This document shows positions 1 to 64,000 of a DNA stretch of 64,000 nucleotides, in pieces; position 1 is the first letter of the stretch; each line of letters opens with the position of its first letter. The position numbers were made by a program, and so were the translations under genes. The stretch comes from Spirochaetia bacterium. GTDB taxonomy: Bacteria > Spirochaetota > Spirochaetia > DSM-2461. Under the pieces are notes generated by a model. The model saw only the letters and a program-made list of their open reading frames with translations. It made no database searches and was not told the DNA's origin. The stretch covers positions 2,080,001 through 2,144,000 of the forward strand of contig CAXXIA010000002.1 of the NCBI GenBank assembly GCA_963666985.2. Direction: 5' to 3'.

Positions 1-695
1 CCGGCGGAGCCCGGGGAATCGGTTGGGACATCGTGACGAAATTCGTCGAGGCCGGGGCGGCCAAAGTTTACGCTTGCGATGTGAACACGGACGGAGTGGA
101 AGCCTCCGAGGTTGTGGTACCGTATGTCTTGAACGTGACCGATCCGGAAGGAATCGCGAAATTCACCGAGAAGGTTCTGGCCGATGAGGGCCGCATCGAT
201 GTTCTGGTGAACAATGCCGGCATTACCCGCGATGGACTTCTTGCCAACACATCCGACGAGGACTGGGATTTGGTGGTTTCGGTGAACCTGAAGGGTGTGT
301 TCAACATGACCCGCGCCATCGGTCCGAAAATGACCTCCGCCGGATCCGGCTGCATTATCAACATGGCCTCGGTTGTGGGGATGGACGGCAATGTCGGGCA
401 GACCAATTATTCGGCCACCAAGGCCGGTGTTATCGGCATGACAAAAACCTGGGCCAAGGAACTGGCCCGAAAAGGCGCCCAAGTGCGGGTGAACGCGGTT
501 GCTCCGGGATTCATCAGAACGCCGATGACCGATAAAGTTCCTCAGAAGGTTTTGGACTTGATGGTTTCCAATACGGTTTTGGGCCGAATGGGAGAATCGG
601 ACGACGTGGCCAAGGCCGTGCGGTTTTTGGCTTCCGAGGATGCTTCGTTCATTACGGGGCAAACTCTGCGCGTGGACGGCTGTCTGAAGCTGTAA
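1..695 (+). CDS. fabG: 3-oxoacyl-ACP/acetoacetyl-CoA reductase (SDR, FabG-like), 5' end outside window
   Basis: Frame open from position 3 (GGARGIG NAD(P) motif); NNAGITRD, YSATK catalytic motif, VNAVAPGFI. Confidence 0.85.
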   Translation, partial: GGARGIGWDIVTKFVEAGAAKVYACDVNTDGVEASEVVVPYVLNVTDPEGIAKFTEKVLADEGRIDVLVNNAGITRDGLLANTSDEDWDLVVSVNLKGVFNMTRAIGPKMTSAGSGCIINMASVVGMDGNVGQTNYSATKAGVIGMTKTWAKELARKGAQVRVNAVAPGFIRTPMTDKVPQKVLDLMVSNTVLGRMGESDDVAKAVRFLASEDASFITGQTLRVDGCLKL

Positions 696-925
696 GGACC
701 GATGCGCCGCACCGGAGCACCGGAGCGCTTTTTCGGTGCGGCGGCCGGGACTCAATGCCGTGGCGCGGTAAGGCCGCCATATGCCTGCCGGATGGGAAGC
801 CCCGGCGGGGATAAAAGTGATTTCCGGAATGGGCCGCCTGAATCGGATTGACCGGCCCGAGACGATGCCGGAGAAGGTATGGGCCGCGCGGCTTCGGGGG
901 TCGTTTGAAGATAAGGAGAAGAATT

Positions 926-2245
926 GTGAAGTGGGAAGCCGAATACAAAAAGAAACTTCTTTCCATGGACGAGGCTGTGGCAAGGATGCCGAAGAAGGGC
1001 GTTGTTGTGATGGGCATGGCGTCCATGGAAACGCAAGGGTTCATGAGCCGGATTCACGAGTACGCCGACCATTTCGAGTTTCTGCGCATTATCAGCTGTT
1101 TGAATCTGTCCAATTATCCTTTCTGCGAGGAAAAACGGTACGAGGGCACGTTCTATAACGAGAATTGGTTTTACGGTCCTTCGAATCGGGCGGCGGCGAA
1201 GAACGGTTATGATTTGGTTACCTTCATTCCCAATAATCTGCATCAGGCCGGGACGAACAGGCTCAAGGCGCTGAAAGACGAAGGGGTGCATATTACCTAT
1301 TGGGGCCCTTCGACGCCGATGCAGGGGAAGACGGGTTTCTTTAATCTCGGTCTTTCCAATGTGTATGAGATGGAGGTGCTCGAAGCGGCCGACATGGTGG
1401 TGATGGAGGCCAATCCGAAGATTCCGTGGATTCACGGAGATACCCAGATTCATATCGACCAGGTGGATTTCATCGTTGAATACGATAAGGCTCCGCCGAC
1501 TCTTCCCCTGGTGGAGCCGGGGCCGGTGGAAACGCAAATCGCCGAGCATATCGCCGAACTTGTGCCCGACGGCGCCACGCTGCAGATCGGTATCGGAGGC
1601 ATTCCCAACGCCGTGGCTTCGCTTTTGAAGGGCAAGAAGGATTTGGGCGTGCATACCGAGATGTTCACCGAGAGCATGATCGATCTTTTTGAAGGCGGTA
1701 CAATAACCAATCGGAAGAAGAGTCTGTGGCCCGGAAAATTCGTCTGTACGTTCGCCTTGGGTTCGCAGAGGATGTACGATTGGCTGGACAACAATCCGGG
1801 TGTGTTCATCCTTAGGGGCAATTACGTGAATAAACCCGAGGTGCTCGGTCAAAACAGTCTGATGACTTCGATCAATACCGCCATGTCCGTGGATTTGACC
1901 GGTCAGGTGGCGTCCGAATCCATCGGTCCGGTTCAGTATTCGGGCACCGGGGGACAGCTGGATACGCACAGGGGCGCGCAGATGGCCGAGGGCGGCAAGG
2001 GAATCATCGCCCTGAAATCCACGGCGAAGAAGGGGAGTCTTTCCACGATCGTACCCTTGCTGCCGCAAGGTTCGATGATTACCGTGCCCCGGCAGGATTT
2101 GGATTGGGTAACGACCGAATACGGTGCGGTGCAGCTTCGCGGCCGGACCGTGGCCGAGCGGGCGCGGAAGATGATTTCCATCGCCCATCCCGATTTCCGT
2201 GCGTCTTTGGAAGAGGAGGCGAGGAAGATCGGGTTTCTGTGCTGA
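926..2245 (+). CDS. Acetyl-CoA hydrolase/transferase (4-hydroxybutyrate CoA-transferase family)
   Basis: LQIGIGGIP, GVHTEM, SGTGGQLD, VTTEYG motifs; start moved to GTG 926 after AAGGAG RBS (913-918). Confidence 0.9.
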   Translation: MKWEAEYKKKLLSMDEAVARMPKKGVVVMGMASMETQGFMSRIHEYADHFEFLRIISCLNLSNYPFCEEKRYEGTFYNENWFYGPSNRAAAKNGYDLVTFIPNNLHQAGTNRLKALKDEGVHITYWGPSTPMQGKTGFFNLGLSNVYEMEVLEAADMVVMEANPKIPWIHGDTQIHIDQVDFIVEYDKAPPTLPLVEPGPVETQIAEHIAELVPDGATLQIGIGGIPNAVASLLKGKKDLGVHTEMFTESMIDLFEGGTITNRKKSLWPGKFVCTFALGSQRMYDWLDNNPGVFILRGNYVNKPEVLGQNSLMTSINTAMSVDLTGQVASESIGPVQYSGTGGQLDTHRGAQMAEGGKGIIALKSTAKKGSLSTIVPLLPQGSMITVPRQDLDWVTTEYGAVQLRGRTVAERARKMISIAHPDFRASLEEEARKIGFLC

Positions 2246-2279
2246 TTCGGAGGGTACATCCCGGTTTCCTTAGGAGTGA

Positions 2280-3056
2280 ATGATGGAAGAGCTGGCTGTC
2301 CTTATTCTCGGTCTTTCCATGAGGTATTTCGCCGCGGGGAATCCCGGCGATCCGGTAGTGCTGTACATTCACGGAAATCTCGGATCGGGAATCTGGTACG
2401 AGAACGTCATGGACGTTCGCGGCTTCCGGACGGTTGCGCCGGATATGCCCAACTTTGGATTCTCGGATGCGTCCGGGGACTATTCCATGGCTTCTTACGC
2501 ACGGTATATCGCGGGATTTATTGATGAGGTTCTGGGCGGAGAGGCCTGCACGGTTGTCGGACACAGTCTCGGCGGTGTGGTGGCGATGGAGTTGGCCGCG
2601 ACTCGTCCGGAGCTGATCGAGAGACTGCTTTTGGTTTCTCCCGGACCCATTGACGGGCTGCATACGCCAACGTCCCATTATCCGGCGATCGAACGCTACA
2701 AAACGGATCGGGATTTTCTCAAAGCGGGTTTGAAGATGGTTACTCCGTTTCTGAAAGATGAAGATTTTTTGGAGAGGATAACGGATATGGCCTTTAGGAT
2801 GGATCAGGGAGCGTTTCTGGGGAATCCGAAGGCTTTGGAAATTGATTTGCGTGATCGGCTGGGAAAACTTCCTTTTCCGGCTTTGCTGATTCGCGGTGAT
2901 GCGGACATCATTATCACGCAAGATATGGCCCGGCGAACGGCGGAGCATCTGGGCGCCGATTTCAAGCCCATACCCAATTGCGGTCATTCGCCCATGGCGG
3001 AACGTCCCGAGGTATTCCTTAGAATTCTCAAATCGTTTTTAAGAAGGGAGTCTTAG
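2280..3056 (+). CDS. Alpha/beta-fold hydrolase
   Basis: HG oxyanion motif, GHSLGG nucleophile elbow, Asp (GDAD) and His (CGHSP); true start may be ATG 2319. Confidence 0.85.
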   Translation: MMEELAVLILGLSMRYFAAGNPGDPVVLYIHGNLGSGIWYENVMDVRGFRTVAPDMPNFGFSDASGDYSMASYARYIAGFIDEVLGGEACTVVGHSLGGVVAMELAATRPELIERLLLVSPGPIDGLHTPTSHYPAIERYKTDRDFLKAGLKMVTPFLKDEDFLERITDMAFRMDQGAFLGNPKALEIDLRDRLGKLPFPALLIRGDADIIITQDMARRTAEHLGADFKPIPNCGHSPMAERPEVFLRILKSFLRRES

Positions 3057-3064
3057 ATCGGCTC

Positions 3065-4198
3065 ATGGCAAAGGATACCCGTCGAAAGTTGATTTCCTCC
3101 GCTCTTTTCCTTTTCAGCGAGCAGTGGTATGAAACCGTCTCCATTGCGGAGATTTGCCGGAACGCGGGACTGTCCAACGGAGTTTTCTACAGGTATTTCA
3201 AAGACAAGAAAGCGCTGTTTCTTGAAATCGTCTTCGAATTCATTGAGAAGTTTGAAGCGGATCTTTCCATTGTCGGGCGAAAAGGTTCCATTCGCGCGAA
3301 TCTCGTGGAGTTCCTGATAATAACAGTGGGAGTGGCCAGGCGCTACGGACGGGAAGTTTCGGTTTTCCGGGAGGGCCAGTATCGGTTCCTCGATTTGGAG
3401 AAGCGTCTTCGGGACATGTACATGAGTGCCCTGCGCCGTGTTTTTAATCGAACCTTAAGCGAAGCCGAATATCTTTACGCCATGGGCGGAGTACGGTTCC
3501 TGGCAACCCGAAACATCTATGATGCCGTTGATGTGGATGAGGAATTTCTCGCGGACATCATTCTGAAAGGAGTTTTCAACGGAGGCGGTCTGCCGGATGC
3601 ACCCGATCCGGGGGTTTTGGAGGCGGCTTTGGATTTCGGAGATGCGTCGCCAACGCACGTCAAGCTTGCCGAGGCGGGTATGGCCCTGTTCGGTGAGAGG
3701 GGTTATTACGATGTGGGCGTATCCGAAATATGCCTGACGGCGGGTCTTTCGGTCGGTACGTTTTATCAGCATTTCGCAACCAAGGATGAGTTTCTCGATT
3801 ATCTGGTTAGGGTGATCGGCCACTCGGTTCGCTATTTCCTTTCTAAGGTGGATTTATCCGGAGACCGGCTGCATCGCGAGGTAATGGGTATGGCGTATTT
3901 CGTCAGATATTTCGCCGCTCGGCCGGGATTTTATTCCATCGTCCGACAGGCCGAGTTCGTGACCGAAAGCTGGGTTCGGGATTACTACAATCGCTTTGAA
4001 TCCGGGTACCGAAGGAACTTGAATATTACCGATGAGAAAAAAGCGTGTACGACGGCTAATTTTCTGATGGGTCTTTCGCACTATTTGGGAATCGAAGTGA
4101 TTTTTTCGGATCGGGTTGCCGATTTGAACAAGATCCTCGCGACCTTGGGAAGATTCCTGCGGAACGGAATTTGTCCCGGGGACGGCGGAGGAACATAA
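3065..4198 (+). CDS. TetR/AcrR regulator with two tandem TetR modules
   Basis: Two HTH signatures: EICRNAGLSNGVFYRYF and EICLTAGLSVGTFYQHF. Confidence 0.85.
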   Translation: MAKDTRRKLISSALFLFSEQWYETVSIAEICRNAGLSNGVFYRYFKDKKALFLEIVFEFIEKFEADLSIVGRKGSIRANLVEFLIITVGVARRYGREVSVFREGQYRFLDLEKRLRDMYMSALRRVFNRTLSEAEYLYAMGGVRFLATRNIYDAVDVDEEFLADIILKGVFNGGGLPDAPDPGVLEAALDFGDASPTHVKLAEAGMALFGERGYYDVGVSEICLTAGLSVGTFYQHFATKDEFLDYLVRVIGHSVRYFLSKVDLSGDRLHREVMGMAYFVRYFAARPGFYSIVRQAEFVTESWVRDYYNRFESGYRRNLNITDEKKACTTANFLMGLSHYLGIEVIFSDRVADLNKILATLGRFLRNGICPGDGGGT

Positions 4199-4249
4199 GG
4201 CCGGAAACCGACTGCCGGCATTGAATAAACGGGAAAGAGGTTTAAGTCT

Positions 4250-5245
4250 ATGAAGATTCTCGGAACCGGCGTGTATGCGCCCGGCCCCCCATTAAGCCAT
4301 CGTGATGTTATGGATAAAACCGGTGTTGAGTTCGACGCCGAGAAAGTAACGGCGAAGCTCGGTATTGAAGCGCGGCATATCGCGCATTTGTCGGGAGTAA
4401 AAGAGACCACAGCCGATTTCGCCGAGAAGGCCGGTCGGGCCGCCCTTGAAGACGCCGGTGTATCGGCCGAAGATGTGGGGCTTTTCGTTGTTGGAACCGA
4501 TACGCCCGAGTTTATTTCGCCGGCTACGGCCATCGTGGTGCAGGGGCGGCTTCAAGGCGGCCAGAGGTTTTCCGGATCGTACGATGTGGGCGCCAGCTGT
4601 TCCAGTTTCGTCACTGCTCTCAAATGCGCTTCGGATGCGTTAACGGCGGATCCGTCCATCGGATATGCCCTTGTAATCGGCGTGTACAACATGCCCGCGT
4701 ATTTTCGCCCGGACGATGCGTTCGGATATTCCATTTTCGCCGACGGAGCGGGTGCGTGGCTGATTGGTCCCGATGAGGGAGAGAGCAGGATGCTCGCCGC
4801 GCAGATGCTCAGCGACGGAACCCAATGGGATTATGTGGGCGTGTATTCGGGCGGAACGAAACAGCCGGTAACGCCGGAGAGAATCGCTGAAGGAAAATAC
4901 GGTCTTGAGCTGCTGCAGCGTCTGCCGGGCGATAGGAACGTGAAGCTCTGGCCGGAAGTTTTGGATGCGCTGATGAAGAAAGCGGGAATGGCGAGGGACG
5001 GGGCGGATCATTATCTTTTTACGCAGATAAACCGCGCCGTTATCGAGGAAGTGATGGGCATTATCGGACTGCCCATGGAGCGCACCACTTGCGTTATGGA
5101 CCGATACGGCTACACCGGTTCGGGCTGTATTCCCATGGCGTTTCACCATGCCGTAAAAGAGGGCCGGGTGAATCGAGGCGATTCGGTGATGATGATGGCT
5201 TCCGGTGCCGGTTTGGCCGTTAGTTCGGCGCTGTTCCGTTATTAG
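4250..5245 (+). CDS. FabH/KAS III-fold enzyme with altered catalytic triad
   Basis: KAS III architecture (GTGVYAP, PATAIVVQ, FADGAGA); catalytic Cys in GASCSS, but TQIN and GYTGS replace HQAN and GNTS. Confidence 0.85.
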   Translation: MKILGTGVYAPGPPLSHRDVMDKTGVEFDAEKVTAKLGIEARHIAHLSGVKETTADFAEKAGRAALEDAGVSAEDVGLFVVGTDTPEFISPATAIVVQGRLQGGQRFSGSYDVGASCSSFVTALKCASDALTADPSIGYALVIGVYNMPAYFRPDDAFGYSIFADGAGAWLIGPDEGESRMLAAQMLSDGTQWDYVGVYSGGTKQPVTPERIAEGKYGLELLQRLPGDRNVKLWPEVLDALMKKAGMARDGADHYLFTQINRAVIEEVMGIIGLPMERTTCVMDRYGYTGSGCIPMAFHHAVKEGRVNRGDSVMMMASGAGLAVSSALFRY

Positions 5246-5814
5246 CCGAGGATTATATCTTCCAGTCGCCGTTTCGGAACGTGATGAACATTCTCTTCAT
5301 CCCGGTAGTAGCGGATATCTCCTCCGTCTTCGATTTCCTCAATAACGACTTTTTCCTTTGGTTTTCCGAGGGCAATCACATAGATTAGTTCGTACCGTTC
5401 GGAAATGGAGAGTACCGAGGCGAGAGCTTTCCTTTTTATGGAACCGAATATACAGCCGCCGAGTCCCCGCTCGACGGCACCGAGAAGGATGGTCTGCATC
5501 GCGATGCCGGCGTCCACTTCCTGCATGCCGTGAATCTCGGTATCGTTCAGCACGATGATGTAGGCCGAAGGGCGTTCACCTTCCTCCGGTCCGTCCCAGT
5601 CTTTCAGATACCCGGCCCAGACCAGGGTATCGAAGACTTCTGCGTTTTTTTTAGGTTCGTTCGACAGTATGTAGCGAAGGGGCTGAACGTTTTTTCCCGA
5701 CGGGACATTCACGGCGAGACCCAAGAGCTCCTTCAGCGTTTCCTCGGTAATGGTGTAATCCTGATGGAAACGCCGGTATGATCTGTTCTTTCTGATGATT
5801 TCTTCGATATCCAC
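5242..5814 (-). CDS. Nitroreductase family protein
   Basis: RSYRRF, PSGKNVQP, DAGIAMQTILLGAVERGLGGC. Confidence 0.9.
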   Translation of the reverse strand: MDIEEIIRKNRSYRRFHQDYTITEETLKELLGLAVNVPSGKNVQPLRYILSNEPKKNAEVFDTLVWAGYLKDWDGPEEGERPSAYIIVLNDTEIHGMQEVDAGIAMQTILLGAVERGLGGCIFGSIKRKALASVLSISERYELIYVIALGKPKEKVVIEEIEDGGDIRYYRDEENVHHVPKRRLEDIILG

Positions 5815-5886
5815 TCTTAAGCTCCTTCCGCGGAATGCGGCCCGCTTGAACCATTGTACGGGAAAAGGTGCTCCGTGCGGAAATTA

Positions 5887-7755
5887 TCAGACTTCGGTCG
5901 ATTCAACGGTAAAACGGCCGACTTCGGACCGCAGCAGTTCGGAACTTGTTTCCATGGTTTTGATTTGCAGCCGAACGTCTTTCAATAAAGAGCTGACTTG
6001 ATTTTGCTTTTCCTTAAGGTCCGCCGCGGACGATGAAGTTTCGGCGGCATCGCTGCGGATGGCGCTGATTCCCCGGGAAAGATTGGCGGTTTCTTTCTTA
6101 ATATCTCCGGATCCCTCCCTTACCCGAGTGGATGAATCGCTGAGTGTCGACATGGCTTCCAGAATCTGCGTTCCGCCGACCTGAAGTTCGGACATATTCA
6201 CAACGATTTCTTCAAACGCCTTGTTGACGTCTTCTATCGTTTTGTAGATTTTCTCATAGCTTTGGCTGGTCGTGGTGCTGATTTCTACGGCGGATCCGAT
6301 ATCACCGATGATTTTACTCAGCATGTCTCCGATTTCCATGGACTGCCCGGCTGTTGTTTCGGCCAATTTCCTGATTTCATCGGCCACGACGGCGAATCCC
6401 CGGCCGGCGTCTCCGGCGTGAGCCGCTTCGATGGCGGCATTCATGGCCAAGAGATTCGTCTGGCTGGCAATTCCCTTTATGATGTCGGTCATTTCCCTAA
6501 TAGCGTCCACTTGAGTGCTGATTCGCTGAACCGCTTCGGTTGAAGAGAGCAGCTGATCGCGGCTTTCGGCCGCCGAATGGAGCAGGGTGCGTGAAGCCTC
6601 GCCTTTATCGCGGCTGACTCTGGTAACATTGTCGATGGAGCTGATCATCTCCTGTACCGCGGCTGTTGATTCTTCCACCATGGCCACCTGTTCCTGGACC
6701 TGCATGTCGAATCCCGTCGATTTGGAATCGATGGCCTCCACGGAGTTCTGGAAGTTCTTCACTTCTTCTTCAAGAGCCCCGGAGAGTTCATCCAGCCGGG
6801 ATGCGACGGATTCGATCATGCTCATGGCGTCTCCGGAAGCTTGAACCGAATCGGAAACGGAGTTTTTTATCCCCAACAGAGTCCCGGTTTCTTTCTGAAT
6901 CTTTCCGATGATGCCGGAGAGCGAACCTGTGAAGTCGTTAAACGCCCCGGCGACCCTGGAGACTTCGTCTCCCTTGGCGGAATCCAGCTTTTTCGTCAGG
7001 TCGCCATCGCCTTCCGCTATATCGACAAGGGCGTCCCTAAGGTTTTTCAAGGGTCTGACGATGGCTCTCGAAAGGATGACGGCCGTGCCGATAAGTCCGA
7101 GAATCATCAGGATAACGGCGCAGGTTGCGATAAAGAAAATTTCCTCTCTGTGCTTATGGGCGGCGCTTACGCTTGAAGCGGCTTTCGCTTCCGTCCATTC
7201 GGTGAGGTTGTTCAGAGAATCCCTCATTATGGTAAAGGAAAGGCTGTAATTATAACCGTTGTAGATCTCCTTGGCTTGGGAAATGCTTTCGGGATCTTTT
7301 TTTTCCAAGAGGTTGGCCAATTGTTCGGTCAGCTCCGACCACTCGGTAAAGTTTATCGAGAAAACATTCAAATTGGAGAGGAAATTATTATCCTTCTGTT
7401 CTTCCGGAAAGAGTTCTTCGAATTGGACGATTCGCTGCTGAATTTGGAGACTGTTTTCTCGGATTTCGGCGATGAGCCTCTTAAGTTTCTCACTGTCCGG
7501 CGTTCCGTCAAGGATCGTCCAGCCTTTATTGATTACTTCCCTGTGGGTGTCCAAGGCTTGAGCGACGGCCAGATTCGATTGGAACACATCCCGATCGGCA
7601 TTCAGAATCAAAGCGATTCCCGGAAGATCCCTATCGCCGATTTCGTTCGCATCCGCCATGATTTGCGTGGCTCTGTTGAAGGTGAAGAGCAAACTTCCCA
7701 TTCCTATGATGAAAATCAGTATCAGACCTGTAATGAGTTTTCCGCGTATCGACAT
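5887..7755 (-). CDS. Methyl-accepting chemotaxis protein (TM-periplasmic-TM-HAMP-MA)
   Basis: [38 protein letters not shown] signalling hairpin; two TM segments; HAMP. Confidence 0.95.
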
Positions 7756-7914
7756 CTTCTTGAATTCCTTTGGGGTAGAGATTCTTCTTCAATGATACCG
7801 CATTTGTAGTTAATGCGTATAACCTCCCCGGGATAATTTATCTTTCGGGGTACGGAGGTGCTGCTGAAAGCCTTTTTCGGCAGGGAGCTGATTTAATTCA
7901 GTTCTTCAGAGTCT

Positions 7915-8899
7915 TCATGATTCTTCCAGAATACATTCCACCAAAGCTGCCGCGCCGATTAATCCGGAATCCTGGGAGAAGGCCGCCGGAACGATCCTCA
8001 TCGGTTTAACAATCATGTTTTTTACCCTTGCGGTATAATGCTTTTGGATAAGGTTCATATAGGAATCCCCTAAATTCATCAGTCCGCCCCCAAGAATGAC
8101 CATCTCCGGATTGAAAATCTGAAACATGTTGTAAACGAGTAATCCGACGTAAAAAGCCGAATGTTCCATGACAGCCCCGGCAACGGGGTCTCCATTATTG
8201 ATCAGTTCCTCCAGCAAGCGGCCGTCCAACTGCCTGCCTGCGGTGCGGTCGGGGAATTCTTCTGAAAAACGAACGGATAAAAGGTGACGCTGCTCATCAT
8301 ATTGCCGATTCATGCAGACTGTGGCCGCTTCACTCATAACGCATCCGTAGTTGCCGCAAGTGCATTGAATCCGAGAGTGTGGATTTACGATTGTGTGCCC
8401 AACCTCTCCCGCTGTTCCTGAATCGCCATGAACCAGTTTGCCGCCGATAATGATACCGGCACCGATTCCTGTGCTTACGGTAATGAAGAGCATATCGGAG
8501 ACTCCCTTGCCTGCTCCGAAGCGATGTTCTCCGCAGGCCTGGGCATTGGCGTCGTTATCGACGTAAACAGGAATGTTGAAGTGTTTTTGAAGTTCTTCTC
8601 GAATTGAAAACCCCTCGTAGCATTGAAAATTACTGGTAGTGATACAAGTGCCTTCGGGATAACGGAGATGGCCGGCAAATCCGACGCCCAAACCAATAAT
8701 ATCCGTTTCCGATATGTTGTTTTTTTTGCCAGAGTTTTTTGGTGGTTGACGCAATAAGTTCGATGGTTTCTTCCTCGCAGCAGCCGACATGTTCATAGAG
8801 AACTATTTTGTCGAGGAGATTTCCGTCTTGTGGATGTATCAGTCCGAGAGCAAGTTTTGTACCCCCGATATCAACGGCTGCCAACAGCTTTTTATCCAT
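7915..8899 (-). pseudogene. ROK-family sugar kinase split by a +1 frameshift in an A8 tract
   Basis: N-terminal ORF 8630-8899 has VDIGGTK; ORF 7915-8796 has NDANA, STGIGAG, EVGH and CTCGNYGC; removing one T from the T8 run 8720-8727 fuses them. Confidence 0.8.
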
Positions 8900-8909
8900 A
8901 GTTAGAATC

Positions 8910-11312
8910 CTAAACCGATAGATTCAATTCCGTTCTGGCTATTATATCATCCTGGGTATCCGGCGACAAATTGGTAAAAAATGCCGAGTATCCGGCAACC
9001 CGTACGATGAGATCCCGATGGGATTCCGGATCCGATTGAGCGGCCAACAGAGTTTCCCTGTCAACGATGTTGTACTGGATATGCCATCCCTTTAAACCGT
9101 CAAAGAACGTATGGAGCAGTGATGCCAGAAGTTGGCGCTGATGAGGATTCTGAAGCATCTGGGGCGACATCTTCTGATTCAGCAACACACCTCCGGTGAT
9201 GTCTTCGGTAGGCAGTTTTGAGATGGATTTCATAACCGCCGTGGGGCCCAGTTTATCGGCCCCGCCGCTTGGGGAAGCGCCTTCGGCAAGGGGTTTACCG
9301 GATTTTCTTCCGTCGGGAGTCGCCGGCACCACGGCGCCGGCCGGAACATTGCCTGAAATACTTGACGTACCGGCGAAGTATCGGCAGCCGACGGCACCGC
9401 TTCCTTCCCTGATGGTTCGATAGTTCTTAATCTCTTCTATATAAGGAGCGTAAGCCCGAACAATCAGCTTATCGACATAGTCGTCATCGTTGCCGTATTT
9501 GGGCGCATGATTCATCAGCATCTGCCTTACCTTCTCTCCCTGTGGAGTGGAAAAGTCGGATTCAAGAGCTTCCAGCAACTGATCAACAGATATTCGTTGT
9601 TCCTCAAAAATGAGTTTCTTAATAGCCGCCAGAGAATCCGCAAGGTTGGCGATGCCCACCTGAAGACCTGAAACGAAATCATATTTACAGCCGCCTTCAT
9701 GAATCGTCATGCCCCGCTCCAGACAGTTATCGGTAAAGGCCGAGCAGAGAATATCCGGAGCTTCATCCCTCAGGACTATATCGATAGCCGAATCAATGGC
9801 AATTCCCGCCCCGGCATAAAAGCGTACTTGTTCATCCCAAGCTTCCATCAATTCATCAAAGGAACAGAAGTTCCGCAAATTCTTTTTGCTCGGATGAAAC
9901 GTTTTGCCGCTGGGTTTGTCCTCACCTCCGTAAAGGACGGCCATAAAGACTCTCATGAAGTTGAGAAAGTGTTTTCCCGTACAGCGGTAACCCCAAAGTC
10001 CGGGAATGGCAACTTCTATGCATCCGATGGCCGAATAGTCCCAGGCATCATCGGGATCAATTCCAAGTTTTCCCAGAGCCGGAAGAACCACCGAATCATT
10101 ATTAAACGCGGGCATTCCGAATCCCAGTCTGATAACTTCGATGCATTCGGAGAGAAACTCTTTGTTGATTCCGGGATGAAACCGCACGGAAAGATTGGGC
10201 TGGGTGAGCCGAGCGGCTCCTACCGATCTCAGGATAAGGAAGCTCATATCATTCACGCCGTCTTTATAATCCCGGGTTTGTCCGCCGATTGTAACATTCT
10301 GATAAAGAGGTCCGCCGGCGGAGAATCGTGTGTGAGACCAAGAACGGATTTTCTTAATGGAAACCATTTTTAGCCACATATTGGTGAGTGCTTCCATGGC
10401 CCAATTCTCGTCAAAAGTCCCTTTACTGCGGTCGGCTTCCAGAAAAGGCTGTAGGTATTGATCCAATCGTCCCATCGACAGGGAGTGTCCGTTGCTTTCT
10501 ATTTGAAGAACAACCTGGACGAACCAGCAAAGCTGCAGCGCCTGTTTGAAATTGACCGGTGGTTGTGTAATTAGGTGACGGCAGTTTGAGGTAATGGACC
10601 GCAGTTCTTCACGGCGTTTTTCGTCCGTGCATAAGTCGGCTTGAATCTGCGCCAAGTCGGCGAATCGGTTAATATAAATTTGAAAAGCTTCAATACCGAG
10701 AGCAATGGCTCTGTAGAAATGATACTTTTTTATTTCCGCTTCGTTAGTCATTCTCTTGCATTCTTCCTGCCGACCCAGAGTTTCATCCAGATAACTTTGC
10801 AATCCCCTGTTCAGCAGCTTGCGGAAATGAATGGCGATATGAGCGTCTCCTGAAGTGAGATTTCCTTCAGCCCTGATTATCTGAGCGCTGTGGATTTCCC
10901 GGAGTCTGTCGCTCATCATGGAACGGCCCTTATCAAGAGTCGTTTTTCCGTTCCACCATGTGCAGAGTTCCAGTAATTCTTTCTTGGTCTTATCATCCGG
11001 AAAGTAAGCATCTCCCGGGCGTTTTTCGAATTCATCAATTTCTTTTACAATCCATTCGGTCGCGTATTCCGGGAAAATGGGAGCGGCATAGATTGCGCTG
11101 GAATGATTTCCGACGATGATGTCTTCCGGCTCAATAACGAGAGTCATGTTCGTCAGTGTTTCTTTTAAGGCCAGGGCTCGTTTTACCACTATGGGCAGAC
11201 TGGGATTTGTCCTATAGATTTCAGTATAGTATCTGGCACGTTCGAGACAGATTGTCGGCTTTGTGGAAAGGATTCGGTTCCGATAGTCGTTCATTCTTTG
11301 TGACAGTTTCAT
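8910..11312 (-). CDS. ybiW: Glycyl-radical enzyme, YbiW/PflF-like
   Basis: RVAGYS Gly-radical loop, GCIE Cys loop, WGYRCTG and SAGGPLYQNVTIGG resembling E. coli YbiW; start ATG 11312 with AGGAGG RBS (11319-11324). Confidence 0.85.
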   Translation of the reverse strand: MKLSQRMNDYRNRILSTKPTICLERARYYTEIYRTNPSLPIVVKRALALKETLTNMTLVIEPEDIIVGNHSSAIYAAPIFPEYATEWIVKEIDEFEKRPGDAYFPDDKTKKELLELCTWWNGKTTLDKGRSMMSDRLREIHSAQIIRAEGNLTSGDAHIAIHFRKLLNRGLQSYLDETLGRQEECKRMTNEAEIKKYHFYRAIALGIEAFQIYINRFADLAQIQADLCTDEKRREELRSITSNCRHLITQPPVNFKQALQLCWFVQVVLQIESNGHSLSMGRLDQYLQPFLEADRSKGTFDENWAMEALTNMWLKMVSIKKIRSWSHTRFSAGGPLYQNVTIGGQTRDYKDGVNDMSFLILRSVGAARLTQPNLSVRFHPGINKEFLSECIEVIRLGFGMPAFNNDSVVLPALGKLGIDPDDAWDYSAIGCIEVAIPGLWGYRCTGKHFLNFMRVFMAVLYGGEDKPSGKTFHPSKKNLRNFCSFDELMEAWDEQVRFYAGAGIAIDSAIDIVLRDEAPDILCSAFTDNCLERGMTIHEGGCKYDFVSGLQVGIANLADSLAAIKKLIFEEQRISVDQLLEALESDFSTPQGEKVRQMLMNHAPKYGNDDDYVDKLIVRAYAPYIEEIKNYRTIREGSGAVGCRYFAGTSSISGNVPAGAVVPATPDGRKSGKPLAEGASPSGGADKLGPTAVMKSISKLPTEDITGGVLLNQKMSPQMLQNPHQRQLLASLLHTFFDGLKGWHIQYNIVDRETLLAAQSDPESHRDLIVRVAGYSAFFTNLSPDTQDDIIARTELNLSV

Positions 11313-11314
11313 GT

Positions 11315-12208
11315 TCAGCCTCCTATGCTTGCTGTGATTCCTTGTTCTTCCGCATATTCTCGGTATGGAATCAGAATCTCCGGATTCATCATGGTCAGAG
11401 GGAGGTTGTACTCCCGCCCAAGCATGGTGCTTTTTGATGCGCCCAGTGAGTGATAAGGCAGAAGATCTATTCGGGTAATACCCCATTCGGCCGCTCTTCG
11501 AATAATGGACTTAAGGCTTTTGTCGTCATTATTAAACCCATATATCACCGGAATCCGGGCTCGCAGCGGAACTTTTGACTTAAGGATTTTTAGAAAATTA
11601 CTTTCAACCAGCGACAAATCGCCTCCTGTGTACCGGCGGAATATTTCGGGATCGGTGTGTTTGAGATCACAAAGAAATTCATCAATAACGGGCAGAACGG
11701 TTTCAAGGTTGGTTTGCTGTACATGGAGGCAGGATTCAACCGCACACCGAATCCCTTCGTTTCTGAGGATCTGAGCTGTTTCGGCCAGAAAGTCCGCCTG
11801 CAGCAGCGGTTCTCCGCCGGAGAATGTAACACCGCCGCCCGAGGGGCCATAAAATACGGCATCCTTTCTGACAACAGCGGCGATTTCCGATGGAGAGTAG
11901 AAATGCCCTTTAATGTTTAAGGCTTTTGTTGGACAAAAAAACGCCCTTTCATCACATAATACCTCTCGTGAAGAGAATACAAGCTCTCCGGAAACCTCGG
12001 ACATCGGACCATTTTCAATCGAAAGACAGTCCCGACAGCCTATACAGCGTGATTTCTGATAGAGAAATTCCGGTTTCCGGAGCATCCCTTCCGGATTGGC
12101 GCACCACGGACAGAAAAGTGGACAGCCTTTTAAGAACACGACAGTTCTCAGGCCCTCTCCGTCATGTATGGAAAATCTTTGGATATCAAATACTAATCCG
12201 GTAGTCAT
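11315..12208 (-). CDS. Glycyl-radical enzyme activating protein (radical SAM)
   Basis: IQRFSIHDGEGLRTVVFLKGCPLFCPWCANPE, GGVTFSGGEP, LLPYH; start ATG 12208. Confidence 0.92.
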   Translation of the reverse strand: MTTGLVFDIQRFSIHDGEGLRTVVFLKGCPLFCPWCANPEGMLRKPEFLYQKSRCIGCRDCLSIENGPMSEVSGELVFSSREVLCDERAFFCPTKALNIKGHFYSPSEIAAVVRKDAVFYGPSGGGVTFSGGEPLLQADFLAETAQILRNEGIRCAVESCLHVQQTNLETVLPVIDEFLCDLKHTDPEIFRRYTGGDLSLVESNFLKILKSKVPLRARIPVIYGFNNDDKSLKSIIRRAAEWGITRIDLLPYHSLGASKSTMLGREYNLPLTMMNPEILIPYREYAEEQGITASIGG

Positions 12209-12275
12209 GACGGTATGAATATATACTTTCCAACGAAAGTATACCAGCTTTCTATCGAAGGTTATAAGAGTTTCA

Positions 12276-12303
12276 TTGACAACAAACAACAGTCCATTAT
12301 GAT
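12276..12303 (+). promoter_or_regulatory. Putative sigma70 promoter of first deoR gene
   Basis: TTGACA (12276-12281), 16 nt, TATGAT (12298-12303); ATG 11 nt downstream. Confidence 0.6.
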
Positions 12304-12314
12304 GGAACTGCAAA

Positions 12315-13070
12315 ATGACCAACTTCAATCAGCGTCAAAACGACATCATCAAGATTTTAGGCAGTCGGAAGCAGGTTTCCGTGAAGGAATTGTCGGAGGA
12401 ATTCACAGTTTCTTCGGTTACTATTCGTACGGATCTGGGGATTTTGGAAGAACAGGGACTGGTTATCAGAACTCATGGAGGCGTGGAACTGCCGTCATCC
12501 GATAATCTTTCACGCCGTTTGGCCCAAAATTATGCCCAGAAAAGTTCCATTGCCGAAGCGGCCTTGCGGTTTGTCAGTTCCGGAGACTCAATTCTTTTGG
12601 AATCCGGCTCCTGTGTAGCGCTTATGGCTCGGCTTCTCGGTGGAAAGAGGCGACTGACCATTACAACCAACAATGCTTTCGTTGCCCGGCAGATACCGAA
12701 ATCCCAAGACCTGAAGGTTGTTCTCATAGGCGGTGTTTTTCAACAGGAAAGTGAAACAATGGTGGGCGGGATGGTTAAGGAATACCTAAATTATTTTAAC
12801 TTTGATAAGGTTTTCATGGGAGTGGATGGAATCGTGCCTGAATACGGTGTTATGTGCCGTGATATAGAACGGGCGGAAGTCATGGCCGAATTTGTCGATC
12901 GGGCCGGAGAAGTGATTCTGCTTACCGATTCAACCAAATTCGGCCGAATGGGCCTTAAAACATTCAGCCCCCTGGAAAAAATCAGTCGGATTGTTACCGA
13001 CAGCGGTATTTCCGATGAGGCAAAGGAAACAATCACGAAAGCAGGAGTGGAATTGCTTATCGCAGGCTGA
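12315..13070 (+). CDS. DeoR/GlpR family transcriptional regulator
   Basis: VSSVTIRTDL..LE..G.VIRTHGG HTH plus DeoR sensor domain (DSTKFG). Confidence 0.93.
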   Translation: MTNFNQRQNDIIKILGSRKQVSVKELSEEFTVSSVTIRTDLGILEEQGLVIRTHGGVELPSSDNLSRRLAQNYAQKSSIAEAALRFVSSGDSILLESGSCVALMARLLGGKRRLTITTNNAFVARQIPKSQDLKVVLIGGVFQQESETMVGGMVKEYLNYFNFDKVFMGVDGIVPEYGVMCRDIERAEVMAEFVDRAGEVILLTDSTKFGRMGLKTFSPLEKISRIVTDSGISDEAKETITKAGVELLIAG

Positions 13071-13090
13071 GGTCCGCGAAATCTTATATG

Positions 13091-14062
13091 CTATACGGCT
13101 TCCCGTTTTCTTTTTCTACTGTAACTGTCAAGGCAGAGAATCGTTACAACGACGACTCCCCGTATAACTTCCTGAGCATAGGGACTTACTCCCAGCATGT
13201 TCATGGAGTTCTCCATGACTCCAAAAACAAGGTATCCAACCAGGGCCAGGGGTGCACCGCCAACCCCGCCCGCCAGAGATGTGCCGCCGACAACGACCGC
13301 ACTAATAACGACAAGAGGAATCCTATCACCGTATATTGAGGATCCGGTATTCAATGTAGAGGACAGCAGGACTCCGGAAAACGCCGCCATCGCTCCGCAT
13401 ATGACATAGGTGGCAGCCTGAATCTTGCGGACGCTGATTCCGGAATATTCTGCAACCTCATAATCGCCGCCGATTGCATAAATATTTCGACCGAACTGTG
13501 TGTAGCGCAGCAGAATATGCACCAAAGCAAAGATGATAAGCATGATGACAATCAGATTGGGAATAACTCCGAAAAGCATACCATTGCCGATCATCATGAA
13601 TTTTACATTGCTCGGTGAAACAGGATGAGCATCGGTCAGCTGCTGGGCAACCCCTGTTAATACCAGCCCCATTCCAAGCGTTATAATGAAGGGAGCACAT
13701 TTCTGATAAACCACCAGAAAGCCGTTAATCAATCCGATAAAAGCTCCGACAAGAACCGCACAGATAATTGAAAGCCATATCGGCAGTCCGGCATTCATAC
13801 ACATGATGGCGATAATACCGCCGAGACAGAGTGTTCCTCCAATGGAGAGATCGATTCCTTCGCCGATTATAACCAGAGTTATACCGAAGGCAAGAACAAT
13901 GTAAATTGAAGCGGAGTTCAGCAAATCAAGAAGGTTGTAACTGGTAAAGAAATTTGTCGGGAAAAAAATCATAAAGAATAGAATGGCGATTATTGCCAGT
14001 ACTGCTTTTTGCTTTGTTATGAGCTTTATGATATTTCCGCTTTTTGCCTGATTGTTCATCAC
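13091..14062 (-). CDS. Sugar ABC transporter permease (RbsC-like)
   Basis: GIDLSIG, FGRNIYAIGG..AEYSGI, VVVGGTSLAGG. Confidence 0.92.
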   Translation of the reverse strand: MMNNQAKSGNIIKLITKQKAVLAIIAILFFMIFFPTNFFTSYNLLDLLNSASIYIVLAFGITLVIIGEGIDLSIGGTLCLGGIIAIMCMNAGLPIWLSIICAVLVGAFIGLINGFLVVYQKCAPFIITLGMGLVLTGVAQQLTDAHPVSPSNVKFMMIGNGMLFGVIPNLIVIMLIIFALVHILLRYTQFGRNIYAIGGDYEVAEYSGISVRKIQAATYVICGAMAAFSGVLLSSTLNTGSSIYGDRIPLVVISAVVVGGTSLAGGVGGAPLALVGYLVFGVMENSMNMLGVSPYAQEVIRGVVVVTILCLDSYSRKRKREAV

Positions 14063-14073
14063 TGTTACCTTTT

Positions 14074-15081
14074 TTAGCGTTGTCTTTTTGCGTCTAACCA
14101 GATTGCAGAGACCAGAATTAGTCCTCTCATAATATTTTGCATAAAAACATCAATTCCAAGCATGTTCATGCAGTTGCCGAGGAGGATAACCAGCAACGTC
14201 CCGATAACCGTTCGAATAACGCTGCCCTTGCCGCCAAGCAATGATGTACCGCCTACAACAACCGCCAGAATTGCTTGTGTTTCGTATCCTTTACCCAGTG
14301 TCGGTGATGCTTGAGTTACTCGTGAAAACAGAATTATACCGCTGAGTCCGGCCATAAAACCGTTTATGGTAAACATACAGATAATGCCTTTAGTTATTGA
14401 GATACCGGAAAGTCTTGCTGCGGTTTTATTTCCGCCTATAAGGTTTATTGTACGTCCCAGATAGGTTTGGCTCTGAAATATATAAAGGATGGTTACGATA
14501 AAAAGGAAGATTAGAAACGATACGGAGAAAATGCCGACAGTTCCCGAACCGATAACCGTAAACAGGGAGTAATCCGCTTCCATATAAGTCAGGTAATGAG
14601 TGACTCCGCCGGTATAAAGCATCGCCAGACCACCGAAAACAACCATTGTCCCATAGGTAATAAAAAGAGCTTCCGCCTGAGTCGTTGCTCCGCTTCCCAA
14701 TATGAGCAGGCTGTTGATAAATCCGCAAAGTGCTCCGGCAATTAATCCCGCAATAAGCGCCGTAACCATGCCATAAGGTTCGATCATTGAATGGGTTATA
14801 ACAACAACCAGAGGAATGGTCCCTGAAACCGAAAGATCGATAAAACCTCCGATGATGACAAAGGTCATTCCGAGGCAAACCATAATGAGCGGTCCGAATT
14901 GCCGCATGATATTCGTCAGATTTGCAATGGTGGCAAATTTCGGTTCAATTATTATGGTGATGATCGAGAGGATGGCAATAGCGAACAAAACCATATATTC
15001 CTTGGAAAATTCAACGATTGCACTTCGATCAATTTTAATTCGTTTTAAGAGAGGCTCTTTCAATGACAATTGCTCGGACAT
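14074..15081 (-). CDS. Sugar ABC transporter permease (RbsC-like)
   Basis: FIDLSV, GGNKTAARLSGI, AVVVGGTSLLGGKG. Confidence 0.92.
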   Translation of the reverse strand: MSEQLSLKEPLLKRIKIDRSAIVEFSKEYMVLFAIAILSIITIIIEPKFATIANLTNIMRQFGPLIMVCLGMTFVIIGGFIDLSVSGTIPLVVVITHSMIEPYGMVTALIAGLIAGALCGFINSLLILGSGATTQAEALFITYGTMVVFGGLAMLYTGGVTHYLTYMEADYSLFTVIGSGTVGIFSVSFLIFLFIVTILYIFQSQTYLGRTINLIGGNKTAARLSGISITKGIICMFTINGFMAGLSGIILFSRVTQASPTLGKGYETQAILAVVVGGTSLLGGKGSVIRTVIGTLLVILLGNCMNMLGIDVFMQNIMRGLILVSAIWLDAKRQR

Positions 15082-15095
15082 GCCTCAACTCCTTG

Positions 15096-16583
15096 TTAAA
15101 TGCACTTTTCCATTATTTCCTGAGAGGTCGCTTTCTCAGGATCGAATTCTCCTGTAATTTCACCATCACAAATGGTGAGAACTCTGTTGCTCATATGAAG
15201 AACTTCCGGAAGCTCGGAAGAAATCATAATTATTGAACCCCCATTTTCGACGATTTCCTTCATTAACAGATAAATTTCATATTTTGCACCAACGTCAATT
15301 CCGCGTGTGGGTTCGTCCAGGATTAGAATTTTGGGCTTCAGTTCCATCCAGCGGCCGACGACGCACTTTTGCTGATTTCCGCCGGACAAATTGACAACTC
15401 TGGTTTTTGTCGAAGGTGTCTTAATGCCAAGGCTTTTAATTTGCCTTTCGGCCATGATTCTTTCTTCGGTTTTTTTGAGAAATCCGGCTTTGTTTTTCAG
15501 TCTGTCGAGGCTGGCCATAGATATATTTGATTCCACGGAAAAGGGTAGAATTAATCCCTGCAGCTTTCTGTCTTCCGGTACAAAACTAATACCGGCCGCT
15601 TTTGCATCTATGGGATTTTTTATTTTCACGGGGCTGTTGTTGATGAGGATTTCATGATCATAAGTTTTGTCGGCGCCGTATACGGCACGGACAATCTCGG
15701 TTCTTCCCGCTCCAACCAAGCCGACAAGTCCCAGTATTTCACCTTTTTTCAGTTTGAAGGATATATTTTTCAGTTTCTTGGTATTTATAGAACGTACTTC
15801 AAGCAATGTATCACCGGTACATCTCGGACGTTCGGGAAATTCATTCTCAATTGATCGTCCAACCATTTTGGTGATCATTTCACTTCTGGTTATTTCCGAA
15901 ATCGGTTTTGTATCAATAACTTTTCCGTCCCTCATTACGGTGACGATGTCACAGAAATCGAATATTTCATCGAGTTTATGACTGATATAAATTATAGAAA
16001 TACCTCGTTCTTTCAGCTGATGAATAATTTTTGCCAGATGCTGCATTTCCTCTTCGGTGAGGCTGCTGCTCGGTTCATCCATTATGATCAGTTTGGAATC
16101 AAAGGATAATGACTTTGCGATTTCAACCATTTGTTTTTCGGAAACGCTTAAGTCTCCAACCAAGGTATTTGTATCAATTGTGGAGCCGATGCTGTCGAGC
16201 AGGATTCTTGCCTTGGCATGTGTTCCGCGCATACCTCCAAGTTCTCGAAATCGGCCAAGAAAGACATTCTCTCCAACCGTCATCGTATTGATAATGTTCA
16301 GTTCCTGATAAATGATGCTAAGTCCCATTTCCATGGACTTATGCGGAGTTGTACTTTGAATTTCCTTACCATCAAAAGTAATAACACCGGAATCTTTTGT
16401 ATAAACTCCGGAGAGGATTTTCATTAGTGTTGATTTACCCGCTCCGTTTTCACCGACAATTCCATGAACGACTCCCCGGCCGACTTCGATTGAAACCTCA
16501 TCCAGAGCTTTTACTCCCGGAAAAGATTTACTTACTTTTTCTACGGTAAGAATGGCTCTCGGCATATTGTTATCCAAAGTCAT
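15096..16583 (-). CDS. Sugar ABC transporter ATP-binding protein (RbsA/MglA type, two NBDs)
   Basis: GENGAGKST, IIMDEP, LSGGNQQK, ILDEPTRGIDVGAK. Confidence 0.95.
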   Translation of the reverse strand: MTLDNNMPRAILTVEKVSKSFPGVKALDEVSIEVGRGVVHGIVGENGAGKSTLMKILSGVYTKDSGVITFDGKEIQSTTPHKSMEMGLSIIYQELNIINTMTVGENVFLGRFRELGGMRGTHAKARILLDSIGSTIDTNTLVGDLSVSEKQMVEIAKSLSFDSKLIIMDEPSSSLTEEEMQHLAKIIHQLKERGISIIYISHKLDEIFDFCDIVTVMRDGKVIDTKPISEITRSEMITKMVGRSIENEFPERPRCTGDTLLEVRSINTKKLKNISFKLKKGEILGLVGLVGAGRTEIVRAVYGADKTYDHEILINNSPVKIKNPIDAKAAGISFVPEDRKLQGLILPFSVESNISMASLDRLKNKAGFLKKTEERIMAERQIKSLGIKTPSTKTRVVNLSGGNQQKCVVGRWMELKPKILILDEPTRGIDVGAKYEIYLLMKEIVENGGSIIMISSELPEVLHMSNRVLTICDGEITGEFDPEKATSQEIMEKCI

Positions 16584-16649
16584 TACCTCCTCAATTACTA
16601 TACACGAATTCTGTATTGGCAGACTTTCTAAAAAAATCGTCAGTTTTAA

Positions 16650-16683
16650 AGCTGGGATGTTTCATTGTTGAAACATCCCAGCT
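16650..16683 (-). terminator. Perfect 15-bp hairpin between binding-protein and ATPase genes (terminator or mRNA stabiliser)
   Basis: AGCTGGGATGTTTCA-ttgt-TGAAACATCCCAGCT. Confidence 0.65.
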
Positions 16684-16803
16684 CGATCATATTGAATTTT
16701 GTGTCAATGCCGACTGTTCGCTTGAATAGAACTCATGTCGGAAAGCCTGCTTAAGGCAAACCGGGGAATAATCTTCCATACCTTAATTTATAGAAGACTT
16801 TTT

Positions 16804-17763
16804 CTACCACTCAGGAGGAGTGAAATTATCAATATTGGATAAATCAACAATATCAAGTGGAACAAAATTGACGACTTTTTCGATTTGTTCGCCGTTAAGA
16901 ATTTTCTTTGCTGTATCAAGAGTAATTTGTGCCATCTTTTCGAAATTCTGCATGATCGTTACGCTCTGTTTCCCGCTTCTGACTTGATCAAAGCCTGCTT
17001 TGTTGCCGTCAACACCAACCATGAAAATCCCTGTCATATTTGCGGTTTCAAGGGCATTCAGAATACCTGTGGCTCCGCCGTCCCAATGACAGAAGACGCC
17101 TTCTATTTCATTACCATGCTTAACGATCATGTCTTCCATAATCATCATTGCCTGATTGGTATCCCATTGCTGGCAGGCTTTATAATCGATGACTTCAAGG
17201 TTGCTTCCGGCGATTTTCTTATTGAAGCCGTCATGCCTTTTAATTTGAGCGTCATGCCCGGACTGACCGCCGATTTCAACAATTTTTGCGCCATTCGGGA
17301 AATGATTCAGAAAAGCCTGACCTGCGGCTTCGCCGGCCATCAGGTCGTTAACACCGACGAAAAAGGATCTGGCGGTATCGGCGTATTCGGGAGGGACATC
17401 GGAAGAGAACATTCCGACAACAACGCCGGCGGCCTTTGCTTTTACCAGTGCCGGTACAATGGCATTAATATCATTCGGATTGAGAAAAATAGCATCAAGC
17501 TTCTGGGCAACCGCATTATTGACCAGTTGTGATTGTACCTGTGCATCACCTTTCCCGTCCAGGATTACGACTTCCAGGCCATAATCCGGAGCGTACTTCT
17601 GAAACATTTTAGCGGCAAAGGCTTGGGAAGGATTAGCCATTTCTCCCGGAATGAATGCAACTTTTGGCATACCGGAAGCGGATGAGTCATTTTGGCCGTT
17701 CGCAAACGCCATTGTAGCAACCATCAGTACGGCACAAATCAGTGCAATAACCTTGTTTTTCAT
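16804..17763 (-). CDS. Sugar ABC transporter substrate-binding protein (RbsB-like)
   Basis: Signal peptide ending FANGQ; periplasmic binding protein type 1 features (RHDGF, VGVDG, IMQN); start ATG 17763 after GGAGG. Confidence 0.9.
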   Translation of the reverse strand: MKNKVIALICAVLMVATMAFANGQNDSSASGMPKVAFIPGEMANPSQAFAAKMFQKYAPDYGLEVVILDGKGDAQVQSQLVNNAVAQKLDAIFLNPNDINAIVPALVKAKAAGVVVGMFSSDVPPEYADTARSFFVGVNDLMAGEAAGQAFLNHFPNGAKIVEIGGQSGHDAQIKRHDGFNKKIAGSNLEVIDYKACQQWDTNQAMMIMEDMIVKHGNEIEGVFCHWDGGATGILNALETANMTGIFMVGVDGNKAGFDQVRSGKQSVTIMQNFEKMAQITLDTAKKILNGEQIEKVVNFVPLDIVDLSNIDNFTPPEW

Positions 17764-17796
17764 AGTTACCTCCATTTTGATACTATGATGTGTATC

Positions 17797-18285
17797 TCAA
17801 GCCGATTTCTCAGCTTTTTCCCGTTTTATAAACTCTCTTACGATTGAAACCACAAGATTGTGGTCTTCTTCGTCCGGCAAGCCGCTGACGGTAATAGTAC
17901 CGACAGGGCCTACGTTTCTAATCAGTATTGGAAAAGCACCGCCGAAAGCGGAATATTTCATACTGTCCAAAAAGAACATGTTTTCCATAGTTGATTCATT
18001 TTTTTCCAGGAGCGCCTTGATATAGGAAGAACTTTTTCCAAAATGATTAACAATGCGATTTTTCCGTTCTATCCACCGGTCGTTGTCCCGAGATGTTCCT
18101 TCGCACGCGTAGTGGAATATTTTCTGTGAGTTTTTTTCGATATCAATGGTTATCGGATATTTTTTTTCTTCTGCAACGGCCGCAATTCGCAGACCAACCT
18201 CCAGAGCGAGGCTGTTGGAAAAAGAATAGAACTGTAATTCATCATGTTCACATTCCTTCTTTGCCAAAAGATTATTTTGAGCCAC
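17797..18285 (-). CDS. UPF0303 / GlcG-HbpS heme-binding domain protein
   Basis: DNDRWIERKNRIV.HFGKSS, GGAFPI, VGTITVSGLPDEEDH. Confidence 0.85.
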   Translation of the reverse strand: MAQNNLLAKKECEHDELQFYSFSNSLALEVGLRIAAVAEEKKYPITIDIEKNSQKIFHYACEGTSRDNDRWIERKNRIVNHFGKSSSYIKALLEKNESTMENMFFLDSMKYSAFGGAFPILIRNVGPVGTITVSGLPDEEDHNLVVSIVREFIKREKAEKSA

Positions 18286-18338
18286 AATATGCCCCGCTGA
18301 TAATTTTCATTCGATAATAACAAACTTTCATTTGAGGT

Positions 18339-18367
18339 ATGATACTTTGACATATGGCTGTTGTCAA
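18339..18367 (-). promoter_or_regulatory. Putative sigma70 promoter of UPF0303-ABC operon
   Basis: Minus strand TTGACA (18367-18362), 17 nt, TATCAT (18344-18339). Confidence 0.6.
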
Positions 18368-18818
18368 TTTTTAATTTCAGAGATTTTTTTACTGTCTTTG
18401 AACCGGCGCAATTTTCTTTAGCAGAAGGAAATAAATCATTGCTTATTCAGCAATGTGAAATGAAAGCTGTTTGAGAAGAGGGGTATCCCGTGCTTTAAGA
18501 GGTGATGATTTGTGATTTTGGCTACTTCAGAAAGGAGGTAGGCATATACACTTCTTCTAATTAAGCATGAGAAAGTCTTCTGATGAGGTAAAAAATAACC
18601 GGGAAAGGAATTAAACAAACATTTCGAAGAGCTAAGCATTCTTTCTGAGAGCTATTAAGTCATCATACCGGCTTTTGGATAAAGTCCGGAGAATCATAGT
18701 TTTCTGAAAAGAACTCCTTCCCGAAGGACTTTTTGCGGAAAAAGGGGTTTTGAGTAACAAATCTTATTCTTGACAACTCTATTAGGGGCTTATAGTATTC
18801 GCAATTGACAAATATAAA

Positions 18819-18832
18819 CTTTCATATGAAAG
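18819..18832. promoter_or_regulatory. Palindromic operator candidate CTTTCATATGAAAG
   Basis: Perfect palindrome downstream of TTGACA-17-TAGTAT (18770-18798); same CTTTC-N4-GAAAG at 12226-12239. Confidence 0.55.
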
Positions 18833-18885
18833 CCTTGGGTCGTGCTTTTTTTTGACTTAATTTTTACAAATTGAAGGACTGAATA

Positions 18886-19749
18886 ATGAAAGAGCAGAAT
18901 TATCTTGATAATCTGGTAGGCGTTTTCGGGCATCCTGCCGCAGAAAATCCCGGTGTTGTTATACAAGAAGCGGCATTCAAGGACTTGGGTCTCGAACGAT
19001 GGCGATTTTTAACCATAGATGTCGATCCGGGGAATTTGCCTGACGCCCTGGCCGGTCTCAAGGCCATGAAAATGAGAGGCATAAACTGCACCCTTCCTCA
19101 TAAACTTGATGTTTTGAATTATCTTGATGAGATATCGCCCTCGGCAAAACTCATCGGTGCGGTAAATATGATTGTTAATAACGGCGGCAGACTGTTCGGT
19201 GAGAATACCGACGGAAAAGGATTCATGGAATCTCTTAAAAGCAGGGAGATTTCTCCTGAAAAGAAAAACGTCGTAATCCTCGGTGCGGGCGGGGCAGGCC
19301 GGGCCATTTCCATAGAAATGGCATTAGCCGGTGCGGAACATATAACAATCGTGAATATTCCTCAAGATGAGAAACTGGCTTATTCATTAATGGAAGTTCT
19401 TGAGAAACAAACGAAAGCAACAGCCGAATATGTCCCTTGGACCGATCAATTTAAAGTGCCGCCGGATGCGGAAATTCTGATCAATGCCACACCGATCGGT
19501 CTTTATCCCGATATAAACCAAAAGCCGAATATCGACTATAACACCATTCGCCCCGAATTGTTCGTTCAGGATGTCATACCTAATCCGGCTTTTACGGCAT
19601 TTCTTGCCGAAGCGGAAAAAAGAGGAGCCTCATGGAATACAGGTATGGGAATGCTGATAAATCAGGCCGCCATTAATATTGAAATGTGGACAGGGAAAAA
19701 ACCGAATAAAGAAGTCATGATAAAAGCCTATCAGGACGTAATCGGATAG
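18886..19749 (+). CDS. Shikimate dehydrogenase-like oxidoreductase (AroE/YdiB family)
   Basis: GINCTLPHK, GAVN, NTDG, GAGGAG, INATPIG; N-terminal SxS motif replaced by ENPG. Confidence 0.85.
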   Translation: MKEQNYLDNLVGVFGHPAAENPGVVIQEAAFKDLGLERWRFLTIDVDPGNLPDALAGLKAMKMRGINCTLPHKLDVLNYLDEISPSAKLIGAVNMIVNNGGRLFGENTDGKGFMESLKSREISPEKKNVVILGAGGAGRAISIEMALAGAEHITIVNIPQDEKLAYSLMEVLEKQTKATAEYVPWTDQFKVPPDAEILINATPIGLYPDINQKPNIDYNTIRPELFVQDVIPNPAFTAFLAEAEKRGASWNTGMGMLINQAAINIEMWTGKKPNKEVMIKAYQDVIG

Positions 19750-19757
19750 AACGGCCG

Positions 19758-20630
19758 ATGGAGAAAATACTGGTTACAGGCGGTACCGGTTTCATCGGCA
19801 GCCGAATTTATCATACGTATCACGGCCAATACGACATATTGGCGCTTTCATCCAAGGATATGAATATTCTGGATAAATCCGCTGTGGATGAAACGATTTC
19901 CACCTTTAATCCGGACTATGTTATTCACTGCGCAGCCGTTGCCGTTACCGAGTATTGCAATAAAAATCCCGAACACTGCCAAGCGGTCAATGTTGAAGGT
20001 ACGGTTAATATTGCCGAGTCCTGTTTGCATAATAAATGCCGTCTTGTTTTTTTGAGTACCGAACAGGTTTTTAACGGAAATACGAATCCCGGACCATATT
20101 CCGAAACCGACGAACCGCATCCCGATACGGTCTACGGACAAAACAAGCTTGATGCTGAAAACAAAATACAGGAGATTTGCGGCGACAGTCTGATTTTAAG
20201 ATTAACTTGGTTCTTTGGTGTACCGCAAAAATTTCAGCCGGCAAAGGGGACCATTCTCTGGGATACGATAGAAAAAATACTTTCCGGAAAACCGTTCAAT
20301 GTTGCTGTGAATGAATTTCGCGGCCTGAGTTATGTCGATGAATTAATGGAACTAATTCCTACTTTACTGGATCTTCCTCCGGGAATTTACCATACCGGCT
20401 CCCGGAATCCCATGAACCGATATGAATCGGTCTGCCATATATTCAAAGAGCTGGGATTGGAACAGAGAATAGAGGACCTGGTTCGTGCCGATTACAACAA
20501 GTATTCACAGAGTCCCCGGGATATTAGGCTCAATACGGGTAAGCTGCGGGATGCGGGAATCGTGTTTTCCGAAAGTCCTGACGCCATCAGCCGGTGTATC
20601 AGGGAATACGGTATCAGCTGTTCGGGATGA
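19758..20630 (+). CDS. RmlD-like NAD(P)-dependent sugar reductase (extended SDR)
   Basis: TGGTGFIG, VIHCAA, STEQVF, YGQNK. Confidence 0.8.
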   Translation: MEKILVTGGTGFIGSRIYHTYHGQYDILALSSKDMNILDKSAVDETISTFNPDYVIHCAAVAVTEYCNKNPEHCQAVNVEGTVNIAESCLHNKCRLVFLSTEQVFNGNTNPGPYSETDEPHPDTVYGQNKLDAENKIQEICGDSLILRLTWFFGVPQKFQPAKGTILWDTIEKILSGKPFNVAVNEFRGLSYVDELMELIPTLLDLPPGIYHTGSRNPMNRYESVCHIFKELGLEQRIEDLVRADYNKYSQSPRDIRLNTGKLRDAGIVFSESPDAISRCIREYGISCSG

Positions 20631-21369
20631 CGACTTCAATATTGCGGCTTGTGAAGTAATTATAATATTCTTCAGGGATGTTCCTGTCCGTTATCAGATA
20701 CTGGATATCCTCACCGCTGCAGTATTTAGACAAGTTGATTTTCCCGAATTTTGAGGAATCCGTCAGGATATATGTTTGCGGACTTCTCTGAATAATTGTC
20801 GAATTGATATCGGCCCTCATCATGTTTTTTCCGGTGAAGCCTGTTTCTACGGTAAAACCGTCTACACCGATAAAGGCCTTACTGAAATTGAGAAAATTCA
20901 GGCATTCTTTCACCAAATTACCAACCAGGCATTCACTTTCATGCTGATAGATACCGCCAAGAAGAATGACTCGTCCTTCTGCGTTCTTGCCGATCTGTCT
21001 TGCAATAAAGGCATTTGATGTAATAATCGTCGTGGATTTACGTTCTTTCACAACTTCGAGAGCAAAAAGAGCATTTATCGAACCCGATTCAACATAAATG
21101 GTCTCGCCTTCATTCACAAATTGAATTGCCGCTCTGGCGATCAGCAGTTTCTCTTCATAATTAATTCCCATTCGATGGGAGATATCATCGGTTTCATCCA
21201 GGATGGCTCCTCCATGAACCCTTCTGAGGAATCCGTTCTTCTCGAGAGCCGTCAAATCTTGTCTTATCGTTGCTTGTGAAACAGTGAGTTTTTCAGCAAG
21301 CTCGTTTACCGCAACTTGTTTTCCATTGGACAGTATATTCAGAATCTGTCTGTGTCTTTTATTCATCAT
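20614..21369 (-). CDS. DeoR/GlpR family transcriptional regulator
   Basis: VSQATIRQDL..LE..G.LRRVHGGA; DSSKFG; paralogous to 12315-13070. Confidence 0.93.
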   Translation of the reverse strand: MMNKRHRQILNILSNGKQVAVNELAEKLTVSQATIRQDLTALEKNGFLRRVHGGAILDETDDISHRMGINYEEKLLIARAAIQFVNEGETIYVESGSINALFALEVVKERKSTTIITSNAFIARQIGKNAEGRVILLGGIYQHESECLVGNLVKECLNFLNFSKAFIGVDGFTVETGFTGKNMMRADINSTIIQRSPQTYILTDSSKFGKINLSKYCSGEDIQYLITDRNIPEEYYNYFTSRNIEVVIPNS

Positions 21370-21671
21370 CGTTCCAGATTTTTGCCCGTAATTTCCGACA
21401 CAATGGCATTTCTATTGAGGTCAGTACCGAAAATCATATCATCATCATTCGTGAGTGTAAAATGCATCATGAGAAATATAATGACTTTCTTCCGATGTAA
21501 AAAAAACTTCGAATAGTCCCCGTAAAAAACTTTTTTGGATGTTCAGCGCCACTTTCATTGGTTCAGAATCCTCCACCTCTTGGTCTGGAATTTCGGTTTC
21601 GCCGACCTTGTTGCGGTTCTAAACTGTTACTCGTCGGATGTACCTGAGGATGAAGGTACCGGGAGATAACC

Positions 21672-24044
21672 ATGCGTGATTACGCCGAACAGATTGCCGC
21701 ACTGGATCGCTTTCATAGAATTGAAAGGCTTAAAAAGGACATGCTGGGAGAAACCCGCTATGTTTCAATGGATCAAGCCCGAATTATCACCCGCATTTAC
21801 AAGGAAACCGAGGGTGAACCGACGAATATACGCCGAGCACGGTCATTGGCGGCCGCTCTGGAGGAGATCCCGATCAGAATCGATTCCGGTGAGCTTATTG
21901 TCGGAAACCGAACCCCAGGAATCCGCAATGGAGTCGTTTTTCCCGAGGGAGGGCTTTCCTGGGTGGATAAGGAGTTGGAAACCCTCAGTACCCGCCCTCA
22001 GGATCGATTTGAGGTTCACCCTGAAGACATTCCCTATTTTCGGGAGGAACTCTATCCATATTGGAAAGGAAAAACCCTTGAAGACGTGGTGAATGCGGAA
22101 CTCGGAGAAGATGTCAAATCCATGGCTCGGGTGGTGAAGATCAACCAAAAAGACCATGCCCAGGGACATATTTGTCCGGATACGCCGAAATGGCTGCGCC
22201 TCGGTCCCAAAGGTTTGATCGAAGAAGCCCAAAAGGCTTCCGGAAGAACCGGTGATTCGAACAGATTTCTGGAAGGAGTCATCATCTCCCTGGAAGGCGC
22301 CCGAACTTTTATGCTTCGGTATGCCGATCTGGCCGAAGATCTGGCCGCCGCCGCCGTTCCGGTTCAAGCTTCCGAATTGAGCGAAATCGCACGAATCTGC
22401 CGTAAGCTGAAGGATTTCCCGCCGTCATCCTTTCATGAAGCGCTTCAGTCTCTATGGTTCCTCTATGTCATTCTGCATATGGAATCCAACGCATCTTCTT
22501 TTTCTCCCGGAAGGATGGATCAGTATTTGATGCCTTTCCTTCGGCAAGATCTGGGTTCCGGTCTGCTGGATATGGCGGGAGCCCTGGAGCTGGTGGAAGC
22601 CCTTTGGCTGAAGTTCAACCAGATTGTTTATCTTCGGAATTCCACAGGAGCAAAATACTTCGCCGGATTTCCCATCGGTTTCAATGTGGCTCTTGGAGGT
22701 CAGGATGAAGCGGGTAATGATGCCTCCAATGAGTTATCTTTTCTGTTTTTAAAAGCCCAGGAACATTTGGGCCTTCCCCAACCGAACCTGTCGGCCCGGA
22801 TTTATAAAGGCAGTCCCGAAGATTTGCTGGATACCTGTTCCCGGGTTATCGGCCTTGGAAGCGGCATGCCTCAGATATTTAACGATGAAGCGGTCATCCC
22901 CGCTCTTCGGGGAGTGGGAATCTCCGAAAAGGATTCCAGAAATTACGCCGTTGTCGGCTGTGTTGAGCTTACCACCCAAGGGAACAATTTGGGCTGGAGC
23001 GACGCGGCGATGTTCAACTTGGTGAAAGTCCTGGAACTGACGCTGAACGACGGCGTGGATCTTCTCGACGGAGCCGGGAGCGGTTTGAATCTGGGTACTC
23101 TGGAAGATTTCGACACTTTTGAAAAACTTGAAAAAGCATATGAAACGCAGGTGGATTATTTTATCGACCGAATGATTCCCGCCTGTCATATCGTGGATCG
23201 CATTCATGGTGAAATTGTTCCGTCTCCTTTCCTCTCGTCGGTTATCAACAACTGTATTGCGAAAGGCATCGATGTTACCGACGGAGGTGCCCACTATAAT
23301 CTGTCGGGAATACAGGCTATTCAGCCGGCCAATATCGCCGATAGCCTGGCGGCGCTGAAAACCCTGGTATACGACCAAAAAACAGTTTCCAGGTCCGAAC
23401 TTCTTCAAGCCCTCCGTTCCAATTTTGAGAACAGCGAGATTCTCCGTCAGCGGCTTCTGAACAAAGCACCCAAGTACGGTAACGATATCGAATGGGTTGA
23501 TGAATTGGGCCACAAGTGGATAAAGCACTTCGCGGATCGGTTAAAGGAATTCACCAATCGCCGGGGCGGTCCGTATCACACCGGGCTCTATACCGTTTCC
23601 GCCCATGTTCCCATGGGGCAGAATGTCGGTGCTACCCCAGACGGGCGAAAATCCCGGGAGCCGCTGGCAGACGGAGGGATGTCCGCTGTTTACGGCCGGG
23701 ATACCGCCGGCCCCACCGCGCTGCTTAAATCGGTTTCCAGGGTGGATTCCTCCCTAGGCTCCAACGGAACCCTGCTGAATATGAAGTTTTCTCCGCAGCT
23801 CTTCGGAACCGAAGAAGGGATCAAGAAATTTTCGGCCATGCTGCGGACCTTCGTCAGACTGAAGATCAGCCATGTTCAGTTTAATGTGCTTACCGAACAG
23901 GATCTTCGGGCGGCCATAGAGAATCCCGAGAAATTCCGCAGTCTGACAGTTCGAGTCGCCGGTTATACGGCCTATTTTACCGAGCTTGCCGGTGATCTTC
24001 AGGAAGAGATTATCGCCAGGACTTCGTACCTTGATGCCCTATGA
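21672..24044 (+). CDS. pflD: Glycyl-radical enzyme, PflD-like
   Basis: RVAGYT, GCVE, ESNASSFSPGR, YFAGFP, SDAAMFNL resembling E. coli PflD; GGGAG RBS. Confidence 0.8.
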   Translation: MRDYAEQIAALDRFHRIERLKKDMLGETRYVSMDQARIITRIYKETEGEPTNIRRARSLAAALEEIPIRIDSGELIVGNRTPGIRNGVVFPEGGLSWVDKELETLSTRPQDRFEVHPEDIPYFREELYPYWKGKTLEDVVNAELGEDVKSMARVVKINQKDHAQGHICPDTPKWLRLGPKGLIEEAQKASGRTGDSNRFLEGVIISLEGARTFMLRYADLAEDLAAAAVPVQASELSEIARICRKLKDFPPSSFHEALQSLWFLYVILHMESNASSFSPGRMDQYLMPFLRQDLGSGLLDMAGALELVEALWLKFNQIVYLRNSTGAKYFAGFPIGFNVALGGQDEAGNDASNELSFLFLKAQEHLGLPQPNLSARIYKGSPEDLLDTCSRVIGLGSGMPQIFNDEAVIPALRGVGISEKDSRNYAVVGCVELTTQGNNLGWSDAAMFNLVKVLELTLNDGVDLLDGAGSGLNLGTLEDFDTFEKLEKAYETQVDYFIDRMIPACHIVDRIHGEIVPSPFLSSVINNCIAKGIDVTDGGAHYNLSGIQAIQPANIADSLAALKTLVYDQKTVSRSELLQALRSNFENSEILRQRLLNKAPKYGNDIEWVDELGHKWIKHFADRLKEFTNRRGGPYHTGLYTVSAHVPMGQNVGATPDGRKSREPLADGGMSAVYGRDTAGPTALLKSVSRVDSSLGSNGTLLNMKFSPQLFGTEEGIKKFSAMLRTFVRLKISHVQFNVLTEQDLRAAIENPEKFRSLTVRVAGYTAYFTELAGDLQEEIIARTSYLDAL

Positions 24045-24949
24045 TTTTCGGCACCATCTTCGACCTGAAGCGTTTCGCCCTTCATGACGGATCGGGTTTG
24101 CGTTCCACGCTGTTTCTGAAAGGATGTCCTCTTACCTGTCCGTGGTGTCAGAATCCTGAAGGGGTAAGTCCCCGGATTCATCTGCGGTGGATCGCGTCAA
24201 AATGCATTCGGTGCGGGCTCTGTGTCGACTCTTGTAACGACGGGACGCTTTCCAGGGCTGAAAACGGCGATATTCATATTCATCATTCCGTGAGCGGCGA
24301 TTTGAAAAAATATGTGGATATTTGCCCTACCGGAGCCCTTTGCTTCGACGGCCGCAGAGTTTCCGCCGACGAGATAGCCGGAGAACTTCTCTCCGATCGT
24401 GTTTTCTTCGAATCTTCCGGCGGCGGTATCACTCTCAGCGGCGGTGAACCGCTCGCGCAGCCGGCGTTCTCCGCGGAGGTTTTGCGGCTTTGTCGGGAAG
24501 CCGGTATCTCAACGGCCCTGGAAACCACTCTCGGCGTCCCTATGAACGCCGTAAAGACTGTTTCGCCTTATACCGACCGCTTCCTGGCGGATATGAAGAT
24601 AGCCGATCCTGAGGACCATCAACGAATTCTGAATGCTGATGTTACGACCGTACGGGCTAATCTGGAATTTTTATTGAAACACGGGGCTCATGTTCTGGTT
24701 CGCATAGCCCTTATTCCGGGTTATACGGCCCGGGAAGAAAACCTAAGGGGTTTAGGGAAGTATATCTCAACCCTCCGTCCCCAGCCGCCGGTGGAACTGC
24801 TGAACTTCAACCCTTTGGCGGAAAACAAGTACAGGCTGCTGGGTCGGCACTGGCCCATTCCTAAAGAGACGCCCCGATTTTCTCCGAAAGAGCTGAATCA
24901 TTTTGCCGATGTGCTTTCGAGTGTCGGCGTGAAAAGGATGGAATCATGA
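24041..24949 (+). CDS. Glycyl-radical enzyme activating protein with ferredoxin insert
   Basis: HDGSGLRSTLFLKGCPLTCPWCQNPE, CIRCGLCVDSC, GGITLSGGEP; ATGA overlap with GRE. Confidence 0.92.
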   Translation: MIFGTIFDLKRFALHDGSGLRSTLFLKGCPLTCPWCQNPEGVSPRIHLRWIASKCIRCGLCVDSCNDGTLSRAENGDIHIHHSVSGDLKKYVDICPTGALCFDGRRVSADEIAGELLSDRVFFESSGGGITLSGGEPLAQPAFSAEVLRLCREAGISTALETTLGVPMNAVKTVSPYTDRFLADMKIADPEDHQRILNADVTTVRANLEFLLKHGAHVLVRIALIPGYTAREENLRGLGKYISTLRPQPPVELLNFNPLAENKYRLLGRHWPIPKETPRFSPKELNHFADVLSSVGVKRMES

Positions 24950-26841
24950 AAAACGACATCTCCGCCGGTGCCGCTCTCGATGATATGATCGCCGAGGCGG
25001 AACTGGGACATTCGGTGTATATCACCAGGGTACACAATCTTTTCGAGAACAATCCCCATGGCATAGATTTAAAGCTTGTCTTGGATTTTGCCGGAGGGAT
25101 GGCATCCAGAAGTTTTCCGGTTCGTCTCCCTCTTCCTTCCGAGCTCTCACACAATCAGGCCGAACTGGTTCATGAATATCTGTGTGCCGTGATATACAAC
25201 CTGATTTCCACCTACGGCGGAAGCACGCTGACCTTTTTCAGACCCCTTGGGATATCGGGTCTTGATGAACTCCTCGATTCGGCTGCCGCCGAGTTTTATT
25301 CCGAGAAATCCAAAAAAGAGAGACAGGGTTACGGCCGCTGCCTTAATGTCGCCGAACGAACCGCCGATGCCCTTGACGGTTTGGCGCCGGGTACTGTGCG
25401 ATTTGTTTTTCAGAAGAAAGACGCCGACGGAATATCGAATTCACATCTGATTCAGATGGCCGTTGATACTCCGGAGACGGCCGGAGATGCCGGTTCGGTT
25501 ATCGACAGACTGAAGGATCTGCCGGAGCGTTTGTCGGGAAAAACGATTCTGGGATTGGACATCGGCGGAAGCGATATCAAAGCGGTTCTCGCCATGGACG
25601 GCCGAATTATCGCGTATAAAGAATATGATTGGTTTCCCGCGCGGTTCACCGTCAGCAGGCAATTGGCGGATCCCGTATTGCTTATTGCCCGATGGGCCCG
25701 AATCCGGGCCGCCGTTGAGAAAACCGGCCTGCTTCAGGCGAATGAATTCATTGAATTAAGAGATCTTCTGGATGAAGTTTCATCGGCAGAGGTTTCGGAT
25801 GAAAAGCTGGAAATGGCGGTTCTTGAAGCCGAAAAAAGATTTTGCGAATCCGCGAACGCACCCTTGCCGGGTCTGGATGCCGTCGGCCTCTGTTTTCCCG
25901 ATGTTGTCGTGAAAAATAAAATCGTCGGCGGCGAGGTTTATAAGACTCGGGGAATCCGAAATAATCCAGCCATCGAATACGAAAAGGATTTTCGTACCTT
26001 AACCGATTTGGATCTGCGTCTTGCCGAATTCTGTATAAAAACTCCTGACGGCGCCGTGGTTCGAAATACCAATGACGGCCCCATGGCGTCATTCACTTCC
26101 GCCGTAGAGAGAGCCTTTTCCGGCGAACAGGAGGTCAATAAGGGTGTTTTCGCCCATACTTTGGGCACGGAGCTTGGAACCGGCTGGCTGACTGCGGCGG
26201 CCGAGCTGCCGACAATTCCTCTTGAGGTTTATAATTACGTTATTGATCTGGGTTCAAGAAAAGAACGGCGATATCAATCCGACGATCCCCGAAGCCTCAA
26301 TAATTTCAACACGGGAATACCGGGAACTCTCCAGAAATACACCAGCCAGAGCGGCGTCTTCCGACTGGCCGTGAAATATTTTCCGGAACAGCGTCCCGAT
26401 TTGTATGCCGAACTCTACAATAAAGGATTTATTGAAAATAAAGACAACGGTGAAATCCTGATTTGTCAGAACCCCCGGGACATGCGGAAACCCCTGCTTG
26501 AGCATCTTATGGCGCTTCCTGAGAGAGAAGGGGAAGATGGTGTCTGCGGCGAAATATTTCGGGAAATCGGTGAATATTTGGCCGTAACCTGGGATGAAAC
26601 CAGACGCATTCTCGCTCCCTTGGCCGCTGATCGGGTTCTTTTCGGCCGGCTGGTGAAGAACCCCGTTTGTTTCCGTCTGATGCAGGAAGGGGCGAAGCGT
26701 ATCGCCGGAGATTTGCAGCTGGTTGTTGCCGATGACGAATCGGCCTGGACGCCTTTAATGAGGCAGCTTCGGGATGATGGACGCTATACGGTGGCCCAGT
26801 TCGCTCAGGCGGTGGGAGCGGTTTACTACGCTTTATTGTAA
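24946..26841 (+). CDS. Large ROK/ASKHA-like protein of unknown function
   Basis: ILGLDIGGSDIK, TNDG, TLGTELGTG resembling ROK kinase motifs; ATGA-coupled to activase. Confidence 0.6.
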   Translation: MKNDISAGAALDDMIAEAELGHSVYITRVHNLFENNPHGIDLKLVLDFAGGMASRSFPVRLPLPSELSHNQAELVHEYLCAVIYNLISTYGGSTLTFFRPLGISGLDELLDSAAAEFYSEKSKKERQGYGRCLNVAERTADALDGLAPGTVRFVFQKKDADGISNSHLIQMAVDTPETAGDAGSVIDRLKDLPERLSGKTILGLDIGGSDIKAVLAMDGRIIAYKEYDWFPARFTVSRQLADPVLLIARWARIRAAVEKTGLLQANEFIELRDLLDEVSSAEVSDEKLEMAVLEAEKRFCESANAPLPGLDAVGLCFPDVVVKNKIVGGEVYKTRGIRNNPAIEYEKDFRTLTDLDLRLAEFCIKTPDGAVVRNTNDGPMASFTSAVERAFSGEQEVNKGVFAHTLGTELGTGWLTAAAELPTIPLEVYNYVIDLGSRKERRYQSDDPRSLNNFNTGIPGTLQKYTSQSGVFRLAVKYFPEQRPDLYAELYNKGFIENKDNGEILICQNPRDMRKPLLEHLMALPEREGEDGVCGEIFREIGEYLAVTWDETRRILAPLAADRVLFGRLVKNPVCFRLMQEGAKRIAGDLQLVVADDESAWTPLMRQLRDDGRYTVAQFAQAVGAVYYALL

Positions 26842-26855
26842 TACCTACCGTTTCA

Positions 26856-27659
26856 TTACGGTTTTTTGTATTTGCTCGGGGGAACTCCGAATCGTGCGGT
26901 AAAGCGTCGCGAGAAGTATTTGGGATCGCTGTAACCGATAAAGGATATCACCTGGCCGATATCCATGTCGTGGCGTGCCAGAAGACAGCCGGCCGTTTCC
27001 AATCTTATCGCGTCCAGGTACTTGATCGGTGTTGATCCGGTCCGTTCCTTGAACCGTCTGTCCAGGTAGGAGGTGCTGCAGTTGGCCAGGCGGGCAAGCT
27101 CGTCCACCGTTATCCGGCGGGCAAGGTTTTCATGGAGATAGTGGATAACCCGGCTGATGGGATCTTCAATCTCCCGATGTGAATCCAAAGCCATTTTTAT
27201 ATAATGCAGCAGTGCCTTAACCAGAGAATCAAGGAGCGGATCTTTATGGGAATAACCGGATGCCGCGACGGCATGGATTTCTATAAAGAGCCAGCGAAGC
27301 CTGCTTTCCAGATCCGAAAGGCGATAGATCTGTTTCAACCCCGAAGGGCCGGGAAATTCAATCCCGAGACAGACGATTTCCTGATGCCGAGAAAGATTCA
27401 CCGTCTCCAGATGAAGGAAGTTTTCGGGGTACACGACAAAGTCGAACACCGAGAGAGTCAGGTCGTCCTGTTCTCCGTGAATCCGGGCCCCCCCCTCGAG
27501 GAAGTAGATCAGCTCCATATAGGGGTGCTGATGATGAGTGAGATTCCAAATATCGCTTTTCTCGGTAAATCGTTCGCAGAAAACAAGCTTGGTACCGTTG
27601 AACGATCCGTTTTGAAACGCAGGTACCGACTCTCCCACATTCATACCGGATGATATCAT
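26856..27659 (-). CDS. AraC family regulator with cupin domain
   Basis: HHQHPYMELIY cupin; C-terminal GYSDPKYFSRRF..RFGVPPSKY. Confidence 0.92.
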   Translation of the reverse strand: MISSGMNVGESVPAFQNGSFNGTKLVFCERFTEKSDIWNLTHHQHPYMELIYFLEGGARIHGEQDDLTLSVFDFVVYPENFLHLETVNLSRHQEIVCLGIEFPGPSGLKQIYRLSDLESRLRWLFIEIHAVAASGYSHKDPLLDSLVKALLHYIKMALDSHREIEDPISRVIHYLHENLARRITVDELARLANCSTSYLDRRFKERTGSTPIKYLDAIRLETAGCLLARHDMDIGQVISFIGYSDPKYFSRRFTARFGVPPSKYKKP

Positions 27660-27770
27660 TCAACGGTTCCGATCGTCATTCTAAACCTTCGCAGGAGTAA
27701 TGAGTTTGCCCGGAAAGCCTTCTGCTGAAATTCGGAGCGGAAATTGCCGAAGAAAGCCGTCTCGGGCGGC

Positions 27771-29003
27771 CTATGTTCCGGCGAATTCCTTCACCAGCCG
27801 GGCGAGTTCCCGGCCGCGGTTGTAACCTTCCTCGAGATTCTCCTTGGACGGAGCTCCCTGCCATTCCACCGGATCAATAAAATCCCATTTCGCTTTGGCC
27901 GTCAGTTCTTCCAATTCCTTTTGGGCGCCTCCCGACCATCCGAACGAACCGAAGCGGAAAGCTTTTTTGTTGCCGACTTTCTTGCGAAGAAGATCGTCGA
28001 TGACATGGGCCATGGGAGGAAACATCCTGTACTCGTAGGTGGGCATGCCCAGCACCAGACCCGCGGATTTCCAGGCGTCCGCCAGAATGAATCCCATGCC
28101 GGCCTTTGGAACCCGGTGAATATGAACAGGGACTTTTTCGCTGCGGATGCCCCGGACCACGGAGTTCAGCATTTCCGCGGTATTGCCGTACATGGAGCCG
28201 TATACAACGGTTATTTCGGGTTCCGCGGGCCCATTCATGTATCCGGCGTAGCGCAGATAATCGCCGATGATTTTTTCGGGTTCTTCACGCCAGATGATGC
28301 CGTGGGACGGCGCGATCATTTTGATGTCCAATTTCGCTTCGGTGAGTTTCTTTATGGCTCGTTCCACGAACGTTGAGAAACTCGCCACGATGTTCGCGTA
28401 ATAGCGAAGGGCTTCCCGTTCGTAGAATTCCAGCTGTTCCTGGGAACATTGGTCGTCGAAAACCGCTTCTTCCACGGAACCGTAAGAACCGAATCCGTCA
28501 CAGGAAAAGAGAATCCCATCACCCCCCAGCCAGCTCATCATGGTTTCCGGCCAGTGCACATTGGGCGTTTCAAAAAACGTGAGAACCTTGCCCAAGCCCA
28601 AATCGAGAGTTTCGCCGTCTTTGATTGCGTGAACGTTCTCCGTTATGCCGCAAAATTGTTCGATAAGCGGTACCGACTTTTTCGTGCAGTAGATGGCCGC
28701 GTTCTTGTTGAGCTCATGATAATTGCGCAGCCATCCGGTATGATCCGGTTCCATGTGATTAACGATGATAAAGTCGATTTTCGCCGGATCGAAGCCGCCT
28801 CCTTCCATCTGGTCGATAAGCTGCTTCGGAAAGTCGGCGATATCTTGAGTCAGGTCGATGACGGCGGTCTTCTCGCCCTTAATAAGGTATGAATTAATGG
28901 ATGTTCCGTCAGGGATGGGCCAGATGCCCTCGAAAAGATAATCGGGCTCGGTGATATTAACGCCCAAACGATAGACGCCGTCGGTCATTTTAGTCGCTTT
29001 CAT
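27771..29003 (-). CDS. fprA: Flavodiiron protein (A-type flavoprotein; O2/NO reductase)
   Basis: NHMEPDH, HWPETM, SCDGFG, PSHG, YGSMYGNT, FGSFGWSG. Confidence 0.93.
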   Translation of the reverse strand: MKATKMTDGVYRLGVNITEPDYLFEGIWPIPDGTSINSYLIKGEKTAVIDLTQDIADFPKQLIDQMEGGGFDPAKIDFIIVNHMEPDHTGWLRNYHELNKNAAIYCTKKSVPLIEQFCGITENVHAIKDGETLDLGLGKVLTFFETPNVHWPETMMSWLGGDGILFSCDGFGSYGSVEEAVFDDQCSQEQLEFYEREALRYYANIVASFSTFVERAIKKLTEAKLDIKMIAPSHGIIWREEPEKIIGDYLRYAGYMNGPAEPEITVVYGSMYGNTAEMLNSVVRGIRSEKVPVHIHRVPKAGMGFILADAWKSAGLVLGMPTYEYRMFPPMAHVIDDLLRKKVGNKKAFRFGSFGWSGGAQKELEELTAKAKWDFIDPVEWQGAPSKENLEEGYNRGRELARLVKEFAGT

Positions 29004-29285
29004 TTCGAATACCCCCCTGTAATATTACTTAATCTCTCGTCTATTTGGTAGGGAGGTCAAGAGCGGATACTCTTGAAATGAAACAACAAATTCGGCGGAA
29101 GTCGTTTTCTCGGACTTTTGCTTTATATTCAAAGGCAGAGGAATTATGACAAATCGGCGGCTTATAATGTTTGTAGGCTTAGATGTCCGAGCCCCGCATG
29201 GTAGGGTCTCTACCGGAGTCTTTCGGCGTTTTTTTAAGGTTGTAAAGCTCAAAATCACTCAATCCGAGATATAAAAGGAATCCGT

Positions 29286-31256
29286 ATGCGTTTATTGAAA
29301 ATTATTGTACCCGTCGCTTTATCGCTGTCTCTTGTTGTCGGCTGTGTTACAGACGGCAGCGGCGGCGGCCGGAAGAACATCGTTACAGTCGTCGAGGAAA
29401 CATGTTATGAAGTGGTTGTTCCGCGTGTCGAAGACGATCGGATTCAATACGAGAAGGATCTTCCCTGGGACAAAATCCCTTATCAGGTTCGCAACGATGA
29501 GTATTTGTCCATCGGAACGGCCTTCGCCGTCGCACCAGACCGTTTCATTACTGCGGCGCACGTATTGGCCCTTGAAGAGAATTCTCTTTTTTATCGGGAC
29601 TATTTCATACGGAACGCCCAAGGTGATGTTTATCCCATAACGGATCTGCTCCGTTTCCACTGCGAAAAGGATTTTGTTGAATTCACTGTCGGGGGATATA
29701 AGGCGGATTCTTACCTTGAATTCCGGGAAACTCCGTATATCGCCAATGAAACGGTTTATCAGGTGGGCAATATCTACGGACAGGGTCTTGTCGCCGTTCC
29801 CGGAACGATTCTCGGCGACATGGATGAAAATCGAAACGGTGAGTGGAAGTACATTAAGAGTTCTCCTCCCAACGACCGGGGATCCAGCGGCGGTCCCTTA
29901 ATTGATGCCGATATGAACGTGCTCGGAATCATCGATTTCAAAGACAATAATTTCTCCTACTCCCTGCCGGTAGGGGAAATCGAATCTTCTCCCGAAAAAA
30001 AGGGTTTCGTCGACAGCGAGCACGCCTATAAATTTTCCCTGCTGATCGGGGAAAAGAGCGACAAGGAAGCTTATTCCCGGGAACTTGATCTGCCTCTGGG
30101 GCTGCAGGAAGTGAAAGATTCCCTCAGCGGCGGATATATGGCGGACTATGAACGGAATATGACCGATTTCTTCTCCGCCGCCGGAGGCCTTTTTCCCGAA
30201 GGCCGAGGAAGCATGGAATCTCTTCAGAACGCCTCCACGTCCTCGGGAATTGAAGTTTTGTACCGGAATGAAGATGACCGCATTTGGTATTTCAGTTCGC
30301 TGGATAAAAATCACGGGCGTCTGGGTGACGACGGCTTAATCAGCTACAGCAATATCGACGGTATGGTGTATTTCGATATCGATCTTCCCAATAACGCATC
30401 GTACGAAGAATTCTACAGCTCCCCGAAATCCGTTATGGATACGCTGCTCGAAGGGATTTCCGTTACAAGAAATCTTGCCGGAGACGAGATACGGATAGAT
30501 TCTCTGGGCGATGCGTATCGTGAAGAGAATATTACGGACAAATACGGCCGGAAATGGCATATGGATACCTGGGGATTAACCTATTCGGATCAAGTCATCA
30601 TCATGATGTGGTCGGCGGTTCCCTACGGGGCTTCGGGTGTTCTCTGCTGTGTCCCCTCGTGTCAGCTGGATATGTGGTGCTACGACATGGGCGTTATCGC
30701 CGATCTTCTGTATGTCCCGTATTCGGCCACATTGGAAGAATGGTCCGGATATCTGAATCATCCCGAATCGTCCTACGGACCCTATGCCGACATGTCGCTG
30801 GATTATGTTCCCGACGGAGATTTCTCGGTAAAAAGCAAGGATTTTTCTCTTGAGTTTTCCTCCGATTTGCTGACGGTGGCCGACACGATGATGATGACCC
30901 TTACCAGGGATATCTACGAGGAAAACGGCGACTTCGTTTGGGGGCTGCGCAAGGTCAACATCAGCGAGTTCGATAAGTACAATTTCTTCGTTTCGTACCG
31001 ATACCTTAAGCCTTCTTCAAAACTTCCCGAGAGGTTCCAAAAGGAATGGAAGGATTTCATCACCGGCCGTCATCCGTATAATTCGTCCTCGTATGCTCTT
31101 GAAGGGCACACGAACATCGGAACGGTCAATCCTCAATTCGACAGTTCCGACGGCAGCGCCTTCTCTCTCTACCTGGGTTTGGAGGGAGATCACAGTCAGG
31201 AAGAAATGGAAGAGCGTTTGAACGTTCTTAAGAGCTCGCTGAATTTCCACTTTTAG
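29286..31256 (+). CDS. Lipoprotein with trypsin-like serine protease domain
   Basis: Lipobox LVVGC; GTAF, TAAHV (His), DF (Asp), GSSGGP (Ser); long unknown C-terminal region. Confidence 0.8.
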   Translation: MRLLKIIVPVALSLSLVVGCVTDGSGGGRKNIVTVVEETCYEVVVPRVEDDRIQYEKDLPWDKIPYQVRNDEYLSIGTAFAVAPDRFITAAHVLALEENSLFYRDYFIRNAQGDVYPITDLLRFHCEKDFVEFTVGGYKADSYLEFRETPYIANETVYQVGNIYGQGLVAVPGTILGDMDENRNGEWKYIKSSPPNDRGSSGGPLIDADMNVLGIIDFKDNNFSYSLPVGEIESSPEKKGFVDSEHAYKFSLLIGEKSDKEAYSRELDLPLGLQEVKDSLSGGYMADYERNMTDFFSAAGGLFPEGRGSMESLQNASTSSGIEVLYRNEDDRIWYFSSLDKNHGRLGDDGLISYSNIDGMVYFDIDLPNNASYEEFYSSPKSVMDTLLEGISVTRNLAGDEIRIDSLGDAYREENITDKYGRKWHMDTWGLTYSDQVIIMMWSAVPYGASGVLCCVPSCQLDMWCYDMGVIADLLYVPYSATLEEWSGYLNHPESSYGPYADMSLDYVPDGDFSVKSKDFSLEFSSDLLTVADTMMMTLTRDIYEENGDFVWGLRKVNISEFDKYNFFVSYRYLKPSSKLPERFQKEWKDFITGRHPYNSSSYALEGHTNIGTVNPQFDSSDGSAFSLYLGLEGDHSQEEMEERLNVLKSSLNFHF

Positions 31257-31290
31257 GGAATTGGCCGGTTTTTTGTTTTTGGGCACATTT

Positions 31291-31315
31291 TCCCCGCCGC
31301 TTGCAGCGGCGGGGA
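31291..31315. terminator. GC hairpin between convergent genes
   Basis: TCCCCGCCGCT-tgc-AGCGGCGGGGA. Confidence 0.55.
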
Positions 31316-31443
31316 TAACCGCGCTTTTCGGGGGTTCCGTCCGTCCGCTTCGCGGCCGAACCGCGTTGCCGCGCCCCTCCAATCGCTTGTGCGTTATCTG
31401 TCCGCCGGATTTCCTGAACGGCACTCACATCACCGTCCTTATT

Positions 31444-33057
31444 TTAGTAATTACAAAAAACCATCGTGCGGATCTCAACACTGCCTCCGGGTTCTCCCTC
31501 AATATCATAGGTTACAAGTTCACCGTTAAGGTCGATAAACTTGTGCTCATAAACAACCCAGTCGGAATTTTGCCATGTATCATTCCCGTCATAATCGTAG
31601 AGCACCGGCGCAATTCTAATGATGTCGTAGTTGGGAGGAGAAAAAATTATGTGAGTTGTTCTGCCGTTGGTGGAGAGTTCCTCCAGATCGTCATGGTCAT
31701 AAGTCGTACCGGAATAGCACGTGACGGGATCCGTGGTTTCACGGCGGCATGGATACGCCCAGGCGCTGTCTATGGCCCAGCAGGTGATAGTCCAGGAGAT
31801 TTCTCCGGGACGCTTCTCATACCAGACATCATCATCTCCATCCAGGGCAACGGTGAGGGAATCGACATAAATAAAGATTGGGTAATACGCCTCGATGGTA
31901 TCCGAAACCGTCGTGGAAACGTTTCCCACCGCGTCCCGATATTGGACGTTCACCGTCCGGATACCGGCGGTAAACGGCAGTTCGTGGCTTTGGGAATCGG
32001 AAACGGCAACCCAGGTATCGGTTTCACTCTCGTCGTTCCAGATATTCATGGAATACTCGCTCTTGATTCCCGAGATGTCGGCGTTATCGTTAAACCCGAG
32101 CCCCTCAAGTGTCACAGTGGTTTCCGCGGAGGGATTCTCCCAGCTGCCGGCGACGAAATGGATGCAATCGGTTCCTTCACGGTAATCTTCCTCATTTCCG
32201 CTGAAGACGTTATCGTACCAGTAATGGGCCCAGATGGTGTGCTGGTTTCCAACCGGTGCGGTTCGGTCTTGATAGGCACGGAAAGAAGCCCAGCTCACCA
32301 AACCCGTGCCGGTTTCCCGCACCACGATGGTAAGATCCTTCTCCCCGTCGTTTCCGTCGCAGTAAACCCCATCGCCCGGATGCCCGCTTATGTCGGTGGG
32401 CACGTCTATTTCGAAGGTGTAAACGCCGTCGTTTTCCATGGAAATGCCGACTTCCCGCCACAGCAGACCTTCACTCCAGTTCTCCGGCGGAGTGTAACCG
32501 GACGAAGAGCTCGGGGATTGGGCTTCGGTCAGATAAACTCCTGCAAGCTCCGTATCGCTGGCGATGCTGAAAGAGAGGCCTTCCAAATCCCGGAAATAAG
32601 GATTCTCACCATCGTAGACCATCCGGTCGGAGTCTTCCCAGTCCACCGAAAGAATGGGCGTTTCGGCTACAACAACGGCGCCGATATCGGTGATTTCCGA
32701 AGTACCGTCCAGCCGCGAGATTGTCAGCGTTACGTCGTAGGATCCGACTTCGAAGGTTTTGAGGGGATTTTGTTGAGCGGATGTGGTGCCGTCGCTGAAC
32801 TCCCAGAACCATGAGGTCGGTTTTCCCGCCGAGGTATCGTGGAAACGAAACTGATGGCTCGGAGTCCCCACCGCCATGTCCATCCATTCCCCGTTATTAT
32901 AGACCTGGACGGTGAAATCGGCGCTCAATTCGCCGTCCCGGGTACGCACCACGTCCACCTTCAGCTCATTGAGCAGCTGAGAGGGATTTTCGCAGGATAC
33001 CAGGAACAGCGCGGTAAATCCGAGAATCAAAGCCGGTAACGTTCTCATTCCATCCAT
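31444..33057 (-). CDS. PKD/Ig-like domain lipoprotein
   Basis: Lipobox FLVSC; PKD signature FHDTSAGKPTSWFWEFSDG..S.QQNP...GSYDVTLT; acidic beta-rich remainder. Confidence 0.75.
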   Translation of the reverse strand: MDGMRTLPALILGFTALFLVSCENPSQLLNELKVDVVRTRDGELSADFTVQVYNNGEWMDMAVGTPSHQFRFHDTSAGKPTSWFWEFSDGTTSAQQNPLKTFEVGSYDVTLTISRLDGTSEITDIGAVVVAETPILSVDWEDSDRMVYDGENPYFRDLEGLSFSIASDTELAGVYLTEAQSPSSSSGYTPPENWSEGLLWREVGISMENDGVYTFEIDVPTDISGHPGDGVYCDGNDGEKDLTIVVRETGTGLVSWASFRAYQDRTAPVGNQHTIWAHYWYDNVFSGNEEDYREGTDCIHFVAGSWENPSAETTVTLEGLGFNDNADISGIKSEYSMNIWNDESETDTWVAVSDSQSHELPFTAGIRTVNVQYRDAVGNVSTTVSDTIEAYYPIFIYVDSLTVALDGDDDVWYEKRPGEISWTITCWAIDSAWAYPCRRETTDPVTCYSGTTYDHDDLEELSTNGRTTHIIFSPPNYDIIRIAPVLYDYDGNDTWQNSDWVVYEHKFIDLNGELVTYDIEGEPGGSVEIRTMVFCNY

Positions 33058-35114
33058 TCAAGTTCTCCCTTCTCCTCCATCGAGGAGACGTTCGACGAGC
33101 GGGCCCCGTTCTCTTCCCGATCGGCGGCGGCGAGCTGTACTTCCGATGCCGTCTTCGGTTCGGATTCGGTTTCAGCGCGGGCCAGGGCGTCGGCAATGCG
33201 CGGGTCGTCCCTATCCAGAGCCCGGGCCTTCCCGTACCACTCGGCGGCTTTGTCCATGCGCCGGTTAACGAAGGCGAGGTTGCCCATGTTCATCAAAGCC
33301 GGCACGTAGGTGTCGGAACTTAAGGCGAGCGCTCGGCCGAACTCGGCCTCGGCTTCCCGATAACGCCCGTACCGGGCGAAGACGACGCCCCGGGAATTGA
33401 GGTATTTTACGGAACCCCGTCCGCCCGAGGAATCAAGAAGAGCCAGTCGGGCATCGACTTCATTCCCGGCGATCCGATTCAAATCATCCTTCCAGTAACC
33501 GAGCAGCACCTTGTCTTCCGGCGTTCTCAAGACGGAGGCTTCCCGAGCGACGGCCACGGACCTGTATTTCCGCCAGGCTTCGGAGAGGGGAAAGAACCCC
33601 AGGGCATTCCGGCCGGCGGCGTCCGCGACCTGATCCGCGGCGGAATCCCAGGCCTCGGCGAAACCCTTATCCCGGAGGGTTGTTTCCACCGGTATCCAGA
33701 CCGTCCCGTTTCGAATCAGGAGACGGGATTCGTCGGAGAATCTGCGGCCCGCGGCGGATTCTCCGATGCCGGTGTCGTAGGCCGGCAGTATGTGCCCCGG
33801 AACGGTAATCAGCGCCGAGGGAATCCCGGCGGCTTCCAGCAAAGAACAGAACAGAACGGTCAAATCGTCGCAGTCGCCGCCCCCGTATTCAAGGGTTTGG
33901 AACGGGAACTGGACAAAATCCACCTTGCCGGATTCGGTTCCCCGGAAGGGATTTTCAGGGTCCACGCGATAGGTGAACCTTTCGGATCGGAGCGCGCAGA
34001 ACAGCGCCGCCGCCTGAGCGGTCCGTTCATCGATTCCGGGAGCGGATTCACCGGATACGGCCCGGACGGCGGCGGTTGTGAAAGTCTGAACGGCGGCGTC
34101 TTTCGGAGTAACGAAGGCGGCGGCTTTTCGATCGTCGTCCCAGATCATGGCGTTCCGGTCCAGCACCGTTACGGTCAGCGGGAGTTCATCGCGGTACCTG
34201 TACCTGCCCTTTGTGTAGATGACCGACAGAACACCCGAAACATCGGTGGTTTCGGCAATCTCCAGGATTGAAGAGTTCATAAGGCCGTTTATATCCACAC
34301 GCATGGATTCTCCGGGCTCCAATGCCTCCGGAGATCCGCACTCAAACTCCGAATCCATGAACTGTGCGATCCGGAAAGAGACATCGATGTCCTTCAGGGC
34401 CTCGGTGTCGATATTGGCGAATAACGCTTCACCGAAGGAGTCGGTATTGTACGTGCCGTAGAAGGCCGGATAGATCGGATTAAGACTGAATTTCAGGAGG
34501 TCCACCCCTTCGTCGGGCTTCGGGGTTTTCAGGTCCATCAGATCGATCCGGATTTCATTCCAATGGCGGATCTCCTCGTCCCGTTTTTCCTGACCCGTGA
34601 GGGCATAACCCACGGTTAGGCCGAAAAAAAGGCTGCTGCAGAGCCCGGGAACATGTTCCCAGGTAGCCTGCATTCCCAAATCCCAATCGGAATGAATCAT
34701 GAATCGCGCGTCGAATCCCAAACCCAGATTCATCCCCCCGGAATTCGTGCCGCTGCCGGATCCCGAGAAGCCGTGGGCGTATCCGACGGTTCCGAATCCC
34801 CTAAGCGTAATCCGGGGAGTCGGGACATAGTAGCCGCCGACATGGGCGTTCACTTTGGCGAAATGCACACCGTAATCCGTTCCGGTGGTTATAAAGGAGT
34901 ACTGGAACGAACCTCCGGCCAGAAGGGGAACCCGATAGGGGAACAGCACATCGGCGTACAGAGTGGTTCCGAACCCGGAGTTGTACCATTCATTGCTCGA
35001 TCCGACGGGAACGGCCACTCCGGGAATTACATGAATAACCGCTTCGGAATCGCCCGCGAATATTCGGGAGGATAAAATAAACACCAGACATATACCGATT
35101 GCCGTTCGCTTCAT
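33045..35114 (-). CDS. Secreted protein: beta-barrel-like N-terminus, transglutaminase-like core, C-terminal TPRs
   Basis: Signal peptide; amphipathic beta strands; GDCDD...GHIL...WIPVETT; TPR-like YLNSRGVVFARYGRYREAEAEFGRAL. Confidence 0.7.
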   Translation of the reverse strand: MKRTAIGICLVFILSSRIFAGDSEAVIHVIPGVAVPVGSSNEWYNSGFGTTLYADVLFPYRVPLLAGGSFQYSFITTGTDYGVHFAKVNAHVGGYYVPTPRITLRGFGTVGYAHGFSGSGSGTNSGGMNLGLGFDARFMIHSDWDLGMQATWEHVPGLCSSLFFGLTVGYALTGQEKRDEEIRHWNEIRIDLMDLKTPKPDEGVDLLKFSLNPIYPAFYGTYNTDSFGEALFANIDTEALKDIDVSFRIAQFMDSEFECGSPEALEPGESMRVDINGLMNSSILEIAETTDVSGVLSVIYTKGRYRYRDELPLTVTVLDRNAMIWDDDRKAAAFVTPKDAAVQTFTTAAVRAVSGESAPGIDERTAQAAALFCALRSERFTYRVDPENPFRGTESGKVDFVQFPFQTLEYGGGDCDDLTVLFCSLLEAAGIPSALITVPGHILPAYDTGIGESAAGRRFSDESRLLIRNGTVWIPVETTLRDKGFAEAWDSAADQVADAAGRNALGFFPLSEAWRKYRSVAVAREASVLRTPEDKVLLGYWKDDLNRIAGNEVDARLALLDSSGGRGSVKYLNSRGVVFARYGRYREAEAEFGRALALSSDTYVPALMNMGNLAFVNRRMDKAAEWYGKARALDRDDPRIADALARAETESEPKTASEVQLAAADREENGARSSNVSSMEEKGELEWME

Positions 35115-35177
35115 AGAAAGTGATTCTATTACTGAAGAAGCATCGCATCGTCCTGATTTCCGAATTCAGGACGTCCT

Positions 35178-36269
35178 TTAAGTGCTTTTTCGAAAATCGG
35201 AAGGAGTTTTCCCCGTTTCTTTTATAAAGGCGGAGTTGAAGGCGGATTTTGAATTAAAGCCCACGGTAAAAGCGATATCCAGAATCGACATCTCGGGATT
35301 CTCGGCTAAAAGACGCTTAACCTCATCCACCCGATGCCGATTGATGAACGTGCGAAAACTCATGCCCATTTGGTCATGCAGAATCTGCGATAATTGGTGA
35401 TTCTGTATTCCCAGTTGAGTGCTCAAGCTTTGCAGGGAAAGACTCGAATCCCGGAAAATTTTATCAACCTCAATGGCTTTCCGCAGTTTCGATAGAATGC
35501 TCGAAACATCCGCTCCGCCCGCTGCCGAAGGCACCTTTTCCCTTCCGATTAAAGAACGAATCTGCTTCTGTGTGTACTCCGGAAACCGGTAGCTGAAGAG
35601 GAAGAAGTATATGCAGTCGATTCCGTTCACCAGAACCGCCGCTCCCAGGAGATTATCGCTTCGGAGTGTATGACCGAAAAAAAAGAGGATGAACGTGGAA
35701 AGACAGACGGAATAAAAAATGACGGTACCGCGGAAGTTCCTGCGAAATCGGCTGTCGCCGCTTTTGTAGATTTTTATGGCAAGCAGATCGCTGAGGGTTA
35801 CGTACAGGAAAAAATGGAGATCGGCCAGGGTGTTTAAAACCCTGACGGCGGGAACCTGGAAGTGGTCGGGATTCGGTCCGGGAAGTTCGGACACGGGGAG
35901 TGCGGTGTAAGGGCGAAACAGGATGAGGTAGCACAAAACGACCAGTACGGGCAGAAGCGGAAGAACAATCTTCATGCCTTTTGGGAAGGGCCGTCCGATT
36001 AGGTTCCGGGTATACTCAAGGATGAACGGTCCGGCCAAAAACGTCGGCACGATGTCGCTGTAAAGAAGCCAGGGAACCCTGCTCAGCCGGTTGAGCCGGT
36101 ACAAACCGTAGTAGAACCAGATGTATCCGACACAAAGGAACACGATGCTGAGAGAGAGATTGATTACGGTACTTCTTCGGGCCGTGAACTGGAGAGTTGC
36201 GAAAACGAACATAATGCCGCCTATGGCCAGAAAGATGTAAGTTGCGACTTGCTCCATATTAATTTCCAT
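35178..36269 (-). CDS. Membrane-anchored AraC family regulator
   Basis: About 7 hydrophobic segments, then HQLSQ...ILDIAFTVGFNSKSAFNSAF.KETG.TPS. Confidence 0.9.
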   Translation of the reverse strand: MEINMEQVATYIFLAIGGIMFVFATLQFTARRSTVINLSLSIVFLCVGYIWFYYGLYRLNRLSRVPWLLYSDIVPTFLAGPFILEYTRNLIGRPFPKGMKIVLPLLPVLVVLCYLILFRPYTALPVSELPGPNPDHFQVPAVRVLNTLADLHFFLYVTLSDLLAIKIYKSGDSRFRRNFRGTVIFYSVCLSTFILFFFGHTLRSDNLLGAAVLVNGIDCIYFFLFSYRFPEYTQKQIRSLIGREKVPSAAGGADVSSILSKLRKAIEVDKIFRDSSLSLQSLSTQLGIQNHQLSQILHDQMGMSFRTFINRHRVDEVKRLLAENPEMSILDIAFTVGFNSKSAFNSAFIKETGKTPSDFRKST

Positions 36270-36396
36270 ACTAACAAATGCTTGAAATTGTTGAAATAAA
36301 AATGAATGTAAAGAAACAATCGTAAAAGAATGAGACCAAAGAATTTGCCGGCTTGTGCCATGTTTTCAATGGTGTAAAGCCGGTAAGTGAGCCGGA

Positions 36397-36735
36397 TTAA
36401 AAGGTTCTTCCCTTCCAGCCCCACATTGAACCCGGAGGGCCGGCGAATTCAATGTAGACGCGGTCTTTCGGAATCGAGAGTTCGGATTCGCAGAAGGCGC
36501 AGATTGCACCGGAGAGAGCTCCTGTCCGTGCATCCGTGAGGCCGAGGCTTTTACAGATAACGAAAGCCGTCGGAGCGTCGGTGCCGCCGAAGGTCATTTC
36601 CGTCCGGGCGTCGAAGGCGGTCTGAATATAGGATTCGGGCTTGCCGAGAGCTTCGGCGGCGAGGGCGGAGAGTTTTTTCAAGACGCCGCTTTTATCGGCC
36701 ACATCCTGATTGGTCTGGATTTTCAGATAGGGCAT
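36397..36735 (-). CDS. MIF / phenylpyruvate tautomerase family protein
   Basis: N-terminal Pro (MPYLKIQTN), LGKPESY, RVYIEF, WGWKGRTF. Confidence 0.9.
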   Translation of the reverse strand: MPYLKIQTNQDVADKSGVLKKLSALAAEALGKPESYIQTAFDARTEMTFGGTDAPTAFVICKSLGLTDARTGALSGAICAFCESELSIPKDRVYIEFAGPPGSMWGWKGRTF

Positions 36736-36957
36736 GGTTACCTCCCGGAATGCGGATGCCGCGGCGGTTTCGGCCGAGGTTCCGACATATTGACTTTACA
36801 GTAAACGGAGGGGCCGGTTCCGTAAAGCGAAGTCGGCTGCGGCTCGAAGGATATAATTCGCCATATTCGGGCATGATGAGGCGTTCGGATTTGGCCGGGC
36901 GAGTTCCTAAAAACGGAAGAATCGGGGTGACTTCGCGGGGGTCATCCCCGAATCCTA

Positions 36958-37004
36958 TTGACATATGCACATAAACACGCAATTATTAAGTGTGCATATG
37001 CACA
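36958..37004 (+). promoter_or_regulatory. Promoter with duplicated palindromic operator upstream of DUF134 gene
   Basis: TTGACATATGCACA (36958-36971) and perfect palindrome TGTGCATATGCACA (36991-37004). Confidence 0.6.
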
Positions 37005-37016
37005 AAGAGGGGTTGG

Positions 37017-37361
37017 ATGCCGTATCGAAAGTGCCGTCAATGCCGACAGCTCGGCGGTAGAAGGGGTTTTAGGCCCATCGGTATTCCCGCGCATCTTTTG
37101 GAGCGGCAGGTTCTCGACCTGGACGAATTCGAGGCCTTGCGTTTGTGCGATTTGGAAGGCAAGCAGCAGGCCGAAGCCGGCGAGGTTATGGGCGTTTCGC
37201 GGGGAACCGTTCAGAGGCTGCTCGTGAAGGCCCGTTCCAAGGTTGTGGATGCTCTTCTTCATCAGAAAATTTTGATTCTGCTCGACGGTTATGAGCAGGA
37301 GATACAGGTAAACGAATCCATTCAGGAAGGAGAAAAGGATGTTGATTGCAATTCCAAGTAA
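37017..37361 (+). CDS. DUF134 / UPF0251 DNA-binding protein
   Basis: DEFEALRLCDLEG..Q.EAGEVMGVSRGTVQRLL..AR.KV.DAL; ATG 37017. Confidence 0.88.
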   Translation: MPYRKCRQCRQLGGRRGFRPIGIPAHLLERQVLDLDEFEALRLCDLEGKQQAEAGEVMGVSRGTVQRLLVKARSKVVDALLHQKILILLDGYEQEIQVNESIQEGEKDVDCNSK

Positions 37362-37689
37362 CGACGGTGTTAACGTAGAGGAACATTTCGGCCACTGCAG
37401 GCAGTTCCTGCTTATAAAGGTTGAGGACGGAAAAGAAGTTTCCAGGGAATCGGTTGATCCTCCGGAGCATGTTCCGGGAGCGTTCCCTGCGTTTCTGGCT
37501 GAAAAGGGCGCCGAGGTTATCATCACCGGCGGTATGGGCGGCCGGGCCGTGGGTTTGTTCCAGCAGAACGGCATCGATGTCATTCTGGGCGCCGCCGGTT
37601 CGGTTGACGCTAATCTGAGCGAGTTCCTGAAAGGTGATTTGGCTTCCACGGGCAGCATCTGCAATCAGCACGAAAGCGGCTGTCATTGA
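37339..37689 (+). CDS. NifB/NifX family metal-cluster-binding protein
   Basis: IAIP...EHFGHC..F, GGMGGRA, C-terminal His/Cys tail; AGGAG RBS. Confidence 0.88.
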   Translation: MLIAIPSNDGVNVEEHFGHCRQFLLIKVEDGKEVSRESVDPPEHVPGAFPAFLAEKGAEVIITGGMGGRAVGLFQQNGIDVILGAAGSVDANLSEFLKGDLASTGSICNQHESGCH

Positions 37690-38078
37690 TGGGCAGCGGT
37701 GAAGCGGCGATGAAACTGGCGTTCTGTACGAAAGTTATGGACGGATCGGAATTGGATGATCGCTTCGGAAGGGCCGCGGCGTTTCGAATTGTCGATTCGA
37801 AGGATGGAAGCGCCGCCCAGACGCTGGAGAATTCTCTGGCCGATGCGGCCGGTTCCGCCGGAATCGGCGCGGTACAGCTTCTTTGCGATAACGGGGTTGA
37901 AGGCATTATCGCTCCCCATCTGGGCCCGAAGGCGGCCGATGCCGCGCGGCGTCTCGGCTTAAAGGTGTGGCATCAGGGTTCCTCACGGACCGTTGAAGCG
38001 GCACTTGAAGAGTGGAAGGCGGGCCGCCTTGAAGAGGCGAAAGAGCCGGAGAAACCGAAAGGTTTGTACCGGGCGTAG
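37686..38078 (+). CDS. NifB/NifX family protein
   Basis: DDRFGRA..F.IVD, GSAGIGAVQ, HLGPKA; start may be ATG 37710. Confidence 0.85.
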   Translation: MMGSGEAAMKLAFCTKVMDGSELDDRFGRAAAFRIVDSKDGSAAQTLENSLADAAGSAGIGAVQLLCDNGVEGIIAPHLGPKAADAARRLGLKVWHQGSSRTVEAALEEWKAGRLEEAKEPEKPKGLYRA

Positions 38079-38220
38079 GATTCCGGTAAGAAATCATCTT
38101 ACGGCGTGAAATCCGGGACGCCGACGGACCATACGGCGCTCTATTAACTCATCTTAATCGATGCGGTATGGTCCGTCGCAAAATGAGCGGCCCTCGGCGG
38201 GATAAGAACCTGGAGAATCT

Positions 38221-39198
38221 ATGCGAATTACTGTTGTCAGCGGGAAGGGCGGCGCGGGAAAAACCACCGTAGCGACGCGGCTTTTCCGCGCCGTTCCCGG
38301 TTCGGTGCTGCTGGACTGCGACGTTGAAGAACCCAATGCCGCTTTGTTTCTGAATCCGTACGGTCTTGAAGAAACAACCGTTACGGCGCAATACCCGGTT
38401 ATTGATGAAGAGATTTGCACCCATTGCGGAGCTTGCGCGTCGTTTTGCGCTTTCGGCGCTCTTTTAAACGCCAAAAGCATGACCATCGTGATGGCCGAAC
38501 GGTGCCACGACTGCGGGGGCTGTGCTTTGGTTTGCCCCGTATCGGCCGTAAGCTTCGCCCAAAGACCGTTGGGGAAGATTGTGAAGGGACGGACAAACAG
38601 CGGTGTGTTCGCTTACGGAGAGCTGAATGTCGGCGAGTTTTCCGGCGTGAAGCTTATTAAAGAGCTGAAATCATCGGTTGGAAGCGGAGCGCGGGGCGGC
38701 GTTACGGTCTGGATGGACGGACCGCCGGGAACCGGATGCGCCGCCGCCGAAACGGTCGAAGATTCGGATTACGTGGTCCTTGTAACCGAACCCACGCCTT
38801 TCGGAGCTTCGGATATGGCGATGGCGGCCGAAATGCTCTTCGATTTGGACATTCCGTTCGGCGTGGCCGTTAACAAAGATGACGGCGGGAAGAGCGAGGT
38901 GGATGCGTTTTGCCGGGAGAAGGGCATCCCGATTTTGGGTCGCATTCCTTTTGACCGGGGATTGGCCGAATCTTCGGCCCTCGGGCGTTTGGAATGGGGG
39001 TGCCCCGAGCGGGACAGGCCTTTTTTGGAACTGACCGAGGCCGTTCTTAATGAGGCGAAAAAAGCGGCGGGAAAGGCTGTGGGCGGCCGTGTTCTGAACG
39101 GTGCGGCAGGCCGGGCGGCGTCCGGAAAACCGAAGAACGGCGGCAAACCCCGGTTCGCGCCGAAGCATAATCGAAAAAATCCGGAGAGCATGCAATGA
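38221..39198 (+). CDS. MinD-superfamily P-loop ATPase with 2x[4Fe-4S] insert
   Basis: SGKGGAGKTT, DCDVEEPN, CTHCGACASFC, CHDCGGCALVCP, DGPPGTGC, VTEPTPFG. Confidence 0.9.
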   Translation: MRITVVSGKGGAGKTTVATRLFRAVPGSVLLDCDVEEPNAALFLNPYGLEETTVTAQYPVIDEEICTHCGACASFCAFGALLNAKSMTIVMAERCHDCGGCALVCPVSAVSFAQRPLGKIVKGRTNSGVFAYGELNVGEFSGVKLIKELKSSVGSGARGGVTVWMDGPPGTGCAAAETVEDSDYVVLVTEPTPFGASDMAMAAEMLFDLDIPFGVAVNKDDGGKSEVDAFCREKGIPILGRIPFDRGLAESSALGRLEWGCPERDRPFLELTEAVLNEAKKAAGKAVGGRVLNGAAGRAASGKPKNGGKPRFAPKHNRKNPESMQ

Positions 39199-40172
39199 AG
39201 GAATTCGTTGTGATCTCCGGAAAGGGCGGAACCGGCAAAACCACCTTTACCGCTTCCCTGGCACCTTTCTTCGGCGATGCGGTTTTGGCGGATTGCGATG
39301 TGGACGCACCCAATCTGCGAATCCTTCTGAACCCGCGGGAGGAAGTCTCCGAAGACTTCGTGGGCATGAAGAAGGCTTTCATCGATACGAACCTCTGCGA
39401 CGGCTGCGGGATTTGCGTTGAACACTGCCGGTTCGGCGCGCTTTCTCTGACTTCCTCCGATTCGAAGGGCGGAGTTCCGGCGCAGGGGGCGGCGGCACTG
39501 CCGGGAACAGCGGTGCAAAGATTTAATGCGAAAGAACTGCAGTCGCGGAAAGGTGAAGAACAAGGATTGAAAGCGAAACTTCGTTCTTCCGCCTGCGAGG
39601 GCTGCGGCGTCTGTTCTTATGTCTGTCCCCGGAAAGCGATTGTTCGGTCCGACGCCGTGGTGGGATTTTTATCCCGCGGCATTACCCCTTACGGCCCCAT
39701 GGTCGGAGCACGGCTGATTCCGGGAGAGGAAACTTCCGGAAAACTCGTTACCGCGGTTCGCAAAACGGCCCGTGAGATTGCCGAAGAAAACGGGGCGCGG
39801 AATATCCTTGTCGACGGATCGCCGGGAATCGGATGCAGTGTTATTTCCTCACTGACCAATGCCGATTGCGCCATTATCGTCGTTGAACCGTCCGTTTCCG
39901 CTTTTCACGATTTGAAGCGGCTTCATGAACTGATTGAACGCTTCCGTATTCCCATGACCGTCGTGGTGAACCGCTGTGATATTTCGGAGTCTATGACCCG
40001 CGAAATTGAACATTTCTGCCGTGAACGGAAGGTGCCCGTCGGCATGAAACTCCCCTTTTCCCGAGATATCACCCGGGCCGTATCCGAGCGTCTCATCCCG
40101 TCTCTGGCTCTGCCGGATTTTTTCCGAGAACACGGATTCGAGGATTTTGTGGCGAATCTGATTGAAGAGTAA
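39195..40172 (+). CDS. MinD-superfamily P-loop ATPase with 2x[4Fe-4S] insert
   Basis: SGKGGTGKTT, DCDVDAPN, CDGCGICVEHC, CEGCGVCSYVCP, SGKLV, DGSPGIGC. Confidence 0.9.
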   Translation: MKEFVVISGKGGTGKTTFTASLAPFFGDAVLADCDVDAPNLRILLNPREEVSEDFVGMKKAFIDTNLCDGCGICVEHCRFGALSLTSSDSKGGVPAQGAAALPGTAVQRFNAKELQSRKGEEQGLKAKLRSSACEGCGVCSYVCPRKAIVRSDAVVGFLSRGITPYGPMVGARLIPGEETSGKLVTAVRKTAREIAEENGARNILVDGSPGIGCSVISSLTNADCAIIVVEPSVSAFHDLKRLHELIERFRIPMTVVVNRCDISESMTREIEHFCRERKVPVGMKLPFSRDITRAVSERLIPSLALPDFFREHGFEDFVANLIEE

Positions 40173-40330
40173 TCTCCAAGGGCGTTTCGGAAGAACGCGG
40201 GCGGCGCTTTTTCCACAACCGTGATTTTTCTCTCCCCACTTATTCGAATGCTGAATCGTAACGTTCGGCAGGATTTTGCAATTTGCATTGGAATGAATTG
40301 TACAAGCTTGTATAATAGAGGGAAGAAACA

Positions 40331-41125
40331 ATGAATGATGACAAAGGTTTAAAGCGGCGGTATTTCATTCGGAACGGCGTGATTTTGTATCTTTGCTGGC
40401 TCGCGATGCTGGTTACGGCCAATACGCTGATGCGGGAAGCGGAAACATCCGCGCTCGGCGGTGTTCTGTACTATCTCGGAGTTATTCTTATCGGAATTGT
40501 TCTGCCGGCGCATTCCTGCTTGAAATTGGGGATTTCGATTCCCATTCTGCCGGAATGGAAAAGTCCCGTGTTTTGGATGACGACGGCCGTATTCTTCGCG
40601 GGCATGGTTTTTCTCGGAATCCAGGCCATGGCCGATTTCGGATTGGGATGGGCCGATGTGCTTCGGGGGTCGTTATGGCATGTCCTTTCAACGGCCTTGA
40701 TTCTGCTGAATACGATGATCGCCTACACGATGCTTTGGTACGGGTATTTTTACCGGGGTATTCTGGAATTTTGGGGCGGGGGGGCGAGGAGCCGGATTGC
40801 GGCCATTTTTGTTTCCGCTTTTCTTTACGGGGCCTACCATACGACTTCTCTGATTGACGAATACGCGTCGGCAGGGCAAATGTTCGGCGAAATCGGGATT
40901 ACATTTCTTATCGGTATTTTTATCGGCGTCTATCTGATTTTCGGGAAAGCTTTGCTTCCGGTGGCGCTGGGCTTCTGGATAATCAATATTTTCGTGTTTT
41001 ACGGGGACGGGAATTTCCAGGCCGGTGTTCTGGAGTCGTTCCGGGGACCGCTGATTCTGGTTGTTTCCATCGGTTCTCTGCTTCTTGCCGTAAAGCCCTC
41101 GGAGAGGTGGAGGAAGACCGGTTAA
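40331..41125 (+). CDS. Multi-pass membrane protein, CPBP (CAAX protease)-like
   Basis: About 8 TM segments, AIFVSAFLYGAYH motif; EExxxR motif not found. Confidence 0.5.
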   Translation: MNDDKGLKRRYFIRNGVILYLCWLAMLVTANTLMREAETSALGGVLYYLGVILIGIVLPAHSCLKLGISIPILPEWKSPVFWMTTAVFFAGMVFLGIQAMADFGLGWADVLRGSLWHVLSTALILLNTMIAYTMLWYGYFYRGILEFWGGGARSRIAAIFVSAFLYGAYHTTSLIDEYASAGQMFGEIGITFLIGIFIGVYLIFGKALLPVALGFWIINIFVFYGDGNFQAGVLESFRGPLILVVSIGSLLLAVKPSERWRKTG

Positions 41126-41293
41126 GTCTGGCCTGATTCGCGATTTATTGCCGCCGCGGACGGCGGCGGCCGTTCCGAATTCTTATGACTCTTCGCCGGA
41201 ATGACTCCGAATTCACCGCTTATTCAAAACGAACCGGCCGGAGCAGCGGATTTGTTTCGGAATATATACTTGACAGTCTATCTATGATTCTCA

Positions 41294-43291
41294 ATGCTGG
41301 AGCGAAGGAGAATCTGTATGCTTCCATCTGTAATTCTTTTTGCCGTAGCTATTTGTGAGTTAATATTTATTATTGTAATAAAAATTGGATTCGGAAAGAA
41401 AGAACGAAGACGCCTTACGATATTGCAGCGGCTCATCAATAATGAGGCTATTGATGAAAACATATTGGAAAATGATTCTCTTCTTCTTCCTTATCTCCGG
41501 ATAATGCAGAAAAAACGGGATTTTGATCGGAAGCTTCAAAATGAAATCAATGCGGCCGAACGGGCCGGCACGCATCTTTCCAGAAACATACAAAAGGCTC
41601 TGATAACATCCACCGATATCAGCAATCAGTCCGCGAAAAACCTGACCATAGCCCAAACTCTCAGAGATAATGTTACCAGCGGATCTTCGGCAATTGAAGA
41701 AATCAATGCTTCTCTTGAGTCTCTCAGCAAACAAACCATGAATCAGCTTTCCGCCGTGGAAACAACATCCGACAGCATGGATCAGATTGATTCGGCGCTC
41801 CGGGAAGTTTCTCAGATCGTGTCGGGCCGAATCGCGGATGCGGATTCCCTGGTGCAAGTGACACACACCGGTAACGACAGAATTACGGAAACCGACAAAA
41901 TCATTCGGGAAACAACGGAAAAAGTTCAAGATGTTACCGGCCTTATTTCCGTAATCAACTCTATCGCATCGAAAACAAATCTGCTTGCCATGAATGCGGC
42001 CATCGAAGCCGCACACGCAGGCGATGCGGGAAGGGGTTTTGCCGTTGTTGCCGAAGAAATCAGGAACCTTGCAACCTCAACCTCGGGAAATGCCCGGATT
42101 ATCGCCGATACCTTGAAGGAATTGGTCGATCAAATTAATAAGGCCGCCGAGAGCAGCCAAGCCGGCGGGCAAGCCTTTCGGGAAATCGACGGCGGCGTTC
42201 ACGCTCTTACCGAATCATTAAAACACATCAATTCCCTCAGTTCTTCGATTTCGGAACAGTCCGGCCAGGTTGCCGATTCCGCCAAGTCTTTAAAGGAAAT
42301 TACAGCCACAACGGCGGAAAGCATGCAGGAAATGACTCTTGGTTCCAAGGAAATACAGGATATATTGACTTCGTCCTTATCCGTTGCCGATACACTGGAT
42401 TCCCGCATGCAGCATCTTACCGGTCAGGCTCAGGCGGTTAATCTGCTTTCGTCGAAAATTACACAGTCTTTTATCCGTTCCAACGAATCTCTGGAAAACC
42501 TTTCCAAAGCCGTCTTGGATAATCGTGATGAATCGTCCCGGAAAACCATCGACAGAATTGATTTGTCCAATGGGATTTTGTCTCATTTAAATACAATATC
42601 ACTGCTCCGCAGTGTTGTTGACGACCGTATTTCTCCGGACGAAGTGATGATTTCAGAAGACCGGGAAAGCAATATTGGGAATTGGCTGAAAGTATACGGA
42701 AAAGAAAGAATCTCGGATAACGGGAAATATAATCATATTCTGGAAGTGTATCGGGAATTCCAAAAGAATGCGGAAAGTCTCCTGGACGCTAAGAAAGCGG
42801 GCCGTTTGGAGAACATCCCTTCCCTCTTCGAGAGTCTGACTGAAGAATCCGACAAGGTGATTGAGATTCTCACGACCGTCGGATTTAATGATTTTATTGC
42901 ATGGAACGCTTCTTTATCGGTTGGTGTAGATAAATTTGACGCCCACCATCGGAAGTTGATCGGATTGATCAACAAGCTGTACCTGAACATGGAAGAAGGT
43001 GCCGGAGTCGACGTGCTCAAGGAAACCCTTTCGGAGCTGGTATCATACACCGATTACCATTTTTCCGCGGAAGAAGAAGCTTTTGCCCAATTCGGATATC
43101 CGCAAACGGAAAGTCATATTGAACAGCATCACAAATTGCTGAAAACGGCGGGAGAATTGAAAAAGGATCTGGATTCCGGACGTTCCGTGCTGACGAATGA
43201 AGTATTGGACTTCCTTCAGGACTGGGTGACCAATCATATTCTGAAGTGTGATACGCAGTATTCGGAGTTCTTCCGGGGAAAAGTTCAATAA
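41294..43291 (+). CDS. Methyl-accepting chemotaxis protein with C-terminal bacteriohemerythrin
   Basis: [16 protein letters not shown] hairpin; W...[32 protein letters not shown]. Confidence 0.9.
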
Positions 43292-43411
43292 TTACGAAAT
43301 AGCTTCCATCCGATAGCCGAAATTCCTCGGGACTCGCTTTAGCAGGGCTTTGGATGAAAAATCGCTGATTTTTGAAATCACCTTGCTTGAAAAACGTGAA
43401 TGTGTTATTAG

Positions 43412-43433
43412 TTAGTCGGCTAAATATTAGCCG
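43412..43433. promoter_or_regulatory. Putative MarR operator
   Basis: TTAGTCGGCTAA overlapping inverted repeat CGGCTAA-ata-TTAGCCG just upstream of marR. Confidence 0.5.
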
Positions 43434-43452
43434 GACAAGAAAAGAGGCGGTT

Positions 43453-43899
43453 GTGTCGTTCGATAACGAAGAGAAAGAAATCAGCATTGAGTCTCTGATC
43501 GGAGACATTTGCCGATACCATCACGGACAGCATCGGGAGGCTTTTCATTCCCTGGGGCTTCATCATGGGCAGCATCGGCTGCTGTTCCAATTGTGGAAGC
43601 ATGAAGGACTTACGCAAAGCGAGCTGGCGGCGAAGATGGAAATCCAGCCCGCCACGCTTACACGGATGGTTCAGAGAATGGAACGTGCCGGTTTTCTAAG
43701 CCGCAGGGCCGATGAACATGATGAACGGATTTCCCGGGTTTATCTAACCGAGCGGGCTCGCCGGATTAAAACCGAAGTGAAGGATCGGAGAATTCGTCTC
43801 AGTGAACGGGCCGTGAAGGATTTCAGTCCCGAAGAGAAGGAAATCCTGACGAATCTTCTTATTCGGCTGCGGGAGAATATGATTGGAAAGGATCGCTGA
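43453..43899 (+). CDS. MarR family regulator
   Basis: GLTQSELA..MEIQPATLTRMVQRME..G...R..D..DERI.RVYLT; GTG 43453. Confidence 0.92.
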   Translation: MSFDNEEKEISIESLIGDICRYHHGQHREAFHSLGLHHGQHRLLFQLWKHEGLTQSELAAKMEIQPATLTRMVQRMERAGFLSRRADEHDERISRVYLTERARRIKTEVKDRRIRLSERAVKDFSPEEKEILTNLLIRLRENMIGKDR

Positions 43900-45648
43900 T
43901 TGATGAAATCCATTTTGCGTCTGATGCGCTATTTGAAGCCTTATCTGTTCGCGGCCATCGCGGCACCGCTGCTGATGCTCGTTGAAGTCGGCGGGGATTT
44001 GGCGCAGCCTCAGTTTATAAAACAGATTATCGATGCGGGTATTGCCGGCGGAGATCTGAGTTATATTGTCTCCACATCCGTCAAGATGATTATCGTTACC
44101 TTGCTCGGCGCCGCGGGCGGACTCGGAAGCACGTATTTTGCCTCTCACGCGGCTTTGAAGATGGGCGCGGATGTGCGGGGTGCTCTGTTTCGGAAAGTGA
44201 TGAGTCTTTCCTTCGGGAATTTCGACAGACTGAAAACCGGGGGACTGATTACCCGGCTGACCAACGACGTGGTGCAGATTCAGGAATTGGTAATGCTGGT
44301 TCTGCGCAGCATGATCCGTTCTCCCTTCATGCTCTTAGGCAGCATCGTGATGGCCGTTATTACGAGCCTGCGGCTTTCGACGATTCCCGCGGTGGTACTG
44401 CCCGTTCTGGGGTTCTTCATCTATTTCATCATTAAGAAATCCTATCCGGTTTTCCGGAATCTTCAGAACGGTGTTGACGAGGTTAATACGGTTATTCAGG
44501 AAAATCTGGCCGGGGTGCGGGTTGTAAAGGCTTTCGTTCGTTCCGATTACGAAGAAGGGCGTTTCGATGAGGTGAACGGCAATCTTATGAACCGTTCCAT
44601 AACGGCGATGAGATTGATTGCGGCCTTGATGCCGATAACGATGCTGGTTGTGAATCTGGGAATTGTGGCGATTATCCTTTACGGAGGCATCGGCGCGACC
44701 GAAGGAATGGTGAGTGTCGGAAGTCTGGTGGCCTTTGTGAATTATCTGATTCGGAGCCGCATGGCCGTGGCGATGACGGCCATGCTCCTTACACGGCTTT
44801 CGCGGGCCATGGCTTCCGCCGAACGGGTGGAAGAAGTTTTGAATGAAGCGGCTGAAATCCGGCCGCCCGAGAACCCCGAGAGACCGGATCGGCTTCGGGG
44901 AGAGATTTGTTTCGAGAATGTTTCCTTCAGCTATGGGGGGAACGGCGGAGATGCGATTTTGAAGGATGTTTCCTTTCGGATCGCACCGGGAGAAACCGTT
45001 GCCGTTCTCGGTCCTACCGGGAGCGGAAAGACGAGTCTTATTAACCTGATTCCCCGTTATTACGATGTGGATTCGGGGCGGATAACCCTGGACGGTTCCG
45101 ATGTTAGAAATCTGGATATACGGATGCTGAGGAGCCGTGTTATGACGGCGCTCCAGAATCCTGTTCTTTTCAGCGGCAGCATCGCCGAGAACATCAAGTA
45201 CGGAAAGCCGGATGCCTCGGGCAAAGATATGGAGGAATGCGCCGCCGATGCCCAAGCCGCGGATTTTATTCGGGAAACGGCCGACACTTATGAAAGTCTT
45301 ATCGGTCAGAGGGGCGTGAATCTCAGCGGGGGGCAGAAACAGCGGGTGGCCATCGCCCGAGCTCTTCTGCCGAATCCCGATATTTTGATTCTTGACGACT
45401 GCACGAGTGCGGTTGATGTTCGTACCGAAGGGAATATTCAGGATGCTCTTGAGAAAAGGCGAAAAGGGAAGACCACCATCATCGTGGCCCAGCGCATCAG
45501 CACCGTTCTTCTGGCCGACCGAATCTTGGTTTTGGAGGACGGAAGACTCAGCGCCGAGGGCAGTCACGAAGAACTGATGGCTTCAAGCGATCTCTACAGG
45601 GATATTTTCCGCAGTCAATTGGGAGAAGAGGAGACCGGCAATGGCTGA
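43900..45648 (+). CDS. Heterodimeric ABC exporter subunit (degenerate Walker B)
   Basis: TM domain + GPTGSGKT, LSGGQKQR, LILDDCTSAVD. Confidence 0.93.
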   Translation: MMKSILRLMRYLKPYLFAAIAAPLLMLVEVGGDLAQPQFIKQIIDAGIAGGDLSYIVSTSVKMIIVTLLGAAGGLGSTYFASHAALKMGADVRGALFRKVMSLSFGNFDRLKTGGLITRLTNDVVQIQELVMLVLRSMIRSPFMLLGSIVMAVITSLRLSTIPAVVLPVLGFFIYFIIKKSYPVFRNLQNGVDEVNTVIQENLAGVRVVKAFVRSDYEEGRFDEVNGNLMNRSITAMRLIAALMPITMLVVNLGIVAIILYGGIGATEGMVSVGSLVAFVNYLIRSRMAVAMTAMLLTRLSRAMASAERVEEVLNEAAEIRPPENPERPDRLRGEICFENVSFSYGGNGGDAILKDVSFRIAPGETVAVLGPTGSGKTSLINLIPRYYDVDSGRITLDGSDVRNLDIRMLRSRVMTALQNPVLFSGSIAENIKYGKPDASGKDMEECAADAQAADFIRETADTYESLIGQRGVNLSGGQKQRVAIARALLPNPDILILDDCTSAVDVRTEGNIQDALEKRRKGKTTIIVAQRISTVLLADRILVLEDGRLSAEGSHEELMASSDLYRDIFRSQLGEEETGNG

Positions 45649-47485
45649 TGCTTCGAGACAAAGAACATCTTCTCCGGGCCCCATGCCGGGAATGCACGGA
45701 CCGGGCCGCGGACCGGGCGCGATGATAGGCCGGGGCGTGAAGGCGAAGAACGCCCGCGGCGCCGCTCTGCGCTTATGGGGCTATATCAGTTCCAACCGCA
45801 TCGGACTTTTTTGGGTTATTGTTTCGGTAACGATTTCCACGGGATTGACGGTTTTGGGACCCTACCTCATGGGGCGTGCCATCGATGTTTACATCATGGC
45901 CGGAGACAGGCCCGGTATCGTGAAGGTTTCTCTCATTCTGCTTCTGGTGTATATCGGAGCCTCAATCTTTACCTGGCTTGAGATAATCATCATGGTCGGG
46001 ATTACCCAGCCTGCGCTGAAGAAAATCCGGAGTGAGCTTTTCACTCGTCTTCAGGGGCTCTCACTTCGTTTTTTCGATACGAATCCCCATGGCGATTTGA
46101 TGAGCCGATTCACGAATGACGTGGAGAATATCAGTAATGTGATGACTCAAAGCGTTACCCAGCTTATCTCCAGCGTTCTTACCATCATCGGAACGGCTTC
46201 CATGATGCTGGCGCTGAATCCGAAATTCGCGGCGGTTACACTGGTTATGCTTCCGGTGATGGTCTTCTTTACGAAAATCATCGCCGGAATGTCCAAAAAG
46301 TGGTACCGCCGTCAGCAGAAGAACTTGGGGGAGCTTAACGGGTTTATCGAAGAGTCGATCGGGGGAGCCAAGGTTGTTAAAGCCTACGGCCGCGAAGAAG
46401 ATATGATTTCCCGATTCGAGAAGGTTAACCGCGCTTATCGGGATGCGGGAATACGGGCATCGATTGTCTCGGGTGTTATGGGACCGATGTCCAATGCCGT
46501 TTCGAACGCTTCGTACGCTCTTATCGCTTTTATCGGCGGATATTTGGTTCTGAAGGGACAAACGACGGTCGGTATTGTTGTAACGTTCATCAATTACACC
46601 CGGCAGTTCAGCCATCCGCTGAACATGATCGCCGGTCTCTACACCTCTTTACAGTCGGCTTTGGCCGGCGCCGAACGAGTGTTCCAAACGCTCGATGAAA
46701 AACCGGAAGTTCAGGATAAAGAGAACGCTGTTAATCTTGACGCTCCGCGGGGTCATGTTGTTTTCAAAAACGTCACCTTCTCCTACACCCCCGGCGTCCC
46801 GGTATTGAAAGACGTGAATTTTGAAACCGAAGCGGGACGGACTTTCGCTCTTGTGGGGCCCACCGGCGCCGGGAAAACCACCATCGTCAATCTGCTCACC
46901 CGTTTTTACGATATCGACGAGGGTTCGATTCTGCTCGACGGCCGGGACATTCGGGAGTACACGCAGGATTCCCTCCGCCGGAGATTGGGCATTGTTCTTC
47001 AAGACACCTATCTTTTTTCCGGAACCGTCGCCGACAATATCCGTTACGGCCGATTGGATGCGAGTGATGAGGAAATTCGCCGGGCGGCCGAACTGGCCAA
47101 CGCGCACACGTTTATTCATCGATTCCCCCACGGATACGACACTCTCCTCGGGGAATCCGCGGGGAACTTAAGCGAGGGGCAGCGGCAGCTTTTGGCCATC
47201 GCCCGCGCGGTTTTGGCCGATCCGGCGGTTTTGATTCTCGACGAGGCCACCAGCAGCGTGGATACCCGGACGGAGAAGCACATTCAGGAAGCCATGCTGC
47301 GGCTGATGGAAGGACGGACCAGTTTCGTTATTGCCCACAGACTGAGCACCATCCGGGACGCGGATGAGATTCTCGTTATCGACGGCGGCCGCATCGTCGA
47401 GCGGGGAACCCATGAAAGCCTGCTGGAGCGGGCCGGTTTCTATGCCGAAATGTATCGGAGTCAGTTCCGGGGGATAGCAGGATAA
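45641..47485 (+). CDS. Heterodimeric ABC exporter subunit (consensus Walker B)
   Basis: TM domain + GPTGAGKTT, LSEGQRQ, LILDEATSSVD, IAHRLST. Confidence 0.93.
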   Translation: MADASRQRTSSPGPMPGMHGPGRGPGAMIGRGVKAKNARGAALRLWGYISSNRIGLFWVIVSVTISTGLTVLGPYLMGRAIDVYIMAGDRPGIVKVSLILLLVYIGASIFTWLEIIIMVGITQPALKKIRSELFTRLQGLSLRFFDTNPHGDLMSRFTNDVENISNVMTQSVTQLISSVLTIIGTASMMLALNPKFAAVTLVMLPVMVFFTKIIAGMSKKWYRRQQKNLGELNGFIEESIGGAKVVKAYGREEDMISRFEKVNRAYRDAGIRASIVSGVMGPMSNAVSNASYALIAFIGGYLVLKGQTTVGIVVTFINYTRQFSHPLNMIAGLYTSLQSALAGAERVFQTLDEKPEVQDKENAVNLDAPRGHVVFKNVTFSYTPGVPVLKDVNFETEAGRTFALVGPTGAGKTTIVNLLTRFYDIDEGSILLDGRDIREYTQDSLRRRLGIVLQDTYLFSGTVADNIRYGRLDASDEEIRRAAELANAHTFIHRFPHGYDTLLGESAGNLSEGQRQLLAIARAVLADPAVLILDEATSSVDTRTEKHIQEAMLRLMEGRTSFVIAHRLSTIRDADEILVIDGGRIVERGTHESLLERAGFYAEMYRSQFRGIAG

Positions 47486-47682
47486 CCGCGGAATAGGGGG
47501 ATAAAGGCGGATGCGTTTGGGAAATCCATGCGATTAATCATGCAAGCATAATGCACCTGTTTTAATCTGCATGATTGGCCGCGGCTTATTTTGCTCATGT
47601 TGTAGGCAGTCGATATTCGGATTAATCTACAGAAAAGATGATTCTGTTTTTCAACGGCCATTCCGATTCGTGGAGGTTCAAT

Positions 47683-48186
47683 ATGGAAGGGAAATTGGCT
47701 CGTGAATCCCGAGCGCTTAAGTCCGTAATCATAGGTCCGCCGGATGCCAACAACCTGGGTACCATGTTCGGAGGAAAGGTGCTGGCGTATATAGACGAAA
47801 TCGCCGGACTGTCCGCAATGCGTCATGCCAGAACACCGGTGGTGACGGCCTCCATCGATTCGGTGGATTTCCTTTTTCCCATCAAAATAGGTCAGGCAAT
47901 TTGCCTGAGCGCCTTTGTAACCTGGACCCACAACACCTCCATGGAGGTGTTCGTTAAGGTTGTGGGGGAAGATCTCCGGAGCGGTGAAAAGACGGTCTGT
48001 GCCACGGCCTTCCTGACTCTTGTCGCTCTGGATGATGACGGGAATCAGTTTCAGATTGCGCCTGTTGTTCCGGAAAGCGAATATGAGAAAAAGCTTCATC
48101 AGACGGCTCCGCAGCGGGCGGAACAGCGGAAATACCGCCGCGGTCAGTCAAGAAATATCGCCGATGAGTTCGGTATGATCGAATAG
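47683..48186 (+). CDS. Acyl-CoA thioesterase (hotdog, YciA-like)
   Basis: DANNLGTMFGGKVLAYIDE, VVTASID, TSMEV; ATG 47683 after GGAGG. Confidence 0.9.
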   Translation: MEGKLARESRALKSVIIGPPDANNLGTMFGGKVLAYIDEIAGLSAMRHARTPVVTASIDSVDFLFPIKIGQAICLSAFVTWTHNTSMEVFVKVVGEDLRSGEKTVCATAFLTLVALDDDGNQFQIAPVVPESEYEKKLHQTAPQRAEQRKYRRGQSRNIADEFGMIE

Positions 48187-48221
48187 AACCGGCGGCTTAA
48201 CCTACTTCAAGGGAGAAATCT

Positions 48222-48881
48222 ACGATTAAATATTCACAAGCCGTTATTTTTGATATGGATGGAGTTCTGGTTGACTCGGAGCCCCAGCATAATGCCGCCG
48301 ATTATCAAACGTTCAAGCAGTTCGGAGTAACCTTAACCGATGAAATCCTGGAAGGTTTTTGCGGGATGGACATTGTTGTTTCTTTTACCCGGATGAAAGA
48401 AAAGTTCGGTATACAGGTTCCTGTGGAAGAACTGATTTCTATGAAGAATGATCTTTTCAAAGCCGAACTTCATCGAAAGATTCCCAAAGTTGATGGATTG
48501 GATGAGATGATTAAGGAGATTTCAGGTTTATCTTTATCCAGGGCTTTGGCGTCTTCATCCGGTAGAGATATTGTCGATACGGTTTTGAACGGCTTACGGC
48601 TTCGGGATTGGTTTGAGGTTACGGTTGCCGGGGATGAAGTTGTTCAAGCCAAACCGAATCCTGCCATATTTCTTAAAGCGGCCGAACTTCTGAAGGTTGA
48701 AGCTTCAAGCTGTGTTGTGATTGAGGATTCGAAAAACGGCGTTTCGGCCGCTAAAGACGCGGGAATGCGTGTTATCGGTTTTCGAAACCCTTCATCCGGT
48801 AATCAGGATCTTTCCAGAGCGGATGTTGTCACGGATTCCTTTCGAACTATCCCGAGGATTATCCGTGGTCTTTTGGAGTAA
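48222..48881 (+). CDS. HAD family phosphatase (beta-PGM-like), non-canonical start
   Basis: AVIFDMDGVLVDSE, ASSS, KPNP, VIEDS..G..AA..AGM; motif I begins upstream of first ATG (48255). Confidence 0.85.
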   Translation, partial: TIKYSQAVIFDMDGVLVDSEPQHNAADYQTFKQFGVTLTDEILEGFCGMDIVVSFTRMKEKFGIQVPVEELISMKNDLFKAELHRKIPKVDGLDEMIKEISGLSLSRALASSSGRDIVDTVLNGLRLRDWFEVTVAGDEVVQAKPNPAIFLKAAELLKVEASSCVVIEDSKNGVSAAKDAGMRVIGFRNPSSGNQDLSRADVVTDSFRTIPRIIRGLLE

Positions 48882-48966
48882 GAGGAGATAGGAGTATTGG
48901 AATCTTCTCCTCTAAAATAGAGAACTGGAGTGGAAGAGCCGCGGACCTGACCAGGCGAACGGCAAA

Positions 48967-49743
48967 GTGCCCTATCTGTACTATGCGATAAATCGGGAAA
49001 TTGGAGAAATAAACTTGAATATAAATGAGAATAAGAGAGCCTGTAAATTAATTTATATGATTAGTGCTTTCTGTGTGTTTTCGGCTTTCATTATTATGCT
49101 TGCTGAAATATTTATCACTGCTTTGCCCGACGGTGCTCGGGTACAGGTGACGGCTAAAGAATTACTTGAAATGTATCATCGTAATTGGTTTATGGGTATG
49201 CGGTACATGGGACTTATGAATATTTTTTCTACCACTGTTATGATTCCCGTTTTCTTATCTATCTACAGCATCCATCGAGAGGAAAATGAAATATTAGCAT
49301 TACTCTCATTAATTGTTTGTTTATTAGGATATGCAATATTCATGTCTGATAATGTTTCTTTTCCATTATTGAATTTAAGCAATAAATATTTCGCTGCAAC
49401 TTTTGAAGGCGAAAAAGCAATTTTAATTTCAGCCGCCGAAGCATTAATCGCAAAAGGATCAAGTCATTCGTCAGGTACCTTCCCCGGATTTTTGCTAAGC
49501 CAAATTGGAAGTATGTTATTTTGTATTTTAATAATTAGTGGAAAGAAGTTTAGAAAGAAAACAGGAATTTTTGGAATTACTGCTTTTTCCTTTTTATTAC
49601 TATTTGAAGTTACCTCTTCATTTATAAGCTCTTTGTATAATCAAGCAATGATTCTTGCCATGATTGGAGGAATCTCTGCATTAACTTGGTATGTTTTTGT
49701 TGGATTTGAATTATTAAGATTCGCAAGAGTTAAAGAGAGATAG
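48967..49743 (+). CDS. Membrane protein (DUF4386-like)
   Basis: About 6 TM helices, AT-rich; family assignment from recall of similar proteins only. Confidence 0.5.
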   Translation: MPYLYYAINREIGEINLNINENKRACKLIYMISAFCVFSAFIIMLAEIFITALPDGARVQVTAKELLEMYHRNWFMGMRYMGLMNIFSTTVMIPVFLSIYSIHREENEILALLSLIVCLLGYAIFMSDNVSFPLLNLSNKYFAATFEGEKAILISAAEALIAKGSSHSSGTFPGFLLSQIGSMLFCILIISGKKFRKKTGIFGITAFSFLLLFEVTSSFISSLYNQAMILAMIGGISALTWYVFVGFELLRFARVKER

Positions 49744-49773
49744 TACACAAACAGCATAAAGGTACACCGGCCG

Positions 49774-50190
49774 TCAAAGATGGTTGGCTGCCCTTATGTG
49801 CACGTACAAGATTTCACTGTAGCGTAATAAATAAGACGCAACAGGTGTGATATCCGTCCATAAATCAAAGATATATGGCTTTCCCTTAAGTGCGATCTCT
49901 AAGTCTGAGGGTACCGCCGGTTCCGGCCAAACTTTGGAAGGTTCAATCTGAAGTTCAACAACATCTCCATGTTCAACAGAGGTAGCTTCAATCAATGATT
50001 GATCGATCTTAAACCAATGACTTCCTTTGCCATCCGGTTCAAGTACGGCAAGAAAAGGTGTTTTATTAAGAGTCCCATTAATCGGCGTGGCTCCACGAGA
50101 AGGAAGTTTTTTGCTTACCGATTCAGGCAATCGTAAAAGAGTCCATATGCCGATCCGTGATATTTTTGTCTCAAAATAAATATTCGACAT
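49774..50190 (-). pseudogene. DUF1905 / YdeI-OmpD-associated protein, C-terminally truncated
   Basis: LPESVSKKLPSRG, LEPDGKGSHW, EPAVPSDL, W.DITP; the expected following helix (R.DWI.WI..K..ETR..RI) is missing. Confidence 0.55.
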
Positions 50191-50455
50191 GGTTTATATC
50201 CTCACCGAATCAAGAATGTCTCCTTCTTAAAGTGTAACAAATGTATTGTTCATAAAACAGCTGCCCAAGTATTCCGGCGTCAAAAGGAGTATTTGCTTCA
50301 GGGACTTCATCCGTATTTTACTGTGGCAAAGGCACTTGCGGATACGTTCCCTGAAGATGTATGGTAAAGTGAAGTGGGGACGGGCTTTTTGGCACATGTC
50401 AACACCGACGAAACATTTCCGGATTTCACCGATTTAGTTTTTCCGGTTTTGGGCG

Positions 50456-51220
50456 TCAAAGGAAGTCAACGACTCCCGCTTTCAACCGATCCTTCATTCG
50501 GTACGAGTCTCCTTGAAGACTCAGGATATGAGCATGGTGAAGCAGACGGTCCAGGGTTGCACTGGCAACAGCCTCATCACTCATTATCTCCGCCCATCTG
50601 CCAAATGGCTTGTTCGTCGTAATGATCATACTCCCCTGTTCATACCGGGCATTCACAACCTGGAAGAAAAGATTAGCCTGTTCGGGTGTCAGCTTCTCGT
50701 AACCGACTTCATCGATGAGAAGCAGGTGCGGTTTTCGGAGCCATACCAGCCGACGCTTGAGCCGGTTGTTCTCTCGGGCAAGAACCAGGTTCTCAATGAG
50801 GTCGATGCAGGTGGTATGGTAGGTGGTGAATCCCTCCATGCAGGCCTTGTGCCCCAGGGCCAGCATCAGATGAGATTTTCCCAGGCCGCTGGGACCCATG
50901 AGAATGACGTTCTCCTTTCGCTCGATGAAGGCCAGAGAGGAGAGCTCGTCAAACTGGCGGTTGGTGATACCACCTTTGAGCCACCCCCTGTCGAAGTCTT
51001 CCAGCCTTTTCACTGCCGGCATTCCTGAAAGCTTCAAGCGGCTCTTGGCGCTCCGTTCTTTACGGGGGATGTATTCAAGTTCCATCAAGTCGGCAACGAT
51101 ATCCAGTACCGTCTGTTCCTGCCGGCGGGGTTCTGCCAGGAAGGATTCCAGTCCTGCGGACATGAAACTCATACCCAGCGAATTCATTCTCTCGGTGACG
51201 GTCTCAAGTTTGATATTCAT
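50456..51220 (-). CDS. istB: IS21 helper ATPase IstB
   Basis: GPSGLGKSHL, LLIDEVGY, IITTNKPF..W, ATLDRLLHH, GDSYR. Confidence 0.95.
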   Translation of the reverse strand: MNIKLETVTERMNSLGMSFMSAGLESFLAEPRRQEQTVLDIVADLMELEYIPRKERSAKSRLKLSGMPAVKRLEDFDRGWLKGGITNRQFDELSSLAFIERKENVILMGPSGLGKSHLMLALGHKACMEGFTTYHTTCIDLIENLVLARENNRLKRRLVWLRKPHLLLIDEVGYEKLTPEQANLFFQVVNARYEQGSMIITTNKPFGRWAEIMSDEAVASATLDRLLHHAHILSLQGDSYRMKDRLKAGVVDFL

Positions 51221-52470
51221 ACCGAGACTCCCACAGCGACAAAGCGCTCATAGTAGGCAGGATTTCTGATATCGACGATGGTCTGCTCATCTTGTTGCTT
51301 CCGGACTGGTTTTTTCGCCGACTTCTTACGCTGCTTCTCCCACAGGGTAAAGAGTGCTTCCCGATCTTCATTGCGGATATCCTTCTGCCGGGAGCCAGCT
51401 GGAAGGAGATTGAATAGCCGTATGGAAACCTTCCCATTGAGGATTTCCCCCTGCATGGAAAGCGCATCGATTTTCAGCGTCAGCTTCTTACCAACCAATA
51501 CAGGCGGCACGCTGTACTTGTTAGTCTTGTAGGTGACTGAGCCTTCTCGACTGACAATGAGCTGAATGCTGTCACGGTAGTCAAAAGCTCCCTCTGGCGG
51601 TGCCGGTTGCAGGAAGGATTTCTCCACCTCATATCGCTGGGCACGACTTTCCTGGTAGTCCCGGAGCTCTTTCTGCTGAACTTCAGTCAGCCAGGGCAGA
51701 ATGGCGTCATTGAGTTCTTCGATCGTCTTCAGGCCACTACGCCGTGCCTGAGAAAGGAAGTTACCCGAAAGGTAGTCGATGAACCTCTCTACTTTTCCTT
51801 TGGTCTGGGGACGCCTGACGGCGCATCGTCTTGGAGAGAAACCGTAGGAGGAAGCGAACTCCAGTAACCGGGAGTTGGTCTTCCACTCTTCTCCGTCGTG
51901 GACCCATGCTGTTTTCATGTTGTCGTACAATACAGTCTGAGGAACACCGCCAAAATACTCAAAGGCTTTCTGGTGGCAGGCCAGCAGTGTGCCGCTGGTC
52001 ATATCGGTGGTGAATCTCACATAGGGAGTCCGGCTGTAGCCGAGGACCATGACGAAGGCGTAGACGCCTCGCCAGTGTTCCTTCGGCAATATCTTCCAGT
52101 CCATCTGTGCCTGGTAGCCGGCCTGGGTTTCGAAGCGGCGAACTACTTCTCTCTGAATCTCATCTCGGGTCTCTTTGGCGAAATCACGGAGGATGGTGAT
52201 TCCTCCGGTGTAACCCATGGCGCAAAGATTCTTATAAAGCACCTCGCAATTGAAGAGCGGTTCCTCCTCAAGTACACTGCGAATATGGGATTTGAAGTGG
52301 TCGAGCTTGCTCTTCCGTTTCTTCCTGGGGCTCATTTTGGGACTGTGTCCGCTGAGGTAATTTCGAACCGTTCGGTCGGTAACGCCGAGTATTTCGGCGA
52401 TTCGGTACTGCTTGTACCCTTCCTTGGCCAGCACTTGAGCCTGGTGCATGCGTTTCTCCTGGAGCTTCAC
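51217..52470 (-). CDS. istA: IS21 transposase IstA
   Basis: N-terminal HTH, RFET..G.QAQMDW, YDNMK, PQTKGKVER, NKYSVP. Confidence 0.95.
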   Translation of the reverse strand: MKLQEKRMHQAQVLAKEGYKQYRIAEILGVTDRTVRNYLSGHSPKMSPRKKRKSKLDHFKSHIRSVLEEEPLFNCEVLYKNLCAMGYTGGITILRDFAKETRDEIQREVVRRFETQAGYQAQMDWKILPKEHWRGVYAFVMVLGYSRTPYVRFTTDMTSGTLLACHQKAFEYFGGVPQTVLYDNMKTAWVHDGEEWKTNSRLLEFASSYGFSPRRCAVRRPQTKGKVERFIDYLSGNFLSQARRSGLKTIEELNDAILPWLTEVQQKELRDYQESRAQRYEVEKSFLQPAPPEGAFDYRDSIQLIVSREGSVTYKTNKYSVPPVLVGKKLTLKIDALSMQGEILNGKVSIRLFNLLPAGSRQKDIRNEDREALFTLWEKQRKKSAKKPVRKQQDEQTIVDIRNPAYYERFVAVGVSV

Positions 52471-52733
52471 GGGCAGTGTCCTTTTCGATGGGTGTATGGT
52501 TACTCCATCTTAGGGATACTCGCCCGTTTTTATTGGCTCAAAACCGGAAATCTTATTCCGGTGTTTTCAGGAAATTTATCACCGGTGCTGACAGCACAAG
52601 AAGGAGCGCATGTCAATCGGTTTGCCGAATATGAAAATCTATATAATCTTGAGCATTTATGCGCAATGTTTATAAAGATCTATTCTGGAGTTTTTTTATT
52701 AGGATCAGTTACTTAAAGTATTTATAGAAAAGG

Positions 52734-53636
52734 TTGGCCATGCCTGAAGATATTTTTCCGATACGCGATAATGTTTTTCATATTTATGAATCTTTAGGTG
52801 TTTATTGCACCCTGGTTGTCGGAACCGAAAAGGCTTTGCTTATTGATACGGGTTTTGGATTCGGTGACCTTTCGTCCAAAGTAAGAAAGATCACATCATT
52901 GCCAATTATTGTTGCTAATACGCATGGACATACCGATCATATACAGGGAAACAAGAATTTTGATGAAGTCTATATACACCCCAACGATATTGTTTTATCA
53001 AAGCTGCATTCCTCATTTCCTGTAAAGCTTTCAATTTATTTAAATAATAAAAGGAACCTTACTCCTTCCGAGAAAAAAAACACTTTTTTCTATTTTAAGC
53101 CAAAAAAACAAAAAGTATTCCCTATTGAAGAAGGTTCAATAATTGATCTTGGCAACAATAAGCTGGAAATTATTCATACTCCGGGCCATACAAAAGGATC
53201 GATCTGCATACTCGATAAAGTACACAGACTTCTATATGCCGGAGATTCTTTCTCAAGTCATGTTTGGCTTTTTTTTAGAGAATCAACATCAATCGATATC
53301 TACACTGAAAGTATCGATAAGATTCTATTAAGAATGAATGAATTTGATGCGATTTTGCCATCACACTTCCAAGTTACATTAAAAAACACATTTTTAAACA
53401 CAATAAGGCATTGCGCAAAAAATATTTCCAAGGAAAAAAGTACCGTATTTGATACGAAATTAGCAGGCAAAGCGCTTCTTTATATGGAAGGGTTCGAACA
53501 TATTGCGGGAAAATATGGATATCAAACGTTTGAAGATTTTTCTCTTCATTTAAAAGAGATCCCCCCCGAAGAAATCGCAGAGATAGATTTTGCATCAATA
53601 GTTTATTCAAAGAAAAAATTGAGAGCCTCAAGGTAG
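52734..53636 (+). CDS. MBL-fold metallo-hydrolase
   Basis: LIDTG, THGHTDH, PGHTKGS, AGD, PSH. Confidence 0.88.
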   Translation: MAMPEDIFPIRDNVFHIYESLGVYCTLVVGTEKALLIDTGFGFGDLSSKVRKITSLPIIVANTHGHTDHIQGNKNFDEVYIHPNDIVLSKLHSSFPVKLSIYLNNKRNLTPSEKKNTFFYFKPKKQKVFPIEEGSIIDLGNNKLEIIHTPGHTKGSICILDKVHRLLYAGDSFSSHVWLFFRESTSIDIYTESIDKILLRMNEFDAILPSHFQVTLKNTFLNTIRHCAKNISKEKSTVFDTKLAGKALLYMEGFEHIAGKYGYQTFEDFSLHLKEIPPEEIAEIDFASIVYSKKKLRASR

Positions 53637-53688
53637 TGTTTTACAACTTTCATAAAATCGGCCATTCGTATACAGTTCTTCTATCGGA

Positions 53689-54606
53689 ATGAACAAACAT
53701 GTAACGAGCATTCTTCAGGCCCTTCTTGTTACTTTTCTCTGGTCAACGTCATTTATAATAATCAAAAAAGGCCTTTTAACGATTCCTCCGATTACTTTCG
53801 CAGGCCTTCGATATTTCCTTGCCTCTTTGTGCCTTCTCCCGTTTGTTTTCCGGCCGTCCTATCGGTCGGAAATTCACAAGCTGAACAAAAGCCAATGGGT
53901 TAGGTTGATTCTTCTCGGTTTGGTTTTTTATGTTCTTACCCAAGGTGCTCAGTTTTTAGGTCTTTCGCTTTTACCTTCGGCAACAGTCAGCTTAATGCTC
54001 AATTTTACTCCTCTCGTTGTTGTTGCTCTCGGCACGGCTTTTCTCAATGAGAAACCGACTAAACGTCAGATTGCCGGTATTGTTCTCTTCATTGCGGGCG
54101 CTCTCGTCTATTTTCTTCCACTGACCGACATTGGATCACAAGTTATCGGACTCGCCGTGATGATTCTCGGGGTTCTCTCAAATGCAGCATCATCAGTCTT
54201 AGGCCGGAAGGTAAATCGGAAGAAGAATCTCAGCCCTTTTACCGTTACGTTAATTTCTATGTCTGTCGGTTCCGTTGTTCTTCTTTCGTTGGGTTTGGCT
54301 GTTGAAGGTATTCCGAAAATCCCACTTATATCGTGGCTGTCGCTCCTCTGGTTGTCCGCGGTGAACACGGCCTTTGCATTTACTCTTTGGAACAGAACAC
54401 TTCGTTATCTTACGGCAATGGAATCAAGCATTATAAACGGAACAATGCTCATTCAGATTGCCATATTGGCTTGGATTTTCCTGGGAGAGAGTTTATCAAT
54501 GTCGAATATCGGGGGAATGATTGTAGCCTCGATTGGAGCGATACTTGTTCAGCTCAGGCCTCGTGTGAAAGATGAGTTGCATGATACTGCCAAAAACAGC
54601 GGTTAA
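53689..54606 (+). CDS. EamA/DMT family transporter
   Basis: About 10 TM, two EamA repeats (LWSTSF, FAGLRY, FLNEK, FLGE). Confidence 0.9.
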   Translation: MNKHVTSILQALLVTFLWSTSFIIIKKGLLTIPPITFAGLRYFLASLCLLPFVFRPSYRSEIHKLNKSQWVRLILLGLVFYVLTQGAQFLGLSLLPSATVSLMLNFTPLVVVALGTAFLNEKPTKRQIAGIVLFIAGALVYFLPLTDIGSQVIGLAVMILGVLSNAASSVLGRKVNRKKNLSPFTVTLISMSVGSVVLLSLGLAVEGIPKIPLISWLSLLWLSAVNTAFAFTLWNRTLRYLTAMESSIINGTMLIQIAILAWIFLGESLSMSNIGGMIVASIGAILVQLRPRVKDELHDTAKNSG

Positions 54607-54641
54607 TATACACCGGCCGCGAAGTTTCGCGTAATAACGGA

Positions 54642-55433
54642 ATGTATCCCAGATACAAGGATCATTACATGGAACAAGAACTTTTAGAGGGAAATGTTAA
54701 TCCTCCAATATTAAAGAATAATAAAATATATAAGAAGGCACATAAAGCTTCCTGGACAATAGATCTCCTTCTCAAACATGTTCGCAAAAAGGGAATGAAC
54801 TGGATACCTGAGTCGTACGGAATTGATAATGGTTTTCACGTTATAGAATATCTTAAAGGAAAGACAATTCATAATAATCCGCGATGGATATGGGAAATAG
54901 AGGTATTAATTCAAATTGCTACAATGCTGCGCCAATGGCATGATGCAACTCAAGATTTTGAATGTAAAAAAAGCGATTGGTTATTAGCGAATTTCGAGAA
55001 AAAAGAAGTAATTTGCCACAATGATTTTGCACCGTACAATATTTTGTTTATTAACAAGAAACCCACAGGATTAATTGATTTTGATACGTGTTCACCAGGA
55101 TCAAGATTATGGGATATTTCATATGCGGCTTATCGCTTTATTCCCATTTTCCCTATGAAAGGTGAAACGGAGTTTAATGAATATTCATTATTTACAAGAA
55201 AAGAAGTTCTTCAGAGACTTAAACTGTTCCTTAAGGTCTATGGGCATTCGGAAAAAGATAAATACTTTTCAGTAGATGAGACTTTTGCGGTATTACAGAG
55301 ACGTTTGGAAGTTCTTGCTCAATGGTCGGAAGAGTTTGGAAAGGAAAATAGAAATCCGGAACTTCTTGAACATGCAAAGATGTACTTTGAACATTCTCAG
55401 TGGATTTCCTTGGTGCTGGGATCCGTGTTCTAA
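54642..55433 (+). CDS. Aminoglycoside phosphotransferase / kinase-like protein
   Basis: CHNDFAPYN (Brenner motif), IDFD, WDISY. Confidence 0.82.
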   Translation: MYPRYKDHYMEQELLEGNVNPPILKNNKIYKKAHKASWTIDLLLKHVRKKGMNWIPESYGIDNGFHVIEYLKGKTIHNNPRWIWEIEVLIQIATMLRQWHDATQDFECKKSDWLLANFEKKEVICHNDFAPYNILFINKKPTGLIDFDTCSPGSRLWDISYAAYRFIPIFPMKGETEFNEYSLFTRKEVLQRLKLFLKVYGHSEKDKYFSVDETFAVLQRRLEVLAQWSEEFGKENRNPELLEHAKMYFEHSQWISLVLGSVF

Positions 55434-55463
55434 TGAAAGTATGTTTAATATAAGGAAAGGTCT

Positions 55464-56252
55464 ATGGCTATGAAAAAATACACCGATGGGAATCGTGAAG
55501 CTTGGAACATAGCATCTCAATATCATTTCAAAGCAATGGGTGAGAAATGGCTTGAAGGTTTCAAAACGCCCGGATATACCTGTTTTGATGAATTTGATTA
55601 TAATTTATACAATCGTTTGCCGCTTCAAGGAAAATCCGTCTTTCAAGCTCCCTGCAATAATGGACGTGAAATCCTGTCATTTATAAATATGGGGGCATCG
55701 GAAGGTGTCGGATTCGATATATGCGATGAAAATATTGTCTTTTCTGAAAAGCTGAAACAGGTTTCCGGGATTCAAGCGGAATTTATTCTTACAGATGTCT
55801 ACACCATACCTGAAAAATATAACGAGCAATTTGATATCGGCATAATTACCGTTGGTTCAATAACGTGGATGCCGGATTTGAAAAAGTATTTTGATATTTA
55901 TCGACGCTTATTAAAGACGAAGGGAATTCTTTTTATATATGAAATGCATCCTTTGACAATCGCTTATCCCTATTCTTTCACCGGAAAGAGTGAAATCGTT
56001 TTTGAAACAAGCTATTTCACCAAAGAAGCCCTCATCTATTATGATAGTCTTGATTATTACGGACACGAAGAGTATCAAGGCCCGGCTCAGTATAATTTTC
56101 AATACACGATGTCCGATGTAATTCAAACTCTTATTGATCTGGATTTCTGTCTAGAGGAATTTAAGGAATATCCGCATGATATGGGCGGCGGCCATGCATA
56201 TTTGGAAAATAAGGTTCCATTAAGTTATCATCTTTGGGCTACTAAGAATTAG
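55464..56252 (+). CDS. Class I SAM-dependent methyltransferase
   Basis: NREAWN, CNNGRE, GFD, DVY, GSITWMPDL, GILFIYEMHP. Confidence 0.85.
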   Translation: MAMKKYTDGNREAWNIASQYHFKAMGEKWLEGFKTPGYTCFDEFDYNLYNRLPLQGKSVFQAPCNNGREILSFINMGASEGVGFDICDENIVFSEKLKQVSGIQAEFILTDVYTIPEKYNEQFDIGIITVGSITWMPDLKKYFDIYRRLLKTKGILFIYEMHPLTIAYPYSFTGKSEIVFETSYFTKEALIYYDSLDYYGHEEYQGPAQYNFQYTMSDVIQTLIDLDFCLEEFKEYPHDMGGGHAYLENKVPLSYHLWATKN

Positions 56253-56379
56253 TTCCGAGCGGATATTCGCCAACAGAGGAAATTCTTTTATTTAAATTTA
56301 GGCAAAGTTCCGAAAATGCTCCATAACTTTATCAGCAGGAGTACCTCAACAGCCGGTATTCCAGTTCTCTATCAATTGG

Positions 56380-56862
56380 TTATTCAAAATGGATGATAAA
56401 TTCACAGTAATCGTCATGCATGCCAATGGCTTTCTTTATCTCGGCTCGCACTCCACCATGATGGAACGGTCGAAAGACATTTTCAAACATACCTGCGGAA
56501 CAGAGACAAAATGTCGGATTCGGCTCTGCAAGACCTTCTTCAACAAGATCGCAACCGCACTGCTTAAGAATGAAGTGGGCTTGATTTCCGTCAATGGTCC
56601 AGAAGGTACTTGCATTCAAGACTTCTCGGCGTCTTTTATTAATTGCTTCAATCAGTTCATATACCGATTTGGGTTCTTTCCCGAAATGAGATATTGTCTT
56701 CTCGAGGATTTGTTCCGCACATTCTTTCCCTGCGGATTTCATTGTATATTGACAAATTTTTTCATCTCTCAACTCATTTAATGCGGTGCATACACCTTTA
56801 ATCCATGCACGATTTCGTTCAATAGCCGATTGGCTTATTTCTTTGTTTGACATAATTCTCAT
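56380..56862 (-). CDS. Hypothetical Cys-containing protein (V4R/DUF6144-like)
   Basis: GKECA, CGC, FCLCSAG, CEF pattern. Confidence 0.5.
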   Translation of the reverse strand: MRIMSNKEISQSAIERNRAWIKGVCTALNELRDEKICQYTMKSAGKECAEQILEKTISHFGKEPKSVYELIEAINKRRREVLNASTFWTIDGNQAHFILKQCGCDLVEEGLAEPNPTFCLCSAGMFENVFRPFHHGGVRAEIKKAIGMHDDYCEFIIHFE

Positions 56863-57039
56863 CCGACCTTTTTTACTTATTACCAGTTACGAGAAAAAAG
56901 TAAAGCCGGAGAGTGGATAACTCAGCTATGAAGATGCATCGGGAGTTATACGTAAGTTGATACGGCGGCAGGAATCTATAGGGGTTTTGGAAAAAGAATA
57001 ATATTGCTCCCACGGGGGGAGCGACTTCCTTCGGACGCG

Positions 57040-57309
57040 AAAAGCGGTATCGAGCTGGAGTTCATTCAACCAGGGAAGCCGACTCAGAATACCTACATCG
57101 AACGGTTCAGCCGGACGGTTCGGCATGAGTGGTTGAAACTGGTTAATTTCGATTCGATCGAACAAGCATAGTTCCTTGCGACCGAATGGCTATGGACTTA
57201 CAATAACGAGCGACCAAATTCAGCAGTCGGAGGGGTGCATCCGAGAACGGTGAATCTGGTCACTTGAAAACCTCTACTTCTGACGGCATTCAAGAATAGG
57301 GGGATTACA
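57040..57309 (+). mobile_element. IS3-family remnant (transposase C-terminus with internal stop, plus right end)
   Basis: GIELEFIQPGKPTQNTYIERFSRTVRHEWL...EQA*...W..TYNNERPNS..GG..P; TAG at 57169; end ...GGGGGATTACA at 57309. Confidence 0.85.
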
Positions 57310-58325
57310 AATCCACACCCCCGTGTAGGGGGCGACCCCATAATTTCCGGCTTTAGTGTATTTCTAAATCAGTTTCAATCCACACCCCCGTGTAGGGGGC
57401 GACATATTCGGTTGCAAATTCAATAAAATCGGTCTGGTTTCAATCCACACCCCCGTGTAGGGGGCGACCAAGCTCCAGGGTAAAAAAAAGATTCAAGGAT
57501 TAGTTTCAATCCACACCCCCGTGTAGGGGGCGACATCATCACCATACCGCCGCAGCATGGGAAGTCGGTTTCAATCCACACCCCCGTGTAGGGGGCGACA
57601 CTTGTTAATGATACCGCAGCACAACAAATAGCTGTTTCAATCCACACCCCCGTGTAGGGGGCGACCGGTAAACATCGCAGCGTATCGGGCGATATACTCC
57701 GTTTCAATCCACACCCCCGTGTAGGGGGCGACCTACATGGACCCCAACAACCGAGACTTTTCCAAAGTTTCAATCCACACCCCCGTGTAGGGGGCGACAC
57801 CGGATTCATTAATAAGGTAAAGCAATACCTGGTTTCAATCCACACCCCCGTGTAGGGGGCGACGATCAGACTTAGCGATACGGTTTTTTTCATTTCGTTT
57901 CAATCCACACCCCCGTGTAGGGGGCGACTACGCGGAATTTGGTCCGGTTCAAGCCGGGTTTGTTTCAATCCACACCCCCGTGTAGGGGGCGACTTGCCGC
58001 CGCCGCGGCCCTTGCTGTTGTGGACGGGTTTCAATCCACACCCCCGTGTAGGGGGCGACGAATTGGCTTAATCTCTCCGTTCCGGTCCCGTAATGTTTCA
58101 ATCCACACCCCCGTGTAGGGGGCGACCCCGCCAATCGTGTACTATTAATTCAGTCACAACGTTTCAATCCACACCCCCGTGTAGGGGGCGACCCCCATTC
58201 TTTGGCCATGATTTTGGTTAAGTGCACCGTTTCAATCCACACCCCCGTGTAGGGGGCGACAAATCCGTTCGTCGAACGAGCTTCGAGCATGGTGTTTCAA
58301 TCCACACCCCCGTGTAGGGGGCGAC
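57310..58325 (-). CRISPR. Type I-C CRISPR array: 15 identical 32-bp repeats + 1 truncated repeat, 15 spacers of 33-36 bp
   Basis: Repeat GTCGCCCCCTACACGGGGGTGTGGATTGAAAC (minus strand); full copies start (plus coordinates) at 57372, 57437, 57503, 57568, 57634, 57701, 57767, 57832, 57897, 57962, 58028, 58095, 58161, 58229, 58294; partial copy 57310-57336. Confidence 0.98.
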
Positions 58326-58515
58326 TGTATACAATTTTAATACTTGCTATACTGATATTTAAAGATGTTTTTTTGCGAACCCTTTAAAATAAATATGCAT
58401 CAATCTATATAAGAAGTGGTATTCATTTTTTATTTTGTTACAATGTCTAGTTTTATTTACTATCGCGAAAGTCCTAAGATCGCAGCCGTTACTTCAGGTT
58501 CGCGCAAGATGAAAA
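58326..58515 (-). promoter_or_regulatory. CRISPR leader
   Basis: AT-rich segment between cas2 and first repeat with inverted GCGAACC (58375-58381) / GGTTCGC (58497-58503) motif. Confidence 0.8.
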
Positions 58516-58806
58516 TTACACAATAAGAGTGCCTTCGGGATCATAACTTGGCTTCGCGCCAATATGTTCAACTTTTCGTTTCCAATTACTTCCGAGGTAG
58601 TAATACCGGAGACTGTCTTCTTTCGGATTAATGATTTTTTCCAGCCTTGATCGAAATTTAACCCACTGTGCTGGGTCTACAAGGCATTCAAAAACAGAGT
58701 TTTGTACTCGCTGTCCGTAATTCTCACATTCCTTGGCGACTTTTCGGAGTCTTTTTTGTCCTAAGGATGTTTCAACGCAAACGTCATATGTCACAAGAAC
58801 CATCAT
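58516..58806 (-). CDS. cas2: CRISPR-associated Cas2
   Basis: VLVTYDV, RLRKVAKEC..YGQRVQNSVFEC, DSLRYY. Confidence 0.96.
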   Translation of the reverse strand: MMVLVTYDVCVETSLGQKRLRKVAKECENYGQRVQNSVFECLVDPAQWVKFRSRLEKIINPKEDSLRYYYLGSNWKRKVEHIGAKPSYDPEGTLIV

Positions 58807-58811
58807 ATAAG

Positions 58812-59843
58812 TTATCTCCAGAAAAACGGCGGATAAGCGTCCAGATCGTCGCGAATCCAACGGGCCATTAAGCGGGCTTGAAGAAACGGCAATAAACCGA
58901 ATGTGGTTTTTTCTCCAAGAAACGGATGAAGTATTTCTTCGTCTTTTCGTTTTTGATATGTGAGAATCACTTGCTTTCGTGTTTTTTCGTTCATTGTAAT
59001 ACCGCCAGTTTCTTCACGAAGGAAGCCTTTGGCAGAAATCTGTTTTCTGTTGATGAGTGTAAGGGCTATACGGTCGGCAAGGATGGGGCGCAGTTCTTCC
59101 ATAAGATCCAATGCTAATGATGACCTGCCGGGGCGGTCGGCGTGAAGAAATCCCATCTGGGGGTCAAGTCCGACACTTTCACATGCCGATCGGCAGTCAT
59201 TGGCCAGCAGTGTGTAAAGAAAAGATAAAAGCGCATTGACGTTATCTTTCGGAGGTCTTCGATTTCGGCCGGAGAATGGAAAATCCTCTTTGTTGGCGAT
59301 AATCAGTTCCGGAAATATGCTGAAATATGTGTTTGCCGCATCTCCCTCAATACCGCGTATAGTTTCAATATCTTCAGCCCTTTGGAGATTTTGTAAATTC
59401 GTTTTTAGATGACTTTCGACCTTTTCCAGAGGTTGAATATTTGAATCCGAACTATGGTCTCTTCGAAAGCGCTGAATAACGCGGAGACAATTGCTGATTT
59501 TAGCCGTTATGAACCAGCAGGCGGCATCTTTGATATTTTTTTCTGAACGGGTTTTCTCATGTTGACATCTACGGAGGAGTACATTCCCAGATTGCGGGCC
59601 TACCACCCCGGCGAGAAACCGTCCGCTTTCAGCATGAAACGACAATGTCACGTTATTTTCACCACAATGTCCTAAGAGAAACGGACTGAAGCCGACATTG
59701 CCAAAACATACAATGGAATCGAGTGTATGGATGGGAATTGAAAAGACTTTTTCTTTATTCACCCGGACAACGACATTGGTTCGTTCTTTTGCCAGATAAG
59801 AGCCCTGGGTGGTAATAAATAATGTATTTCCGTGGCGTTTCAG
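58812..59843 (-). CDS. cas1: Type I-C Cas1 (probable CTG start)
   Basis: NTLFITTQGSYL, GNVLLRR.Q, RGIEG.AA..YF, RNRRPP.D.VNALLSF.Y, GFLH.DRPGR.SLALDLMEE. Confidence 0.96.
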   Translation of the reverse strand: MKRHGNTLFITTQGSYLAKERTNVVVRVNKEKVFSIPIHTLDSIVCFGNVGFSPFLLGHCGENNVTLSFHAESGRFLAGVVGPQSGNVLLRRCQHEKTRSEKNIKDAACWFITAKISNCLRVIQRFRRDHSSDSNIQPLEKVESHLKTNLQNLQRAEDIETIRGIEGDAANTYFSIFPELIIANKEDFPFSGRNRRPPKDNVNALLSFLYTLLANDCRSACESVGLDPQMGFLHADRPGRSSLALDLMEELRPILADRIALTLINRKQISAKGFLREETGGITMNEKTRKQVILTYQKRKDEEILHPFLGEKTTFGLLPFLQARLMARWIRDDLDAYPPFFWR

Positions 59844-60493
59844 AGTTCCTCTTCCTCCAGCATTTTTGAGATATACCGCAAAGCTGATTTTGGACTTTGC
59901 GGTTGGCAGATATCCTGCATTGAACAGGAACGGCACTGTTTTTGTTTTTTTGCCGGTGGCAGCTTCCCTTCTGAAATCAGATTTCGGAAATCCTGTATCC
60001 TGTTTTCTGTCTCTGCTCGTAACGCTTCGCTAAAGGTTACCGGCTCCCTATGGCGGGTTTTCCCGTAGAACAGAAACCCTTCGGAAATATCAATGTTCCA
60101 GGATTCTTCCAGACAGAAGGTTTGGGCGCAAAGCTGGATTTTATCTTCATTTCCGCTTTTAGGTTTCCCTCGTTTGTATTCAATAGGAATCGGCATCCAT
60201 AATCCTTTTCTGCCTGAGAGCGGTATTCCTTTTTCGGATGGTGTCAGTTCAACGACGTCGGCAAAACCGGTTAGGCCATAAAAGTAAGAAGTCAGTCTTA
60301 ACGACCTGAAAATTACGCGTTCCTTGCTTTTTTCATCAGGGCCTTCATGGACTTTTTCATGAAACAGACGACCTTCCGCCGACAAGGCATTTTCCGCCCA
60401 GGTTTTATCAAGATGGATCAAGGCGCATTGCCGGGGACAAAAGGCAAGATGCTGGAGACCCGATATAGGCAGAAGTTCGTCTTCAGAGAACAT
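59840..60493 (-). CDS. cas4: CRISPR-associated Cas4
   Basis: ISGLQHLAFCPRQCALIH, GFADVVE, PIEYKRG, QLCAQ, CRSCSMQDIC. Confidence 0.96.
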   Translation of the reverse strand: MFSEDELLPISGLQHLAFCPRQCALIHLDKTWAENALSAEGRLFHEKVHEGPDEKSKERVIFRSLRLTSYFYGLTGFADVVELTPSEKGIPLSGRKGLWMPIPIEYKRGKPKSGNEDKIQLCAQTFCLEESWNIDISEGFLFYGKTRHREPVTFSEALRAETENRIQDFRNLISEGKLPPAKKQKQCRSCSMQDICQPQSPKSALRYISKMLEEEEL

Positions 60494-60499
60494 CGAATT

Positions 60500-61342
60500 T
60501 TACAGCAATTGCTTCACGGTTATGCCCGAAGGAACATTACTATCGATTAAAACTTGGTAGTCCGCAAAGCTTCTTGCCGGATTCTCTTTATCGTTTTTGG
60601 TTACCGAGACAAGATCAAAAAGTTTGTGCGCCGGAGCGTTACCTAACTTGCTTTCATGTTCGAAAATGATTAGGGCTCTGGGGGCCATTTGTCCTCTTGC
60701 GGCGGATCGATCCAGTTCAAACATCTGAATGAGAGATGTCCAGAATAATTCCAGATCGTCTTCCGAAAAACCGGTTTTGTCCGCCAAGTAGGGATTCACG
60801 AAACCATGGCAGCGGTAGAGAGCATAGGGGACAGTGAATTTTCGTCCCATTGTTCGATTGTCACCTTTCTGTGCTTCAGCTTCTTTTTTTGTAGCGACAG
60901 CACATCGTGTAATGGCATGTTCGAGTGAAACTATGGGATCAACTGAACGGGCAAAGGCTATTTGAATAGGCCCCCGAACTTGTCCGCAATTAACTTTAAG
61001 CGCCATAACCGCACCAAAAGTCCGGACATCATAAAAGTTATGGCACATCCATTGGGTTGCCTCCTGGTCGGGAGAGTCTCCTGGTTTTTTATTCAGAGCT
61101 TTATAGGCTCTTTCATGCTGATCGTTTAAAACAGCTTTTTCTTTAACATAAATTTCGTAAGGAGGTTCTTCGTTTTTTATTGTACCGATATAGTTTCGAA
61201 CTTTTCTTTTAAGGCAGACATCGGTGACAAGGCCATGCCCTGTTTCCGGGTCGACTCGTGGAAGATTGCCTGCATCCGGATCGCCATTGGGATTGCCGTC
61301 GGCAACATCGAAAAGATAGACGAAGTCGTAACGATTATTCAT
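60500..61342 (-). CDS. cas7: Type I-C Cas7 (Csd2)
   Basis: [50 protein letters not shown]; start ATG 61342. Confidence 0.96.
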
Positions 61343-61706
61343 TGTTTCCTTCCTTTTTTTCAGTTTTGGGGGTAAAGAAATCCTGTCTTTGGTGGTAATA
61401 GCCGAGAGAGAACAGCCCCTGATCGGCAAGGTTTAAATGCTTGGGAAAATTCTGGATGCGCCCACAAATCTCTTGAATGGTTTTTTCAGCAAACACCTTC
61501 TGTCCGCCTTCCAATTTTCCGATATGGTGTTGGCTCATCCGGATCAATCGGGGAAATACCGTCGCCGGTGTGGACGATGCGGCACCGTAATACCGATCTT
61601 TGATAGAAGCATTGATATTCCCCAATGCCTTCAATTGTGTTTTTTCCAATGAAGCGAACAGTCGGCCAAGCTGATAGGCGACTTCCGGACGATTTTCATC
61701 AAGCAT
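61335..61706 (-). CDS. cas11: Cas11c small subunit, in-frame internal translation product of cas8c (123 aa)
   Basis: Internal AGGAGG (61720-61715) 8 nt before in-frame ATG 61706 ([18 protein letters not shown]). Confidence 0.8.
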
Positions 61707-63056
61707 GAAAAGTTCCTCCTTTTCATAATTTCTTTGTAAAAATGCTTTGATAATGGCGGCCCTGGGATAAGTAATCTCTTTATCCGCACGGATTCTTCTG
61801 AGGACCGCTGAGTAAAATGAATCAGGATATCGGGTTTCCCAAAGAATGGAACGCGTTAAGGCGCCGCCGAGCAGGGGAGGGATATCTTTAGATTCCCGGG
61901 CTGTTTGTGCCAGAAGTATCCAGATGGGTAAAATCTCCCGATCTCTTTCACCTTTAATTATTTCCAGTTCTTTCTGATGCCGAACCACCCGGCCGACCAT
62001 TTCTTCTACGGTTCCCCGATACCAGAACCGGACTGAAAGTCGGGCCGCATTGGGAGAGAGCCCCAGAACATAAAAACCTCCTTTTTCGATTGTAAGCGGG
62101 GCTGTGCCGGAAACAAGACTTTTAAGGGTTGAACGGACTTTGGCTGTTTTCTCTTCATCTTCCGCCGGGGTATAGGAAAAACTGAGCTTGAAAATGTCCT
62201 CGGAGATTCCGGGTTCATCGGCCCAGAACACACATGTGGCATCGCCAATTTTAATGCGCCGTTCGGATTCGGATTCCAAGAGTTTATTTAGGGCTGTAGA
62301 GAACTCGAATGAGGCGGTCTCGCCGATTGGAGCATTAAAACTTTGATCTTTACCATAACTGCAGAAAGCATCGGCATTGAAGGAAACAAGTGATGCGCCT
62401 GAGCTTTGAGCTCCATTAACACCTTTGGTTTTGATATCCTGGATTCGAGCAATTTCGGTAATATCGCCGGTAACAAGGCAGCGTGAGACCCAGGGTTCAT
62501 CAGTTTTTTGTTCTTCTCTGAGGGCCGTAATGTCATGAAGATAACGGGGCGGGCCGTCGCAAAAACGAACAACTCCGAACAGGCCGGAAATTTCGGCAAG
62601 GATCGGATAATTCTTGGCTTCTTGCGGATTCCATTTTTCCAGGAAATGGCAGAATGAAGAATAATCATCATTGTTTATATCTGGTTCCTTGCCTCGATAG
62701 AGTTCTTTGAAAGACTCATGGGCTTTTTCGCATCGCTGGAGAACCTTTTCCCGATCCCCCGGTTTTAAAGTTTCTGGATTTAAATATCCAAGCATGTAAT
62801 CAGTTCGATCCCATCCATAGGGTGTCGGATTCATTCCACTGCCTGAAGGTTTTGCTTTGCCAGGAAGTGTCATCATTTTATTTCTGGTTTTTGAGTCGTC
62901 GGTTATTCTGAGGTCATGGATTCCTTCCAAAGAACCGTCTGAATGGAGAACAATTTCAAAGGCCACACCCTGCTTGATGCATCCGAATTCGGGAATATCC
63001 TGCTCCGGATCATCGACTAAACGTTCATAGTAACGAACCAGTTCTTGAAGAATCAT
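61335..63056 (-). CDS. cas8c: Type I-C Cas8c (Csd1)
   Basis: [56 protein letters not shown]. Confidence 0.96.
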
Positions 63057-63724
63057 GATGAGACTCCTTCTTCCTCCATGGCTGGAACATTCATTACGCC
63101 GTTAATGAGTTCCGCCCGGAAGAAACGCGGTGTCATGTTGTCTGTAAAATCGATATCCAGGAGCATCCAGCCGAGATTTTGGTTGATTCCCGTACCCTCA
63201 AGGTTTGCAATATCATCCGGCTCTATCCATTCGAACATGGCTTCAAATTCTCTGTTGCCCAGATAAGGGTGATGAAAGCACTGTCCTTTTTCCGCACGGC
63301 GTTTGAAGATTTCGTAATGTTTCTGAGGAGGTTCGGAGTTATCGAGAACGATGTAGTGGGCTTCAATAGCGTAGTCCACATTCCGAAGAATGGTTGCGGC
63401 TCTCTGCTGGCGCTGATCTTCCACATTCTGAGAAAGTACATCGCCTTTTGTTCCATCCAGAAAACCTTTAATCGTTCGGGCCGAAGGACCGATCCCGCTG
63501 ACTTCATTTCTCCGGATATTGGTAAATTGTATCGGGGAGAGAACATGGATTTTGTCTACTACCCAGTGGATGGCGGGTTTCCAGTAAATCGCTTCAAGGA
63601 TTCCTCGGGCCGCCGATGGAGTCATCACATCATAACTGACTCTTTCAACTTTCATTTCCGGGCGGGTAAAACACGCATAATCTCCACGAACTCTCAAGCC
63701 GATTCGGTTTTTTGACAGATCCAA
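63053..63724 (-). CDS. cas5c: Type I-C Cas5 (Cas5d)
   Basis: GDYACFTRPEMKVERVSYDVMTPSAARGILEAIYWKP, RRNEV, PYLG.REF; TTG start after AGGAGG. Confidence 0.96.
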   Translation of the reverse strand: MDLSKNRIGLRVRGDYACFTRPEMKVERVSYDVMTPSAARGILEAIYWKPAIHWVVDKIHVLSPIQFTNIRRNEVSGIGPSARTIKGFLDGTKGDVLSQNVEDQRQQRAATILRNVDYAIEAHYIVLDNSEPPQKHYEIFKRRAEKGQCFHHPYLGNREFEAMFEWIEPDDIANLEGTGINQNLGWMLLDIDFTDNMTPRFFRAELINGVMNVPAMEEEGVSS

Positions 63725-63736
63725 TCTATTCCTCCT

Positions 63737-64000
63737 TTACAGAATGAAGTTTTCATAGGAACGGCTGCTTCGTTCAACAAGGCCAAGCTGTTCATCGTAT
63801 TTATCATCATCAATGAGCATCCAGATTCCGTGTTCGGAAAATTCAATGGCCCGTTCTTGTGCAAGTGCTTCCAGTTCATGTTTTCGAATTTGAATACAGT
63901 AGCGCTGTATACGCCGCCAGTCGTTACGGCTTGGTGGAACATATCCCCAGAGGAGTTCCCGAAATTTTTTTCCTTGTTCTTCCCATGGTACAAGAAGCGG
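63737..64000 (-). CDS. cas3: Cas3 C-terminal end (5' part outside window)
   Basis: Open frame from window edge: LLVPW...WRRIQRYCIQI...YDEQLGL..ENFIL*; directly upstream of cas5c. Confidence 0.75.
   Translation of the reverse strand, partial: PLLVPWEEQGKKFRELLWGYVPPSRNDWRRIQRYCIQIRKHELEALAQERAIEFSEHGIWMLIDDDKYDEQLGLVERSSRSYENFIL

Follow-up and report, generated by a model that had tools for sequence, protein, structure and literature searches.

A candidate ATP-driven, PTS-free anhydroglycolysis locus with two glycyl radical enzymes in a Spirochaetia bacterium

A locus of ~20 kb from a Spirochaetia bacterium (GCA_963666985.2, contig CAXXIA010000002.1) probably encodes a variant of anhydroglycolysis that is driven by ATP, free of the PTS and of an ABC/kinase type, likely fed by 1,5-anhydrofructose, a reading that we hold with moderate confidence. 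1,5-Anhydrofructose is a product of starch and glycogen breakdown. In the proposed pathway, 1,5-anhydro-sugars would enter through the ABC importer, and two reductases would convert 1,5-anhydrofructose into 1,5-anhydromannitol and 1,5-anhydroglucitol; after phosphorylation of these compounds at C6 by two ROK-fold kinases, a PflD-like and a YbiW-like radical enzyme would open both rings to yield 1-deoxyfructose-6-phosphate. All these substrates and reactions are proposed from the observed gene content, orthology, folds, conserved residues, YciT-type palindrome and synteny. An earlier note on this DNA had suggested a PTS-independent route with two branches (ABC uptake, kinase, GRE), and the phylogeny, the fold, the kinase residues, the operator and the synteny all support it.

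If this reading is correct, anhydroglycolysis would reach environmental anaerobes of at least four phyla, with entry by ABC importers and ATP kinases, and the pathway would begin one step earlier, at 1,5-anhydrofructose. It would also provide testable functions for the X631 family (>1,150 "hypothetical" proteins), for a mis-annotated shikimate-dehydrogenase clade, for an RmlD-like clade and for an orphan binding protein. The reading is less surprising in that its central radical chemistry has been described before.

Organization and integrity of the locus

The locus occupies positions 7915..27659 of the window, i.e., the whole stretch of 64,000 nt that was analyzed, and contains the following features:

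7915..8899, minus strand: ROK-family kinase ROK1 (PF00480, E 1e-59), frameshifted in the assembly
8910..11312, minus: glycyl radical enzyme GRE1, YbiW orthologue
11315..12208, minus: radical-SAM activase for GRE1 (TIGR02494 above cut-off; 40% to YbiY)
12226..12261, no strand: putative palindromic operator CTTTC-N4-GAAAG, between activase 1 and DeoR1
12315..13070, plus: DeoR1, YciT-like repressor
13091..17775, minus: CUT2 monosaccharide ABC importer (two permeases, ATPase, binding protein)
17797..18285, minus: HbpS-like/UPF0303 protein, gene 1 of the ABC operon (PF03928 and NF002696 above cut-off)
18300..18367, minus: promoter-like site (11/12) of the ABC operon and a weak operator-like site downstream (consensus matches only)
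18770..18832, plus: promoter-like site and exact operator (18819-18832) of the reductase operon (promoter scan, matrix)
18886..19749, plus: 5-ketofructose-reductase-like enzyme (KFR-like), SDH fold
19758..20630, plus: RmlD-like extended SDR
20614..21369, minus: DeoR2, YciT-like repressor
21672..24044, plus: glycyl radical enzyme GRE2, PflD-group clade
24041..24949, plus: radical-SAM activase for GRE2 (TIGR02494 above cut-off; stop/start overlaps with both neighbours)
24946..26841, plus: 631-aa protein X631, N-domain and predicted ROK-fold kinase domain
26856..27659, minus: AraC-family regulator, convergent with the GRE2 operon

The genes listed in the earlier note are all present at their positions. 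The two GREs are divergent and carry the motifs GCIE/RVAGYS and GCVE/RVAGYT, and each one is linked to an activase of its own and to a kinase-like gene, with stops and starts that overlap or nearly touch; the most likely starts of GRE1 and its activase are 11312 and 12208, respectively. The CUT2 ABC, UPF0303, RmlD-family and two DeoR genes described between the GREs were recovered, but the enzyme called AroE-like is closest to 5-ketofructose reductase. The arrangement is real, and we have rejected chance or misassembly as its cause, because a single contig from an independent strain covers 7802-27749 and distant taxa have this gene set as well. A related strain's contig is ~95% identical across the whole locus.

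ROK1 truly starts at 8899, and in this assembly its frame is broken by one extra base within a run of 8 (8720-8727), its N-terminal part being encoded in another frame. The extra base is absent from the contig of the related strain. This frameshift, which escaped the earlier note, is a point against the pathway.

The anhydroglycolysis of E. coli, a PTS-linked route of gut bacteria, was reportedly described by Ma et al. in JACS in 2024. According to two reviews (PMC13450708 and PMC12441222) and the E. coli annotation, it comprises ybiYW-fsaA for AG6P and frwCB-pflDC-frwD/ptsA-fsaB-gldA for the AM6P branch. The locus resembles this system, whose radical enzymes are oxygen-sensitive, in its YbiW orthologue, PflD-group enzyme and dedicated activases. 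In both, the YbiW side has a YciT-type repressor and operator, and the PflD side an AraC neighbour. In contrast, it lacks the PTS uptake with phosphorylation, and carries in its place ABC import and two predicted ATP kinases; moreover, it unites both branches in one locus, has additional reductases, and its GRE2 forms a separate clade. As had been noted, the locus contains neither PTS nor Fsa genes, and Fsa and GldA were not found in the own genome either.

Uptake, reduction and the exit from the pathway

The ABC binding protein has only distant relatives in the PDB (best E 2e-24) and an orthologue in 37/80 related loci, 15 of the 80 containing the HbpS-like/UPF0303 gene. PTS EIIC (FrwC-like) genes were found in 0/80 of these loci; the own genome (4.86 Mb, 3 contigs, 93% complete) has one FrwC-like PTS elsewhere, unlinked to the locus.

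The best PDB match of the KFR-like enzyme is 7COK, with 247 bits vs 192 for the best shikimate dehydrogenase. The protein just passes TIGR00507 (210 vs 200), but we have rejected an AroE identity: the Ser, Ser and Tyr that we take to be the carboxylate binders of shikimate dehydrogenase are replaced in the query and in 37 orthologues. With 5-ketofructose reductase (7COK/7COL; TM-KFR) it shares the SDH fold, the D/E-N-P and IPN motifs (fixed in 37/37 orthologues) and the catalytic Lys and Asp, whereas it is found in GRE loci of anaerobes and its substrate is predicted only. The Arg after the nucleotide-binding Asn, which presumably sets the cofactor preference in KFR, is Ile in 30/37 orthologues, suggesting a preference for NAD. 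The reductions of 5-ketofructopyranose to fructopyranose and of anhydrofructose to anhydromannitol agree in both ring position and face, and for this reason we predict that the enzyme is a reductase of 1,5-anhydrofructose to 1,5-anhydromannitol. Arguing against such a reduction, a Clostridium SDH-like protein that resembles a KFR was inactive on 5-ketofructose (PMC7954740); the main text of that paper does not mention anhydrofructose.

A true anhydrofructose reductase (AFR; 301 bits to 2GLX) takes the place of the KFR-like gene in six Chloroflexota loci, none of which has the latter (0/6), a point in favour of the pathway. This complementarity (p 0.028) is close to a single event because the six loci represent one lineage, a point against the pathway, as is G086, which has both reductases. 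The reaction predicted for the KFR-like enzyme is that of the Sinorhizobium AFR (2GLX), whose homologues occupy related GRE2 loci and whose fold is unrelated; section 5.1 of PMC12441222 gives anhydromannitol as its product. The rhizobial route differs in that it proceeds aerobically to mannose without a radical enzyme. The KFR-like orthologue is the commonest accessory enzyme among the module genomes (34/52), and its lack in 18/52 weighs against the pathway.

An identity of the RmlD-like enzyme as dTDP-4-dehydrorhamnose reductase was rejected (TIGR01214, 138 vs cut-off 224; no rml genes in the locus). Its best PDB match, 9GPI, is labelled "putative". The gene is found in 5/16 loci with GRE1 and in 0/64 without it, and we predict that it encodes an anhydrofructose/anhydroglucitol oxidoreductase of the glucitol branch.

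Across the whole of the 93%-complete genome, FsaA, FsaB and GldA gave no tblastn match and PF00923 (TAL/FSA family) gave none either. The search for fsa/transaldolase genes proposed in the earlier note was thus negative in the 3-contig assembly, and its remark that downstream chemistry may differ is strengthened, since an Fsa-type aldolase was detected in only 8/52 module genomes. The missing Fsa gene is a point against the pathway; as it was not found in the own genome, some other reaction likely completes the route, and its lack in 44/52 module genomes suggests that another step likely removes 1-deoxyfructose-6-phosphate.

It is possible, but unlikely, that the radical core is the same and the KFR-like enzyme acts downstream, replacing Fsa. 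The enzyme would either oxidise C5 of 1-deoxyfructose-6-P, forming 6-deoxy-5-ketofructose-1-P, or move the ketone, forming 6-deoxyfructose-1-P, and an ordinary FBP aldolase would then split the product into DHAP and methylglyoxal (or lactaldehyde). The site of action of KFR on the fructose skeleton is indeed C5 (PMC7954740), and part of PMC4162585 describes a Methanocaldococcus FBP aldolase that makes DKFP from DHAP and methylglyoxal. The own genome contains 6 DeoC/FbaB-family matches besides 2 class II FBP aldolases, and the two GRE2 loci that contain an FSA-signature aldolase both lack the KFR-like gene; the frequent KFR-like gene and rare Fsa in the module genomes point the same way. However, FSA is not significantly richer in KFR-less genomes (4/6 vs 14/46, p 0.17), the aligned pocket motifs are those of a neutral-sugar KFR (an acidic residue, no new basic one identified), and the true AFR replaces the KFR-like enzyme in Chloroflexota, where an FSA-type aldolase is missing too in five cases. 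The wider proposal that most module anaerobes ferment anhydrofructose fully without Fsa, a new family of ROK-fold kinases and a distinct radical enzyme of the PflD group making a 1-deoxyketose phosphate, the KFR-like enzyme moving or adding a ketone and ordinary FBP aldolase splitting the product, we regard as doubtful. If true, this Fsa-free exit would be a new route and would tie bacterial catabolism to 6-deoxy-5-ketofructose-1-phosphate, otherwise a metabolite of archaeal aromatic biosynthesis. In the PTS-free pathway with anhydrofructose reduction that we prefer, 1-deoxyfructose-6-phosphate would most likely be removed by an aldolase or transketolase encoded outside the locus.

Radical enzymes and kinases

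Both GREs contain the Cys loop (CxE), the Gly loop, PF02901 and PF01228 and have their own activase, as expected for PFL-like enzymes, and they score 951 and 813 with TIGR01774 (cut-off 678). In the tree neither falls in classes other than the YbiW and PflD groups. GRE1 shares 53% identity with E. coli YbiW, which is nested inside the GRE1 clade (support 99-100), and gives 925 bits to 8ID7 vs 573 to the next class. Residues C441, E443, H165, H282, S283, R330, H334, R453 and T455 are kept in 39/39 orthologues, Cys441/Glu443 being residues of YbiW treated in part of PMC13450708. By orthology GRE1 is YbiW, and its predicted activity is the conversion of AG6P to 1-deoxyfructose-6-P.

The YbiW-like and PflD-like assignments of the earlier note hold entirely for GRE1 and, in the case of GRE2, for the group. 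GRE2 (44% identity to E. coli PflD; 682/664 bits to PflD structures vs 616 to glycerol dehydratase) joins PflD in an 18-row group with support 100 (FastTree only), which includes 4 of the 132 library representatives, the other 128 lying outside. It does not reach the PflD equivalog NF007437 (785 vs cut-off 1109), and five positions that distinguish it from canonical PflD are fixed in 57/57 orthologues (K152H, L267F, L431W, H432S, G526Q), both being points against the pathway. The canonical K152, H432 and G526, present in every canonical PflD sampled, are His, Ser and Gln in all 57 GRE2-clade proteins. Judged from its sequence, GRE2 is a clade of its own within the PflD group, in which the region around the pocket carries fixed changes.

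ROK1 has the PF00480 match and the zinc motif. X631 has no sequence match in Pfam, NCBIfam or the PDB, lacking both PF00480 and the zinc-binding Cys motif, but its AF2 model (pLDDT 93.8) resembles ROK kinases (Foldseek E 5e-11, VIA Z 20), suggesting a ROK kinase fold that is evident by fold only. Like the ROK kinases of known type (glucokinase 2QM1/3VGK, NanK 2AA4, NagK), the model shows the metal or phosphate-1 Asp, the catalytic Asn-Asp pair with the base aspartate and the sugar-binding Glu; D205, N376-D377 and E427 are invariant in 120/120 sequences. Unlike them, X631 is twice the size, with large inserts and an additional N-domain of ~165 aa that has weak matches to RNase-H-like halves (best Foldseek E 0.15, VIA Z 5.3).

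Both kinases also differ from these enzymes in having no acidic residue at the position that follows the zinc motif. This position is Glu in three glucokinase/ManNAc-kinase structures, Met or Ile in ROK1 orthologues (37/37) and Gln in X631 (120/120), and it is likely the counterpart of NagK D187, which binds the sugar 1-OH according to part of PMC10031466. The loss of an acidic residue gripping the 1-OH fits anhydro-alditol substrates; ROK1 is predicted to be a 1,5-anhydroglucitol 6-kinase and X631, from its model, a 1,5-anhydromannitol 6-kinase.

The long stem of the GRE2 clade (0.51), its five fixed pocket-region changes, among them two that remove a Lys and a His, and the inserts and additional domain of X631 could indicate a substrate different from that of PflD, either another 1,5-anhydrohexitol epimer or an unphosphorylated ring whose opened product is phosphorylated by X631. 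The earlier note had likewise allowed for a different anhydrosugar or polyol. The C3-type enzymes found in addition in some relatives (levoglucosan-dehydrogenase-like, GMC, ketose-phosphate 3-epimerase-like) would agree with this. We find it quite unlikely, however, since R311, C419, E421, D433, Y617 and H622 (PflD numbering) are retained in 57/57 GRE2 orthologues, and FSA-signature aldolases occur within GRE2 loci. Furthermore, the Propionivibrio locus L011 combines the kinase X631, the reductase and the ABC set with a canonical PflD that is 68% identical to that of E. coli and has every tested pocket motif.

Regulation and distribution

Using a matrix built from relatives, we have located the best-scoring operator of the 4.86-Mb genome at 18819-18832 and the second-best at 12226, the latter an exact copy of CTTTC-N4-GAAAG followed by a one-mismatch copy at 12248. 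The palindrome precedes the GRE1 and reductase operons and matches E. coli YciT targets, being present in the ybiY-fsaA spacer and upstream of ybiV and ybiO, all of them YciT ChIP targets in part of PMC8464067. DeoR1 (39% to E. coli YciT) has YciT as its best NCBIfam model, below the cut-off, and DeoR2 (45%) is the closest homologue of YciT that the genome encodes. YciT-like DeoRs and a YciT-target palindrome are therefore both present, and their binding is predicted; DeoR1 and DeoR2 would act as repressors on the operons of GRE1, the ABC importer and the reductases.

The module is present in at least four phyla, and the synteny survey that had been proposed places both GREs close together in 29/50 genomes. 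That the YbiW/ABC/reductase genes under DeoR and the GRE2/kinase genes under AraC are two independent modules, brought together by recombination and not one pathway, would agree with the GC step from ~41-49% to 52% at GRE2, with the different nearest relatives of GRE2/X631 (L001-L003, L005) and GRE1/ABC/KFR (L004, L023, L027), with the lack of an operator before GRE2 in the window (a point against our pathway) and with the 13/50 genomes that have GRE2/X631 without a GRE1 match, but it is very improbable given that the GREs lie ≤25 kb apart in many gene orders, that an operator precedes GRE2 in L004, L008, L023 and L061, and that the KFR-like gene is usually directly after X631. In the single pathway that we favour, the AraC protein may control GRE2; an AraC-type match is found in 34/80 loci, and E. 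coli pflD likewise adjoins an AraC gene, yijO.

Gene organization and proposed pathway

The gene map that the earlier note had claimed for the locus (7915..27659) was borne out by gene calls and family searches, with two glycyl-radical enzymes (GREs) and their associated genes arranged as follows.

12208-11315, leftward: activase 1
11312-8910, leftward: GRE1, YbiW-like
8899-7915, leftward: ROK1, the ROK kinase beside GRE1
12315-13070, + strand: DeoR1, divergent from the activase 1-GRE1-ROK1 genes
18285-13091, - strand: UPF0303 (HbpS-like)-ABC operon, divergent from the SDH- and RmlD-family genes
18886-20630, + strand: SDH-family (5-ketofructose-reductase-like; KFR-like) gene and RmlD-family gene
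21369-20614, - strand: DeoR2, divergent from GRE2
21672-26841, + strand: GRE2 (PflD-like), activase 2 and X631, a 631-aa kinase-like protein; convergent with an AraC gene

ROK1 is split: the 8-base run at 8720-8727 is one base too long, so that the N-terminal portion with the DIGGT motif sits in a different frame. A single 34-kb contig of a related strain spans 7802-27749 with 890 letters different and lacks the extra ROK1 base, and the locus is therefore real; a misassembly was ruled out, since one contig of an independent strain covers all of it. Either the assembly is wrong at the ROK1 break, or the break is specific to this strain. The near-identical sequence run X1 says nothing on this frameshift, since its contig terminates within the same run. 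The nearest homologues belong to Spirochaetota, which makes a spirochaete the likely host.

Our favoured reading, which we hold with modest confidence, is that the locus encodes a PTS-free anhydroglycolysis that is fed by anhydrofructose and uses ABC import and kinases. The locus would work like E. coli anhydroglycolysis, but it lacks two defining features of that system, the PTS and Fsa/GldA. The literature searched, which leaves most subscription journals outside its coverage, holds no description of this arrangement, and we regard it as a variant of anhydroglycolysis that may be covered by Ma et al. (2024).

Some neighbouring genes deserve mention. A flavodiiron (FprA-type) gene (27771-29003, - strand) adjoins the locus, has a homologue in just one related region and could guard the radical enzymes against oxygen or NO. 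Farther away, the translations include what we take to be a chemoreceptor-like protein whose C-terminal segment is hemerythrin-like (41294-43291, + strand), a possible oxygen sensor; presumably an IS21-like transposase and ATPase pair (50456-52470, - strand), where a low-GC stretch begins; and ORFs that we assume to resemble type I-C CRISPR-Cas genes, i.e., cas5, cas8c, cas7, cas4, and cas1 (58812-63724, - strand).

Reductases and the exit step

The protein called AroE-like in the earlier note has as its best match the 5-ketofructose reductase 7COK (247 vs. 192 bits). The D/E-N-P and IPN motifs are common to 7COK and 37 of 37 KFR-like orthologues, where they replace the residues that we take to bind the shikimate carboxylate in AroE. 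A plain AroE identity was thus ruled out by residues and best match, and a plain RmlD identity of the second protein was rejected as well (score below cut-off, rml context absent). Compared with 1,5-anhydrofructose, 5-ketofructopyranose carries one more hydroxyl, and fructopyranose has 1,5-anhydromannitol as its corresponding deoxy form; a KFR-type step on anhydrofructose would hence yield the substrate of the PflD branch. The KFR-like enzyme is predicted to convert 1,5-anhydrofructose into 1,5-anhydromannitol. According to the accessible part of PMC7954740, D-fructose is what an SDH-like KFR makes from 5-ketofructose by reduction; the main text of that paper, as far as accessible, does not mention anhydrofructose and reports a Clostridium SDH-like protein without activity on 5-ketofructose, which counts against the anhydrofructose reading of the KFR-like enzyme.

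Related loci were collected by a GTDB scan, in which 273 of 368 candidate stretches encoded an X631 relative; the best 80 of these 273, many of them short contigs, were used, and whole-genome searches covered 50 of the 80, picked for long contigs, two duplicate handles being counted once. Six Chloroflexota loci carry a true 1,5-anhydrofructose reductase (AFR) upstream of GRE2 (301 bits to 2GLX), and all 6 genomes lack a KFR orthologue. The presence of AFR in place of the KFR-like gene backs the anhydrofructose role, but it is suggestive only, since the six loci represent one lineage and another module genome (G086) has both enzymes. Of the 16 loci with GRE1, 5 also have the RmlD-like gene, against 0 of the 64 that lack GRE1; although related loci are not independent in this count, it links the gene with the glucitol branch.

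Adjoining ROK1-GRE1, a sub-module of a GMC oxidoreductase, a levoglucosan-dehydrogenase-like Gfo/Idh/MocA enzyme and a ribulose-phosphate-3-epimerase-like gene recurs in nine related loci (L130, L131, L133-L135, L139, L146, L150, and L160) and may let a C3 epimer or 3-keto form enter the pathway. A GMC gene also accompanies a KFR-like gene or AFR in L011, L070 and the Chloroflexota loci L058, L064, L066, L068, L069, and L075, whose genomes gave no YbiW match, as if anhydroglucitol were oxidized to anhydrofructose and then entered the PflD branch.

The claim that no Fsa aldolase lies in the locus held, and it extends to the whole source genome (G000; 93% complete, 3 contigs), where the searches found neither a TAL/FSA-family gene nor a match to FsaA, FsaB, or GldA. 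Since no gene of the transaldolase family was found, this enzyme is likely missing from the pentose phosphate pathway of G000. The genome has family matches to class II FBP aldolase (2), DeoC/FbaB (6), FucA (6), and transketolase (5), none at a top operator site, and the top 25 operator sites indicate no unlinked exit gene. ORF clustering of the 80 loci and 40 extended regions revealed no conserved linked replacement aldolase, transketolase or GldA; the linked candidates in the 80 loci are Fsa (2/80) and a TPP-dependent E1-like gene (2/80). Some PF00923 member occurs in 36 of 50 module genomes, and short Fsa/TalC-like proteins in 13 of 52 (incomplete MAGs, only short members being typed), 8 of these 13 with Gln59/Tyr131, which we take to be the FSA signature. 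Both in-cluster Fsa genes carry it, which supports 1-deoxyfructose-6-P (DF6P) as the product in those lineages.

This exit gap would be filled if the KFR-like enzyme acted downstream in place of Fsa, shifting the ketone of DF6P to give 6-deoxy-5-ketofructose-1-P (DKFP) for an FBP aldolase. DKFP chemistry is described in the accessible part of PMC4162585, but the co-occurrence of KFR and FSA, examined for complementarity, was not significant, and we consider this alternative unlikely.

Radical enzymes and kinases

GRE1 shares 53% identity with E. coli YbiW (925 bits; next class, 573 bits), which nests among the GRE1 orthologues in FastTree, and 39 of 39 orthologues keep all of C441, E443, H165, H282, S283, R330, H334, R453, and T455. 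GRE2 scored 682 and 664 bits against two PflD structures vs. 616 against glycerol dehydratase, and it is 44% identical to PflD. A tree was built with FastTree only, from 23 marker rows plus those 132 of 150 library representatives that are full-length. There, GRE2 and PflD formed one 18-row group with support 100, leaving 128 of the 132 representatives outside, and GRE2 made up its own clade with a long stem inside that group. For the YbiW and PflD reactions we follow the accessible parts of two reviews (PMC13450708; PMC12441222). Assignment of GRE2 as a glycerol/diol dehydratase, CutC, HypD or sulfo-lyase was rejected, all scores being below cut-off and the tree grouping it with PflD.

GRE2 nevertheless departs from PflD in score (785, below the equivalog cut-off of 1109) and in motif: all 57 of 57 proteins in its clade share K152H, L267F, L431W, H432S, and G526Q, whereas canonical PflD (E. 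coli, Bacillota, Propionivibrio) retains K152, L431, H432, and G526. That GRE2 has another substrate, or that the reactions follow another order, seems to us rather improbable; in one related locus (L011), a canonical PflD sits between the kinase, reductase and ABC genes, which is the best single argument for X631 making 1,5-anhydromannitol-6-P.

Other GREs were observed. A third one in G000 (G000:C2:2521004-2534258; L083, L191, L203), of unassigned class and about 33% identical to YbiW, PflD, GRE1, and GRE2, has its own activase and, within 13 kb, DeoR, class II aldolase-family and DeoC/FbaB-family genes; together these make up a distinct, uncharacterised GRE sugar locus. Some twin loci also encode a PflD-related paralogue (L028:2951-5329; L148:7428-9764) whose CxE motif has Gln where the catalytic Glu should be, and which adjoins a distant SDH-family gene. 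Directly upstream of one GRE2 module, a very divergent GRE-like protein (L019:3069-5369) shows a CWE Cys loop and an altered Gly-loop context, and has its own activase.

X631 gave no sequence match in Pfam, NCBIfam or PDB, although it has 1,154 homologues among 8,000 scored candidates; its Atlas listing is headed by hypothetical clusters, followed by ROK clusters at 0.93. In its predicted model (pLDDT 93.8), residues 197-631 match ROK kinases (Foldseek E 5e-11; VIA Z 20.1, rmsd 2.8, 282 aligned), and the N-domain (1-165) has a confident fold with no clear structural match in Foldseek or VIA. Comparison with ROK1 by global hhalign gave nothing, and by local hhalign a probability of 51% (E 2e-4). 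D205, N376-D377, and E427, invariant in 120 of 120 sequences, have counterparts in NagK (PMC10031466, accessible part), namely its metal Asp, Asn-Asp pair and sugar-binding Glu; D187 of NagK engages the 1-OH. D187 likely maps to the position after the zinc motif, which is Glu in glucokinase and ManNAc-kinase structures. ROK1 orthologues (n = 37) have Met (28) or Ile (9) there, and X631 has Gln (120/120) at the same column of a weak profile alignment; as far as sequence can tell, both would fit sugars without an anomeric hydroxyl.

Regulation and distribution of the module

Exact copies of the palindrome CTTTC-N4-GAAAG stand at 12226 and at 18819, among 13 such copies genome-wide. The strict pattern, which was derived post hoc from the very sites counted, gave 3 matches at 2 sites in the window vs. 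0.05, and a loose two-mismatch search was barely over chance (60 vs. 46). With a matrix from 43 sites of related loci, seeded with the window's pattern, these two sites score highest across 4.86 Mb, at 25.7 and 22.9, ahead of a third site at 19.0. Because the seed came from the window, E. coli served as the independent test: the exact motif is found in the ybiY-fsaA spacer (score 24.4) and upstream of ybiO, and a copy with one mismatch at ybiV, but no site of the pflD cluster scores above 5.7. YciT targets include ybiY, fsaA, ybiV, and ybiO (PMC8464067, accessible part), and ybiYW repression is treated in the accessible part of bioRxiv 2025.05.13.653802. The locus DeoRs are the genome's top YciT homologues (45% and 39%).

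The 18819 operator lies ~20 bases past a promoter-like site, from a scan only modestly over shuffles (28 vs. 19), so that the reductases likely share a regulon with YbiW. Terminators in the window were at chance level. No operator precedes GRE2 in this window; one is found upstream of GRE2 in L004, L008, L023, and L061.

The best 80 of the 273 loci are distributed over Spirochaetota, Bacillota, Chloroflexota, Betaproteobacteria, and Anaeromyxobacter. They contain the GRE2 clade (64), KFR-like gene (37), binding protein (37), ROK1 (20), GRE1 (16), GMC oxidoreductase (16), UPF0303 (15), AFR (6), RmlD-like gene (5), and Fsa (2), with PTS EIIC and GldA in 0 of 80. The module is patchy among the relatives of G000 (4/41, G000 included). 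A chance juxtaposition of two modules appears very improbable to us: a GRE1 orthologue was found in 37 of 50 module genomes, in 29 of them at ≤25 kb from X631.
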